A DNA stretch of 64,000 nucleotides from an uncultured Acidimicrobiaceae bacterium. GTDB lineage: Bacteria > Actinomycetota > Acidimicrobiia > Acidimicrobiales > RAAP-2. How positions within the stretch are numbered: the first letter of the stretch is position 1; each line of letters starts with the position of its first letter. A program made the translations under genes and the position numbers. Of this stretch, positions 1 through 64,000 are shown one piece after another. Location of the stretch: NCBI GenBank assembly GCA_963817875.1, contig CAWFPQ010000009.1:55442-119441 (forward strand), written 5' to 3'. A model generated the notes under the pieces. That model was not told the origin of the DNA. It saw only the letters and a program-made list of their open reading frames with translations, and did not search any database.

Positions 1-9463: not shown

Positions 9464-9931
9464 GTGCCCTCCATCACCGGTCGCATAGAGGTCAACCTCA
9501 CCGTTCGTGACCCGGTGCGCAGTGGGGCATGGTACGAGGAGCTGTTGGGCATGCACAGGTTGTACGAGTTCGTTTCTCCGACCGATGGCATGCACTACGT
9601 CTCACTCGTCGAACCGGAGAGCGAACTGGTGCTCTGCCTCGTCGGACACGCAACCAACCCCGGGGAGCCCTTTCGCGAGGTCGTGACCGGACTCGATCAT
9701 CTCGAGTTCGTCGTCGACCGGAAGGAAGAGCTCTACGAGTGGGCACGCCGGCTCGATGAGCTGGGCATTGCTCACTCCGGTGTCAAGGAGCCGTCCTACA
9801 CCCGCAACGCGATGCTCACGTTTCGAGATCCCGACAACATTCAGCTCGAGTTCTTCTGGCGGTCACCTTCGCGTCAGGAGCGGGGTGTCCCCGGCGCAGC
9901 GGATGGGGGACCGTTCTCGCAGGAAGGATGA
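9464..9931 (+). CDS. VOC (glyoxalase/bleomycin-resistance/dioxygenase) family protein
   Basis: The C-terminal part of track ORF 8876..9931 reads VNLTVRDPVRSGAWYEELLGM...LDHLEFVV...FRDPDNIQLEFF, the typical VOC beta-alpha-beta-beta-beta pattern. An in-frame GTG lies at 9464. Confidence 0.8.
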   Translation: MPSITGRIEVNLTVRDPVRSGAWYEELLGMHRLYEFVSPTDGMHYVSLVEPESELVLCLVGHATNPGEPFREVVTGLDHLEFVVDRKEELYEWARRLDELGIAHSGVKEPSYTRNAMLTFRDPDNIQLEFFWRSPSRQERGVPGAADGGPFSQEG

Positions 9932-9937
9932 CCGTCT

Positions 9938-9959
9938 CAACCCCTTGCATTCGGGGTTG
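9938..9959 (+). terminator. Hairpin after the VOC gene (CAACCCC-ttgcattc-GGGGTTG)
   Basis: 7-bp GC-rich stem starting 7 nt after the stop codon. No T-tract follows. Confidence 0.25.
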
Positions 9960-10307
9960 CAGATCTGAGCCCAGCCGACTCAGGCGTCTTGCCGTAGAAC
10001 ACCCCCTTCCACCGCCCGCCCCGCTCCACCCCCGGGGACCCGTGCGGGTCACCCGATGTGTGACGCAGTGGCGGCGGAGCGTCGGGTCTCCCGCTCCCCG
10101 ATCCGAGGGTCACCGCGCTTCCCGGCTCGGCCGGTGGACGTCCCCCGGACGCCTCTTCCCCAGGACCAGGGCACGGCCGCCTCGCGGACCCGAACCCGGG
10201 ACGGGTTGGCGATTCCCGGACGACCGCAGTGAGGTTGTCGTGCGACCGACCAGGCGGCAGGCGGCGGTGTGCCCACGGCGCGGCGCCTCGGCAAGTAGCC
10301 TCGTGGC

Positions 10308-10949
10308 ATGCCTGACGCACCCTTTCAACCCCGAATTCCCCACGTCGTGGCCGCAGGGCCCGGCGGGGGACTCGACGCGCCCGGGGACATCTTCCAGCGC
10401 CTTCTCAAGGAGCGCATCGTCTTTATCGGGAGCGCAATCGACCAGGTGACGGCCAACCTGGTCTGTGCCCAACTCGTCCTCTTGGAGGCGGAGGACCCCG
10501 ACAAGGACATCTCCCTCTACATCAACTCGCCAGGTGGGTCGGTCACCGACGGTCTGGCCATCTACGACACCATGCAGTACGTCCGTCCCGACGTCTCGAC
10601 CATCTGCGTCGGACTGGCCGCCAGCATGGGGCAGTTCCTGCTGTGCGCCGGTGCCCCGGGCAAGCGCTATGCGCTCCCGCACTCCCGGATCCTGATGCAC
10701 CAGCCGTCGGGCGCCATGCAGGGCCAGGCGGCCGACATCGCCATCCAGGCCGAACAGATCATCTACCTCAAGCGGATGATGGCCGAGCGCATCGCGTTCC
10801 ACACGGGTCAGGAGCTCGAGCGGATCGAGACGGACTCGGACCGTGACCGTTGGTTCACGGCCGAGGAGGCTTGCGAGTACGGCTTCATCGACCGGGTCAT
10901 CGACCGCTCGGTGGCAACGGCAGGGAGTTCGACGGCGGGGAATTCATAG
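10308..10949 (+). CDS. clpP: ATP-dependent Clp protease proteolytic subunit
   Basis: Unambiguous ClpP sequence ([10 protein letters not shown]...[19 protein letters not shown]...[11 protein letters not shown]...RILMHQPSG), with the catalytic Ser in AASMG and the His in MHQP. Confidence 0.95.
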
Positions 10950-10951
10950 AC

Positions 10952-11965
10952 GTGGCTCTGGACGTCCCGGCCTCCTCGTCGGACGCAGCGCCGAGACTGG
11001 AGGAGGCCGTCGAACACGAGGTGGCGGACGGCTCGCCGATGGCGGCAGAGGCGGCGGGCGTCGCGCCGCGCCAGGCCCGCAGCGGCCACATCACCCGGGT
11101 CGTCACGCCCACCATCAGCGTGCGCAGGCGACTGCGCGAGATCTGGCTGTCCCGCGAGCTTCTGATCTACCTCGTCCGCACCGAGATCAAGGTCAAGTAC
11201 AAGAACTCCGTGCTCGGGCTGGTCTGGTCGATGGTGGCCCCGGCCATGACGCTGGCCATCTACTTCTTCGTCTTCCAGGTCGTGCTCGGCAACCGGATGC
11301 CGAACTTCGTGATCTACCTCTTCGCCGGACTGCTCCTGTGGAACCTCTTCCAGCTCGGCGTTCTCACCGGCACCGGCGTCGTGGTCAACAACTCCGGGAT
11401 CGTGAAGAAGGTGTCGTTCCCTCGCGAGATCCTGGCCCTGGCCGCGGTCGGATCCGCGTGTGTCTTCTTCTTCTTCCAATGCCTGGTGATGGTCGTCTTC
11501 ATGGTCGTATTGCGCGCGCCCCCCGACCTGGCCTACTTCCCACTGCTGGTGCTGGCGCTGATCACCGGTGTGATCCTCGCGTCGGCTCTGGCCATCCTGC
11601 TGTCCTCCGTCAACGTGTACCTGCGCGACACCCAGCACCTCATCGAGGTCGTGCTCACGGCGTGGTTCTGGGCCTGTCCGATCGTCTACTCGTACCAGAC
11701 CATCGAGACGAAGCTCGGACCGCGGGGCCTCACCTGGATCTACCTGCTCAACCCCATGACGCCGCTCGTACTGTGCTTCCAGCGTTGCCTCTACGCCAAG
11801 CCGATCGTGCTCATCAGTGGCGTGCCGACTCCGGTCCTCCCGCTCCACGGCTACCTCTGGTACGCCGTCCTGGCGATCGGGGTCCTCATCGGGTCCCTCG
11901 TCCTGTTCATCGTCGCGCTGGCAGTGTTCGGCCGGCTCGAGGGCAACTTCGCCGAGGAGCTCTGA
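10952..11965 (+). CDS. ABC-2 type polysaccharide/teichoic-acid export permease (Wzm/TagG-like)
   Basis: LIYLVRTEIKVKYKNSVLGLVWSMVAP is the ABC-2 permease signature, and six hydrophobic segments follow. An in-frame GTG at 10952 lies 2 nt after the clpP stop. The upstream part of the track ORF overlaps clpP. Confidence 0.85.
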   Translation: MALDVPASSSDAAPRLEEAVEHEVADGSPMAAEAAGVAPRQARSGHITRVVTPTISVRRRLREIWLSRELLIYLVRTEIKVKYKNSVLGLVWSMVAPAMTLAIYFFVFQVVLGNRMPNFVIYLFAGLLLWNLFQLGVLTGTGVVVNNSGIVKKVSFPREILALAAVGSACVFFFFQCLVMVVFMVVLRAPPDLAYFPLLVLALITGVILASALAILLSSVNVYLRDTQHLIEVVLTAWFWACPIVYSYQTIETKLGPRGLTWIYLLNPMTPLVLCFQRCLYAKPIVLISGVPTPVLPLHGYLWYAVLAIGVLIGSLVLFIVALAVFGRLEGNFAEEL

Positions 11966-11966
11966 C

Positions 11967-13304
11967 GTGTCCGACTTCGCCGTCGACATCCGGGACGTCT
12001 CGAAGCGGTTCCGACTGGCGCACGGGCGTCCCAACACCATCAAGGAGCGCATCATCCACGGCGGCAAGCGGCAGGCCACCGAGGATTTCTGGGCCCTGAA
12101 CCACGTGTCCCTGCGGGTCGGGGAGGGCGAGACCGTCGGCATCCTGGGCCGCAACGGCTCGGGCAAGTCGACCCTGCTCAAGTGCATCTGTGGCGTGTTG
12201 CAGCCCACTTCGGGCGAGGTCGCGGTGCGCGGGAAGCTCGCCGGCCTCCTGGAGCTCGGCGCCGGATTCCAGCAGGACCTGACGGGCCGGGAGAACGTCT
12301 ACCTGAACGGCTCGCTCCTCGGCATGACCAAGCGCGAGGTCGACCGGGTCTTCGACGCCATCGTGGATTTCTCCGAGCTCGAGGAGTTCATCGACGGTCC
12401 GGTGAAGTTCTACTCGTCGGGCATGTACGTACGACTGGGCTTCGCCGTGGCCGTGAACATGGACCCCGACATCTTGGTGGTCGACGAGGTGCTGGCCGTG
12501 GGCGACGAGCGGTTCCAGCGCAAGTGCATCGACCGGGTGATGAAGTTCCAACGCGAAGGTCGGACCATCTTGCTGGTGACGCACTCGGCCGATGTGGTGC
12601 GGAGCATCTGCAATCGCGGGATCGTCTTGAGCCACGGACGGCTCGTCGGCGAGGGGGAGCCGGGCGAGGCGACGCGGATCTTTCGCGAGGGCCTGCTGGC
12701 CGAGGGCGCGGGGATGTCGATCGTCTCCGCCACCGACACGGTCGCCGTCCCGGCGACGCCCGGTTTCGCCGCCGAGGGTACGACGCCGACCTCGGACGAA
12801 GAGCGACCCGTGCGTTTCACCTTGGTCCATCAGGCCTTTTCGGGCGACAACAGCCTCCCCTACCTGCGCACCGGGGACGCCTTGACGATCGCGGTCGGGT
12901 TCGCCGCGTCCGTGCCGACCGAGGACGTCGTCTTCTCGCTCGAGGTCCGCGATGGCCAGGGCAACATCTTGATGCGCACGGACACGTCGATCATCGGGAC
13001 ACGGCTCGACCTGCCCAAGGGCGTGGGGACGATGCACTTCGGCATCGAGAAGATGCCGTTGCTCGACGGCAACTTCACGTACGCTCTCGGCATCCAGAGC
13101 AGGAGTGGCGTGCTCTACGACTGGCTCGAGCAGGCGGGAGGGTTCGAGGTGATGAACCCGGGGAAGACGACGGGCGTCATCCACATGGTGGTCCACGCCG
13201 CGCTGATCGACACCGTGCCCATGGACGAGCCCACTGCCGCGCCGAAGGTCGAATTCGACACAGGGATGTCGGATCCGGACGCCGCGGTGGCGCGCATATT
13301 TTGA
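11967..13304 (+). CDS. Polysaccharide export ABC transporter ATP-binding protein with C-terminal Wzt_C-like glycan-binding domain
   Basis: GTG at 11967, 1 nt after the permease stop. Walker A (GRNGSGKST), signature (YSSGMYVRL) and Walker B (ILVVDE) are present. A beta-rich extension of about 190 aa follows (VRFTLVH...LRTGDALTIAVGF...FSLEVRDGQGNILMRTDT...GNFTYALGI...FEV). Confidence 0.9.
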   Translation: MSDFAVDIRDVSKRFRLAHGRPNTIKERIIHGGKRQATEDFWALNHVSLRVGEGETVGILGRNGSGKSTLLKCICGVLQPTSGEVAVRGKLAGLLELGAGFQQDLTGRENVYLNGSLLGMTKREVDRVFDAIVDFSELEEFIDGPVKFYSSGMYVRLGFAVAVNMDPDILVVDEVLAVGDERFQRKCIDRVMKFQREGRTILLVTHSADVVRSICNRGIVLSHGRLVGEGEPGEATRIFREGLLAEGAGMSIVSATDTVAVPATPGFAAEGTTPTSDEERPVRFTLVHQAFSGDNSLPYLRTGDALTIAVGFAASVPTEDVVFSLEVRDGQGNILMRTDTSIIGTRLDLPKGVGTMHFGIEKMPLLDGNFTYALGIQSRSGVLYDWLEQAGGFEVMNPGKTTGVIHMVVHAALIDTVPMDEPTAAPKVEFDTGMSDPDAAVARIF

Positions 13305-13317
13305 CCGCAGGATCACG

Positions 13318-14307
13318 GTGACGGTCGACGACCCCCAGGCATACGTCCAGCAGGTGATGGCCGAGATCGCGGAGGAGGTCCGGCTGCGCCGGGCGACGGG
13401 CGACCTGCCGCCGAAGCTCGAGCGCGAGCTGGACGAGCTGTTCCTGGCGCATTCGCCTGTGGCCGGCCGTGGCGGCGACCTGGGCGAGGCGTTGCGGATG
13501 GTCGACGCGGTGACCTTCATCGACCCGGTCGTACCGGTGGAGTCGAATCGGGCCGCCGGCGCCTTCGTGAAGAAGGGCATGCGCTCGGCACTGCTCTGGT
13601 ACGTCGGGTGGGTCACCCATCAGATGAGCCAGTCGGCCTCCGCTATGAGCAGAGCGCTGCACATCGTGGACGGGCGGCTCAAGGACCTCGAGCGCACGTT
13701 GGAGGCGCAGCAGGTGCCCGTCGCCCGGGTGGTGGAGTTCCCCGCCCGCTCCGACGAGGGGGCGTGGTGGGTCGATGCGGCGGTCCACGCGGTGGCCAAG
13801 GCGCCGGGCCGGGTTCTTCACGTCGCCTGCGGCGACGGCTGGTTGGTGCGGCGGATCCTGGCCGCCGGGGGGGACGCGTACGGGGTGGATCCACGCCGGG
13901 CGGTCGTGGAGGGTGCCGCGTTGGGGGCACTGGACCTGCGCGACGAGAACGTGACGGACCACCTTCGGGCCGTGGCGCCGGCCGGCCTGGGCGGCCTTAT
14001 CCTGAGCGGCCTCGTGGAGGGCATGGCGGGCGGGGAGCGTGCCCAGCTGCTCGGCCTGGTCGGCACCCGACTCGCCCCGGGTGGCATCCTCCTCGTCCAC
14101 TGCGTCGGGCGTGAGGCCTTCGAGGCTCCCGACGCGCCCCCGGAGGCTGATCTGGCGCCTGGGAGGCCCTTGCGGCCCGAGACCTGGTGCCACCTGCTGG
14201 AGGAGGACGGGTACCGGGCCGAGGTCCGCCGCGGTCCTGACGATGTCGACTACCTCGTCACCGCCGAGCGCGCCGTGCTGAATCCCTTTCCTCCCGACGA
14301 GCAATGA
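13318..14307 (+). CDS. Methyltransferase-fold protein with long helical N-terminal region
   Basis: The N-terminal ~150 aa are helical (EIAEEVRLRR..., DGRLKDLERTLEAQQ). Class I methyltransferase motifs follow: VLHVACGDGWLV, GGLILSGLVEGM, LAPGGILLV. Confidence 0.75.
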   Translation: MTVDDPQAYVQQVMAEIAEEVRLRRATGDLPPKLERELDELFLAHSPVAGRGGDLGEALRMVDAVTFIDPVVPVESNRAAGAFVKKGMRSALLWYVGWVTHQMSQSASAMSRALHIVDGRLKDLERTLEAQQVPVARVVEFPARSDEGAWWVDAAVHAVAKAPGRVLHVACGDGWLVRRILAAGGDAYGVDPRRAVVEGAALGALDLRDENVTDHLRAVAPAGLGGLILSGLVEGMAGGERAQLLGLVGTRLAPGGILLVHCVGREAFEAPDAPPEADLAPGRPLRPETWCHLLEEDGYRAEVRRGPDDVDYLVTAERAVLNPFPPDEQ

Positions 14308-15414
14308 GCGCCGCCGCCGGGGCACCGGTGGCCGTGCACCAATTCGTCCCCACCCTCAATCCGCACGATGCCACCGGGACGCACACCTTGTTGATGCGCG
14401 ACATCCTGCGCGCGGCCGGGTGGCGCTCCGAGATCTTCGCCGAGGCCATCCACGACGACCTCGCCTCGGAGGCGTACAAGCACTGGATGTACCCCGAACA
14501 CGCAGCCGAAGGCGACGTCGCGATCTATCAGTTCTCCACCGCGTCGGCCGTCGCCGGGTACCTGGCCGAGCGGCCGCTCCCGCTCATCATCGACTACCAC
14601 AACTTCACCGGCTCCGAGCATTTCGCCGGTTGGGAGCCGCACACAGAGGCACGTGCGGCGAGGTCGGCCGAGGAGCTCGAGCAGCTCGCACCACGGGCCG
14701 CACTCGGTCTGGCGGACAGCTCGTTCAACGAGCGTCGGACTCCGTCGGGCCGGTTGTCGCCGCACGGCGGTCGTGCCGGTGCTGGCCGACTACGGGCGGG
14801 TGGCAGCCGATCCCGACCCCCGGGTGGCGGGCGAGCTCCGAGAAGCCAGGTCGAGCGGTGGCGCCGATCTGCTTTTCGTCGGCCGCGTCGTACCGTCGAA
14901 GGCCCAGCACGAGTTGGTCAAGGCACTGTGGGCCTACCGGCGTCTGTACGACGAGCGGGCACGTCTGCACATCGTCGGCGGTACGACGAGCTTCGAGTAC
15001 CTCGAGGCGGTCCGCGGCCTCGCCGAGGATCTGGGCCTGACCGGCGCGGTCCGGATCACGGGCGAGGTGTCGGACGCCTCGCTGGCCGCGCACTACGGGG
15101 TGGCCGACGTCTACCTCTCCCTCTCGGTGCACGAGGGATTCGGTGTCCCGCTCCTGGAGGCGATGGCGGCCGGTGTTCCCGTCGTGGCCCGGGGTGTCGG
15201 CGCCATACGCGAGACGGCGGGAACGGCCGCACTGCTCCTCAATTCGGGGGACCCGTCCTACGTCGCTGCGGTGCTCCACCGGGCCTGCACGGACGAATCG
15301 CTCCGCTCCGTGCTTGTCGCGGCCGGCCGGGCGCGGCTGGCGGAGCTGACGGGGGACCACGTGGCCGAACGCGTGGTCGCCGCCGTGTCCCAGGTGGCGG
15401 GCTCACCGCGGTGA
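14304..15414 (+). pseudogene. GT4 glycosyltransferase, interrupted by one +1 frameshift near 14733-14737
   Basis: The N-terminal half is in the frame of track ORF 14304.. (HQFVPTLNPHDATGTHTLLMRD...LADSSFNER). The C-terminal half is in the frame of ORF 14653..15414 (GLRRAGCRRTAVVPVLADY...FVGRVVPSKAQH...SVHEGFGVPLLEAMAAGVPVV). Three intact or repairable paralogues in this window show the junction should read DSxFNExxLxxxGxxxTAVVP. Confidence 0.75.
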
Positions 15415-16610
15415 GGATCGACTTCGTCACTCCCCGCTACGGGCCGCAGGTCGTGGGCGGCGCGGAGAGCGCGGCGCGCCAGCTGGCCGAGCACCTGCGC
15501 CTCCACACGGATTGGGAGTCCGAGGTCCATACGACCTGCGCGCTCGACCCCCACACCTGGCGGGACGAGCTGGCGCCCGGCGACTCCCTCGTCAACGGCG
15601 TCCCGGTCCACCGCCACTCCTCGGACCACGGCCGCCTTCCCGACTTCTACGGGCTGGACGGCCGCGTGCGCCTGGCCCCGCGCCTGGCCACGAGGGATCA
15701 GGGCCGGCGTTGGGTGGAGTACAACGGCCCGGTCTCGTGGGATCTGGTCGACGCGGTGCGGGCCTCCGATGCCGACGTCGTGGCGTTCTACCCGTACCTC
15801 TACCACCCGACCGTGGCCGCGATCGGGAAGGTCGGTGTGCCGGCCGTGCTCCACCCGGCGGCGCACGACGAGCCGGCCCTGTACCTCCCGGTCTTCCGGG
15901 GCACCTTCGGGGACGCCGACGCGATCTGCTACCACACCGTGTCCGAGCGCCGCCTGGTCGAGCGGACCTACCCGGTGGCCGAGCGCCCTCAGATCGTCCT
16001 CGGACTCGGGATCGGGGAATCGGCGGGGCGGGGCCGCCGGGGGGGCGAGTTGATCGGCCTGGGGGATCGTCCCTACCTGGTGAGTGTCGGCCGGGTGGAC
16101 GAGCACAAGGGTTCCAAGATGCTGGCGGAGTACTTCGCCACCTACAAGGAGCGGCGGCCCGGACCCCTCGCGCTGGCGCTCGTCGGCCCGGTGGCGGTCG
16201 AGCTCGAGCCCCACCCGGACATCGTCGTCACGGGCGCCGTCGACGAGCCGGACAGATGGGACATCGTGCGCGACGCGCTCGTGGCGGTGTCTCCCTCGGC
16301 GCTCGAGTCGTTCTCGCTCGTCGTGATCGAAGCCTGGGTCGACCGCGTCCCCGTCGTGGTGAACGGTACCTGCGGGCCCACGCGTGAGCACTGCGAACAG
16401 TCGGGTGGAGGGCTGTGGTTCACGTCGTATCCCGAGTTCGAAGCGGTTCTCGACCGCCTGCTGGCCGACGGCGACCTCCGCGTGGCGCTGGGCGAACGGG
16501 GCCGGGCCTACGTCGAGACGCACTTCGAATGGCCGGTGCTCATCTCCCGCTATGCCGAGTTCCTCGAGTCGGTCGTGGCCCACGGTCGCGGGAGCCCGGG
16601 ACTGCTCTGA
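15411..16610 (+). CDS. GT4 family glycosyltransferase
   Basis: GTG at 15411 overlaps the preceding TGA (GTGA). The sequence has RIDFVTPRYGPQVVGGAESAARQLAEHL and SLVVIEAWVDRVPVVVN (an EX7E-like region). The track shows it fused to the upstream gene only through a non-coding frame. Confidence 0.85.
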   Translation: MRIDFVTPRYGPQVVGGAESAARQLAEHLRLHTDWESEVHTTCALDPHTWRDELAPGDSLVNGVPVHRHSSDHGRLPDFYGLDGRVRLAPRLATRDQGRRWVEYNGPVSWDLVDAVRASDADVVAFYPYLYHPTVAAIGKVGVPAVLHPAAHDEPALYLPVFRGTFGDADAICYHTVSERRLVERTYPVAERPQIVLGLGIGESAGRGRRGGELIGLGDRPYLVSVGRVDEHKGSKMLAEYFATYKERRPGPLALALVGPVAVELEPHPDIVVTGAVDEPDRWDIVRDALVAVSPSALESFSLVVIEAWVDRVPVVVNGTCGPTREHCEQSGGGLWFTSYPEFEAVLDRLLADGDLRVALGERGRAYVETHFEWPVLISRYAEFLESVVAHGRGSPGLL

Positions 16611-16659
16611 GGCCGAGGCACCGTTGACACACATCCGAGCAGCAAAGCCGGCAGAGGTC

Positions 16660-18003
16660 ATGGCGAAGCCGACCCGGGGCCGTCCGGATCCGGCAACGGA
16701 CGGCGCCGATGTGGCTCCCGACGACGACCGGATTTCGGTCTCCGCGCGGCGCCTGTGGTCCGGCATCAGGATCCCGTTCTGGATCTCCTCGTCGCGCCTC
16801 GTCGTGGGGCTGGTCTTTGCGCACCTGGTGATCACCCTGTTCCCGCAGGCCCGGCAGCACCTCGTCGGCGGGACGCTGAACACCGGCACCTGGTTCGGGG
16901 CCTTCGACCGTTGGGACAGCGCCTTCTACACGGGCATCGCCGCCCATGGTTACCCGGCATCGCAGGACGCGACCACCGCATTCTTCCCCGGTTATCCCAT
17001 TCTGATCCGTCTGGTCCACGGCGTGACTCTCGGTACCTTGTCGTACGTCGACGCCGGCATGGTCGTCTCGTGGCTGGCGCTGATCGGGGCGACGATCCTG
17101 CTCTACCGCTTGGTCGTCCGGCACGTCGACGAGCGCTCCGCCGCCGCTGCTTCCGTGCTGCTGTGCTGGTTTCCCTCCTCGCTGTTCTTCCTGGCCCCGT
17201 ATTCGGAGGCCCTCCTCCTGGTCGAGATCCTCGCGGTCGTCACGCTGCTCGATCAGCGCCGGTTCCTGTGGGCGTCGCTGGTGGCGGGCTACGCGTCGGC
17301 CACCTCGCCCGAGGCGGTCACCCTCGTCGTCGCCATCGTCGTCGCCGCTGCGCTCTGCCACAAGCACGTCGTCCGGATCGCCGGGTACGTCGCGGTCAGC
17401 GTCAGCGGGCTCTTCGTGTACGCGCTGTTCCTGCAGGCGCGATTCGGGTCCTTGGTCGAGTTCGAGCACGTGCAGGGGTCATGGCACCGTTCGGAGAACG
17501 CACCCTTCTACGGGCTGTATCGCAATTTCGTCGCGCTCTCGCAGTACTTCAAGGGCCCGGGACCCGCGCCCGGAAGCCCGATCCCGACGTTCGCCAACAT
17601 CAAGTACGTCTGGCTGTTGGACGACGTGGCGATGATCGTGGCGGCGCTGCTCACCGTCTACGTGGTCGCCGTCGCCGCGCGCCCCCTGATCGCCGCGGTG
17701 ATACGCCGCCGCGGGTGGCCGATCCTCTCGGCTCAGCCTTTCTCGGTGCCGTCGTCCTTCGTGGTCGTGGCCGTCGGCATTGTGCTCATCGCCGCCTGTA
17801 CGACCATCTACCCGTACGGGAACACACCCTTCTACTCGACCGAGGGCGCGGCCCGATTCGTGAGCACCTGCTTCCCCATGTACGTGGCCGGCGGGTACCT
17901 CGTCACGAAGCGCCTGGGCCTGCTGGCGTGGGTGGTCGCAGCGAGCGTGGTGCTCGCGATCCTCTTCCAGGCCCTGTACAACCTGGGCTACTGGGTGACC
18001 TGA
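16660..18003 (+). CDS. Polytopic membrane glycosyltransferase, PIG-V-like mannosyltransferase family
   Basis: From the ATG at 16660 (MAKPTRG...). The motif FDRWDSAFYTGIAAHGYP...TAFFPGYPILIRL matches the conserved WD..Y..IA..GY...AFFP.YP loop of the PIG-V/Mannosyl_trans2 family. There are more than 8 hydrophobic segments. Confidence 0.65.
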   Translation: MAKPTRGRPDPATDGADVAPDDDRISVSARRLWSGIRIPFWISSSRLVVGLVFAHLVITLFPQARQHLVGGTLNTGTWFGAFDRWDSAFYTGIAAHGYPASQDATTAFFPGYPILIRLVHGVTLGTLSYVDAGMVVSWLALIGATILLYRLVVRHVDERSAAAASVLLCWFPSSLFFLAPYSEALLLVEILAVVTLLDQRRFLWASLVAGYASATSPEAVTLVVAIVVAAALCHKHVVRIAGYVAVSVSGLFVYALFLQARFGSLVEFEHVQGSWHRSENAPFYGLYRNFVALSQYFKGPGPAPGSPIPTFANIKYVWLLDDVAMIVAALLTVYVVAVAARPLIAAVIRRRGWPILSAQPFSVPSSFVVVAVGIVLIAACTTIYPYGNTPFYSTEGAARFVSTCFPMYVAGGYLVTKRLGLLAWVVAASVVLAILFQALYNLGYWVT

Positions 18004-18010
18004 CCCCGGG

Positions 18011-21000
18011 TCACCCCCGGTCGGGGACCCGCAAGCCCCGACGGGTGGCCTCGGCCGCCAGTTCGGCGCGGCTGGTCACGCCGAGCTTGGTGAAGACGTG
18101 CGCGAGATGCGTCTTCACGGTCGCCCGGCCGATGAAGAGCCGTGCTCCGATCTCGGGGTTGTTCAACCCCGTGGCGGTGAGCTTCACGACCTCGACTTCG
18201 GTGGGCGTGAGGCTGGCCCAACCCGAGGAGGGGCGCTTCCGCTCGCCCCGGGCTCGCGAGGCGTAGGCCACCGCCTCGTCGGTCGTGAGGGATTCGCCCG
18301 CTGACCAGGCGGCCCCGAAGGTCTCGCCGTCGAGATCTCGGCGCGCCCGAGCGACGTCCTCTTCGTAGCCCGCCTGGTCGACCGGTCGGCGGACGAGTCC
18401 GATGGAGGCCCGGATGGAGGAGGCAGCACCGAAGAGGCGGACGGCTTCCGATGTGCTTTCCGCGTCTACCGCGCTCCCTGCGAGGGCCTCGAGGGACTCG
18501 GCGATGTCGGGCAGCAAGCGGTCGCGGTGGAAGACGGCCAGGGCCCGATGGTGCAGTTCCTCTGCTTCGACCGGCTCACCCTGTCCACGGGCCAGGCGCC
18601 CGAGACGCGAGTCGACCTGGGCGGCGAGTTTCGCGTTGCCGATTCCCGACGCCGCCTCCCCGGCCTTGTCGTACTCGGTGCGGGCGCCGGGCTCGTCGCC
18701 CGAGGCGAGCAGGAGGTCGCCGTGGACGGCCAGGAACGGGACTCGGATCATCGGGACTTCGCTCTCGAAGTCGGTCAGCGCAGGCAGGATTATCGCCGAC
18801 GCGCCAGCGGCGTCGCCCTGCCCCAACAGGAGCGCGCCCAGGTCGGGGATGGCCCAGTGGCGGGCCGTGTCACCCTCGGCTGCCACCCCCTTGTGCAGGA
18901 CGTGCTGGAAGCGGGCTTCGGCGCTCGCATAGTCGCCGAGGGAGGCGTCGAGCTCCCCGAGCCAGCAGAGGGCGAGCCACCGGGTGATCGGGTCGCCGAC
19001 TTCGTCGCAGAGGGCGATCGACCGATCCAGCCGGTCGCGGGCCGCTGGGTAATCGCCTCGATGCAGGGCGCCGTATCCGATAACGGCTTGCGACCACGCC
19101 ATGAAGAACGTGTTGCCCAACCGTTCGGCCACCTGGGCCAACTCCTGGGCGACGGCCAGCCCGCGGTCGTCGTCGCCCCGTGCCGCCCAGGTGATCGTCA
19201 TCATCTTGAGCCCATCGGCGACGGCCCACTGGTCCCCGATGGACCGGGCCAATTCGATGCTCTCGGTCAGCCCCGCAATGCCTTCCTCTGGCGCGAAGAG
19301 GGACCGGAAGTAGTTGGTCGTGATCCCGGCGCGGGCGACGGTCCGCTGATCGCCGACTGCCTCCGCCACGGCGAGCGCCTGAGGAGCCCACGTGATGGTG
19401 GCGAGTGTGTCGCCGCCATAGATCCCCATGTGGGCGGCGGCCCAGAGCGCTCTCGCCCGAGCCACCGACGGCCCGTGGTCGACCGCCAGGGCCCGGGCGA
19501 ACCAGCGCCCGCCGATGCCTTGATGTCGATGTCCCCGGGCCTCCCAGAAAAGGCTCAGGGCGGTGGCCAGGCGAAGAACGGTCTCGTGGTGGCCGGTGAT
19601 CTCGGCCCACTCGAGCGCTGACTGCAGGTTGTCGTGCTCCGCATCGAGGCGGTCCATCCACGACGGTCCGGCGGCCGAACCCAGTTCGGGCTCGGCGCGC
19701 TCCGCGTACGTCAGGAACCACTCGAGATGACGATGGCGGACCGGGTCGGTCTCGCCCGAATCGAGCAGTCGGTCCCGAGCGTAGAGACGGATCGTCTCCA
19801 GGAGGCGGTAGCGAGGCTCTGGCCCCAGGTCGTCGGCCAGCACGAGAGACTTGTCCACCAATCGGCTCAGGAGGTCGAGCACCGCATAGCTGTCGATGAC
19901 GCCATCGGCGCACACCGCTTCGGCCGCCTCCAAGCTGAACCCGCCGTTGAAAACCGACAACCGTCGGAGGAGCGAGCGTTCGGCCTCGTCGAGAAGGTCG
20001 TGACTCCAGGCGACGGAGGCCTCCAGGGTCTGCTGGCGCGCCTGCGCGTTCCGCCCGCCGCCGGTGAGGAGACGGAACCTGTCCTCCAGGGCATCTGCGA
20101 TCGCGGCGGGCGACATCATGCGGGTGCGGGCCGCCGCCAGCTCAATGGCGAGGGCCAGCCCGTCGAGTCGCTCACAGATCCGGGAGAGGACCTCCGTCTC
20201 GGCGTCGTCGGGCACGAAGCCGGGACGGACCAGCGCCGCCCTCTCGGTGAACAGTTGTACGCCCGTCGGGAGATCCAGAGAAGGCACCCGCCACGCCACT
20301 TCGCCGGTGATGCCCAGCGGCTCGCGGCTCGTCGCCAGCACCGACAAGTCGGCGACGGAAGACAACAGCTCTTCGGCCAGACGGGCGGAAGATGCCAGGA
20401 CCTGCTCGCAATTGTCGAGCACGAGCAACGCCTCTTGACCCGCCAGATACCCGGCCACCGTCTCGACGAGGGGCCGCTCTGGCTCGGCGCGCACACCCAT
20501 CGCATTGGCGACGGTGGCCGTGACCAGCTCGGGGTCGGACACACCGGCGAGGCCGACCCACCACGTACCTCCCGGGTGCCGATCAGCGACCTCGGCCGCC
20601 AGTTGGAGCGCGAGGCGGGTCTTGCCGCAACCGCCCGCGCCGCTCAGCGTGATCAGGCGATGTCGCGCCAGCAGGTCTCGCAGCTCCGCCATCTCCGTGT
20701 CGCGGCCGACGAACGCGGTCAACTGGGCGGGCAGGTTGTTCGGCACGGCATCGAGCGACCGCAATGCCGGGAATTCGACCTCGAGATCGGGGTGACACAG
20801 TTGCCACACCCGTTCTGGCCGGCCGAGGTCCTTCAGGCGTTGCGGTCCCAGGTTGCGCAATGACACGTCCTCGGCAAGTCCATCGACCACCAGATCGCGA
20901 ACCGCGTCGGACAGCAACGTCTGGCCGCCGTGCGCAATGGCCCGCAGGCGAGCACAGCGGATGATCGCCGGACCGCAGTAGTTGCCTTCGTCCCGGAGCC

Positions 21001-21439
21001 GGGCTTCGCCGCTGTGCAGGGCGATGCGCACACGCACGGCGCGGTCGGTCGGCCAGATCTCCTCTGCGAAGGCGCGCTGGACATCGACCGCTGCGGCCAC
21101 GGCGTCGGACGCCAACGCGAATGCGGCCACCACACTGTCGCCCTCACCCTGCTCGACCGGCCGCGCTCCTCGGTGGTCCGCGATGACGGTGTCGAACAGC
21201 TCGTAATGGCGGGCGATCGCGGCCGCGGCCGCCTCCTCATCGGCCTCCCAGAGTCGGGTCGACCCCTCGACGTCGCTCAGCAGGAGGGTCACCGTGCCCG
21301 TCGGCAGGGGCGGCTCCCGCCGGTCCTCTTCATGACCTCGCACCAGTTCACGTCCCGATTCGGTTGTCTCTGTGGAAGATGCTGTCATACCCATGGGGCC
21401 GATCATCGGCGAGAAGCGATCCGACAACATCGGCCACAT
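18011..21439 (-). CDS. Large LuxR-family regulator: N-terminal adenylate/guanylate-cyclase-like domain, STAND/AAA ATPase, TPR region, C-terminal LuxR HTH
   Basis: - Cyclase-like domain: VTLLLSDVEGSTRLWE...GDSVVAAF...VRIALHSGEA
- P-loop: LSGAGGCGKTRLA
- Helical repeats: a long run of them
- C-terminal HTH: LTPTEVEVVKLTATGLNNPEIGARLFIGRATVKTHLAHVFTKLGV. Confidence 0.9.
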   Translation of the reverse strand: MWPMLSDRFSPMIGPMGMTASSTETTESGRELVRGHEEDRREPPLPTGTVTLLLSDVEGSTRLWEADEEAAAAAIARHYELFDTVIADHRGARPVEQGEGDSVVAAFALASDAVAAAVDVQRAFAEEIWPTDRAVRVRIALHSGEARLRDEGNYCGPAIIRCARLRAIAHGGQTLLSDAVRDLVVDGLAEDVSLRNLGPQRLKDLGRPERVWQLCHPDLEVEFPALRSLDAVPNNLPAQLTAFVGRDTEMAELRDLLARHRLITLSGAGGCGKTRLALQLAAEVADRHPGGTWWVGLAGVSDPELVTATVANAMGVRAEPERPLVETVAGYLAGQEALLVLDNCEQVLASSARLAEELLSSVADLSVLATSREPLGITGEVAWRVPSLDLPTGVQLFTERAALVRPGFVPDDAETEVLSRICERLDGLALAIELAAARTRMMSPAAIADALEDRFRLLTGGGRNAQARQQTLEASVAWSHDLLDEAERSLLRRLSVFNGGFSLEAAEAVCADGVIDSYAVLDLLSRLVDKSLVLADDLGPEPRYRLLETIRLYARDRLLDSGETDPVRHRHLEWFLTYAERAEPELGSAAGPSWMDRLDAEHDNLQSALEWAEITGHHETVLRLATALSLFWEARGHRHQGIGGRWFARALAVDHGPSVARARALWAAAHMGIYGGDTLATITWAPQALAVAEAVGDQRTVARAGITTNYFRSLFAPEEGIAGLTESIELARSIGDQWAVADGLKMMTITWAARGDDDRGLAVAQELAQVAERLGNTFFMAWSQAVIGYGALHRGDYPAARDRLDRSIALCDEVGDPITRWLALCWLGELDASLGDYASAEARFQHVLHKGVAAEGDTARHWAIPDLGALLLGQGDAAGASAIILPALTDFESEVPMIRVPFLAVHGDLLLASGDEPGARTEYDKAGEAASGIGNAKLAAQVDSRLGRLARGQGEPVEAEELHHRALAVFHRDRLLPDIAESLEALAGSAVDAESTSEAVRLFGAASSIRASIGLVRRPVDQAGYEEDVARARRDLDGETFGAAWSAGESLTTDEAVAYASRARGERKRPSSGWASLTPTEVEVVKLTATGLNNPEIGARLFIGRATVKTHLAHVFTKLGVTSRAELAAEATRRGLRVPDRG

Positions 21440-21905
21440 GGCGGATATCGGCCGGCGATGCGCTCACGAAGGTGCGTTCCTGCGACTCGGTCTCTCCGCG
21501 GGAACCGACACTCAATCACCGGATGTCGCCCAGGTGGGGGATATCCCATGTCGTCGATCTTCGGCGGACCGTTTCGACGAAACAGTAGGGGTGTGACCGA
21601 CCTGCTCAGTTCTCACACAGGCGTGGTGATCGTCGACGAGGCTCTCAGATCGGCTGAGAGCGTTTGCCGGACACCGGCTGGAGTCCGGTCCTGCGAAACG
21701 ACGTGCCGGGTAGGAGCGTCCATGGCGAAATCGAGCCGGAGTTACCGTGTGCCCGCGCGACGAGGGTGGACGAAGCAGCTCCGACTCCAGGTCGGCGATC
21801 GATGCTGCGAGCGGCAGAGGGCGAGGCCGAATTCGTCAAGTCGCGTCATTGAGAGTCGGAGCGGGCAGCTGGTCACGGGTTGGGCGCGGGTGGGCGGTGA
21901 GCCCT

Positions 21906-22487
21906 CTACGGCATTGAGGTCGAGGTGTCGGCGCTCGAGGCTCGGACCATGTCGGCGACGATCTGTTCGGCTTCATCCCGCTCGACGCCCATGTCCACGC
22001 GCATGAGCTTCCAAACAAGGACGTCGGTAGCCGCAACGATACCGACCAGGCGCCGTTCTCTCCTTCGTCCTCTCAACCCATGCAGGAATGGTTCGAAAGT
22101 CCTTTCGGCCCACTTCCGGTGATAGTCGCGACCTACGTCCATCAGATGTCGAACGGCCGGCAATCGATCCTCTTGGGACAACATCCGGAGGATGGCGAGA
22201 CCATGTGCTTCATAATGTGCGAAGAGAATGGTGACTGCCTCGGGAACGCTCTCACCTTGAGCAGCGTCGCGGGCTGCGATCTCCTTCGTACCCCACCATC
22301 GATATGCCTCGGTCAGCAGATCGTCCTTGCTACCGAATCGCAGGTGCAGGGTTTGGACCGTGACTCCGGCATCACCGGCGATGTCTTGCAGACGCACCTC
22401 TTCGTACGGCCGGGAACCGAAGTGCTCCCAGGCCGCCGCGAGCAGACGTTCGCCGGTTGCCGCGGCTGCGTCGGCCCGTGTGGTCAT
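21906..22487 (-). CDS. TetR family transcriptional regulator
   Basis: HTH region RLLAAAWEHFGSRPYEEVRLQDIAGDAGVTVQTLHLRFGSKDDLL. The start is set at MTTRADAAA (22487). The track start at 22547 would run into the AT-rich promoter region. Confidence 0.85.
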   Translation of the reverse strand: MTTRADAAAATGERLLAAAWEHFGSRPYEEVRLQDIAGDAGVTVQTLHLRFGSKDDLLTEAYRWWGTKEIAARDAAQGESVPEAVTILFAHYEAHGLAILRMLSQEDRLPAVRHLMDVGRDYHRKWAERTFEPFLHGLRGRRRERRLVGIVAATDVLVWKLMRVDMGVERDEAEQIVADMVRASSADTSTSMP

Positions 22488-22540
22488 TCGATAGGAGCGC
22501 TTTTGAGGTTTGTTGGTCGGCAATGGTCCGGAAGATCCTC

Positions 22541-22570
22541 TTGACATTTTGACTTGATTATAACTAAAGT
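22541..22570 (+). promoter_or_regulatory. Candidate promoter for the GT1 gene (TTGACA-18 nt-TAAAGT) with an imperfect inverted repeat; would give a leaderless or near-leaderless mRNA
   Basis: The only AT-rich stretch in this region, lying between divergent TetR and GT1 genes. The -10-like hexamer ends 9 nt before the ATG at 22580. ACTTGATTATAACTAAAGT is an imperfect palindrome (6 of 9 pairs). Confidence 0.3.
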
Positions 22571-22579
22571 GAATATCTG

Positions 22580-23863
22580 ATGCGAGTGTTTCAATCCCTT
22601 CTTGCTTTCAGCGGGAATGCTCCGCCTCAGCTGGCCGTGACCCGCTCCCTGGTCGAGCGGGGTCATGAGGTCCGCGTCTGGGCCCACCGGGCAGGCCGGG
22701 AGCGAGTGGAGCGAACGGGCGCAACGGTGATCGAAGTCGAAGGATCAACCGCCGAACTCGATCTGACTCGGCCAGAGACCGATTCGGTGCGAGACTGGGC
22801 GGCCAAGACACCTTTGGGAGCCGCGGTTCGGTTACGGGATGGGGCAATGATCGAGCCACTTCCGGAAGCCGCTCAGCAGTGCGCCGCAATCCTGGGCGCG
22901 TGGCCGGCCGATGTGGTGGTGTTCGACTGGCTCTTTCTCGGCCCGGCCGTCGCCGCAGAGAGTGCCGGCATCCCCGCTGCGGCGCTTGTCCACTGTCCCT
23001 ATCCATTGTCCATCGCCGGCGCACCGCCGTTGTTCAGCGGCATGAAGCCGATGACCGGTGTCGTAGGTTCCCTACGCGATCGGGCCGTCAAAGGCTTCTT
23101 CGGGCGGTTCTCAGCCGCAGGGCTGCCACAGCTCAACCAGGTCCGGGTCGAACGTGGACTCGCGCCGCTGAACGCCTGGGAGGAACAATTGCGTTCCGTG
23201 GCCGCCATCTACGTTTTGACTGCGCCTGAACTCGACTTTGCCGGCGCCCTGTCGTTGCCGGCGAACGTGCACTACGTCGGCCCGGCTTTCGAACATTACG
23301 GCGACGAATGGCACTCTCCCTGGCCGCCGGAGAACATCGATCCATTGATTCTGGTGAGCTTTTCGACCAGTTACATGAATCAGAACGCCTTGGTCCAGCG
23401 CGTTCTCGACGCGGTCGACGGGCTGAAGGCCAGGGTCCTCTTCACTGCCGGTCCCGCCATTGACGTCGCGCAACTTCGCCTTCCTGCGAATACAAAAGCG
23501 GAACAATTTGTGCCACACCGGGCCGTCCTGCCCAAGGCCTCACTTGTCGTCACCCACGCCGGCTGGCAGACCGTCAACGCGGCGCTCTCGTGTGGCGTAC
23601 CGCTTGTCTGTATCCCCGATGGTCGCGATCAGCCGGATAACGCCGTTCGAGTGGTCGCCGTCGGTGCTGGTGTTCGTGTCAGTAAGAAGGCGCCAATTCG
23701 CAAGATGAGGCGAGTCATCGAGCACGCGCTCGGGGACTCGAGCCTGAAACGCGGTGCAGAGCAGATGGCAACAGCACTCGGCCGCCAGGATGGAACGCTC
23801 ACGACCGTCGAGGCACTCGAGAATCTGGTGAAGGCGAACGGTATGCCCGCGTCATCGCGTTGA
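22580..23863 (+). CDS. GT1 family glycosyltransferase (MGT/UDP-glycosyltransferase type)
   Basis: N-terminus typical of the family (F..L.FSGNAPPQLAVTRSLVERGHEV) and a C-terminal donor-binding region (VTHAGWQTVNAALSCGVPLVCIPDGRDQPDNA). Confidence 0.9.
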   Translation: MRVFQSLLAFSGNAPPQLAVTRSLVERGHEVRVWAHRAGRERVERTGATVIEVEGSTAELDLTRPETDSVRDWAAKTPLGAAVRLRDGAMIEPLPEAAQQCAAILGAWPADVVVFDWLFLGPAVAAESAGIPAAALVHCPYPLSIAGAPPLFSGMKPMTGVVGSLRDRAVKGFFGRFSAAGLPQLNQVRVERGLAPLNAWEEQLRSVAAIYVLTAPELDFAGALSLPANVHYVGPAFEHYGDEWHSPWPPENIDPLILVSFSTSYMNQNALVQRVLDAVDGLKARVLFTAGPAIDVAQLRLPANTKAEQFVPHRAVLPKASLVVTHAGWQTVNAALSCGVPLVCIPDGRDQPDNAVRVVAVGAGVRVSKKAPIRKMRRVIEHALGDSSLKRGAEQMATALGRQDGTLTTVEALENLVKANGMPASSR

Positions 23864-24051
23864 CCATGACGTCAGAGCGCAACACCTTCTGAGGCTTCAG
23901 CTCCGCCCGTCGGAGCGGGATGTAGTACCCCGGAGTGACCCGAAGCGAGAAGACCACTCCGAGGAGGGACGACGACGTTCGGTCCGTTCTTCAGTGTTCA
24001 TCTGGTCGCTCCAGGGGGAGCGGGGAGTGTTCAAGCAGAGAAGGGAAACTC

Positions 24052-24918
24052 ATGACCACGACCAAGAAGTACGGGGACGCTGGAGCGGATCGGGCGTCAC
24101 CCTTCACGGAGAGTGGGAATAGGACGGGTACAACACGAGGTAGGAGGCTCCGCATGATGAGGCGTCGCAACATGCATATCTCCTGGCGGCATGGCGGGGG
24201 ACCGACCGCTCTCCTCGCAGGGATGGCCTCACTCGCAGTGGCGACGTTTGGCTTCGCGTCAGCTGCCGGCGCGGCCGGAAACGCACTAGACCTGCAGAAG
24301 CCGTCAGTTATCGAAAGTGCCAGCTCGTCGGGCTATCTCGCCGGCTACCAGGCCACCCCAACCGGTGGGCTGGCGAGCGCCAGTGTCACCTTCACCGTGC
24401 CCACTGTCTCGTGCACGGCAACGGACAAAGCCAACGGCGCGATTGAGTGGACCGGGGTCTACACGAACACGCTCCAGACCCAGGCTTTCGTCGACGGCTT
24501 TTGCGAGTCAAGCGGCCCGATCTACTCCTACGTTCTCGCGACGGAGGCGGGTAGCTTCGTCCAGCCCGGTGCGGCGGCGGGCGACGTCGTCGTCGCCTCG
24601 TTGTTCCAGTCGGGCACCTCGACCCGGGCCGAAATCCATGACTTGACCAACGGCCAATACTGGTTTGACGACAACACCGTCAACCAAGGCGACACCATCG
24701 TCGACATTGGTACCTTGACCGAGGCTCCCGAGGTCCCGGTTCCAACTTTTACGAAGCTCAAGTTCACGAACGCCACCGTCAACGGGGACTACCTGGGCTT
24801 CGATAGCCCGACCGAGTTCAACACGTTGAACGGGGGCGACCTCCTCATCAAGGCCAGCGCCTTGACGACGAGCCCAACCGGCTCGAGCTTCACGGACACG
24901 TTCAAGCACGCCTCGTAA
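24052..24918 (+). CDS. Secreted protein with peptidase G1 (eqolisin/Peptidase_A4)-like beta-sandwich layout
   Basis: ATG at 24052 follows a GAAGGGA RBS. A hydrophobic signal-like segment is present (LLAGMASLAVATFGFASAAGAAG). The pattern SVTFTVPTVSC...IEWTGVY...GDVVVASLF...AEIHDLTNGQ...FTKLKFTNATVNG parallels G1 peptidases. I cannot find the Glu-containing AEWIVE-type motif. Confidence 0.5.
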   Translation: MTTTKKYGDAGADRASPFTESGNRTGTTRGRRLRMMRRRNMHISWRHGGGPTALLAGMASLAVATFGFASAAGAAGNALDLQKPSVIESASSSGYLAGYQATPTGGLASASVTFTVPTVSCTATDKANGAIEWTGVYTNTLQTQAFVDGFCESSGPIYSYVLATEAGSFVQPGAAAGDVVVASLFQSGTSTRAEIHDLTNGQYWFDDNTVNQGDTIVDIGTLTEAPEVPVPTFTKLKFTNATVNGDYLGFDSPTEFNTLNGGDLLIKASALTTSPTGSSFTDTFKHAS

Positions 24919-25263
24919 CCGAGCCTCGGAGTGGCAAAAGCGGTTGCCCCTGGAGTACCGACCCTCACACGCGGATATCCCCCAGGTGGTTGATGTTCTG
25001 CTGCCAGTTTCGACAAACAGTAGGGATGTGTCAGAGCTGTTCGAGTAGGAGAGACGAATGGACACTGAGTGGCCGATCCCCTCAGTTCTACCCAGCCCGT
25101 CGGGACCACACGTCGTACTCCAGAGTGACCCGACAGAGGAAGACCACTCCAAAGAGGGACGACGGCGCCCGGTCGAATCTTCATTGTTGATTTGGTCGGT
25201 GCAGGGGGTGGTGGCGCAATCAAGCAAAGAAGAAGAAACCCCGTACGACGAAAGGAAAACTCC

Positions 25264-26460
25264 ATGACCACCCAGAACCACCAAGACACAGAAGCGGATC
25301 GGGCGTCACCCGGTGCGACGACAGGAAAGAAGCCCATGCCCACCAGACGGCCCGTCAGACGGTACGCCCTGTCGTTTGCGACTCTGGCCCTGGCCGCGAG
25401 TGTCGTCCCGCTCTTTTCGACGGCAGCGTCGGCGGCCCCAGAACCGATCAGCCCCCAATCGACGGCTCCGGTCGTCTCCTCTGGGGACGGACTGGCCACC
25501 ACCGTCGTCGACGCCAACCACGACGTTCTGCTCTTCACGCAGGCCACCGGCGTGAGCACCTGGGCCGAGGAGACGATCGCCACCGCTTCCCGCGCGCACA
25601 CGTACTTCGACCCCGAGATCGCTTCTGACGGCGCGGGCGACCTGGTGATCGTGGCCACAGACGCCGACGGCCACGTGTGGTCTTGGAGCGGCAGCGTCGG
25701 ATCCAAGTTCCACCGTACGTTGGTCTCGGCGACGAGCGCGTATTCGACCCCGTCGGTTGCCTACTCGCCCGCCGGCGAGAACTACGTCGTCACCGCCACC
25801 GATTCAAGTCACAACGTCGACTTTTGGTACCAGAGCGGGGGTACCTGGGCGGCCGAGCTGGTCGTATCGGGCCAGCGCGTGCCCTTCATCGACTCGGTGG
25901 TCACGGTGACCGACACCGGAGTCGTCGTCACCGCCACTGACGACAACTCGCAGCTCGACCTCTTCTACCAGCCCTTCTTTGCCTCGGGCTGGACCCTCAC
26001 CTCCGAGTCCCCCGGCGGTTACGTCGACCCGTCGGCGGTGTGGTCCGGGACTGACGTGTTCGTGGCGGTCGATCAGGCGGGAGTGCAATCCGGAGACCAG
26101 TCGCTCCACGTGCTCAGCTATTCCGACAAGGGCGTGTTCGTCTCGAACACCCTTCTCGGCGAGTCGACCGGAACGGGGGAGTTGACCGGCTCCGCCATCG
26201 TCTGGTCCGGCTTCAACGTCGGGGTGGTCTCCGAAGACGCCGGTGCCGGTGAGCTCAACTTCTTCTATTCGGACTCGAGCTTCGTGTTCCACTTCGAGCA
26301 GGTGGCGCTGAACACCGCGAAGCGCGGTTACGGCTTCTTCCCGGGGATCGCGGTGACCAACGACAGCATCGAGATCACCGACGTCTCCAACTCCGACCTC
26401 TTCGGGTTCTCCCAAGCGATCGGGGCGAGCGGGTGGCCCCACCAGGTCATCGCCAAGTAG
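25264..26460 (+). CDS. Secreted repeat protein (propeller-like, VVTATD...L.F.YQ repeats)
   Basis: ATG at 25264 follows a GGAAAA/AAAGGA RBS region. A signal-like segment is present (RRYALSFATLALAASVVPLFSTAASAAP). Repeated strands follow: LVIVATDADGHVWSW, YVVTATDSSHNVDFWY, VVVTATDDNSQLDLFY, VGVVSEDAGAGELNFFY. Confidence 0.65.
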   Translation: MTTQNHQDTEADRASPGATTGKKPMPTRRPVRRYALSFATLALAASVVPLFSTAASAAPEPISPQSTAPVVSSGDGLATTVVDANHDVLLFTQATGVSTWAEETIATASRAHTYFDPEIASDGAGDLVIVATDADGHVWSWSGSVGSKFHRTLVSATSAYSTPSVAYSPAGENYVVTATDSSHNVDFWYQSGGTWAAELVVSGQRVPFIDSVVTVTDTGVVVTATDDNSQLDLFYQPFFASGWTLTSESPGGYVDPSAVWSGTDVFVAVDQAGVQSGDQSLHVLSYSDKGVFVSNTLLGESTGTGELTGSAIVWSGFNVGVVSEDAGAGELNFFYSDSSFVFHFEQVALNTAKRGYGFFPGIAVTNDSIEITDVSNSDLFGFSQAIGASGWPHQVIAK

Positions 26461-26625
26461 GCGCTGCCGTTCCAGGGTCCATTCGCCACCCCTGGGGCTT
26501 GGGCATGCCGGATCAGGCGCAGTCGAGGGCCGGTGCGCAAGCGCCGGCCCTCGACTTTGTACATCTTCGGCGGGTTCGCGACTCGGACTCGCGCCATGAA
26601 CTCCCGGGGACGGCCCGAGCAGGTC

Positions 26626-27375
26626 TCAATATCCGGACATCCCGACCATCGGCTTGTTGAGGCGCTGCCCGCCCATCGAGCCCTCGAAGGGCGCGTCGCC
26701 GTAGGAGAAGACCCCGCCGTCGGACGCGACGAACCAGTAGCCCTGGCCGTCGTCCGTGGACCGCATGGCCACCACCGGAGCGTTCAGGCGGATGTTCCCG
26801 GTGGAACCGTAGAAGGGCGCATCGAACGAGAACACGCCGCCGTCTCCCCCGATCAACCAGTACCCGCCTGTCACCGGGTCCGGAGTGATCCCCACGATCG
26901 GTGCGTTGAGGTGCAGCGCGCTCGGTGTCGCCTTGGAAGACGGCGTCGCCGTAGGCGAAGACGCGGCCGGTGGTGCTCACCAGCCAGTAGCCGCCGCCGT
27001 CGGGCGAGGGCGCCATGCCGACGATGTCCTGGCCGGGAACGGAGGCGGCAGAGCCGTAGAACCCGGCGTCGCCGAAGCAGAAGATCCCGCCGTCGGAGGC
27101 GACGAGCCAGTAGCCGCGGCCGTCGGGCGTCGCCGCCATGCCGACGACCGGCCTGTTGAGGTGGATGTTCCCGGTCGAGCCGTAGAACCCGGCTTGGCCG
27201 AAGCTGAAGATCCCGCCGTCGGAGGCGACCAACCAGTATCCGCCGCGCCCCGGCGCCTGGGCCATGCCGACAACCGGCCTGTTCAGCGCGATGTTGCCGG
27301 TGCTCCCGCAGAAGGGCTGCCCGAAGCTGAAGATGCCCCCATCGGCGGCAACCGTGAGGTAGCCGGCGTCGGCGG
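26626..27375 (-). repeat. Six tandem ~40-aa coding repeats (GYW.V.SDGG.F.FG.A.F.GS......N.P.VGM)
   Basis: Read from the translation: [102 protein letters not shown]. Confidence 0.8.
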
Positions 27376-36554: not shown

Positions 36555-37413
36555 CGCGGCCAGCTCCCTTCGCGAACCGGGCGGCGCCCGCCAGGGTCTC
36601 GCCGCTCGAGATCACGTCCCGGCCCCGGCGAGCCTCGTTGACCGCCGCGTCATCCTCGGTGAGCCCCCATTGCTCCAGGGCACTCATGCGGTCGGAGCGC
36701 AGGCAGAACTGAGGGAGTGCGGCCAACTCCAGCGCGAGGTCCACGGCCGCCCGGCGCGCCTGGCCGCGGGGGACGAGCCGGTTGACCAATCCCATGGCCA
36801 GCGCCTCGGGTCCGTCGACGGCGCGGCCGGTCAGGATCAGGTCCATGGCCCGCCCGTGGCCGATGATCCGGGGAAGCCGGACCGTTCCGAGGTCGCACAG
36901 GGGGACCCCGAAGCGACGGCAGAACACGCCGAAGACCGCGTCCTCGGCGGCGACCCGAAGGTCGCACCAGAGCGCGAGCTCCAGACCGCCGGCGACCGCG
37001 AATCCCTCGACGGCCGCCACCACCGGTTTTGACAGCGTCAGGCGGGTGGGACCCATGGGACCGGGTCCCTGGTCGGGGATGGGCCGCCGGTCACCGTCCG
37101 CGACGGCCTTGAGATCGGCGCCGGCGCAGAACGTCCCTCCGGTACCGGTGAACACCGCCACCGAGGAGCCCTCATCGGCTTCGAACGCCTCGAAGACCTG
37201 CAGGAGCCGGGCGGCGCACCCGCTGTCCACGGCGTTCCTCCGGCCGGGCCGGTCGATCGAGACCACGGTGACCGGGCCCTCGTGCTCCACGAGCACGCCC
37301 GAGGTCGCACCCGGCGATCCTCCCGACGTCCCGCGGGACACGTCGCGGGCCGGTGCGCCGGGGCGCGAACCAGGGCTCGACTGGGGGCTCACGGGTGCAT
37401 TCTCGCACGGCAC
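36535..37413 (-). CDS. Enoyl-CoA hydratase/isomerase (crotonase) family protein
   Basis: VVSIDRPGRRNA, FCAGADLK, PVVAAVEGFAVAGGLELALWCDLRVA. The first ~35 residues are low-complexity, so the true start may lie further downstream. Confidence 0.85.
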   Translation of the reverse strand: MPCENAPVSPQSSPGSRPGAPARDVSRGTSGGSPGATSGVLVEHEGPVTVVSIDRPGRRNAVDSGCAARLLQVFEAFEADEGSSVAVFTGTGGTFCAGADLKAVADGDRRPIPDQGPGPMGPTRLTLSKPVVAAVEGFAVAGGLELALWCDLRVAAEDAVFGVFCRRFGVPLCDLGTVRLPRIIGHGRAMDLILTGRAVDGPEALAMGLVNRLVPRGQARRAAVDLALELAALPQFCLRSDRMSALEQWGLTEDDAAVNEARRGRDVISSGETLAGAARFAKGAGRGGTPVG

Positions 37414-37509
37414 GAGGAAGCCCTCCTACCATGCCCGGTGGGCTCGATCCCAGGTGGAGGCGCACTTTCTGCGTCGGCGGGGCGAGTGGCAGAAATATGA
37501 CCAATCGTG

Positions 37510-37538
37510 TCGACAATTGCCCGAGCAGCCGGTAAAGT
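37510..37538 (+). promoter_or_regulatory. Candidate promoter of the peroxiredoxin gene (TCGACA-17 nt-TAAAGT)
   Basis: Hexamers with 17-nt spacing lie in the divergent intergenic region, about 45 nt upstream of the ATG at 37583. Confidence 0.25.
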
Positions 37539-37582
37539 CTCATCCCGCTCACAAAGACGCAACGCGAACTATGGAGGACCCA

Positions 37583-38218
37583 ATGGCAGTACGACTCGGC
37601 GACACCGCACCCGACTTCACCGCGGATACGACCGACGGAACGATCAACTTCCACGAGTGGTTGGGTGACAGCTGGGGGGTCTTGTTCTCCCACCCCAAGG
37701 ACTTCACACCGGTGTGCACGACTGAGCTGGGCGCGTTCTCCAAGGCCAAGCCCGAATTCGACAAGCGCAACGCCAAGCTCATCGGCCTCTCCGTCGACTC
37801 GGTGGAGTCCCATAAGGGGTGGGCCGGTGACATCGAGGAGACCCAGGGCGCAGCCCTGGCCTTCCCGCTGATCGGTGACGAGGACCGAAAGGTGGCGGAC
37901 CTCTACGACATGATCCACCCGAACGCCAACGACACCCTCACGGTGCGGTCGGTGTTCATCATCGGCCCGGACAAGAAGGTCAAGCTGACGTTGACCTATC
38001 CGGCCTCGACCGGGCGCAACGTCGACGAGATCCTCCGCGTTCTCGACTCACTGCAGCTGACAGCCGACTACAAGGTGGCCACTCCCGTGAACTGGAACGA
38101 GGGTGAGGACGTGATCATCGTCCCCGCCGTCAGCGACGAGGACGCCAAGGCCCGCTTCCCCAAGGGCTGGAAGGCCCTCAAGCCCTACCTGAGGGTGACC
38201 CCCCAGCCCAACCGCTGA
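37583..38218 (+). CDS. 1-Cys peroxiredoxin (Prx6 type)
   Basis: ATG preceded by GGAGGA. The sequence has LGDTAPDFTADTT.G.I.FHEWLGDSWGVLFSHPKDFTPVCTTEL, with the peroxidatic Cys in PVCTTE. Confidence 0.9.
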   Translation: MAVRLGDTAPDFTADTTDGTINFHEWLGDSWGVLFSHPKDFTPVCTTELGAFSKAKPEFDKRNAKLIGLSVDSVESHKGWAGDIEETQGAALAFPLIGDEDRKVADLYDMIHPNANDTLTVRSVFIIGPDKKVKLTLTYPASTGRNVDEILRVLDSLQLTADYKVATPVNWNEGEDVIIVPAVSDEDAKARFPKGWKALKPYLRVTPQPNR

Positions 38219-38233
38219 GGCTCTACGGGGCTG

Positions 38234-38269
38234 ACTCCACGTCTGGACCGCGTGGTGCGGACGTGGAGT
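38234..38269. terminator. Hairpin between convergent genes (ACTCCACGTC...GACGTGGAGT)
   Basis: 10-bp perfect stem with a 16-nt loop. It lies exactly between the peroxiredoxin stop (38218) and the acyl-CoA synthetase stop (38270). Confidence 0.4.
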
Positions 38270-40042
38270 TCAGCCCTGCTCGGGGGTACCGACGAGTTCG
38301 TCGCGCAATTCGCGCTTGAGGACCTTGCCCTGCGGGTTGCGGGGCAGCGGCTCGGAGCGGAACCACACGTGCGTGGGCACCATGAAGGCCGCCAGGCGGC
38401 TCTTGACGTGGAGCGCCAGCTCGTCGGCGGTGATCTTGGCGCCGGGACGTAGGACGACCACGGCGCCGACCTCCTCGCCCAGCGTGGGTTCGGGCACACC
38501 GATCACGGCGCAGTCGGCCACAGCCGGGTGCTCGAAGAGGGCGGCCTCCACCTGGACGGAGTACACGTTCTCGCCGCCACGGATGATGATGTCCTTGGCC
38601 CGGTCCACGATGTAGATGAAGCCGTCCTCGTCCAGCCGCGCCACGTCGCCGGTGTGGAGCCAGCCGCGGGTGAAGGTCGCCGCCGTCTCCTCGGGACGCT
38701 GCCAGTAGCCGCGGACGACGTTGGGCCCTTTGACCCAGAGCTCGCCCCGGACGTCGGAGCCCTGCGGAACGCTGCCGTCGGGTTCTTCGCCGGTGAAGTC
38801 CTCCGGCACGATCGCCACGTCGCAGACCGGCACCGCCGGACCCACGCTCTCGGGCTTGGCGATGTAGTCGGCACCCGTGTTCATGGAGGTGACCGACGAG
38901 GTCTCCGTGAGCCCGTATCCGTTGGAAGGCTGGCCGACGGGCCACGCCTCGCGGATGCGCCGGACCAGGTCGGGCGGCGCGGGAGCGCCGCCGTAGGAGA
39001 CACCCCGGATGGACGACGTGTCGTACTTGGAGAAGTTGGGGGAGTCGAGGACCTGCATCACCATGGACGGGACGCCGCCGAAGGTGGCGATCTTCTCCCG
39101 CTGAATCAGCTCCAGGGCACGCTCGGCGTCGAAGTGGTGCATCATGACGATCTTCCCGCCCGCGGCCAGGTTCGTGACCATGACCGAGTGGCACCCGGTC
39201 GCGTGGAACAGGGGTACCGAGAGCAGGAAGGCCGGCTGGGTCCTCGTCCCCGTCTCCTCGAGCGCGGCGGTGCCGAAGCGCGTGGAGCCGCGGGTGTTGA
39301 GGAAGAACAGGCTCATCAGGTTCGTGCACATGTTGCGATGGGTACCCACGGCACCCTTGGGCCGGCCGGTGGTGCCGGACGTGTAGAAGATGGTGGCGTC
39401 GTCCTCGGGATCGATGGTGAGGTCGGGCGGTGAAGCGGCTTCGTCCACCGGTCCCAGCGCGAGCGAGAACGGCCATTCGGCGATGGGTGCGGTGCCGTCG
39501 GGAGGCTCGGCCACGGCGAGCGGGGCCTTCGATGCGGTGCGGTGCTCGTCGGCCACGACCACCGCGCCCAGATCGGCCAGCCCCCCGAGGAAGGGCCGGA
39601 TCCTGGTCACCCGCTCCGTGTCCACGAACGCGACCTTGGACCCGGAGTCCTCGAGTCCGTAGCGGAGCTCCTCCCCGCTCCACCACGCGTTGAGCGGCAC
39701 CACGACCGCGCCGGCCAACGTGGCACCCCAGAAGGCCATCACCCATTCGGGGAGGTTGCGCATGATGATGGCGACGCGGTCGCCCTGCGTCACGCCGAAG
39801 TCAGCGCGCAGACGGTGGGCCAGCGTGCAGGCGATCCGGTAGTGCTCCGAGAAAGTGGTCTGCTCGTCCTCGTACACGAGGAAGGGTGCGTCCCCGTGAG
39901 CCAGGGACATGTCGATGACGGTTCGCAGCGAGGCGGGCGCGTGCTGCCACGTCCGGGTGGGGACGCCGCGGATGTCCACCACCTGCATCTCGAACATCTG
40001 ACCCGGCGCGGTCAGGGCTTCGTTCGCCTCGGCGATCGACAT
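38270..40042 (-). CDS. AMP-dependent acyl-CoA synthetase/ligase
   Basis: AMP-binding motif IFYTSGTTGRPKGAV, with GYGLTETS, the GWLHTGD...DGF.YIVDR.KD hinge, and a C-terminal PRNPQGKVLKRELR. The start is set at MSIAEANE (40042); the upstream track extension is Arg-rich. Confidence 0.9.
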   Translation of the reverse strand: MSIAEANEALTAPGQMFEMQVVDIRGVPTRTWQHAPASLRTVIDMSLAHGDAPFLVYEDEQTTFSEHYRIACTLAHRLRADFGVTQGDRVAIIMRNLPEWVMAFWGATLAGAVVVPLNAWWSGEELRYGLEDSGSKVAFVDTERVTRIRPFLGGLADLGAVVVADEHRTASKAPLAVAEPPDGTAPIAEWPFSLALGPVDEAASPPDLTIDPEDDATIFYTSGTTGRPKGAVGTHRNMCTNLMSLFFLNTRGSTRFGTAALEETGTRTQPAFLLSVPLFHATGCHSVMVTNLAAGGKIVMMHHFDAERALELIQREKIATFGGVPSMVMQVLDSPNFSKYDTSSIRGVSYGGAPAPPDLVRRIREAWPVGQPSNGYGLTETSSVTSMNTGADYIAKPESVGPAVPVCDVAIVPEDFTGEEPDGSVPQGSDVRGELWVKGPNVVRGYWQRPEETAATFTRGWLHTGDVARLDEDGFIYIVDRAKDIIIRGGENVYSVQVEAALFEHPAVADCAVIGVPEPTLGEEVGAVVVLRPGAKITADELALHVKSRLAAFMVPTHVWFRSEPLPRNPQGKVLKRELRDELVGTPEQG

Positions 40043-40062
40043 GGCCGGCGCATCCTTCGGGG

Positions 40063-40689
40063 TCACGGTGCCTCCTGTCCCTCGGCGCTCGTGCCGCCCT
40101 CCTCGGCCTCGCTGCCGGAACGGTCGGGCCCGGCGCCCCCCGACACCTCCCGGCCGAAGAGAGCGCCGCGGTAGTAGGCCAGCTCGCGCACGCTCTCGCG
40201 GATGTCCTGCAGGGCGCGATGGCCGCCCTTCTTGACGGGAGCCGCCTTGTAGACCTGGGGGCGCCAACGGCGGCAGAGCTCCTTGACGGTCGACACGTCG
40301 ACCGATCGGTAGTGGAGGAAGTCCTCGACCTCGGGCATCTGGCGGGCCAGGAAACGGCGGTCGGTTCCGATGGAGTTGCCGGCCAGCGGGACGGTGCCGG
40401 GTGCGCTGATGTGCTTCTTCAGGAACTCCAGCGTCTGCGCCGCGGCATCCGCGATCGTCGTCGTCGAAGCCGCAATGGCGTCGAGGAGAGCCGATCGGGT
40501 GTGCATGGCGCGCACGAAGTCGTCCATTTCGGCGAGCTGCTCGGGCGTGGCATGGACGACGAGATCGGGCCCCTCCTCGATGAGAGCGAGCTCGTCGTCG
40601 GTGACGAGGCTCGCGATCTCGACGATGGTGTGGCGATCGGGGTCGAGCCCGGTCATCTCGAGATCGATCCAGGCCAGCACCGCCGGCAT
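40063..40689 (-). CDS. orn: Oligoribonuclease
   Basis: WIDLEMTGLDPD...IVEIA (DEDDh exo I), GNSIGTDRRFL (exo II), and HRALQDIRESV (exo III with His). Confidence 0.9.
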   Translation of the reverse strand: MPAVLAWIDLEMTGLDPDRHTIVEIASLVTDDELALIEEGPDLVVHATPEQLAEMDDFVRAMHTRSALLDAIAASTTTIADAAAQTLEFLKKHISAPGTVPLAGNSIGTDRRFLARQMPEVEDFLHYRSVDVSTVKELCRRWRPQVYKAAPVKKGGHRALQDIRESVRELAYYRGALFGREVSGGAGPDRSGSEAEEGGTSAEGQEAP

Positions 40690-40718
40690 GCTACCGGCCT
40701 GCGGGTAGCGTCTCGCGG

Positions 40719-41159
40719 GTGCGTGTCCCGCTCCACCGCGTCGACGGCGACACGGTGGTCCCCTCGTACGCCCGGCCCGGCGACGCCGGCGCAGACCTGG
40801 TGGCCCTCACCGCGGTCGCTCTGCGCCGCGGCGGTGGACGTGCCCTCGTCCCCACGGGGGTGGCGGTGGCCATCCCACCGGGCTACGCCGGCCTGGTGCT
40901 TCCCCGGAGTGGCCTCGCACTGCGGCACGGCGTCACCTGCCTCAACGCGCCAGGGCTCATCGACTCGGGTTACCGCGGTGAGCTTCAGGTCCTCCTGGTC
41001 AACCACGACCCGGACGACGATTACACGGTCGAGCGTGGCGACCGCATCGCCCAGCTCGTCATCGTGGGGGTGGAGGAGGCGAAGTTCGTGACCGTGGCCC
41101 GGGACGGGCTGGGGGAGGCGGAGCGGGGCAGCGGCGGCTTCGGGCATACGGGCACGTGA
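40719..41159 (+). CDS. dut: dUTP diphosphatase
   Basis: GDAGADL, PRSGLA, GLIDSGYRGE and GFGHTG motifs in the canonical order. Confidence 0.9.
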   Translation: MRVPLHRVDGDTVVPSYARPGDAGADLVALTAVALRRGGGRALVPTGVAVAIPPGYAGLVLPRSGLALRHGVTCLNAPGLIDSGYRGELQVLLVNHDPDDDYTVERGDRIAQLVIVGVEEAKFVTVARDGLGEAERGSGGFGHTGT

Positions 41160-41190
41160 CCCGAGGGTGGGCAGGGGGTAAGAAAGGACA

Positions 41191-42633
41191 GTGATGCAGG
41201 CGCTCGAGGGGATGGACGCGGCATTCCTGTCGCTCGAGACCCCCACCACACCGATGCACGTCGGTGTGGTACTCGTGCTGGACCCGCCGGAGGGAACCCG
41301 GTCGCTCTTCTCCCCGTCGACCCGGTACGCGCAGATCCGCCGGGTCATCGAGCAGCGCCTACACCTGGTGCCCCCGTTGCGCCAACGGGCCGTGCGGGTG
41401 CCTCTGGGATTGCATCACGCCGTGTGGGCGGACGATCCCGACTTCGCCGTCGACGACCACCTGACCCGGGCCAGCCTCCCGGCGCCCGGCGGCCCGGAGG
41501 AGCTCGACGCCTACGTCGCAACGGTGATGGGCCGCCAGCTCGACCCCGATCGACCGCTGTGGGAGATGCACGTCGTCGAGGGGCTCGAGGGCGAGAGGAC
41601 GGCGCTGGTGGTCAAGGTGCACCACTCGATCCTCGACGGGGTCAGCGGCGTCTTCGTCCTCGCCGCCTTCCTCGATCTCTCGCCCCGCTCGCACGTCGTC
41701 GCGCTGCCGACGGAGTGGCGGCCCGATCCGCTGCCGTCGACCGCTCAGGTGCTCCGCCACGCCGCCGGTTCGCTGGCGCGCCAGCCCGGCGAGACCGTGG
41801 GCACGATGAGGGCGGGAGTCGAGACGATGGCCGAGCTGGGGCGGCACAAGCAGGAGCTCGCCGGCCGCGGCGAGCGGCCGCCGCCGGGATTCTTCGCCGG
41901 GCCCCGGACGTCGTTCAACGGCGCAGTGTCGAACCGCAAGCGCTTCGCTTCCCTCTCGGTTCCCCTCGACGACGTCAAGCTGGTCGGCCACGTCTTCGAG
42001 GCAACGGTGACCGACGTCGTGATGGCGACGGTCTCGGGCGGCCTGCGGCGCCTGCTCGAGGCGCGCGGCGAACCTCTGAGTCCTTCGCTTGTCGCCGTGG
42101 TCCCGGTCTCGACCCGGGCGGACGAGGCGACCGGCGAGCTGGGGAACCAGATCTCGGGGATGCTCGTGTCGTTGGCGTCCGACGTCGACGACCCGGTGGC
42201 GCGCCTCGACGCGGTGGTGGAGTCCTCGAGGGTGGCCAAGGACCACGAACGACTGCATCGAGCGCGCTTCCTCGGTGACCTGGCGCAGCTCGCCGTTCCG
42301 GCGCTGACGACGCGGCTCGCCCGCGCCCTGGCCGCGACGCGTGTCTTCGACCGGGTCCGGCCGCCGGCCAACGTCACGGTGTCGAGCATCCGGGGACCCG
42401 GAGTCCCGCTCTTCCTGGCCGGGAGCCGGGTGAGGGCCGTCTATCCGATCGGGCCGATCGCCGAGGGTATCGGCGTCAACGTGACGGTGATGTCGTACGC
42501 CGAGCGCGTCCACTTCGGCCTCTTCGCCTGCCGCAAGCTCGTGCCCGAGCTGTCGGACGTCGCGGTGCACATGGACGACGCGCTGGCGGAGCTCACCGTG
42601 TGCGCACTGAGCGCGCAGGGGGCGACCGCCTGA
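41191..42633 (+). CDS. Wax ester synthase/diacylglycerol acyltransferase (WS/DGAT) family
   Basis: N-terminal LSLETPTTPMHVG, the catalytic HHSILDGVSG motif, and a length of about 480 aa. Confidence 0.9.
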   Translation: MMQALEGMDAAFLSLETPTTPMHVGVVLVLDPPEGTRSLFSPSTRYAQIRRVIEQRLHLVPPLRQRAVRVPLGLHHAVWADDPDFAVDDHLTRASLPAPGGPEELDAYVATVMGRQLDPDRPLWEMHVVEGLEGERTALVVKVHHSILDGVSGVFVLAAFLDLSPRSHVVALPTEWRPDPLPSTAQVLRHAAGSLARQPGETVGTMRAGVETMAELGRHKQELAGRGERPPPGFFAGPRTSFNGAVSNRKRFASLSVPLDDVKLVGHVFEATVTDVVMATVSGGLRRLLEARGEPLSPSLVAVVPVSTRADEATGELGNQISGMLVSLASDVDDPVARLDAVVESSRVAKDHERLHRARFLGDLAQLAVPALTTRLARALAATRVFDRVRPPANVTVSSIRGPGVPLFLAGSRVRAVYPIGPIAEGIGVNVTVMSYAERVHFGLFACRKLVPELSDVAVHMDDALAELTVCALSAQGATA

Positions 42634-42657
42634 TCGGTTGAGATCCGAGAGGCGAGC

Positions 42658-42691
42658 GGCGTGAGCCGGGGGAGTCGAACCGGCCCACGCC
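42658..42691. terminator. Compound hairpin between convergent genes
   Basis: GGCGTG-a-GCCGG-gggagtcgaa-CCGGC-c-CACGCC, 25 nt after the WS/DGAT stop. No T-tract follows. Confidence 0.3.
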
Positions 42692-42723
42692 GCCCTGCCT
42701 CCGTCTGGCGGGTGCCGTATGGG

Positions 42724-43101
42724 TTACGACCCCGTCGACGTGCTGGAGCTCGCACCCGGTGGGGCGGCCTGCGAACCGCTCGGAGGCGTCCCGTGGCCGG
42801 GCCCGGCGCGGGAGCCCGATCCCGAGCCCATGTCGGGGCAGTTCTTCGTGGTGCTCGAACCGGAACCCGAGCTGGAGCTCGAGCCCGAGCCCGATGTGCC
42901 GGACGAGCTGGAGCCGGTGGATCCCGAGGTCCCGGAGCTGCCCGACGACGATGTGCCGCTCGAGCTCGTCCCGCTGTTTCCGGTTCCCGAACCCGACGTG
43001 GTCGGGTTGGAGGTGGCCGCGTTGGCGACCAGCGCCCCGCCTCCGACGAGCCCGGCGGTCAGGGCGCCGGTGGCGAGTGCGTTGCGCAGTCGAATCTTCA
43101 T
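42724..43101 (-). CDS. Small secreted Ser/Gly-rich low-complexity protein
   Basis: From MKIRLRNALATGALTAGLVGGGALVANA (a clear signal peptide). About 90 residues of S/G/T repeats follow, with one Cys. The antisense frame (EPEPELELEPEP...) is the mirror artefact. Confidence 0.45.
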   Translation of the reverse strand: MKIRLRNALATGALTAGLVGGGALVANAATSNPTTSGSGTGNSGTSSSGTSSSGSSGTSGSTGSSSSGTSGSGSSSSSGSGSSTTKNCPDMGSGSGSRAGPGHGTPPSGSQAAPPGASSSTSTGS

Positions 43102-43330
43102 GAGTGTGGTGTGCCCTTCCTCTCGTGTCACTCCCACCCCCTTGGGCGGGCATGGCACAGCGTGCGCCCCGGACCTGTGTGCAGTCGTACGACCCGCTCA
43201 GTCTCTTGGTGGAGTTGGCTTGCGATCGGATGACGATTCTCAGGAACCCGCTGAAGTGGATTCGAGAGATCGGAAGCGCCGGCGCGAGATGAGGCGTGAC
43301 GCCCCGGTCCAGCGCGGTATGCGGCCGTGA

Positions 43331-43357
43331 ACGTCGTCGGGGAGGTTCCGACGACGT
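43331..43357 (-). terminator. Perfect 10-bp hairpin (ACGTCGTCGG-ggaggtt-CCGACGACGT) just downstream of the methyltransferase gene
   Basis: It lies 17 nt beyond the stop of the minus-strand gene 43374..44177. Confidence 0.4.
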
Positions 43358-43373
43358 CGTCGCTGCTCGGCGC

Positions 43374-44177
43374 TCAGCGGCGGCGCGCCCTCCAGCAGTA
43401 GGAACGCATCGGCACTTGGACGACGTCCAGGCCGGCCAGGTCCGGAAGGCTGTCGAGATAGCGCGCCATGGCGTCGAGATGGGATTGGCGTGTTGCGTCT
43501 TCCATGGTGATGACCGCGCTGTACGTAGTGGCGAGGGCCACCACGTCCGCCTTGCTCATCGGCCGCTCCCAGCGGAACAGCGCGGCCTCGTGGGGAAAGA
43601 ACGGGCTGCCGGAGCTCCCGTCCACGTTCACCGCATGGCGACCCTTCCGACTCTGATCGGCTGCAGCCGCCTCCTCGGTCGTGAGATCGACCCCGCCCGC
43701 CCAGAGGTTCCGCATCCAGTCGACGGAGCGATCGGGACCGCTCCAGACCAGCGAAAGCCGCCCACCTGGCCGCAGGACCCGCGCCACCTCGGGCACCGCC
43801 CGCGACTCGTCGACCCAGTGCCAGGCCGAGGCGGCGATGACCAGATCGACCGTAGCGTCGGGGCACGGCAGTGCTTCGGCGCGGCCGGCCACGACCTCGA
43901 CCCTCGTCCCCGACATCCGACCGGTCAATACCGCGCGCATGCGATCGTCGGGCTCCACCGCCGTGACCTGTTCGAGGCGCTCGGCCAGGAGGCGAGTGAG
44001 TATCCCGGTGCCGGCGCCGATTTCGAGGGCGTCCCGCGCACCCTCCGGCACGAGCCAATTCAGCGCCTCGGGCGACGGTCCGGGGCGGAGCCGGTCGTAG
44101 TCGCCGGCGACGGCCCCGAAGGCCTTGCTGAGGACGGCGGTGGTCTCGTTCTGGCGCACGAGGTCGAATCTACCCAC
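43374..44177 (-). CDS. Class I SAM-dependent methyltransferase
   Basis: DALEIGAGTGILTRLL (motif I), VDLVIAASAWHW, and VLRPGGRLSLVW. Confidence 0.85.
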   Translation of the reverse strand: MGRFDLVRQNETTAVLSKAFGAVAGDYDRLRPGPSPEALNWLVPEGARDALEIGAGTGILTRLLAERLEQVTAVEPDDRMRAVLTGRMSGTRVEVVAGRAEALPCPDATVDLVIAASAWHWVDESRAVPEVARVLRPGGRLSLVWSGPDRSVDWMRNLWAGGVDLTTEEAAAADQSRKGRHAVNVDGSSGSPFFPHEAALFRWERPMSKADVVALATTYSAVITMEDATRQSHLDAMARYLDSLPDLAGLDVVQVPMRSYCWRARRR

Positions 44178-44243
44178 GGGCAGCGTCGGAGTGGCCCGCC
44201 CACCCGCCGTAGGGGCCGGGTGCGGTAGAGTTCACACACCAAC

Positions 44244-44318
44244 GCGGAAGTGGCGCAGCGGTAGCGCATCACCTTGCCAAGGTGAGGGTCGCGGGTTCGA
44301 ATCCCGTCTTCCGCTCCA
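44244..44318 (+). tRNA. tRNA-Gly (anticodon GCC), CCA encoded
   Basis: Hand-folded as follows.
- Acceptor stem GCGGAAG/CTTCCGC
- D arm GCGC-AGCGGTA-GCGC
- Anticodon arm TCACC-TTGCCAA-GGTGA
- T arm GCGGG-TTCGAAT-CCCGT
- 3' end TCCA. Confidence 0.95.
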
Positions 44319-44445
44319 AACTGGGCAGGTCAGAGGTGGTTTCTATTTTCTCACGTCGCACGTAGCGAATGTCTTCGAAGCGAGAAATTCAGGGCCTCTG
44401 TGTCTTCCGCTCTCGAAGCGGTTGAGCCTGGACGGGGGCGTGTGA

Positions 44446-44817
44446 TCACCCCAGGCCGACATCCAAGAGTGCCGCACGGAGAAGGCCGTTTTCGTTTCCC
44501 CTCGCCATGATCACCTGCGCTCGAAGGACGGTGGCTGCCGCAAGAGCCTCGCGAGAGAGCAGGTTCAATCCGCGTCCGGCTCCATTGAGTTGGCTCGCCA
44601 TTGTCGGCGCTACCTCTCGCCAGTTCAACAATTCGATCCGTTCTGGTAATTGGAGCACGGCACGTAGAACGGACTCCCGGCGAATCGGAGGAAGTGACAT
44701 CAACGGTCTCGACAGTGCCCCGCCCGCTCCGCGGATGGCTGCTTGACACAAGCGCAAATACCAGCAGCCGGTGGTGACGATGCGGTCGTCAGGCCATGCC
44801 GTCTCTCCGCGCAACAA
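44446..44817 (-). CDS. PIN-domain (VapC-like) toxin candidate, start codon problematic
   Basis: It follows an AbrB-type antitoxin gene. The conserved N-terminal strand with Asp (VLIDDQ) lies upstream of the first canonical start (TTG at 44817), between that start and the vapB TAG stop. Confidence 0.5.
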   Translation of the reverse strand: MLRGETAWPDDRIVTTGCWYLRLCQAAIRGAGGALSRPLMSLPPIRRESVLRAVLQLPERIELLNWREVAPTMASQLNGAGRGLNLLSREALAAATVLRAQVIMARGNENGLLRAALLDVGLG

Positions 44818-44868
44818 GTCGGAGAGGGTCTGGTCGTCAATCAGGACAGTCAGAGTGTCGACCTGGCG

Positions 44869-45102
44869 CTACTGGTTGGCGAGCTCGGGATCTCCAAACC
44901 CAGAGCTCGCCGCTTCCCAGTCGGCGTTGCCCAGGACTGCATCGCGCACTTTGCTGAGCCCGCCGGGAACGAGCACGACTGAATCGCCAAGGTCGATCCA
45001 CCCAACGACTCCGCCTTCATCGAGGCCCCACCGGTGCCGCGTCTGGGCGGGCAATGCCATTTGGCCCCGTTCGCTCACCTTGACTTCACCTGTTTGGGTC
45101 AT
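44869..45102 (-). CDS. AbrB/SpoVT-type antitoxin (VapB-like)
   Basis: MTQTGEVKVSERGQMALPAQTRHRWGL is a SpoVT-AbrB looped-hinge-helix signature. It lies immediately upstream of the PIN gene. Confidence 0.7.
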   Translation of the reverse strand: MTQTGEVKVSERGQMALPAQTRHRWGLDEGGVVGWIDLGDSVVLVPGGLSKVRDAVLGNADWEAASSGFGDPELANQ

Positions 45103-45223
45103 GGAAACCTCACAATGCAATTTGGCTAAGTGCATTGTAGCAGGCGGCTGCAGGTTCGGAGTCGAGACGCATGCCCCATTTGAACGGGTCGAAGCCTCCC
45201 AAAAGGCTCGAAGACTCGAAGTC

Positions 45224-45270
45224 TTGACGTAGGTAGTTATGTACCATATAACTGTTACTGTGACAGTAAC
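45224..45270 (+). promoter_or_regulatory. Promoter (TTGACG-17 nt-TATAAC) and 8-bp inverted repeat GTTACTGT-g-ACAGTAAC overlapping the start of the SDR-MarR operon
   Basis: The hexamers are at 45224-45229 and 45247-45252. The predicted transcription start near 45259 coincides with the in-frame GTG at 45260, implying a leaderless mRNA. The palindrome spans 45254-45270. A second palindrome, AAGACT-cga-AGTCTT (45211-45225), overlaps the -35. Confidence 0.45.
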
Positions 45271-45991
45271 TAAAAATCCAACCGAAGTTCCGGCTCAGAG
45301 CGCTGCGGGACGAGTCCTTCTCTTCGGGGCCTCCCGTGGTCTTGGCCTCGCACTGGCCGAGGCGTGGGTCGAGGACGGCTGGCACGTCACTGCCACAGTT
45401 CGCGAGACCGGAAAGACGGCGCTCCACGAGCTGGCCGAGCGGCACCCAGCGCAGGTGGAGATCGAGACGCTCGACGTGACTAGCCAGTTCCAGATCGCCG
45501 CGCTGCGCGACCGCCTGGCCGGCAGGATGTTCGACCTCCTTTTTCATAACGCCGGCACTGCCAACCAGCCGGACGGCACTGTCGCTGAGACCTCGACCGA
45601 CGAGTTCGTCGAGGTGATGGTCACCAACGCGCTCAGCCCGCTGAGAGTCATCGAGACTTTCGAGGACTGTGTTGAGTCGACCGGAACCATCGGCGTCATG
45701 TCATCGGGGCAGGGCAGTGTGGCCAACAACACCAATGGCGGTCACGAGGTCTACCGTGGCAGCAAGGCGGCCCTCAACAGTTACATGCGCAGCTACGACG
45801 CCCGTCACCGCGGCGAGCAACGAACCCTGATCCTCATGGCCCCCGGCTGGGTCAAGACTGACCTGGGCGGACCCGATGCCCGACTTCGCATCGAGGAAAG
45901 CATCCCGGGCGTGGTCAAGGTGATCGACAGCCTCCGGGGCCAGCCCGGACTTCATTACGTCGACTACCTGGGGCAGACGGTCCCGTGGTAG
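45260..45991 (+). CDS. Short-chain dehydrogenase/reductase
   Basis: VLLFGASRGLGLALA (the TGxxxGxG variant), HNAG, and YRGSKAALN. The track start at ATG 45239 lies inside the predicted promoter spacer, so GTG 45260 is preferred. Confidence 0.8.
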   Translation: MTVTKNPTEVPAQSAAGRVLLFGASRGLGLALAEAWVEDGWHVTATVRETGKTALHELAERHPAQVEIETLDVTSQFQIAALRDRLAGRMFDLLFHNAGTANQPDGTVAETSTDEFVEVMVTNALSPLRVIETFEDCVESTGTIGVMSSGQGSVANNTNGGHEVYRGSKAALNSYMRSYDARHRGEQRTLILMAPGWVKTDLGGPDARLRIEESIPGVVKVIDSLRGQPGLHYVDYLGQTVPW

Positions 45992-46455
45992 GTGCCAGGT
46001 CTGGCGCGGTCTCGAAGGCCGTAAAGGTCCCGGCGAGTTCGGCGCAGCAGGCCTGGACCCTTCTGCGCCAGTTCGTCGATGAGCACAGTCGGCATGGCGA
46101 CCTCACAGAATCACTGGGCTTCAGCCTTGGAGCCGGGCGGGGCAAGGTCTTGTTCCAGCTGCGGACTGGACCACTGACGCACCGTCAGCTCGCTGAGCGC
46201 AATCAAACTACTGGCCCTTACATCTCGGTCATCGTCGACAAACTCGAAGAGCACGGGCTTGTCCAACGTGGTCCCCATCCCGACGACGCCCGTCGCAAGC
46301 TCGTCTCTCTCACACCAGGTGGGCTCGAAGCCATTGCCACCGCGGAAGCCATCTTGTATCGCCCGCCAGACGCCATGACCGCACTCTCGGAGAAAGAGCT
46401 GAAGCAACTAATCGACCTGGTGCAGCGCGTCCTCGACGCTGACGATGGGACCTGA
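45985..46455 (+). CDS. MarR family transcriptional regulator
   Basis: Winged-helix region LTHRQLAERNQTTGPYISVIVDKLEEHGLVQRGPHPDDARRKLVSLTPGG. It overlaps the SDR stop by 7 nt, indicating an operon. Confidence 0.85.
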   Translation: MVGARSGAVSKAVKVPASSAQQAWTLLRQFVDEHSRHGDLTESLGFSLGAGRGKVLFQLRTGPLTHRQLAERNQTTGPYISVIVDKLEEHGLVQRGPHPDDARRKLVSLTPGGLEAIATAEAILYRPPDAMTALSEKELKQLIDLVQRVLDADDGT

Positions 46456-46574
46456 GGGTCACGGCGCTCAGGGCGCTCTACTTGAGGGTGGCCGTATAGG
46501 GGCGACGCGGTTAGACGCCTGGTATGCGAGAGGGGCGTCGGAGGGACGCGAGGACCGCCAAATCGCTTCGGAAC

Positions 46575-46765
46575 GTGTAGTAGAGCGCTCCACTACAGCG
46601 GCGAACTGGATGGACGGGCTGGAAACTGGGTGGAGGGAGCCGCACGTCACGGGACGGGCGGGACCCAAACGGACGAAAACCCTCACCTTTGCCAAGGTGA
46701 GGGTCGCGGGTTCGAATCCCGTCTTCCGCTCCAAACTACCAGGTGGGAGGGTGGTTTTCAACCGC
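46575..46765 (+). repeat. att-like module A: arm + tRNA-Gly 3' part (46683-46733, one extra T in the anticodon loop) + tail
   Basis: GTAGTAGAGCGCTCCACTAC, then GATGGACGG-n13-GGTGGAGGG, then GGGACGGGCGGGACCCAAACGGACGAAAACCC. The tRNA-Gly sequence from the anticodon stem to CCA follows, then AACTACCAGGTGGGAGGGTGGTTTTCAACC. Confidence 0.85.
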
Positions 46766-46914
46766 AACGGATACCCGGCTCTGAGGATCTGAGCGGGGAG
46801 CGTTGATGCCAGAGGTCCTTCACAAACAGGGCCCTTCAGATCTGAGCGGGGCGAGCTGACGGAACGCTGCGGTTTGGACGCTTCGGATAAGTGGTCGGAT
46901 AGCGATCCAACCGT

Positions 46915-47562
46915 TCAGGTGGCGTCAACAATGCTGAAGAAGTCGAGAAGAGCGTGCGCCACCTGAACGGGTGCCTCGAGCGATGCATAGTGGCCGACGC
47001 CTTCGAGAGTCACCGATCGGACTGGAGCGGAGCTGACCTGGCTCATCGTTGCGAAGGTGAACTCGCCGCCACCAGCTCCAATCGCCAGCATCGGAATGTT
47101 CAGCTTGTGGCCGGTGACAAGAGTTGCGATCTCGTCGCCTTCGTGGAGCATGGACTGGTAGAGGCCAATCGCTCCGCGCCAGCCGTCGGGACGGGAATAG
47201 GTGCGGACGAACTCGTCGATGTCGGTGTCGGTGATCGCTCCGGGGGTGGCGCTCATGGCCGGAAAGGCGAACTGTCCGAGGAACTCGCGCTCGCGACCGG
47301 CGAGGAGCATCTCGGGGATCCCGGAGGCGGCAAGAACGCCGATGTGCCAAATACCGCCGTGGGTGACGTCCGCCAGCGCCTCAAGGCCGAACCCGGTTAG
47401 GCCCATCTCGATGGCGGTGAAGCTGAGCACATCCTCGGGGTGCGTCGCGGCGAGACGCAAGACAGTCGCCCCGCTGATGTCCTGGCCCGTGAGGTGCACT
47501 GGGCCAACGTTGAGCTCTTCGATCAGGAGGTGCAGGTCTTCGGCGGAGGATGTTTGCGGCAC
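46915..47562 (-). pseudogene. Alpha/beta hydrolase (epoxide hydrolase/dehalogenase-like, Asp nucleophile), N-terminally truncated
   Basis: It has VHLTGQDISGATV (a G-x-D-x-G elbow) and a C-terminal GVGHYASLEAP (catalytic His). It lacks the ~70 N-terminal residues carrying the HG.P oxyanion motif. The next gene starts 28 nt upstream, leaving no room for them. Confidence 0.6.
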
Positions 47563-47589
47563 TTTGAGTTGTGAGCGCTAACATCGCTC

Positions 47590-48912
47590 TTGATATTCGG
47601 GGAGAAATCCATGCTCAAGTCCGTATCGGGATCCCGACAGAAGCTGGGGACTTCGGGAAAGGCCCAGCTGGTCCTGTCTTCGGCACTGTGCGCGCTGGTG
47701 CCGACACTCGCTCTTGGCCCCGCGAATGCTTCGGCGGCTCAGGAACCGGGCGTCACGACGACCTCGATCCACGTGGGTCTGCCGTACCTCGATCTGAGCG
47801 CGCTCAAGGCGGTCGGGCTCAATCTGGACCAAGGCAGCTATCCCGACGCGTTCAACGCCCTCATTCACAATCTGAACGCGCACGGGGGCATCGACGGCCG
47901 GAAGATCGCCCTGTCCGTCGCTTCGGTCAATCCGACTTCGACTGCTTCGTCCGCCTCGGCGTGCACGCAGCTGACCCAGGACGACCACGTCTTTGTCGCC
48001 TTTGGACCCCTCTATCCGCTCTGCTACCAGGAAGCTGGGGTAACGACCATCAATGGAGACATGGACGCGTCGACATCGCCCAGCGTCGCGCCCAACTTCA
48101 CTCTGACTCCGCCGGCTTCGGCCTTCGACCCTCTGCAGATATCGGTCTATACCAAGATGGGGATTTTCAAGAACAAGAAGGTCGGTGTCATTAGTGCATC
48201 GGTGGACAAGGCCGAGGTGCCGATCGTTCTGTCCGCGCTCAAGGCGCACCACATCGACGTGGTGCAGACCGCCGTCGACTCGGCACCCCAGAACGACACC
48301 GCTGCATCGAACCAACAGATCCAAGTGATTGCGCAGCGCTTTAAACAGAGTGGCATCAACGTCGTGGTCGGAGTCGGGACCGGAGCGGTGGGTTGGGAAC
48401 AGGGCCTGAGTGACAACCAGAGCACCTATATCCCCCATCTGGTCGCTACCAATTACTCTGACTTCGCCGGCGCGGTGTCGGCGAAGGGTGGCAACAACCC
48501 CACCTATCTGAAGAACGCCATCACCGCGACCGCGGTTCCGTCTCAGCGGGTCTTCTGGAACGATCCCGCCGTTCAGAAATGCGTGAGCACGATCGAGAAG
48601 GCGTTTCCTTCGACGGTGATCGGGGACCCAATCGGTGCAGCTACCAGCGCACCAACGACTTGGGTCGCCGCGGAGAACACCTGCCAAGATTTCGCGATGT
48701 TCGTCGACATCGCGAAGGCCGCGGGCAAGCACCTCACGGCCCAGAGCTTCAAGGAAGCCGGGTATTCTCTTCGCAACGTGTCGATCCCAGGTATGGGTGC
48801 GCCGGTCTCCTTCGGGCCGAACCGGCCGTATGCAGTCGGACCGGTGTACCTGGTGACGTACGACTCCAACAAGCATCAGATGGTCATTGCGGACAAGGCA
48901 ACGAGCGCATAA
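47590..48912 (+). CDS. ABC transporter substrate-binding protein, branched-chain amino acid (LivJ/Peripla_BP_6) type
   Basis: Signal peptide (LVLSSALCALVPTLALGPANASAAQ), then GVTTTSIHVG...GGIDGRKI...DHVFVAFG, typical of type I periplasmic binding proteins. The start could also be the ATG at 47611. Confidence 0.8.
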   Translation: MIFGEKSMLKSVSGSRQKLGTSGKAQLVLSSALCALVPTLALGPANASAAQEPGVTTTSIHVGLPYLDLSALKAVGLNLDQGSYPDAFNALIHNLNAHGGIDGRKIALSVASVNPTSTASSASACTQLTQDDHVFVAFGPLYPLCYQEAGVTTINGDMDASTSPSVAPNFTLTPPASAFDPLQISVYTKMGIFKNKKVGVISASVDKAEVPIVLSALKAHHIDVVQTAVDSAPQNDTAASNQQIQVIAQRFKQSGINVVVGVGTGAVGWEQGLSDNQSTYIPHLVATNYSDFAGAVSAKGGNNPTYLKNAITATAVPSQRVFWNDPAVQKCVSTIEKAFPSTVIGDPIGAATSAPTTWVAAENTCQDFAMFVDIAKAAGKHLTAQSFKEAGYSLRNVSIPGMGAPVSFGPNRPYAVGPVYLVTYDSNKHQMVIADKATSA

Positions 48913-48997
48913 CGACGCAGCAGCTGTCGTGCGCCCTTGAAACAGAACCGCCTGGCGCTGCCGGGTCGGCGTGGATCGAGCAGACGCAGCCGTCGGA

Positions 48998-49657
48998 TTA
49001 AGGACCGAGAAGGGCAGCGACGACGAAGTCCGCGAGATCGTCGATGAGGGTGTCGGCCGACGAGGTCCACGGTTGGAACTGACTCATGAACGTGACGCTG
49101 CCCAGGACGGTCGGAAGTAGGTGACTCCGTCTGAGCACGCGTTCTGGGGCGTCGCCTGACTCGACGGCTCGTTGAAGGGTGTTGGCGATGATCGCTTCCC
49201 ACTCTCGCTCACGCTTGACGAATCGTTCCTCTGCTCGGGGATTGGCGTCTACTTCCGCGAGGAGCGCGGGAAAAGCCGCACGGGTGGCCGGATCCGAAAG
49301 GTAGGCCATGTTCCGGCGTATGAGCTCGCGGAGATCGGATTTGAGTGAGCCCGTCGGGAAGTGCGCCGAGGGCTCGGCGCTCAGAGGATCGTCGCCACCC
49401 AGGATGGCTGCTGCCGCCATCTCGGCCTTCGTGTCCCAACGCCGCGCAATGGTCCTTACGTGAACCCCGCTGCGCTGGGTCACCTTGTTCGCGCTCAAGG
49501 CCTGATAGCCCTCTTCGGCGAGGAGCTCCCTCACCGCCTGCAGGATGGTCGAGTCGAGTTCGGCGTTGCGCGGCCTCCCTGGATCCCGGTCGATCTGGGT
49601 CTCGTCTGCGGCAGTAGGCACCAGGTCAGCGTACAAGTTCGGCGTATTTAGTGCCAA
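48998..49657 (-). CDS. TetR family transcriptional regulator
   Basis: ILQAVRELLAEEGYQALSANKVTQRSGVHVRTIARRWDTK is the HTH region. Confidence 0.85.
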   Translation of the reverse strand: MALNTPNLYADLVPTAADETQIDRDPGRPRNAELDSTILQAVRELLAEEGYQALSANKVTQRSGVHVRTIARRWDTKAEMAAAAILGGDDPLSAEPSAHFPTGSLKSDLRELIRRNMAYLSDPATRAAFPALLAEVDANPRAEERFVKREREWEAIIANTLQRAVESGDAPERVLRRSHLLPTVLGSVTFMSQFQPWTSSADTLIDDLADFVVAALLGP

Positions 49658-49754
49658 GGGTTTGGCACTAACTCGGCATGTTCGATATGGTTGCGGACGT
49701 CAGGGCGACGCTGTGTTTGCGCTCGTTGGCGTGGTGGGGACGCGAAGGAGGTCC

Positions 49755-50987
49755 ATGACAGACAAGGTGGCGATCATCTCGGTGGACGGGCACGTCAAGC
49801 CGGCACGGCACGTGTATCTCGATTACATCGACCCGGCATTCCGCCAGGAGCTCTCGGCGGACGTGGGGATTCTCGAGGGATCACCCGACGGCTTCGTCCA
49901 CCCGACCCTGGGCGAGCCCTGCCAGTGGGACGCGGCGCGTCGTGTCCGGGATCTCGAATCACAAGGAGTGGTGGCGGAGGTCCTCTTCCCCAACGGACAA
50001 GCCTTCGAAGGAGCCAGCCTCGACCACTCTCCCGACCCCGGACGGTCGCGGGCCTCGAACATGGCGTACAACCGTTGGCTCATCGACTTTTGCTCCGAGG
50101 CGCCGGGACGATTCTGCGGGCTCGCCGCGATCGACTTCGACGACGTCGAGCAAGCCATCGCCGACGTGCACTGGGCGAAGGAGAACGGCCTGGGGGGTGT
50201 GCTCATGCCGCCCCTGCATCCGAACGCAAAGTTCTTCTTCGACCCGGCGCTCGATCCGGTGTGGGCGGCCTGCCAGGAGACCGGCCTCCCGCTCGGTCAA
50301 CACGGTGGTACTGGCTCGCCCAAGTACGAGCCCCAGAGCTTCGCATCGTTCATGGTGCTGGCCACCGAGCATTCCTTCTTCTCAGGTCGCTCCCTCTGGC
50401 AGCTCATTCTCGGCGGCACCTTCGATCGTTTCCCGGAACTGAAGATCGCCTACATCGAGACGGAGCAGTGGTGGCTGGGACCGGTCATGGATCTCCTTGA
50501 CCGACGCGAGCAGATGGGCGACGACTGGACTGACTTCGCGGAGACGCTCCGGCGGGTCAAGCCGTACAAGAACCTGCCGAGTGACTACTGGAGCTCGAAC
50601 TGCTTCATCGGCCTCTCGCCGTTCACCACCGAACAGATCGAACTCGACCGGTTCGGATCGGCGAGTCGCAGCGAGGCGACTGGGTTCGCGATCCGGTGCG
50701 ACAACTCGATGATAGGAGTGGATTACCCGCATCCCGAGACCGTCTACCCCGGGCTGCTCCGCCAGGTGAAGGTGCTCGTGGACCACCCGGGCGTAACGGA
50801 GGATGAGGCCCGGAAGGTCCTGTATGGGAACGCCGCGCAGCTTTTCGGTTTCGACCTGGCGGCGCTCGATGCGGATATCGATCGCGCCGGATTCCGCCTC
50901 GATGACATTCCCGAACCGGAGCAGGACAGGATGCAGCTGACGTCCCTCTTCGAGGTGGCGTCAGTCTCGCGCCTCACTCCCGATTGA
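49755..50987 (+). CDS. Amidohydrolase-2 (ACMSD/metal-dependent hydrolase) family protein
   Basis: ATG preceded by GAAGGAGG. The sequence has IISVDGHV (an HxH-like metal site start), WLIDFCSEAPGRF, GLPLGQHGG and GVDYPHPE. Confidence 0.8.
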   Translation: MTDKVAIISVDGHVKPARHVYLDYIDPAFRQELSADVGILEGSPDGFVHPTLGEPCQWDAARRVRDLESQGVVAEVLFPNGQAFEGASLDHSPDPGRSRASNMAYNRWLIDFCSEAPGRFCGLAAIDFDDVEQAIADVHWAKENGLGGVLMPPLHPNAKFFFDPALDPVWAACQETGLPLGQHGGTGSPKYEPQSFASFMVLATEHSFFSGRSLWQLILGGTFDRFPELKIAYIETEQWWLGPVMDLLDRREQMGDDWTDFAETLRRVKPYKNLPSDYWSSNCFIGLSPFTTEQIELDRFGSASRSEATGFAIRCDNSMIGVDYPHPETVYPGLLRQVKVLVDHPGVTEDEARKVLYGNAAQLFGFDLAALDADIDRAGFRLDDIPEPEQDRMQLTSLFEVASVSRLTPD

Positions 50988-51029
50988 ACCCTGACGGCCG
51001 TCGCGACGTGCGACGAGATCAGGCGCCGT

Positions 51030-51215
51030 TCAGAGTTGTGCCCACACGGTCTTGTTCTTGAGGTAGCCGTCGATGCCCTCCTGGCCGTTCTCGTAGTCCC
51101 ACCGGACTGCTTGAACCCACCGAAGGGTAGCGACCTTCGGGAGGGAGGTGATAGTCGAGCGGTCGGATGAGCTGAACGATGAAGTCGCCGCGTAGTCCGT
51201 CAGATTCTCATCCAC
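51030..51215 (-). pseudogene. Aldehyde dehydrogenase C-terminal remnant (frameshifted)
   Basis: One frame gives PFGGFKQSG and the adjacent frame gives WDYENGQEGIDGYLKNKTVWAQL-stop. Together these form the canonical ALDH C-terminus. Nothing of the first ~400 residues is present. Confidence 0.5.
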
Positions 51216-51224
51216 AGGTCTTGA

Positions 51225-51434
51225 CTATTTCTCGTCGGTAACCAGACCGCCGACGTACATCGATTCAACTTCAGCCTCGTGGGCGCGTGACTCTTCAGCG
51301 GAGAGCTTTAGACCGATCCTCCCATTCGGCATCACGAGAACACGATTGGCGACCATCTCTGCGTAACGCAGATGCTGTTCAACCACTATTACGGCACGTC
51401 CACACTGTGCGTATTCAGAGATAGCGCCGAACAA
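51225..51434 (-). pseudogene. ABC transporter ATPase C-terminal remnant (LivF/LivG-like)
   Basis: RAVIVVEQHLRYAEMVANRVLVMPNGRIGLKLSAEE...MYVGG matches the H-loop to C-terminus part of branched-chain amino-acid ATPases. Walker A, the signature motif and Walker B are absent. Confidence 0.5.
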
Positions 51435-51438
51435 ACGA

Positions 51439-51600
51439 TCACAGACCGGCGATGGCCAGCCCGTCGAGGTCGTTGTAGGCGTTCATCACGGTGACCAGGC
51501 CAGCCTCCTGAATGGCGGCGCGGAAGGGCACTGCGTCGACGTCGCGGAGCTGACGCTGCGGTGTACCAACGTCAACGGTCGACGGCTGCGAGCCCCGCTG
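51439..51600 (-). pseudogene. Possible glycoside hydrolase family 3 fragment
   Basis: PFRAAIQEAGLVTVMNAYNDLDGLAIAG resembles the GH3 F..AI.AG...VM.AYN..NG segment. The fragment is short and the call is weak. Confidence 0.3.
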
Positions 51601-51606
51601 GGCCGG

Positions 51607-51795
51607 ATAGTAGAGCGCTCTACTACGAGGAACGACCAAGTGGACGGGCTGGAAACTGGGTGGACGGAGCCGCACGTCACGGGACGGGCGGGACCCAAAC
51701 GGACGAAAACCCTCACCTTGCCAAGGTGAGGGTCGCGGGTTCGAATCCCGTCTTCCGCTCCATCGCAGCAGGTCAGAGGCGGTTTTTCACCTGCC
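51607..51795 (+). repeat. att-like module B: arm + exact 50-nt copy of the tRNA-Gly 3' part (51713-51762) + tail
   Basis: A perfect 18-nt palindrome TAGTAGAGCGCTCTACTA comes first, then AGTGGACGG-n13-GGTGGACGG. The rest of the arm is nearly identical to module A. The tail is TCGCAGCAGGTCAGAGGCGGTTTTTCACCTGC. Confidence 0.9.
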
Positions 51796-52025
51796 GACCT
51801 GAGGGACGCACCTCGACTCAGGTGCACGAAACCTTTCTTGAAATGTGCGGCGCGCGCCAACCCTTGGGCCACGGTTGCGAGGGATTGCTGAATCTCGGCT
51901 TCAGGCTCCACGTCAGTCGCTGGCGTCAATGGAACTCCTCCGCCGCAACCGCCAGCACGCGAAATTCCGGGTTTCTCGACAAGGCCGCACCTGACCGAGA
52001 ATGTTGTCCAGTCGTGCGATTCGCA

Positions 52026-52990
52026 CTAGAGGGTTTCAGCAGCGTGGCGAGCGACCTTGGCATAGAGATCTTCGAGGAGTAACCGAGTATCGAGTCGCCG
52101 AAAGATCCGAAGTGGCGGTCCTAGGTGCATAGCGTCGTAGCGACCAGAGTCGAGCATCCGATATCGAGGTCGTTCGACCCACTCGCACGACGAAGGGCTT
52201 GGGTCGAAGCTGGTGAGGAGCGCTGAAAGCAGGACTAGGGGAGAGTCTCCCAGTACGAATGTCTCGCCAATCATCCAGCCGAGCGCTTGCATTTCGTGGG
52301 CAACCACGTCGACTGACTTGAAGAGGTGCTCACCCAACGAGCCTCGCGGCTCCATGCGTGCCAGAAGCTCGCTGCGAGAGACGAGAACCTGCTTATAGGC
52401 ATCTCGCGGGACCTGCCAAAGATCGAGAGCCGAGACATTGAACACGAATTGCGCGGCCACGATGTCGATACTGGTGTTTGTACTCCACAGCCAAGGCGCT
52501 TGGGGTTGGTTCAGCCAAGTCTTCGTATTCACGTCCACCGATCCATACAAGCGTCAGATGATCCGCGATACGCGGCTCCATGAGCCACGCTGAGGCAATG
52601 TTCGTGAGAGATCCACCGCAGACGACGATCAGCTGAGAGTCGGTGTCGTCGCGGATGGCTTCTTCGATGATCGCTTCGGCCGCCGGCGTCTTTCGCGGTT
52701 TGGTGATGCTGGACAACACCTCATTTGATCCGGCAATGACGGGCACGTCGTTCCGTCCGGCGAGAGCTGCCACTTTGCGTGCCGCAGCCGCAGAATCGTA
52801 CGCACAGGTCGGCGACCACGACGGGTCATAGGCCGCCACCTGGCCACCAATGACGAAACGGATATCTGTGCTCAGGCTGAGTAGATGGTGTGCGAGCTGC
52901 ACCAATCCGTCGGGATCGCCGAGTAGTCGTTGTCGGAGATAACGCGCACTCGAGGGGCGATCAGTCCGCTACACCGCGCAGGATCCATCA
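52026..52990 (-). pseudogene. Nucleoside hydrolase-like protein, at least two frameshifts
   Basis: The pieces are MMDPA...RVRVISDNDYS | GDPDGLVQLAHHLL...LIVVCGGSLTNIASAW...LTLVWIGG | ...STNTSIDIVAAQFVFN.... They lie in three different frames (track ORFs 52393..52905 and 52026..52550, plus an unlisted N-terminal piece). Confidence 0.55.
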
Positions 52991-53009
52991 TCGGCCTCCT
53001 TTCCTTCGC

Positions 53010-53615
53010 TCACCCCTCAGGCGCCTGTGCCTCGAGCGTGAGTGGTCTGAGGTACGAGAGGTCCCGACGGTCACGTGTTCCGCGAGGGTAGCCCTGGTCT
53101 TGGAACGGTTCGCTCTGTAGCAATGACGCATCGGCCGTGAACATGAGCTCGACCGTCGAGCGCCTTACCGCGATCTTCCAAATACCGTCGCGTCGCTCCA
53201 ATCGGTCGATGTAACGGCCGCTGATCACGCGTGCGGTGACGCCATCATGGTTGAGGAGGCACACGAGCACGTAACTCTCGCAATGGGCGGTATCGTGGTC
53301 GATGTCGCACATGTGAGTAGTGATGTTGTGGGTGTGGGCCTGTGATCCGGCGGCGTGGACGGGATTGATCCACCCCGCATACTTGGGTCCGGAGTTGACG
53401 GCCTTCCCGTGTTCATCGACCCCGTCGGGATGGTAGGCCCTCGTGAGGAGGTCCGCGTCGTGCCGGTCGTGCCCACGGCTGTGCTCCGAGATGCAGTCGA
53501 GGATTGCGCTGCGATCCATCAGATATCGGACGTCGCGGCGAAGCTGATCGAGTTCGTCGTCGTTGCTCACGATGGTCGGACCTTTCCCCAGTGAAGTGAC
53601 TGTCCGCGCTGTCAT
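53010..53615 (-). CDS. SnoaL-like/NTF2-fold family protein
   Basis: LRRDVRYLMDRSAILDCISEHSRGHDRHDADLLTRAYHPDGVDEHG...GRYIDRLERRDGIWKIAVR is the typical SnoaL_4 pattern. Confidence 0.65.
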   Translation of the reverse strand: MTARTVTSLGKGPTIVSNDDELDQLRRDVRYLMDRSAILDCISEHSRGHDRHDADLLTRAYHPDGVDEHGKAVNSGPKYAGWINPVHAAGSQAHTHNITTHMCDIDHDTAHCESYVLVCLLNHDGVTARVISGRYIDRLERRDGIWKIAVRRSTVELMFTADASLLQSEPFQDQGYPRGTRDRRDLSYLRPLTLEAQAPEG

Positions 53616-54034
53616 CGGTCGAGAATCTGGCCGTAGATATGCTCGGCGTGAAGCTCGACCCCCATCCGGTGGCTGGCCACCATGTCCTCGCCGAAGCCGT
53701 CGCGCTCCGACGCCGCTCCCAGTGCGACGTGGATTTCGAACAGTTTCTCGACGGCGTCATCATCAGGTTCCAGGGCCACGGCCAACGAAGCGGGGCCAGC
53801 CACGACCGCGAAGTTGAAGAAGTCTTGACCAGGCACATGGAGCGACGCCCGGGGGTCACGCAAAAGATTGCGGCCCTTGATGCGATGGGTCGTCGTCGAG
53901 AACCGGATCCGCTGGGTTGAAGGGTGTACCAGGTAGAAGATGTTCGACAGCTGTGGGACGCCGTCTTCTCCGATGGTGGCGAGGATTCCTTTGCGCTCGT
54001 CGGCGATGATCTCCCAGAGTCGCTCTGTCGTCAT
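53612..54034 (-). CDS. Pyridoxamine 5'-phosphate oxidase family (F420/FMN-binding split-barrel) protein
   Basis: From MTTERLWEIIADERKGILATIGEDGVPQLSNIFY...K.RNLLRDPRASLHV. Confidence 0.75.
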   Translation of the reverse strand: MTTERLWEIIADERKGILATIGEDGVPQLSNIFYLVHPSTQRIRFSTTTHRIKGRNLLRDPRASLHVPGQDFFNFAVVAGPASLAVALEPDDDAVEKLFEIHVALGAASERDGFGEDMVASHRMGVELHAEHIYGQILDR

Positions 54035-54137
54035 ATTGGGCTGGTCCTCCAGGCGGATCAATCGGGGACAGGCGCGGTCAGTGATCCAGACGCTCCGGCC
54101 CGCTGCTCGTGATGGTTTGGCTTTCCAGTTTGTCTCG

Positions 54138-54755
54138 TTACGTCTTTCGTTGCTTTTTGGACTTCCCCGAAGGTGGTTCCGCGACGTCAAGGAACTTCTC
54201 GATGGCGTTCAACGCTTCAGCATGCGTCGTCGAGATACCGACGCCCTCCTCGAGGCGGATCAACCTCGGAGTCCCCGTCAAGAAGAAGAGCAATGCCTCG
54301 GGGGTGAGCCGACCGATTTCGATCTCCTCCTCCCCAAACGCGGCATAGAGTGCCTCCAGCTGGGTGCGCCGGACCCGCTCGGTCACCTCGGCGATCTCCG
54401 ATCGGACTGAGGGTCGGTGATTGCCGAGCGCGAGGAATTCGGTGGTGAGAGCCGAATTCGACTCTTCTTGGCTGTATGACCAGAGCACGCGTAGCGGTTC
54501 GCCCTCGCTGGCGTATAGCGCCTCGGTCAGCCGTTCGACATTCTGTCCCGCCCGCCTTCGAATAACCGCGAGGAAGAAATCGTCATGGTTTGGGAAGTAG
54601 TACTGGACCGAGCCTGCGGTCATACCTGCGGCCGCAGCCACGGCGCGATAGGTCACGCTCGCATACCCCGACTTGACCATCAGCCGCTCCACGCAGTCGA
54701 GTAAGAGATCCCATGTCTTAGATGTCGCCGCGCCATCTCGTCGGGGCGAAGTCAT
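54138..54755 (-). CDS. TetR family transcriptional regulator
   Basis: From MTSPRRDG. The HTH region is LLDCVERLMVKSGYASVTYRAVAAAAGMTAGSVQYYFPNHDDF. Confidence 0.85.
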   Translation of the reverse strand: MTSPRRDGAATSKTWDLLLDCVERLMVKSGYASVTYRAVAAAAGMTAGSVQYYFPNHDDFFLAVIRRRAGQNVERLTEALYASEGEPLRVLWSYSQEESNSALTTEFLALGNHRPSVRSEIAEVTERVRRTQLEALYAAFGEEEIEIGRLTPEALLFFLTGTPRLIRLEEGVGISTTHAEALNAIEKFLDVAEPPSGKSKKQRKT

Positions 54756-55198
54756 GTGCACCTCATTGTTCTGAAGGCGTGATTGAGGAAGTTGCTTTGT
54801 CGTGCGAGCCGGCATTTCTTCCGGCGCTCGCGTCCTTACAAGGACTCTGACGATGCGCCTCCGGCTGGCCAAGCCGCCAAAGACACATGGTTTGCGCTGT
54901 GGCGGCGACCTTCGTGGGGGGCTTGTCTCGGTGGGTGAGCGCTGTCGGAGCCCACGTTCTTGGGCGCACGCGGCTGGTGGCATCTCCAGCGCTCGCCGAC
55001 GGTCCCGGATTACTGGCCATCCCCATCTCCCATCACGCCCTTTACGTGGACCCCTTACACCTGTATGGTATACCTACCTTACATATGTAAGGCCGACGGC
55101 GATCTGGCTGATCCGTCAGGGAACTGAAGTTGGGTGACGACGCCGATGTCCCATTCTCGATAGGGGTGCGGTGGTGGCGTTCTTGAACGATTGAGGGG

Positions 55199-57367
55199 GT
55201 GGCTGTGAGGAACGAACACAAACGGCTGGAAGTCAAGGCTGGCCAAGGGCGTCACAAGAGACTGTTCAGCGATCAGCGCCGCCGATTGTCCAGAATCGCC
55301 ATGCTCGTCGTGGGGGCGGTGATGGTCGCAACATTGGCTCCGGCCGTGACCTCCTCGGTCTCAGCGACGACGCCGGCTCCCACGCTTCCCACTTGCCAGC
55401 CGTCAATGCCAGGTGGCCCTGTGTTCATCACGGCCGACTGCGTCGATCCGGTCTTGAACCAGCCCTACGTTGACATCGAACAGCCAGGGACAATGACCGA
55501 CCCGACCACGGGCGTGACGGTGAACTTCACTTACGTCCACGGCGGGTTCACGGGAACCACCACCAAGTTCGCGTTCTACTTTCCGTCGGCAAATCAGTAC
55601 GAGGGGCGATTCTTCGAGACCACCTACCCGACACTCGGTCAGGAAAACGCGGCAACGGACTGTCCATCGGTGGGAACCTCGGTCTGCTCTGTCGTGTTCG
55701 CCATCTCGAATGGCGCCTATGTCGTCTCGAGTAACAACGCAGGCGGCGTACCGGCGGGCGGGGCAGTCGCCCCCTACCGGGCTAACGCGGCATCGGCCAT
55801 GTATTCCCGGGTCGTGGCCCGCCAGATCTACGGCAACTCCATCCCCAGTCCCCGGGGTTACCTCTACGGTGCCAGCGGTGGCGCCTACCAGACGGTCGGG
55901 TCCATGGAGAATACGAGTGGGGTGTGGCAGGGGGCGGTACCTATGGTCTTCGGTGTCCCGAACGCCATCCCGAGCTTCATGACGGCCGAACTACTTGCTC
56001 TCAGGGTGCTCGGACCCGTGCTGCCACAGATCGCCGACGCCGTGGCACCCGGCGGGAGCGGCAACCCCTACGCCGGACTCAGCCCCGATCAGCAGGCGGT
56101 GCTCCACGAGGTCACGGACCTCGGGTTCCCGCTCCGGGGCTGGTGGCAATACGCCACCCTCAACGGCGGCGGGTTCTTAGCCGTGGAGGGTGCTGTCCGA
56201 GCGATCGATCCCACCTACGTCACAGATTTCTGGACCCAGCCGGGTTACGAGGGCAGCCAGCCGGCGGTCCAGGCTGCTCGAATCCAGTACGCCACGACAG
56301 TCATCAGCCTCTCCGGCACGAGCGGACTTGTCCTTGCCAACGTGCCTGCAGGGGACTTGATCAATGCGGATCTTGACATCGCAAGCGGTTCTCTTGCCGG
56401 TCAGACCATCCCGATCGAGTCCGTGAGTGGCAACACCGTCGAGCTCGCTGGGAGCAACTCGGGGATCACACCGGGCACGAACGTGGAGCTCGACAACTCT
56501 TGGTTGATCGCAATGCAGTACTACCAGCGTCACCAGGTGCCCACACCTGACGAGTACGGGTGGAACCAGTACCGCGCCCCAAACGGTCAGCCGCTCGAGC
56601 CGCAGCGACCCCTCCTGATCGGACCGCTCTTGACGGAGAGCACCGCCGGCTCGATCCCAGACGGGCACTTCTACGGGAAGATGATCATGCTGGGGTCGAC
56701 CATGGACGTCCAGGCGTACCCGTGGAGCGAGGACTGGTACCGCAACCAGGCCGAGGGCGCATTGGGAGCGAGCTTCCGGAGCAGCTATCGAATCTGGTAC
56801 ATGGATAACGCCGATCATGACCCGGAGGGTCCGGCAGCGACTACGGCTGATGACGCCAGCGATCACATCGTCGCCTACTCGGGTGAGGCGGAGCAGGCTC
56901 TGCTCGACCTCGATGCGTGGGTCGCGCATGGAGTTCAACCCCCGGCCAGCACGAACTACCGGATCGATTCGAACGACCAGGTTCAGTTGCCGCCGATCGC
57001 CGTCGCACGCAACGGCGTTCAGCCGGTGGTCGGCCTCTTTGCCGACGCGAGAGGAAGTCTCCCCTCCTCGAACCGGATCGACGTGAAGGCCGGCCAACCT
57101 GTCAGCTTCCTAACTGTCGCGCAGGCTCCACTGGGCGGCGGCTGCATCGTGAAGGCAGAGTTCGATCCGCAGGGCTCGGGGACCTTCCCCGACAGCATGC
57201 CAATACACCACGTAGGCCCAGTTGAGATACTCGGTGATTCATTTACCTACTCAACTCCTGGTACCTACTTCCCAGTCGTGCGGATCACCTCGAATGCCAA
57301 CTGTGATCCGAACGCGGTGTACGCGCTGATCCAAAATCTCGCCAGCGTGCGCGTGGTCGTCCACTAG
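55199..57367 (+). CDS. Large secreted protein, possible alpha/beta-hydrolase (GASGG elbow)
   Basis: Signal/anchor segment IAMLVVGAVMVATLAPAVTSSVSA, with non-repetitive sequence throughout. YGASGGAYQ is a G-x-S-x-G candidate. I cannot assign a family. Confidence 0.65.
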   Translation: MAVRNEHKRLEVKAGQGRHKRLFSDQRRRLSRIAMLVVGAVMVATLAPAVTSSVSATTPAPTLPTCQPSMPGGPVFITADCVDPVLNQPYVDIEQPGTMTDPTTGVTVNFTYVHGGFTGTTTKFAFYFPSANQYEGRFFETTYPTLGQENAATDCPSVGTSVCSVVFAISNGAYVVSSNNAGGVPAGGAVAPYRANAASAMYSRVVARQIYGNSIPSPRGYLYGASGGAYQTVGSMENTSGVWQGAVPMVFGVPNAIPSFMTAELLALRVLGPVLPQIADAVAPGGSGNPYAGLSPDQQAVLHEVTDLGFPLRGWWQYATLNGGGFLAVEGAVRAIDPTYVTDFWTQPGYEGSQPAVQAARIQYATTVISLSGTSGLVLANVPAGDLINADLDIASGSLAGQTIPIESVSGNTVELAGSNSGITPGTNVELDNSWLIAMQYYQRHQVPTPDEYGWNQYRAPNGQPLEPQRPLLIGPLLTESTAGSIPDGHFYGKMIMLGSTMDVQAYPWSEDWYRNQAEGALGASFRSSYRIWYMDNADHDPEGPAATTADDASDHIVAYSGEAEQALLDLDAWVAHGVQPPASTNYRIDSNDQVQLPPIAVARNGVQPVVGLFADARGSLPSSNRIDVKAGQPVSFLTVAQAPLGGGCIVKAEFDPQGSGTFPDSMPIHHVGPVEILGDSFTYSTPGTYFPVVRITSNANCDPNAVYALIQNLASVRVVVH

Positions 57368-57734
57368 GACGCGGAGCGCTCATTTCGCTGCTGGATGTCG
57401 CGAGCCAAAGACCTTCGGATGAAGTCGCGTGGCCCAAAAGCCGGCGTGCTTCTTCGGAGTTCTTTGCTTGCCTGCGAGAGATTCATTCGCCCTCTCTGTC
57501 GAGGCGCCGACTGGGGTGAAGACTCTTGGTTTCAGCTTGGCCTCAGGTCGGGGGCATCGATTGAGCGAAGTGGAAGGTCGCCGGTTTCGTATCTGGTTCA
57601 CTCGTCTCGCCGAAGACGAAACAGATTCACTCCGGGACGGATCGATGCCTTCGATCGCGCCAGCCCCAGAGAGCCCAACGGAAAAGCGCGGGAGCCCGAC
57701 AACGGTCGCAGTGCGACTGGGACGGCTCTCAGCG

Positions 57735-57920
57735 ATAGTAGAGCGCTCTACCACAGGGGCGGACCCAATGCAGGGGGTTCAAACTGGGTGGACGGAACCG
57801 CACTTCACGGGATCCGCCAGACCCAGACAGACGAAAACCCTCGCCTTGCCAAGGTCAGGGTCGCGGGTTCGAATCCCGTCTCCGGCTCCTACAGCAGTAC
57901 CAGATAGAGGCGGTTCAACC
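57735..57920 (+). repeat. att-like module C (most diverged): arm + tRNA-Gly 3' part with 5 mismatches (57841-57890) + tail
   Basis: ATAGTAGAGCGCTCTACCAC...AAACTGGGTGGACGGAACCGCACTTCACGGGA...GACGAAAACCCTCGCCTTGCCAAGGTCAGGGTCGCGGGTTCGAATCCCGTCTCCGGCTCCT, followed by ACAGCAGTACCAGATAGAGGCGGTTCAACC. Confidence 0.85.
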
Positions 57921-58038
57921 ACCCACGAACTGTCCAGTCGCTGGGCAGAGTGCCGCACCCACGAGTTCGCCGCGCACGCGATCTCAATCCCATGGTCGAG
58001 GCTATGCCTGAGAATCGACGGCAATCTCGGCAACTTCC

Positions 58039-59295
58039 TCAGGGTATCGGGAAGAGACCATTTACGAAGTCGTTGCGAAACTTGAAGGTCGGGTCGTACT
58101 CAACCATCAAGCGTTCGAAATCGGGAGCCCGCTCGTAGGAGGTGATGACCTCACGCGGGGACATCGTCGTGAGTTTGCCCCAGTGAGGCCGTGGATCGAG
58201 CGGCAACAACTGCTCTTCAATGGCCGCGAGGGCAGACAACGCCGCCGATTCATTGGCAGTCCAAGTGAAATGGAATGTGACGGAGTCCCGACCGTAGGCG
58301 GGGCTCAACCAGAGGTCATCCGAACAGACCGTACGCATCTCGCTGATGAGCAATTCCGGCGCAATGAGGCTACCGATCTCGCGGAGCGCGGAGATGGCCT
58401 CTCGTGCAACGTGACGTGGCAGGAAGACCTCTGATTGCAACTCATTTCCCGCTCCAGGACTCGGTTTGGGGCGGAAGTGTGCCAACCGCTCATGCCAAGG
58501 GCCGACCACCCCCAACTGCTCCGTGCATAGGTCCGGCGACATGCCAGGCACCGGATGGACGGTGTGTTGTGCGTGCCTGCCGGCGGACCAGGTCAACGCG
58601 CGCTGATCAACTCGACGCTTGAGCCATACGCTGGCCTCACCGCTACACCAATCGGTGAACGCGCTCACGCTATAGCCCGCGCTGAACAAGTCATCCAGTC
58701 CGTCCTCTATCTCATCGAGGGGAACGCCGAGGTGAACCTGTTGCGACATCTCGTACGCTGGCTCGATATCCAAGGTCAGATGGGTCACGATGCCAAGAGC
58801 ACCGAGAGCGACCACCGAGCCACGAAAATTGTCTCGATCGAGATCTCGCCTCAACTCGAGCAGGTCCCCGTCCGCGAGGACCAGCTTCATTGCGGCGACG
58901 GAGTCGGCGAGAACGCGTTGAGCATCGCCAGAACCGTGGGTGCCAGTTGCGCAGGCCCCGGCGATCGAGATGTCGGGGATCGAGGCCATATTCGATAACG
59001 CGAAACCTGCTCGAGACAACGCTTCGGCCAGATCGGTGTAACTCATGCCGGAAGCCACTGTCACCGTGGAATTAGTCGGATCGATGGTGAGCGTTTTGGG
59101 CAGATTGTCCAAAAGCACCGAATCGCCGGTGGTGTCAGCAATTCCGCTGAAGGAGTGGCCACGGCCAAGAGCTCGCATTTGTTTTCCGCCATGGACAATC
59201 CGGCGAAGGCTGTCGACCGATTCGGGCTTGTGTACTTGCGCGGCACCAAAGATGACGTTCCCAGCCCAGTTAGTGGCGGATACGTCGTGGCCCAT
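58039..59295 (-). CDS. FAD-binding oxidoreductase, D-arabinono-1,4-lactone oxidase/alditol oxidase family
   Basis: NWAGNV...P.S...L...V.......RALGRGHSFS (FAD_binding_4) and the C-terminal PHWGK motif of the ALO domain. Confidence 0.85.
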   Translation of the reverse strand: MGHDVSATNWAGNVIFGAAQVHKPESVDSLRRIVHGGKQMRALGRGHSFSGIADTTGDSVLLDNLPKTLTIDPTNSTVTVASGMSYTDLAEALSRAGFALSNMASIPDISIAGACATGTHGSGDAQRVLADSVAAMKLVLADGDLLELRRDLDRDNFRGSVVALGALGIVTHLTLDIEPAYEMSQQVHLGVPLDEIEDGLDDLFSAGYSVSAFTDWCSGEASVWLKRRVDQRALTWSAGRHAQHTVHPVPGMSPDLCTEQLGVVGPWHERLAHFRPKPSPGAGNELQSEVFLPRHVAREAISALREIGSLIAPELLISEMRTVCSDDLWLSPAYGRDSVTFHFTWTANESAALSALAAIEEQLLPLDPRPHWGKLTTMSPREVITSYERAPDFERLMVEYDPTFKFRNDFVNGLFPIP

Positions 59296-59369
59296 TTGCC
59301 TGCCAGGATCACTGTAAGAACCGATACCTGCCGAAGTTAGCTCGCCGTTTCACGTATTCGGCACATGCT

Positions 59370-59470
59370 GCTCAGCCGTCCCTCGCCTCCCTTGACGGCT
59401 GCTTGGTTCCAAAGTAGGTCGAACGCAACGCAGCCATGGCGGCGATCATCGCCACTGCACAGCCTTCTCA
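59370..59470 (-). pseudogene. C-terminal fragment of a TetR gene paralogous to 61072..61737
   Basis: The minus-strand frame gives AVAMIAAMAALRSTYFGTKQPS, compared with STVAMIAGMAALRSTYFGTKQPS in the intact gene. DNA at 59397-59453 is near-identical to 61142-61198. Confidence 0.5.
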
Positions 59471-59622
59471 GCTGCCTGTCGGACCTCGAGAATCCAGCGG
59501 CTTCTTTGAACACATGGCCCAGCAATCAGGCTCCAGGCGGCGCTCGAGAGCGGGATCGGCCACCGCTGCCACCGCGAAATTTCTAGGCTCCTCACTGCGG
59601 CCGTGTTTCGGGAGCTGCGCTG

Positions 59623-59810
59623 ATAGTAGAGCGCTCGACTACAGCGGCGGACTCGATGGACGGTCTGGAAACTGGGTGGACGCACCGCACTTCGGGGACC
59701 TGCTGGACCTAGAAGCACGAAAACCCTCACCATGCCAAGGTGAGGGTCATGGGTTCGAATCCCGTCTTCCGCTCCATTGCAGCAGGTCAGAGGCGGTGTC
59801 GCCACCGTCG
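59623..59810 (+). repeat. att-like module D: arm + tRNA-Gly 3' part with 3 mismatches (59727-59776) + tail
   Basis: ATAGTAGAGCGCTCGACTAC...GATGGACGG-n13-GGTGGACGC...CACGAAAACCCTCACCATGCCAAGGTGAGGGTCATGGGTTCGAATCCCGTCTTCCGCTCCA, followed by TTGCAGCAGGTCAGAGGCGGTGTCGCCACC. Confidence 0.85.
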
Positions 59811-59899
59811 CCTGCGGGGGAGTGAGGGCTCATCGGACTTCAGCGGGACAGCCGTTCGACGTCACCGCTGGACGTTGCCGCGCAGTCTCAGGGGGTCAC

Positions 59900-61003
59900 T
59901 CAATGTACGAAGGGGCTGCGGGGCAGCGTGAGGCTGAGATCCTGCGATGACAGCAGGCCCGCCGGGGCCGCCACGACGTAGGGAATCGCGTTGACGACCC
60001 GCATCGCTGTGGCCACCATGGCCCCCGCGCCGGCTTGCATCCCCTTGATCCCAATTCGAGCGGGATCATCAAGGGTGCATGACATTTCGCAGTGAATGTT
60101 GGGCTCGCCCTCGATGTCGATCTGGTAGCCGACTCCGTGTTCGGTACTCGGCCACTCCGGCGCGACATCGAGCGCCATGCGCGTGACGTGCGCGATCTCG
60201 AGTGCCTCGTTGCCCTCGACGACTCCGATGGCGCGTGTGCGAATGGCGCCACTCGTGCCAGCTTCGATCGTGCCGCACGCTACCTGGAGTGTCCGAGACG
60301 TCGGAATGCGTTCGACGGATTCGCGAACCTCTTGAATCTCGACCCCGAGGGCGTCCGCGATCATGTAGAGGCCACCGGACCACTCGTGGGTCACCACACC
60401 GGGCATGCAGATGAAGGGTTCAAAGTCCATCGGGCGGCCGAAACCCATCCCGTCCATCATCACGTCGGCGACCGCGTAGTCGTCGTACAGTCCGATCTCT
60501 GTCGACTTAATGGACTTGATGGTGCTGGACTGCGTGGTCAACACGAGCGCGAGCTGGTCCAGGGCAAATCCGGGCTCGATGCCCGAGGCGTAGATCGACG
60601 CCCGTCCCGCTTGCGTCGCCCGTCTCAGCTGGTCGCCTGCCACGGGGTCGAATACCGGTGGAAAGATGAGGCGGGTCGAGCTCGTGGTAACCACATTGAT
60701 GCCCGCCTCCAGGAGACGAACGTAGTCCGGGACCGATGCCGCGTCCCGATCGGGTCCGCTCGCGGCGTAGACGACGCAGTCGGGCTGTTGCGCGATGAGC
60801 GCGTCGGTGTCGCTTGTCGCAAGCAGGCCGATCGGCGCACCGTTCGCAAGTTGGCCGGCGTCCACACCCACCTTCTCCGGCGAGTGAACCCAGACGCCCA
60901 CGAGCTCGAGGTCTCGTCGCTGCTGAATGGCGGCGATCGAGATAGATCCGATGCCGCCGGTGGACCACACGGCGACGCGAAGCGGTTTGGACTCGTAAGA
61001 CAT
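59900..61003 (-). CDS. NAD(P)-binding oxidoreductase, dihydrodipicolinate reductase N-terminal domain-like family
   Basis: LRVAVWSTGGIGSISIAA (Rossmann start), and a length of about 367 aa typical of this actinobacterial family. Confidence 0.7.
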   Translation of the reverse strand: MSYESKPLRVAVWSTGGIGSISIAAIQQRRDLELVGVWVHSPEKVGVDAGQLANGAPIGLLATSDTDALIAQQPDCVVYAASGPDRDAASVPDYVRLLEAGINVVTTSSTRLIFPPVFDPVAGDQLRRATQAGRASIYASGIEPGFALDQLALVLTTQSSTIKSIKSTEIGLYDDYAVADVMMDGMGFGRPMDFEPFICMPGVVTHEWSGGLYMIADALGVEIQEVRESVERIPTSRTLQVACGTIEAGTSGAIRTRAIGVVEGNEALEIAHVTRMALDVAPEWPSTEHGVGYQIDIEGEPNIHCEMSCTLDDPARIGIKGMQAGAGAMVATAMRVVNAIPYVVAAPAGLLSSQDLSLTLPRSPFVH

Positions 61004-61071
61004 GGGCTCCCCCCGGGACTTTTCGCTGCTGAAGTTAGCTGGCCTTTTCAGGATCTCGGCACATTGGGAGA

Positions 61072-61737
61072 TCAGCCGTCCCGATGGAGGAAGCCGTGGA
61101 GGATCGCCTGGGTGAGCTCCTCGACGATCGCCCTTCTCGAAGGCTGCTTCGTTCCAAAGTAGGTCGATCGCAACGCAGCCATGCCGGCGATCATCGCGAC
61201 CGTCGAGTACGCGGCCAGGTCCGGGTGGTTCGAGCGCATCCCCCGAATGGCCATGCCCTCGGTGCTGATTCGGCCGAGGACGGCCAAAGCTCGGCGGATG
61301 TCACCTATGCCGGCTTCACCCATCTCCTCCTCGCTCAGAGCATCCGATGCCAACAGCGTGAGAACAAGGCCCTGACGTTCCACGAACACGTCGTAGAGCT
61401 GTCCGACGAACTGGCTGGCCAGCTCGTCTTCGTCGGTCTCCTCGGGGACGACCGCCTGCCACGTCCGGCCGAAGTCGTCGACGAAACTGGTGAAAGGAAC
61501 GACCATGGTTTCGCGGAACAGGGCGGCCTTCGAGCCGAAGTGACGGAAGAGCAGGGGTTCGATGACGCCGGCGGCCTCAGCGATCTCGCGGGTGGTGGTG
61601 CTGCGGTAGTCCTGGCGGGCGAAGAGGTCGCTGGCGGCGTCGAGCAGGAGTCGCCGCGGCTCGCCTCGGGGACGGCGCGTCGCGCGGGCCGGTGTCCCTG
61701 CCGCGGGTTTCTTGTTGGTCGAAGTTCGCTGGGGCAC
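61072..61737 (-). CDS. TetR family transcriptional regulator
   Basis: LLDAASDLFARQDYRSTTTREIAEAAGVIEPLLFRHFGSKAALF. Confidence 0.85.
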   Translation of the reverse strand: MPQRTSTNKKPAAGTPARATRRPRGEPRRLLLDAASDLFARQDYRSTTTREIAEAAGVIEPLLFRHFGSKAALFRETMVVPFTSFVDDFGRTWQAVVPEETDEDELASQFVGQLYDVFVERQGLVLTLLASDALSEEEMGEAGIGDIRRALAVLGRISTEGMAIRGMRSNHPDLAAYSTVAMIAGMAALRSTYFGTKQPSRRAIVEELTQAILHGFLHRDG

Positions 61738-61945
61738 AGTCGTTCACTCTTCCAACCGGCGCTCGGCGGCCATGAATGAAGATAGTATACGCTATCTAAG
61801 CCGTCTGGAGCGTGCTTCGAAGGGGAGGGGACATGGGCGCCGTCATCATGCTGGGCACGTTGTTCGGACTGATCGCCCTCGTCGTCGGCCTGGTCCTTCG
61901 CTACGACCCCGAAGCGCGCCGTGTTCCGGGCCAGGAGCGTGACCA

Positions 61946-62755
61946 GTGAGCCAGGGGTTGACCCCGTTGCTGACGGCAGCGATCGGCTTCGCCTACATCG
62001 GAGGGTTCGCGTTCGTGGCGATCGGCGTATACCTGACGTATCGGCGCCGTCGCCTCCACCCCCTACTGCTCGTCTGCGTCGCGGCGATCTCGATCTCGTG
62101 GATCGAGGCGCCCTACGACTGGGCGGTCTACGCCCAGTTCGCGCCAGCCATCCCCCGCATGCCGTCATGGTGGCCATTGGACATGACATGGGGTGGGCTT
62201 CCGGCGTCGGTCCCCATCGGCTACATCTCTTATTTCGTGACGCCCGCCCTGGTCGGCGCCGCACTCGGGCGACGGCTGAGTTCGAGGTTCCATTGGCGCA
62301 GGCCGACCACCCTCCTCGGTGTCGGGCTCGTCGTCGGGTTCCTCTGGGCCTTCCTCTTCAACGGGATCCTCGGGGCACGGCTCGGTGTCTTCTACTACGG
62401 CCGCGTCATCCCCGGGCTTGCGCTGTGGCAAGGGACCAAGCACCAATATCCGCTCTACGACGCCCTCGCCATGGGCGTCATGGTCATGGTCTTCTCCTAC
62501 ATACTCGGACGGACGGATTCCGAAGGACGCACCGTCATCGAAACGTGGGCCGCCGCGAGCTCACCCAGCCCTCTTCGGTCCACTGTCCTGTCCCTCGTCG
62601 GTGTCGTTGTCATCGCAAACCTGCTCTACGGCTTGGTCTTCACGCCCCATCTCGTGACGAAGTTAGAAGGTCAGGTAACCGCAGGGCCGACGGCTTCACT
62701 TTTTCCAGGCGTGCCGAACCAACCGCTTCAAGGCGCCACTCACCTCGGTCCTTGA
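61946..62755 (+). CDS. Polytopic membrane protein, possibly spirocyclase AveC-like family
   Basis: About six hydrophobic segments. It lies immediately upstream of a P450 gene. The family assignment comes from memory of AveC-like proteins next to P450 genes and is tentative. Confidence 0.5.
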   Translation: MSQGLTPLLTAAIGFAYIGGFAFVAIGVYLTYRRRRLHPLLLVCVAAISISWIEAPYDWAVYAQFAPAIPRMPSWWPLDMTWGGLPASVPIGYISYFVTPALVGAALGRRLSSRFHWRRPTTLLGVGLVVGFLWAFLFNGILGARLGVFYYGRVIPGLALWQGTKHQYPLYDALAMGVMVMVFSYILGRTDSEGRTVIETWAAASSPSPLRSTVLSLVGVVVIANLLYGLVFTPHLVTKLEGQVTAGPTASLFPGVPNQPLQGATHLGP

Positions 62756-62778
62756 CCCGGTCGATCGAAGGACAGCGC

Positions 62779-63993
62779 ATGACCCCGACAACCCCCACTG
62801 CACATTACGACCCCTACGACATCGACATCGACGATGATCCGTATCCGAGTTGGCGCCGGCTCCGCGACGAATCTCCTTTGTACCGCAACGAGGAGCTCGA
62901 CTTCTACGCCCTGAGCCGCTGGGATGATGTCAAACCCGCACTGATCGATTGGGAGACGTACCGCTCCGGCCACGGCACGGTCCTAGAGATCATCAGCGCC
63001 GGTGTCGAGATCCCACCCGGGATCCTCCTCTTCGAGGATCCGCCCATCCACGACTCACACCGAGCACTGCTCGCACGCGTGTTCACACCGAGACGCATGC
63101 TCGATCTCGAACCCCTCGTCCGCAGCTACTGCGAGAGCGCTCTGGACGCGTTGGTCGAACGCGACGAGTTCGACGTCATCGGCGAGTTCGGTGTCGAGGT
63201 TCCGCTGCGAACCATCGGATTCCTCTTCGGCATCCCCGAAGCCGATCAGCTCGCCTACCGCAAGCGAACCGACGAGGCGCTCGCCACCGACGGCACGCCG
63301 ATCGCGTTCGAGCAGTCCTCGTTCGACAACGTCCTGTCGGTGCTGGCCGACTACGTCGACTGGCGTTCCCGCAACCCCTCCGACGACCTCATGACCGAGC
63401 TGTTGAACGCCGAGGTCGACGAACCCGACGGCTCGCGGCGTCCGCTCTCGCGCGACGAAGTGGTCACGTACGCCAGCATGGTCGCCGGCGCCGGCAACGA
63501 GACCGCCACGCGCCTCATCGGCTTCACCATGCAGCTCCTCGCCCAGCACCCTGAGCAGCGCCATCTGTTGGTCGATGAGCCCTTGCTGATCCCGAACGCC
63601 ATCGAGGAGATCCTTCGCCTCGAGTCACCATCGCCGGTCCAGGCGCGCTACGTGCAGCACGACGTCGAGGTGCAGGGGACGATCGTGCCGGAGGGGTCGA
63701 CGATGCTGCTGCTCAACGGCGCCGCGAACCGCGACGAGCGCCATTTCACGAGACCTGATCACTTCGATGTCCATCGCGACGAGGGGCCTCATCTCTCGTT
63801 CGGTTTCGGGCTCCACTTCTGCCTCGGAGCCGCCCTGGCTCGCCTGGAGGGACGGGTCGCCCTGGAGGAGATCCTGCGACGGTGGCCCACGTGGGAGGTC
63901 GACACCGACATGGGGAAGATGGCACACACCGCCAGCGTGCGCGGGTGGGGGTACCTCCCGATACGTCCCGAGCGGAAGCGCCACCATGGCTGA
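62779..63993 (+). CDS. Cytochrome P450
   Basis: I-helix AGNETAT, the EXXR motif (EEILRLES), and the heme-binding loop FGFGLHFCLGAALAR. Confidence 0.9.
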   Translation: MTPTTPTAHYDPYDIDIDDDPYPSWRRLRDESPLYRNEELDFYALSRWDDVKPALIDWETYRSGHGTVLEIISAGVEIPPGILLFEDPPIHDSHRALLARVFTPRRMLDLEPLVRSYCESALDALVERDEFDVIGEFGVEVPLRTIGFLFGIPEADQLAYRKRTDEALATDGTPIAFEQSSFDNVLSVLADYVDWRSRNPSDDLMTELLNAEVDEPDGSRRPLSRDEVVTYASMVAGAGNETATRLIGFTMQLLAQHPEQRHLLVDEPLLIPNAIEEILRLESPSPVQARYVQHDVEVQGTIVPEGSTMLLLNGAANRDERHFTRPDHFDVHRDEGPHLSFGFGLHFCLGAALARLEGRVALEEILRRWPTWEVDTDMGKMAHTASVRGWGYLPIRPERKRHHG

Positions 63994-64000
63994 GGGGAAT

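Follow-up and report, generated by a model that had tools for sequence, protein, structure and literature searches.

An integrase-less array at a probable tRNA-Gly(GCC) integration hotspot of Acidimicrobiaceae

A tRNA-Gly gene and the array behind it

The window, which is the whole 64-kb stretch of DNA analyzed here, originates from an uncultured soil actinobacterium of the family Acidimicrobiaceae. Its G+C content is 0.67-0.74 at 27-44 kb and about 0.59-0.65 from 44 kb to the window end, which bears out the visibly lower-GC DNA reported behind tRNA-Gly in the earlier note; this DNA extends beyond 59810, up to the window end. An intact tRNA-Gly(GCC) gene scoring 71.1 bits against the Rfam tRNA model (gathering score, 29) lies at 44244-44318. 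Searches with ARAGORN and Rfam, sequence matching, and alignment confirmed that the 50 nt at its 3' end (44269-44318), which run from the anticodon stem to CCA, recur downstream in four direct copies, with start-to-start spacings of 2415, 5029, 6128, and 1886 nt and 0.00 matches expected by chance in 100 shuffles. The features are as follows, the contents of the blocks being based on Pfam scans.

44244-44318, + strand: intact tRNA-Gly(GCC), regenerated target gene, attL side (ARAGORN and Rfam)
44319-44350, + strand: type-1 trailer, consensus CAGGTCAGAGGCGGTTTTTCAAC (alignments)
44319-46571: block 1, ~2.3 kb, with small ORFs, SDR, and MarR
44401-44440, + strand: scar, a 12-nt tRNA 3'-end remnant TGTCTTCCGCTC (44401-44412) and then TCGAAGCGG... 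(sequence comparison)
45239-45991, + strand: SDR
45985-46455, + strand: MarR regulator
46572-46766, + strand: module c1, arm, tRNA half 46683-46733, and type-1 trailer (nhmmer E = 2.8e-61)
46767-51602: block 2, ~4.8 kb
46915-47562, - strand: alpha/beta-hydrolase fragment
47590-48912, + strand: solute-binding protein
48998-49657, - strand: TetR
49545-50987, + strand: amidohydrolase
51439-51675, - strand: GH3 fragment
51603-51797, + strand: module c2, arm, tRNA half 51713-51762, and type-1 trailer (nhmmer, alignments)
51798-57730: block 3, ~5.9 kb
52393-52905, - strand: nucleoside-hydrolase fragment
53010-53615, - strand: SnoaL-like protein
53612-54190, - strand: PNPOx-like protein
54138-54983, - strand: TetR
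55199-57367, + strand: 722-aa protein without a Pfam match
57731-57927, + strand: module c3, arm, tRNA half 57841-57890, and degraded type-1 trailer (alignment, nhmmer)
57928-59617: block 4, ~1.7 kb
58039-59295, - strand: FAD-binding/ALO-type oxidase
59618-59811, + strand: module c4, arm, tRNA half 59727-59776, and type-1 trailer (alignment, nhmmer)
59812-64000: probable fifth, older block, leaving the window (Pfam, G+C 0.63-0.66)
59900-61003, - strand: DAP-dehydrogenase-like protein
61072-61737, - strand: TetR
within 61921-63993, + strand: P450

The tRNA half of module c2 is an exact copy of the 50-nt core, and those of c1, c3, and c4 carry one inserted T, five mismatches, and three mismatches, respectively. 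Each half belongs to a repeat unit of ~190 nt, consisting of a conserved arm of ~105 nt upstream, the tRNA half, and a trailer of ~30 nt downstream. Within the arm lie a palindrome of 18 bp and a pair of GTGGACGG repeats spaced by 20 bp. In module c2 the palindrome is perfect (TAGTAGAGCGCTCTACTA, 51608-51625) and the direct repeats lie at 51640-51647 and 51660-51667; the palindromes of c1, c3, and c4 begin at 46578, 57736, and 59624. Upstream of the anticodon stem, all copies show module sequence in place of the D arm and acceptor strand, in agreement with the earlier statement that none of the four is a tRNA gene. ARAGORN called 51684-51762 a 79-nt tRNA-Gly, which we regard as a miscalled fragment because its Rfam score of 26.9 bits does not reach the threshold of 29.

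The blocks are multigenic, use both strands, and carry their own TetR or MarR regulators; the hydrolase, GH3, and nucleoside-hydrolase ORFs are truncated, indicating decay. The small ORFs at 44351-45232, previously described as a vapBC-like pair, had no Pfam match. The region from 59812 probably represents a fifth, older block cut by the window end, as 61082-62728 shares 74% identity with the DNA located directly after the tRNA of locus L035 and after the attR module of locus L148, where the counterpart is ~4.4 kb long and terminates in another module.

Pfam scans of the main ORFs found no recombinase in the window, nor did phmmer searches with four reference integrases as queries, and an HMM of the cognate integrase family run against all six-frame fragments of at least 30 aa detected no integrase trace in the 64 kb. 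The reported lack of a recombinase among the blocks was thus upheld. Its portrayal as unusual was overstated, since the integrase-less state defines a CIME (PMC5704250). The sole attachment-site scar in the window is that in block 1 (44401-44440), in which TCGAAGCGG... is similar to the beginning of the integrase-proximal 'type-2' arm (compare CTTCCGCTCTCGAAA... in L149 and L151); it marks a deleted junction and a lost integrase, and it is also kept in the copy of block 1 at L012. Because the 64-kb window holds neither an integrase nor a fragment of one, the enzyme behind the array was deduced from relatives.

Integrase-bearing relatives and the origin of the module

A genome scan identified 48 loci from Acidimicrobiaceae/Acidimicrobiales, and a metagenome scan added 93 further loci; five integrase-context loci were added to both scans. 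Cores were present in 140 loci, nearly all of the module-bearing ones being labelled Acidimicrobiaceae or Acidimicrobiales, and amounted to 215, of which 180 were accompanied by the arm. The question of whether module copies are always linked to tRNA-Gly was answered positively in both scans: the linkage held throughout the 140 loci, and no copy unlinked to a tRNA-Gly half was found among them. Core arrays were in direct orientation everywhere, never mixed, and at least six module copies were recovered from one contig. These data leave almost no probability for the repeats being an assembly artefact of a metagenome-assembled genome. The relatives are also MAGs, and the contigs of L148 and L150 start inside the tRNA 3' part, as such an artefact might produce; however, the four window copies differ mutually (62-89% identity over 103 nt) and have unique flanks, and the architecture is found again in 140 loci from independent assemblies, some of them chromosomes labelled as complete.

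A recombinase adjoining the module, the other feature to be sought, was found at the same tRNA in relatives. In L149, L151, and L152, a full-length tyrosine integrase of ~385 aa lies directly behind the orthologous tRNA-Gly in the same gene context, with core synteny to the window comprising AMP-binding, RNase_T, dUTPase, and WS/DGAT genes at 70-79% nucleotide identity, and the methyltransferase in L149 and L151 only. The integrase-bearing element terminates in a module (attR) in L149, L151, and L148; L152 is the single exception, having a tRNA half without the arm at its right end. The integrase of L114 and its homologues P0001-P0120 combine Phage_int_SAM_3 with Phage_integrase. Behind modules of L036, L055/L106/L116, L109, L149, and L150 there are remains of integrases, either fragments or pseudogenes; L114 retains a 5'-truncated integrase directly behind its module, and L017 a C-terminal fragment ~3 kb upstream of its module.

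The comparison of L035 (tRNA followed by block X) with L148 (tRNA 3' end, integrase element, module, and block X) provides an empty and an occupied integration site. The two are 99.3% identical over 4.6 kb, with homology beginning at the anticodon stem, and their sole difference is the presence or absence of one 5.3-kb integrase element; the arm is absent at the empty site. Together with the element ends described above, this arrangement identifies the ~105-nt arm as the attR arm of integrase-bearing elements.

On these grounds, we assign a probability of roughly 0.85 to the locus being a tRNA-Gly(GCC) integration hotspot of Acidimicrobiaceae, at which serial integration and decay have produced a CIME-like integrase-less array. 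The earlier proposal of serial integration into the tRNA 3' part, with accretion of decayed elements, is supported by the integrases of relatives, the attR arm, the L035/L148 polymorphism, and the integrase pseudogenes. Small integrative elements, about 5-9 kb where intact, would use tRNA-Gly as their chromosomal attachment site. An intact element carries at its left end a short arm in which GCCCATCAC is directly repeated three times, followed by the gene for the ~385-aa tyrosine integrase, which points away from the tRNA, and by cargo genes, and at its right end the ~105-nt arm and a tRNA copy from the anticodon stem to CCA. Recombination inside the shared 50 nt would regenerate the tRNA on the left and leave arm and tRNA half on the right as attR; the crossover probably falls in the anticodon loop, as judged from where identity begins, and the roles of the palindrome and the repeats are putative. 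Repeated insertions would stack elements head to tail, and subsequent loss of integrases by frameshift and deletion would leave att-flanked integrase-less blocks. The window holds four such blocks, very likely with a fifth that continues beyond its end.

The trailers count against this reading, as their pattern is not the one expected from random decay. The type-1 trailer follows all five cores in the window and 74 cores overall, none of which (0/74) has an integrase behind it, and it also stands behind the tRNA of the empty site L035 and behind attR of L148. Integrase-bearing elements have a different left arm, which should remain after simple random decay, but only block 1 shows a scar of this kind. 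Furthermore, the 75 core spacings had a median of 2550 nt, with 25 under 2 kb and some below 1 kb. An integrase together with much cargo would not fit into blocks under 2 kb, which therefore must have lost the integrase by complete deletion or have arisen without one.

Two further readings of the repeated module were weighed against these data and largely refuted. The suggestion of an integron-like platform, with a fixed recombinase by the tRNA, promoterless cassettes, and modules acting as attC-like folded sites, matches the direct-repeat arrays, the small units, the variable accessory cargo at a single locus, and the lack of a recombinase in most units. We consider it very improbable: the tRNA-adjacent gene is a conserved core methyltransferase, the integrase, where present, lies inside the mobile unit between core and arm and has an ordinary architecture at the level of its two domains, and the blocks contain several genes in both orientations, regulators included. 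In addition, the arm is conserved in sequence and not in fold (mean z-score -0.14), and only one column pair had mutual information above 0.5, with a standard pair in 48% of the sequences. The same analyses make it equally improbable that the ~190-nt module is a duplicated gene for a tRNA-like structured small RNA, with the DNA between copies incidental. One copy was called a tRNA by ARAGORN, conservation among species reaches 90% or more in stretches of the arm, and an alignment fold under relaxed parameters paired GGGUGGA of the arm with the acceptor 3' strand; however, RNAalifold gave no consensus structure, stability resembled that of shuffled sequence (z-score +0.42 for the variable part of the arm), no covarying pair had Watson-Crick support, the Rfam match was limited to the sub-threshold tRNA hit, and the arm is the right end of integrase-bearing elements.

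Relation to known systems

The ends of genomic islands are marked by a tDNA and a displaced fragment, and sites centred on the anticodon are frequent (PMC4383910). Tandem islands made by tyrosine integrases at tRNA/tmRNA genes are exemplified by those linked to ssrA in Dehalococcoides (PMC3146451). The locus shares with these islands, which carry the Islander/TIGER signature, the intact target, the direct 3'-part copies at island ends, an integrase as the first gene by the regenerated tRNA (here in relatives), lower G+C of the inserted DNA, and an occupied/empty site pair; its identity segment, as in the anticodon-centred class, begins at the anticodon arm. It differs in that no window unit keeps an integrase and in that the units span only 1.7-5.9 kb. 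Islander requires an integrase for each tandem unit, and its 3919 islands include just four arrays with three or more members (PMC4383910); arrays like the present one would be filtered out by this requirement.

CIMEs are att-flanked units that have lost their integration and transfer genes, and their definition and accretion model, together with site-specific accretion in ICESt1/ICESt3 of Streptococcus thermophilus and in Streptomyces pathogenicity islands, have been described (PMC5704250). The blocks resemble CIMEs in their attL/attR flanks, loss of genes for integration and transfer, tandem accumulation at one target, integrase pseudogenes as decay intermediates in related arrays, and signs of horizontal movement. 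In contrast to CIMEs, the arrays here are longer (at least six module copies from one contig) and made up of smaller units, a conserved left-end trailer never tied to an integrase is common to many of these units, and the integrase-bearing relatives showed no conjugation or mobilization genes, their listed cargo being metabolic or regulatory; mobilization of the present units, in cis or in trans, is putative.

Integron cassette arrays are alike in outcome only, as one site gathers small recombinase-less accessory units between repeated sites. The site here is a ~190-nt attP-type sequence with a tRNA-derived core, conserved in sequence, whereas attC is folded; the integrase is borne by some units and not fixed beside the array, and a unit comprises several genes, on either strand, together with regulators of its own. 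The pdif modules of Acinetobacter plasmids are recombinase-less units that lie between XerC/XerD sites and depend on host recombinases for movement, carrying accessory genes and toxin-antitoxin pairs in varied neighbour contexts. The present units are likewise recombinase-less, accessory, and variable in their neighbours, but their sites are tRNA-derived, ~190 nt long, all direct, and chromosomal, and their cognate enzyme is an element-borne integrase and not XerCD.

Movement of integrase-less blocks

Block 1 and its copy in L012 share 97-99% identity over the stretch between the T loop and the acceptor 3' strand; the homology stops inside the cores, and the neighbours differ on either side. 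The SDR-MarR pair and its module recur in L040 and L064/L123 at 83-85% identity. In block 3, 52961-53784 is 88% identical to a segment of L024 located just behind a module, and the core flank of the window shares 81% identity with that of L024. A 2.4-kb integrase-less block and both its modules are 95% identical between L027 and L048, the core flanks of which are 80% identical. When 80 pairs of homologous blocks were compared, roughly one in two assessable neighbours differed. These comparisons show that integrase-less blocks have moved horizontally and been reshuffled.

Alternatively, the integrase may have acted only in the past, when the array was assembled, and RecA-dependent homologous recombination may drive the later gain, loss, and exchange of integrase-less blocks, the ~190-nt modules with their identical 50-nt core providing portable homology for direct-repeat deletions and, following DNA uptake, for replacement by double crossover. 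In favour of this, the modules share 80-94% identity and an invariant core, the L027/L048 block was transferred along with both flanking modules, gene conversion between modules is suggested by a locally divergent patch in one that is otherwise 97-99% identical, and the window has no integrase; the breakpoints of shared blocks inside cores or modules are predicted by both mechanisms. We regard this alternative as doubtful. It does not explain the first arrival of the element-owned arm at each junction, for which site-specific integration is needed, as in L035 versus L148, and the full-length integrases at the same locus in several relatives indicate a real supply of the enzyme in the lineage. 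The two mechanisms are not mutually exclusive.

The GCCCATCAC arm-type repeats are absent from the integrase-less blocks of the window, making it uncertain that the integrase still acts on them. The horizontal movement of integrase-less blocks makes their movement in trans plausible, and we tentatively put it at slightly short of even odds that an integrase supplied in trans, as opposed to homologous recombination between modules or no process at all, still moves such blocks.

Repeated tRNA-Gly ends and the attachment module

The tRNA-Gly(GCC) gene was recognized as intact by both ARAGORN and Rfam, and the last 50 nt of this gene (hereafter, the core) recurred downstream in four direct copies, exactly as the earlier note had described in both coordinates and mismatches. 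The number of matches expected by chance was 0.00.

tRNA-Gly(GCC) and the copies of its 3′ 50 nt in the window
44244-44318: intact tRNA-Gly(GCC)
46683-46733, direct: 3′ 50-nt copy, one inserted T
51713-51762, direct: 3′ 50-nt copy, exact
57841-57890, direct: 3′ 50-nt copy, 5 mismatches
59727-59776, direct: 3′ 50-nt copy, 3 mismatches

An intact tDNA followed by displaced 3′ fragments in the same orientation is the signature of Islander-type islands. The shared identity ran from the anticodon stem (TCACC) to the CCA, both in the window and in 180 copies of the module described below. The displaced fragment therefore starts at a known Islander sublocation (the anticodon arm) and reaches the tRNA 3′ end; the crossover position itself we infer. 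The sequence upstream of the anticodon stem was non-tRNA in all four copies, in agreement with the earlier view that they are not tRNA genes. The copy that ARAGORN called as a tRNA (51684-51762) scored 26.9 bits in Rfam, below the threshold of 29, and was ruled out; such miscalls are already known (PMC9897764). Elsewhere in the window, ARAGORN reported a 92-nt "tRNA-Ala(ggc)" on the minus strand (31906-31997), which is not tRNA-like in sequence, has end sequences repeated nowhere in the window, and is probably a false positive.

Each displaced tRNA half belonged to a larger module. Approximately 105 nt upstream of the half (the arm) were conserved among the four copies and missing upstream of the real tRNA, and a conserved trailer of approximately 30 nt followed the half. 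Alignment of 61 module copies showed three blocks of at least 90% conservation, with variable spacers of near-constant length between them.

Conserved blocks of the module
Block 1: palindrome TAGTAGAGCGCTCTACTAC
Block 2: GGAAACTGGGTGGACGGAA, containing GTGGACGG
Block 3: GACGAAAACC

The GTGGACGG within GGAAACTGGGTGGACGGAA and an earlier GTGGACGG formed two direct repeats 20 bp apart. This pattern of conservation fits putative protein-binding sites in double-stranded DNA rather than a folded RNA. RNAalifold found no consensus structure for the arm, mutual information analysis found no covarying pairs with Watson–Crick support, and the folding stability of the arm did not exceed that of shuffled sequence (mean z = -0.14); together with the Rfam result, these data led us to reject the module as an RNA gene.

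Two minor variations of the module were observed. The variable spacer at 46640-46680 was only ~80% identical, with indels, to its counterpart in the related stretch L012, amid 97-99% identity overall, which points to gene conversion among modules or to a mutation hotspot at this site. Additionally, in five related stretches (L002, L018, L027, L036, and L065), the final 12-16 nt of the tRNA (GTCTTCCGCTCCA) were repeated once more in direct orientation, as short copies located 5-25 nt past the main core; these may be deletion scars or may reflect a second integrase type using the T-stem/acceptor junction.

Scanning species-representative genomes with the arm pattern TAGTAGAGCGCTC - gap - AAACTGGG yielded 50 stretches, 48 of which were labelled as Acidimicrobiaceae or Acidimicrobiales MAGs, mostly from a Danish soil survey; the two from unrelated phyla were set aside as chance matches. 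A second arm pattern yielded 93 metagenome stretches. The module was found in no viral contig in three scans, and the arm had no blastn match in phage and plasmid collections. We then counted cores in 140 core-bearing loci, including five integrase-context loci, and found 215 cores, with the arm present at 180. Core orientation was never mixed within a locus, arrays reached at least six module copies on one contig, and the core-to-core spacings (n = 75) had a median of 2.55 kb, 25 of them being <2 kb. Because module copies with no recognizable tRNA half were truncated or decayed, the sequences indicate that the module is strictly tied to tRNA-Gly, and this linkage ruled out an ordinary dispersed repeat. 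The search of related genomes that the earlier note had proposed thus returned tRNA-Gly-linked copies across 140 loci, some of them adjoined by a tyrosine recombinase. When 294 ORFs from 48 loci were clustered all-vs-all, no gene family recurred beside the module in more than six loci; the commonest were SDRs, P450s, binding proteins, and regulators. DDE transposases of IS elements were present inside some arrays (L046, 3962-7205; L039; L050; L148, 9954-11334), and in L148 an IS interrupted a module about 75 nt from its start.

Gene content of the blocks and the integrase of related elements

The G+C content was 0.59-0.65 from 44 kb to the end of the window vs 0.67-0.74 at 27-44 kb, confirming lower-GC DNA behind the tRNA. 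A second lower-G+C stretch (22000-26000; 0.61-0.63 vs ~0.70 around it) had no tRNA fragment beside it. The blocks between successive cores encoded 1-6 ORFs each, on both strands and including TetR or MarR regulators. Pfam identified one MarR and two TetR regulators, an SDR, an amidohydrolase, an FAD oxidase, SnoaL-like and PNPOx-like proteins, and fragment ORFs of alpha/beta-hydrolase, GH3, and nucleoside-hydrolase families; further cargo comprised a solute-binding protein and a 722-aa protein with no Pfam match. The "vapBC-like pair" proposed earlier was not confirmed by Pfam. Past the fourth copy, TetR-P450 DNA (61082-62728) showed 74% identity to DNA located directly behind the tRNA in L035 and behind attR, the right end of an integrase-bearing element, in L148. 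Since its counterpart in these two stretches is part of a ~4.4-kb block ending in another module, the array probably runs on past the window end, and by analogy with L035 and L148 a further module is predicted some 1-2 kb past it. Outside the array, two internally repetitive stretches (26640-27350 and 34920-35730) matched each other's relatives, one being a repeat region that L149 and L152 carry in a SpoIID-domain protein, the other an array-block stretch in L048 (3300-3900).

Pfam, recombinase motifs, phmmer, and a family-specific HMM identified no recombinase or integrase in the window, so the earlier observation that none is recognizable in the blocks held. Among the first 48 related loci and the window, motif expressions for tyrosine and serine recombinases gave nothing credible, and phmmer searches with lambda, L5, P4, and phiC31 integrases gave a best E-value of 0.4. 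An integrase first surfaced in the loci from the metagenome scan, as a tyrosine recombinase gene directly behind the module of L114. Its homologues are ~385 aa in length, contain Phage_int_SAM_3 and Phage_integrase domains, and are in many cases labelled Acidimicrobiales. Four further stretches carried the integrase at the tRNA-Gly locus.

Integrase-bearing elements at tRNA-Gly in related stretches
L149: integrase 110-220 nt after tRNA-Gly, same strand; right end is a module; element of ~9 kb
L151: integrase positioned as in L149; right end is a module; element of ~6.6 kb
L152: integrase positioned as in L149; right end (14655-14718) is the T-arm-to-3′ part of the tRNA only, without the ~105-nt arm
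L148: contig begins in the tRNA 3′ end, followed by the integrase; right end is a module; element of ~5.3 kb

The L152 and L114 integrases were 91% identical. L149, L151, and L152 showed 70-79% nucleotide identity to the window and shared with it core genes for an AMP-binding enzyme, RNase T, dUTPase, and WS/DGAT; the methyltransferase of this set was also present in L149 and L151. Three tandem GCCCATCAC repeats lay between the core and the integrase, an arrangement typical of an arm-type binding array, which we putatively assign here. These repeats were not enriched in the window (17 matches vs 24 expected by chance).

Two other candidates were rejected. The tyrosine recombinases of L100 (79-2405) were judged unrelated, as they belong to another family, occur as two overlapping ORFs upstream of a tRNA half, and have no adjoining core. 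Weak HTH_17 matches upstream of modules, considered as excisionases, proved to be partners of a Doc/Fic-type toxin and thus cargo rather than part of a xis-int pair. This cargo pair, located just upstream of the module in L112 (601-2192), L121 (605-2217), and L130 (1058-2536), consists of a small HTH_17-type DNA-binding protein and a 275-aa protein with a Fic/Doc-type motif (HALPDGNKR), and is probably a toxin–antitoxin system.

A comparison of two stretches recorded the insertion of a related element. L035 (901-5499) and L148 (5453-10050) were 99.3% identical over 4.6 kb; this DNA lies behind an intact tRNA-Gly in L035 and behind the right-end module of the integrase element in L148, and the homology begins at the anticodon stem, the boundary being the shared core. 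L035 and L148 are thus the empty and occupied site for that related element, not for the window's own blocks. This pair shows that the arm arrives with the element, that new elements insert directly behind the tRNA, ahead of the existing array, and that the trailer found behind the window cores (type 1) is the sequence that stood behind the tRNA before that insertion. Both stretches come from species-representative MAGs despite their identity here; either the two MAGs are more closely related than their labels imply, or a recent exchange of the block took place.

Possible decay and exchange of integrase-less blocks

We ran the integrase-family HMM over 1.02 Mb of loci and the window and found five full-length integrase genes and one that was 5′-truncated. 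Frameshifted or truncated remnants lay directly behind modules in L036, L055/L106/L116, L109, L149, and L150, and a C-terminal fragment lay ~3 kb upstream of the module in L017. The family HMM detected no integrase trace in the window. Block 1 of the array, the first accessory block behind the tRNA, bears a scar at 44401-44440, in which a 12-nt piece of the tRNA 3′ end (44401-44412) precedes sequence resembling the start of the integrase-proximal arm (type 2); blocks 2-4 had no integrase trace. Truncated cargo ORFs in the window also point to decay. The type-1 trailer followed 74 cores, including all five in the window, and an integrase came next in none of the 74; the type-2 arm was present at 17 cores, with an integrase next in eight. 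The scar in block 1 and the integrase remnants behind modules in other arrays speak for an origin of the window blocks by decay of integrase-bearing elements, whereas the lack of any integrase trace in blocks 2-4 and the integrase-free type-1 left ends speak against it.

Several observations suggest, from sequence comparison, that the integrase-less blocks are more than the product of passive decay. Block 1 matched a block of L012 at 97-99% identity over a span that opens in the T loop and closes in the acceptor 3′ strand, with different neighbours on both sides, and its SDR-MarR part occurred in three other arrays, always with a module at the end. Between L027 and L048, a 2.4-kb integrase-less block and both its modules were 95% identical vs 80% for the tRNA flanks, indicating that the block was transferred after the lineages split. 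Moreover, among 80 homologous block pairs, the left and right neighbours that could be assessed differed in about half of the cases.

Two explanations account equally well for the block sharing, the neighbour reshuffling, and the type-1 trailer pattern. Integrase-less units may be excised and reinserted by an integrase acting in trans, as in the model for CIMEs, integrase-less cis-mobilizable elements (PMC5704250), or they may be exchanged by homologous recombination, with the modules serving as portable homology. We tentatively consider, at a probability of roughly 0.3, that the blocks are a distinct and active class of gene cassette, exchanged in an integron-like manner by an ordinary tRNA-targeting tyrosine integrase. 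Each unit would be bounded by conserved ends, the type-1 trailer on the left and the arm plus tRNA half on the right; the minority of sister elements with an integrase would supply the enzyme that excises units as circles, and the circles would reinsert at tRNA-Gly or at any array junction. This cassette mechanism would fit the 74 type-1 left ends lacking an integrase, the small units (median, 2.5 kb), the differing neighbours of about half of the assessable homologous blocks, and the one integrase-less block that is far more similar between genomes than the core flanks.

Relation to known systems and implications

Apart from lacking an integrase per unit, the window shows the signature of an Islander-type tRNA island (PMC4383910); the integrase that the window lacks is present at the orthologous locus of L148, L149, L151, and L152. 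Each window block lies between two cores, the arm of its right site is the attR arm of the integrase-bearing elements, and Pfam, phmmer, and family-HMM searches found no integration or transfer genes in the window. Judged by these features, the locus has the structure by which CIMEs in accretion arrays are defined (PMC5704250). The earlier proposal of an accreted, att-flanked, integrase-less array is therefore sustained, with the cognate integrase present in relatives.

The alternative proposal of a cassette array as defined for integrons failed on integrase position, site structure, and cassette form, that is, on every point tested. In integrons, the integrase is fixed beside the primary site and outside the cassettes, whereas the upstream neighbour here is a methyltransferase, conserved in L024, L027, L035, and L048, and the integrase, where present, is inside the element. 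Integron attC sites are conserved in structure, whereas the module is conserved in blocks of sequence, with a shuffling z-score near zero and no supported covariation. Integron cassettes are mostly single promoterless ORFs in one orientation, in contrast to the multi-ORF, two-strand blocks with their own regulators. Actinomycete integrative and conjugative elements (AICEs) combine int and xis with genes for replication and FtsK-like transfer; no replication or transfer genes of this kind were seen here, as neither the precomputed Pfam lists of the integrase-bearing relatives nor the Pfam scan of the window contained Rep or FtsK/TraB-type domains.

The odd-looking integrase-less repeat array has an ordinary cause, and its recombinase can be found in relatives when the attachment-site arm, instead of a protein, is used as the query. 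Neither the element family nor its ~190-nt attachment module had been described before; both belong to an uncultured soil lineage that has received little study. Notable features are how long and how well conserved the module is, the predominance of small units that lack an integrase, and the spread of the system across an uncultured family. If integrase-less units are exchanged in trans, they would constitute a natural cassette platform served by one integrase and a long, well-defined site, and this platform could find use in actinobacterial genome engineering. Because finders that require an integrase per unit would miss such arrays, their share in the flexible genome is probably undercounted. 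In this soil lineage, a single tRNA-Gly locus serves as a major store of accessory genes, including dehydrogenases, P450s, binding proteins, regulators, and toxin–antitoxin pairs, and, if the cassette mechanism holds, Acidimicrobiaceae would possess an exchange system built from an ordinary tyrosine integrase and an attP-type site of ~190 nt.

Follow-up and report, generated by a model that had tools for sequence, protein, structure and literature searches.

A tandem array of integrase-less modules bounded by ~190-nt attachment site-like units at tRNA-Gly in Acidimicrobiaceae

RESULTS

A row of modules downstream of tRNA-Gly

The window analyzed here, a 64-kb stretch of DNA from an uncultured Acidimicrobiaceae bacterium, contains an intact tRNA-Gly(GCC) gene on the plus strand (44244 to 44318; ARAGORN; Rfam tRNA, 71.1 bits), the putative integration target (attB, or the current attL). 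Its trailer ends at ~44342, and immediately 3' of the tRNA the G+C content drops by 9 points, from ~0.71 to ~0.62. Homology with the closest relative, L064 (92.8%), ends at 44342, 24 nt 3' of the tRNA, and island content after the trailer differs completely between genomes with a 93%-identical core.

Beyond the trailer, modules of unrelated cargo alternate with partial tRNA copies. Module 1 (44343 to 46575; ~2.2 kb of cargo) includes a short-chain dehydrogenase gene (45239 to 45991, plus strand; Pfam) and is followed by unit A (46576 to 46770, plus strand; nhmmer, 173 bits), with its palindrome at 46578 to 46595, an arm, core and tRNA 3' half at 46680 to 46733, and a trailer; the loop of this copy has one additional T. 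Module 2 (46771 to 51605; ~4.8 kb) encodes an alpha/beta hydrolase, a periplasmic binding protein, a TetR regulator, and an amidohydrolase, along with gene fragments (Pfam), and ends at unit B. Module 3 (51796 to 57733; ~5.9 kb) contains SnoaL-like and MarR-type open reading frames (ORFs), PNPOx, TetR, and a 720-aa secreted protein that Pfam assigns to no family. Next come unit C (57734 to 57920, plus strand; palindrome, 57736 to 57753; tRNA part, 57838 to 57890), which is the most decayed copy within the window, and module 4 (57921 to 59621; ~1.7 kb) with an FAD/ALO-type oxidase gene (58039 to 59295, minus strand), a 76%-identical copy of which directly adjoins tRNA-Gly in L064. Unit D (59622 to 59810, plus strand; palindrome, 59624 to 59641; tRNA part, 59724 to 59776) has a T stem in which GC is changed to AT. 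Module 5 (~9.9 kb) starts within the window (59811 to 64000) and carries genes for DAP dehydrogenase, TetR, an AveC-like protein, a P450, and others. The source contig was followed ~10 kb past the window end, where a fifth copy, unit E, lies outside the window at ~69723 to 69884 in window coordinates. Modules contain several genes on both strands, among them TetR or MarR regulators; across loci they range from 2 to 16 kb, with metabolic and regulatory cargo.

Anatomy of the repeat unit

An earlier note had described four partial tRNA copies behind a common upstream arm. These are real: a T-arm probe finds five copies, including the intact tRNA, where 0 are expected. Unit B (51606 to 51795, plus strand; nhmmer, 173.7 bits) has the parts of a complete att-like site, and its tRNA part is a 100% match to the intact tRNA-Gly(GCC). 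The order of parts is the same in every unit, namely, an 18-bp palindrome, the arm, an inverted repeat around the anticodon loop, the tRNA 3' half, and a ~25-nt trailer. The arm, at first put at ~125 nt, measures ~105 nt (51606 to 51709). At its outer edge lies the palindrome TAGTAGAGCGCTCTACTA (51608 to 51625), a candidate site for a dimeric accessory protein. As had been observed, it is perfect in B, whereas A (46578), C (57736), and D (59624) each deviate at a single position; 0 occurrences are expected by chance. It is restricted to the units across all array loci, and none of its substitutions is compensated. The left edge of the unit is sharp, with flanks 19 to 24% identical (the random level) versus 92% in the palindrome.

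Phased direct repeats follow (51641 to 51709, plus strand), which we regard as putative arm-type sites for an integrase and/or an excisionase. The two TGGACGG motifs (51641 to 51647 and 51661 to 51667) are indeed exactly 20 nt apart, and GGGACGG (51681 to 51687) and ACGGACG (51699 to 51705) also lie where the earlier note saw them. The proposed phasing at two helical turns holds, but that description was too sparse, as seven GGAC/TGGA positions (-86, -76, -66, -56, -36, -27, and -17 relative to the anticodon loop) keep a 10-bp register. Repeat starts in unit B are at 51641 (TGGACGG), 51651 (TGGAAAC), 51661 (TGGACGG), 51681 (GGGACGG), 51690 (GGGACCC), and 51700 (CGGACGA). Most units have GGAC at -76, -56, -36, -27, and -17, always in a single orientation, with inverted copies absent.

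The putative core, CCCTCACC-TTGCCAA-GGTGAGGG (51710 to 51732, plus strand), is the proposed crossover region. Its geometry is 8 + 7 + 8, a perfect 8-bp inverted repeat (halves at 51710 to 51717 and 51725 to 51732) spaced by the 7-nt anticodon loop, in agreement with the extension of the anticodon stem to 8 bp that had been pointed out. The CCC at the left end of the inverted repeat is kept in 14 of 16 aligned units. The tRNA variable loop, T arm, and acceptor 3' strand with CCA (51733 to 51762, plus strand; identity of 0.95 among units) lead into the trailer (51763 to 51795, plus strand), with a consensus near TCGTAGCAGGTCAGRGGCGGTTTTTCAAC, which is common to intact tRNA-Gly genes and the attP sites of phages L5 and D29. 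The earlier claim of a conserved tail stands insofar as the tail also occurs behind intact tRNA-Gly genes of other genomes, but conservation is just moderate (mean pairwise identity of 0.45 over 28 nt in 18 copies). The alignment agrees that the unit is noncoding, given single-base indels in copies A and D.

A family of units across Acidimicrobiaceae

We found 22 units in 10 species-level Acidimicrobiaceae genomes, on the same strand within any locus and with sharp edges. Cargo between units is unrelated; beyond a few orthologous segments, the loci have no DNA or protein in common. Both the window and L065 have units directly 3' of tRNA-Gly; in MFD05521 they lie 10.5 kb downstream of it. A group II intron adjoins one unit (L014). 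Relatives L061, L064, and L066 to L068 have no units.

Pairwise comparison of 18 units shows conserved and variable blocks alternating along the unit (mean identities of 0.92, 0.64, 0.84, 0.62, and 0.81). The palindrome accounts for the value of 0.92 and the repeat block for 0.84, while the spacers, at 0.62 to 0.64, are fixed in length. Such block-wise conservation fits protein-binding sites, i.e., a P arm plus a core. On the left of the anticodon loop, divergence is 5.6%, and on the right it falls to 0.9% (P = 0.007), as a crossover in that loop would predict. Arms do not group by genome, and the nearest neighbor is often from another species, as would fit independent incoming modules from a shared pool. 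The maximum identity between any two arms is 89%. Distal copies are decaying (C, E, L009b, and L024b), the L062 copy is a relic, one unit is interrupted by an insertion sequence (IS), and another is truncated. The orthologous pair of unit E and the L026 unit has diverged about as much as its flanks (92.8%), and chromosomal copies may therefore be free of selection.

Search for an integrase and for autonomous relatives

Pfam was applied to large ORFs and 64 leftover ORFs, and PHROGs was applied to 98 ORFs from 10 metagenome-assembled genome (MAG) loci and 70 upstream ORFs; precomputed Pfam annotations were used for loci L049, L051, and L060 to L068. No integrase gene or fragment was found in ~140 kb of arrays (~20 modules in 10 genomes), and neither the 44 kb before the tRNA nor the two ends of the MFD05521 array yielded a recombinase. 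The yield consisted of IS transposases, a single group II intron reverse transcriptase, and a single XerC-like gene (L064). We rejected the latter, which lies beside IS256, as an integrase acting in trans; its homologues reside on 1- to 5-kb contigs, like those of a multicopy element, with none on array contigs. The 720-aa ORF upstream of unit C, considered as a novel recombinase, has a signal peptide-like N terminus and no Pfam match and is regarded as cargo.

No autonomous element with this arm was found in phage, plasmid, viral-contig, and metagenome collections or in the fetched loci. Matches from blastn against phages and plasmids were limited to the tRNA part, plus the trailer in the case of L5/D29 attP. 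Scans of viral contigs with four patterns returned nothing or chance matches, and all 22 matches in the metagenome-contig scan (22/22) were due to chance, with no unit among them. A single, tentative lead is an integrase with an AEP primase-helicase in the island of a relative (the 34-kb JGI contig that carries P0124; sample 3300047160).

DISCUSSION

We suggest that each ~190-nt unit is probably a full, complex tyrosine recombinase att site resembling those of lambda and L5 and that the array grew by tandem accretion of integrase-less modules (similar to that of CIMEs), with the recombinase supplied in trans. Direct repeats of the tRNA 3' part bound low-G+C foreign DNA beside the intact tRNA, in L065 as well as here. 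By sequence geometry, two inverted 8-bp sites surround the 7-nt anticodon loop, where cores of this type have a 6- to 8-bp overlap region. The putative arm sites, of a kind bound by the integrase N-terminal domain and/or an excisionase, are phased repeats of one orientation, with spacers of fixed length and conserved block by block. A cognate integrase gene, which usually adjoins the att site in such elements, was not seen within the elements. The earlier proposal that related elements have this arm as their P arm is retained for its direct repeats, recurrence, block-wise conservation, phasing, and core geometry, but no integrase gene was found in or near any array, so "related elements" must mean integrase-less modules. 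Because the modules have no recombinase, the integrase and any excisionase would have to come in trans. We infer the type of recombinase, the position of the crossover, the binding of proteins to the arm, and present-day activity. No excised circle, empty site, or polymorphism within a population was seen, and the evidence for recombination is indirect, namely, the difference in island content after the trailer between genomes with 93%-identical cores.

Under this model, circular modules with a unit-type site would recombine at the anticodon loop of tRNA-Gly(GCC), with cleavage predicted at the two ends of TTGCCAA. Every insertion would rebuild an intact tRNA on the left from the tRNA 3' half and trailer and would shift the combination of arm and partial tRNA rightward. 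Successive insertions would yield a head-to-tail array in which each internal junction, composed of the arm of the left module and the core and trailer of the right module, is attP-like. The tRNA 3' part of each unit would thus descend from the tRNA that was intact before that insertion. The integrase could be provided by a rare autonomous relative or by a gene elsewhere on the chromosome. How one 190-nt site came to be attached to so many different cargos is not explained by the model, which is a point against it.

The unit has parallels in phages. Actinobacteriophage attP sites normally carry direct arm-type repeats in pairs around a common core (PMC3203893). The attP sites of L5/D29 and of cluster K phages share the arrangement of arm-type direct repeats around a core, and the target of L5/D29 is also a tRNA-Gly gene (PMC3203893). 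In D29, as here, the common core includes the 3' end of the tRNA together with the trailer, and both have CAGGTCAGAGG(T/C)GGTTTTT as a trailer motif. In contrast, the arm repeats that we read from the D29 sequence are GCGACCTT-like rather than TGGACGG, tRNA identity begins at the T arm in D29 and at the anticodon stem here, and the integrase and excisionase genes that flank D29 attP have no counterpart in the arrays.

A more ambitious version of the proposed scheme is that the tRNA-Gly locus is a working, integron-analogous cassette platform, where cassettes are captured, cut out, and rearranged by a tyrosine recombinase whose gene lies elsewhere and the array is kept as a store of metabolic genes. 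The ~190-nt attP-like site may then be the sole common part of integrase-less, multigene cassettes. We consider this possible, though doubtful. Like integron arrays, these are one-directional arrays of recombinase-less modules that each end in a putative recombination site, and their content is highly variable among close relatives. The group II intron beside one unit is another likeness, as group II introns occur at attC sites. There is no intI/attI/Pc platform; a methyltransferase gene and a WS/DGAT gene precede the tRNA, and the 44 kb upstream is free of recombinases. Whereas attC is conserved in structure and recombined as a folded single strand, the units are conserved in sequence, and an imperfect hairpin is unsupported. 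Integron cassettes are mostly single promoterless ORFs in one orientation, whereas the modules are multigene, occupy both strands, and bring their own regulators. None of the integron hallmarks (intI platform, folded hairpin site, and single-ORF cassettes) was found here. Modules that depend on Xer recombinases (IMEX elements at dif and the pdif modules of Acinetobacter plasmids) are, as proposed for the modules here, mobile without a recombinase of their own; they use one encoded elsewhere and can pile up in tandem. Their sites are 28-bp dif-like sequences with neither arms nor tRNA; dif-like sequence is absent from the units.

A fairly unlikely rival reading is that the units are fossil attR scars of once-complete, integrase-bearing elements and that the array is a nonfunctional graveyard. 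The degenerate units (C, E, L009b, L024b, and the L062 relic), the copy split by an IS, and the truncated copy are compatible with decay; the top arm-to-arm identity of 89% speaks against a recent burst, and orthologous units diverge as much as their flanks. Decay is also the origin that the review model gives to CIMEs, which it derives from ICEs and IMEs (PMC5704250). However, not a single integrase gene or fragment remains in the ~20 modules, in which cargo genes begin ~100 to 300 nt from trailers and arms and thus leave no space for an integrase remnant. Twenty independent clean losses are unlikely. Moreover, the tRNA part of unit B is still identical to the live tRNA, and island content is wholly different between genomes whose cores are 93% identical.

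CIMEs (cis-mobilizable elements) are integrase-less, att-flanked elements (PMC5704250). In tandem accretion of integrative elements with CIMEs, as in islands related to ICESt1/ICESt3 of Streptococcus thermophilus and in Streptomyces pathogenicity islands, a single target gene holds a head-to-tail row of elements, and the att sites between them contain the end of that gene (PMC5704250); this is the arrangement that we see. CIMEs, too, are att-flanked, have no integration or transfer genes, and are expected to be mobilized by the integrase of a related element; the modules described here are att-flanked and carry neither class of gene. The searches above turned up no autonomous relative (ICE, IME, or phage) that bears this att site and could act on it. 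The modules differ in that all ~20 in 10 genomes are integrase-less, with the autonomous relative not found; in that they are small (2 to 16 kb) with purely metabolic and regulatory cargo; and in that the site they retain is the whole ~190-nt arm, core, and trailer with sharp edges, not what is left of some larger conserved backbone.

Tycheposons are a documented case of tandem integrations with partial tRNAs between them (10.1101/2020.12.28.424599). In their Prochlorococcus arrays, successive integrations at tRNAs push older elements deeper into the island (10.1101/2020.12.28.424599), and partial tRNAs divide cargo segments in a tRNA-seeded hypervariable island, as they do here. Unlike the present arrays, tycheposons encode both a tyrosine recombinase and a replication module, and integrase fragments occur in their islands; their att repeat is ~40 nt versus 190 nt with a conserved arm. 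A tyrosine or serine recombinase with a primase/helicase module was absent from all arrays analyzed at the DNA level; an integrase with a primase-helicase was present only on the P0124 contig.

An improbable alternative is that the repeated 7- to 8-mers and the palindrome serve not the recombinase but DNA transfer or partition in cis (as clt-like recognition repeats for a TraB/FtsK-type translocase or as a parS-like or oriT-like palindrome) and would let the modules be mobilized. The TraB/clt system is known from Streptomyces plasmids, and the units do have direct, 8-mer-like repeats in a single orientation and a terminal palindrome that is strongly conserved and confined to them. Modules without transfer genes would, in addition, need a cis site to move between cells. 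However, the repeats abut the core in a strict 10-bp register, as arm sites do, and no genes for TraB, a relaxase, or ParB were seen in the arrays. The repeat motif is not known to match any recognition sequence.

The earlier note had also raised the idea of a structured ~190-nt transcript with a tRNA-like 3' domain. We regard this as very improbable, and the recombinase-site (P-arm) reading is the better supported of the two. It is true that the minus strand folds better than shuffled sequences (z = -3.5), that the plus strand does so marginally (z = -1.9), and that RNAalifold draws a long helix between arm and tRNA with 94.8% of cells paired; a double change occurs in 3 of 40 pairs. Against this, roughly two-thirds of the changes in paired columns break the pair, and the RNAalifold covariation term is +1.1 in an alignment with little power for covariation (the shuffle control of this test does not give a probability). 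The duplex between arm and tRNA is ordinary for its composition, being equaled in 355 of 1,000 RNA shuffles and 301 of 1,000 DNA shuffles. An attC-like hairpin or RNA helix joining the arm to the tRNA 3' strand, though predicted by RNAalifold, was discarded because shuffled arms equal it. An apparent covarying pair in the CACGTC...GGACG region fails across the copies when read from the alignment. Palindrome substitutions are uncompensated, the variable segment has no conserved fold, and no promoter-like site was found. The earlier note did not recognize the unit as a known RNA family, and the Rfam scan returned a tRNA match at 26.9 bits, below the gathering score of 29, and no other family at gathering or permissive thresholds. 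Rfam, covariation, the shuffled arms, and the promoter check all leave the transcript unsupported.

That the unit is a tRNA-derived, nonautonomous transposable element (MITE-like or SINE-like) is hardly credible, for although it is short, noncoding, multicopy, and sharp edged, it lacks terminal inverted repeats (only one end has a palindrome) and target site duplications, and its copies are not dispersed in both orientations but share one orientation in one array beside the parent tRNA, with 0 in the rest of the 64-kb window or outside the arrays in the other loci.

The oddity of this locus is a row of modules inserted at tRNA-Gly, none of which has its own integrase. If the units are decayed scars, the locus is a tRNA-linked genomic island of an ordinary kind, although an exceptionally neat one. 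Either way, the unit illustrates the form of a complete att site of arm plus core, and the trailer shared with the attP of mycobacteriophages L5 and D29 hints at an old link among tRNA-Gly-targeting systems across Actinobacteria. If, as we favor, the recombinase acts in trans, the arrays would represent a second route, besides integrons and Xer-dependent modules, to recombinase-less cassettes at one chromosomal address. The cassettes would be complete small operons, regulators included, in an uncultured soil lineage that is abundant, and the 190-nt unit would serve as a sequence tag with which to search metagenomes for the accessory genes of these organisms.

RESULTS

Structure and conservation of the repeat unit

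The array starts at an intact tRNA-Gly(GCC) gene (44244-44318; ARAGORN and Rfam). A 22-nt T-arm probe matched this gene and four further sites on the same strand (46702, 51731, 57859, and 59745), with no matches in shuffled sequence. Four copies of the 18-nt palindrome TAGTAGAGCGCTCTACTA are present where none is expected, each ~125 nt 5' of a partial tRNA copy; as the earlier note had it, the palindrome is perfect in unit B and has one mismatch apiece in units A, C, and D. When the four units are aligned with the intact tRNA, tRNA identity begins at the anticodon stem, a further ~105 nt upstream are common to the units and absent from the intact gene, and ~25 nt past CCA are alike in all five. 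The shared upstream arm is thus present in every copy, but at ~105 nt rather than the ~125 nt proposed. A fifth unit (E) lies past the window end, at ~69723-69884 in window numbering, on ENA ERZ25039470 contig_28151.

In unit B, where the motifs previously listed are found in place, the palindrome (18 bp, 51608-51625) is followed by a variable spacer (51626-51640); by TGGACGG, TGGAAAC, and TGGACGG in 10-nt steps and then GCCGCAC (51641-51674); and by a variable stretch, usually with GGGACGG or a GGATC/AGATCT variant (51675-51699). After CGGACGAAAA (51700-51709) come CCCTCACC-TTGCCAA-GGTGAGGG (51710-51732), the remaining tRNA up to CCA (51733-51762), and the trailer (51763-~51795). The anticodon stem is indeed extended to 8 bp: the core is an 8-bp perfect inverted repeat flanking a 7-nt spacer, whereas the symmetry of the intact tRNA is only 5 bp. 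This is the usual core geometry of tyrosine recombinases in lambda-type systems. The direct repeats are as first listed but form a richer series, with GGAC/TGGA at -86, -76, -66, -56, -36, -27, and -17 from the anticodon loop, in one orientation throughout and with no inverted copies (18 units, 10 genomes).

Among 18 units, mean pairwise identity is 0.92 in the palindrome, 0.64 in the first spacer, 0.84 in the repeat block, 0.62 in the variable stretch, 0.81 at the junction, and 0.95 in the tRNA part, falling to 0.24 and 0.19 in the left and right flanks. The trailer, alike in the five sequences of the window, has an identity of only 0.45 in this larger set. Indels are few, so spacing is kept, and conserved blocks at fixed distances with free sequence between them look like a set of protein-binding sites. 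Variation amounts to 5.6% over the left stem half and first two loop bases and drops to 0.9% over the other loop bases and the right stem half (Fisher p = 0.007 for the step); elsewhere in the tRNA part it is 2.4%. Such a step, which would place the crossover in the loop, is expected if each insertion takes a fresh copy of the right side from the live tRNA while the left side is borne by the element.

Relatives of the unit

A junction-pattern scan of species-representative genomes returned ten loci, all in Microflora Danica project MAGs of uncultured Acidimicrobiaceae. Nine carry a full unit. The tenth (L026) holds the orthologue of unit E (3693-3786 and 5442-5525) in two parts, with a 1.66-kb IS (DDE_Tnp_1_4, 3962-5398, minus strand) inserted at arm position ~90; a paralogous transposase, 36% identical to that of the splitting IS, follows at 5766-7229. 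A profile search of the scanned and later loci found homologues, as the earlier note had suggested looking for, amounting to 22 units from 10 genomes, along with one relic and one fragment consisting of the arm alone. The arm-only fragment (locus L021, 5112-5209) runs from the palindrome to ~position 100, lacks the core and tRNA part, and gives way to unrelated sequence. The arms show no grouping by genome; the closest match of an arm is often in a different species, and identity does not rise above 89% for any pair. Where a locus has two units, both are on the same strand, 2 to 5 kb apart. Immediately after the unit, three genomes have a second copy of the acceptor 3' strand, (GT)CTTCCGCTCCA, with gaps of 1, 4, and ~29 nt (L018 ~7060-7090, minus; L021 1420-1450, plus; L007 6334-6374, minus).

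Outside the units, the loci compared have no stretch of DNA above 250 nt in common and no recurrent protein; wider blastn across loci picked up a few segments that are orthologous and ~93% identical. Genes beside relatives' units are again metabolic or regulatory. The exceptions are two IS transposases, of which one lies inside a unit, and the reverse transcriptase/maturase gene of a group II intron (locus L014, 2554-4344, minus strand), ~200 nt downstream of a unit whose usual trailer is replaced. Searches of phage and plasmid records, viral contigs, and metagenome contigs from JGI found no similar unit, and the unit family matches nothing in the searched collections.

The tRNA-Gly locus, its cargo, and the search for an integrase

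With the methyltransferase gene ahead of the tRNA as an anchor, we fetched the tRNA-proximal 8 to 10 kb of nine relatives. Variable, often IS-rich DNA follows tRNA-Gly in all relatives with available locus DNA, which marks the locus as a hotspot. Two units lie directly after tRNA-Gly in L065; in MFD05521 (L060 joined to L013) the first unit comes at a distance of 10.5 kb, and in L062 a decayed relic lies at 3 kb. Five other relatives have no unit within 8 to 10 kb. The distal array end in MFD05521 can be placed because L018 1-3293 matches, at 92.6%, genes directly beside tRNA-Gly in the array-free L061. In L061 itself the whole tRNA-Gly gene, together with ~60 nt of 5' flank and ~90 nt of 3' flank, is tandemly duplicated (8687-8761 and 9779-9853) around a ~0.9-kb AT-rich insert.

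The genome nearest to that of the window (L064, 92.8% over 11 kb of core) loses homology 24 nt past the tRNA, and its island content is entirely different, while unit E and its preceding genes are orthologous to L026 (92.8%); arrays are therefore part inherited and part replaced. The FAD/ALO oxidase module, fourth in the window array (57841-59274), has a 76%-identical counterpart directly adjoining tRNA-Gly in L064 (6885-8341), where the core is 93% identical to that of the window, so the same kind of cargo occupies different array positions.

In the window, G+C drops from ~0.71 to ~0.62 directly after tRNA-Gly and stays low up to the window end. Inter-unit stretches of 2.2, 4.8, 5.9, and 1.7 kb and then a ~9.9-kb module encode enzymes (short-chain dehydrogenase, hydrolases, amidohydrolase, FAD oxidase, diaminopentanoate-dehydrogenase-like protein, and P450), solute-binding proteins, TetR and MarR regulators, and an AveC-like protein, with no recombinase among the proteins of the window modules. 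Elsewhere in the window, and unrelated to the units, are coding-region repeats of ~123 to 126 nt (26680-27370, minus strand, inside a long minus-strand ORF at 26516-28825) and a 141-nt tandem duplication (35007-35288). A 92-nt "tRNA-Ala(ggc)" called by ARAGORN (31906-31997, minus strand) is unconfirmed by Rfam at its gathering score and probably a false call.

No integrase gene or recognizable fragment was found in ~140 kb of arrays, in 44 kb upstream of the tRNA, or at either end of one array. At most a few hundred bases separate each unit from its cargo genes, leaving no room for a lost integrase, and the modules look integrase-less by nature. The only candidate autonomous element seen at the tRNA-Gly locus is in a related island (JGI sample 3300047160, the 34,030-nt contig carrying P0124), where a 387-aa tyrosine integrase (Phage_int_SAM_3 and Phage_integrase) adjoins an AEP-TOTE/DEAD primase-helicase 8 to 10 kb downstream of tRNA-Gly. 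A XerC-like recombinase beside an IS256-type transposase in L064 (589-1611, minus strand) was rejected as a lead: its close homologues (70 to 89% identity) lie nearly all on 1- to 5-kb contigs, suggestive of a mobile element present in multiple copies, at which assemblies break, and unrelated to the arrays.

DISCUSSION

We consider it fairly probable that each unit constitutes an entire att site of the complex type and that the modules are served by a recombinase acting in trans. That the array is a pure fossil seems improbable to us. Of the two readings offered in the earlier note, the recombinase-site (P-arm) reading is the one we favor, given the block-wise conservation, the one-orientation repeats, and the step at the loop. 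A circular module with arm, core, tRNA 3' half, and trailer would recombine at the anticodon loop of tRNA-Gly. The host would supply the 5' half of the rebuilt tRNA, and the element its 3' half and trailer; the arm and then the old 3' half would be left at the far side of the insertion. Repeated insertion would yield a head-to-tail array whose internal junctions resemble attP. The phased repeats may bind the arm-binding domain of the integrase, a winged-helix excisionase, or both, and the outer-edge palindrome is a putative site for a dimeric accessory factor. Lambda Xis binds X1, X1.5, and X2, head-to-tail sites ~10 bp apart, and the TGGACGG-TGGAAAC-TGGACGG triplet is laid out like them.

The other reading, in which the unit is a structured RNA, finds no support. 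RNAalifold does draw a palindrome hairpin, an extended anticodon stem, and a long helix from the arm to the T-arm/acceptor strand, and the covariation shuffle control was exceeded (2 to 3 of 500), although the tool warns that related sequences can do so without structure. However, the covariation term is +1.1, double changes occur in 3 of 40 predicted pairs, and about two thirds of paired-column changes break the pair. Rfam returned only a sub-threshold tRNA match (26.9 bits versus a gathering score of 29), and no promoter-like site was found for the unit. The arm-tRNA duplex was equaled by 355 of 1,000 dinucleotide shuffles with RNA parameters and 301 of 1,000 with DNA parameters, an ordinary energy for a G-rich arm against a C-rich strand. 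Palindrome substitutions are never compensated. An attC-like folded single strand is likewise without support.

To return to the att-site reading, cis-mobilizable elements (CIMEs) are by definition integrase-less (PMC5704250). Here, that definition fits all the modules of long arrays across many genomes, and an autonomous partner was not found. Integrons are likewise one-way arrays of recombinase-less modules, but each integron-defining feature tested was lacking, and that the tRNA-Gly array is a working cassette platform appears rather doubtful. Tycheposons integrate in tandem at tRNA genes with partial-tRNA separators (10.1101/2020.12.28.424599). We regard the arrays as a variant of tRNA-targeted site-specific accretion, an already known process.

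Among actinobacteriophages, complex attP sites whose arm repeats come in pairs are well known (PMC3203893). L5 and D29 also target tRNA-Gly and have the trailer motif, but their arms are unrelated to those of the units. The motif, CAGGTCAGAGG(T/C)GGTTTTT after CCA (window 51763-51790 and 44319-44342; D29 attP locus L059, 1229-1250), is common to the units, to intact tRNA-Gly genes of several Acidimicrobiaceae, and to the L5/D29 attP region, and T arm plus trailer are matched by 244 Mycobacterium phage records. Its conservation in two actinobacterial classes suggests that integrative elements targeting tRNA-Gly have spread or maintained the trailer across both.
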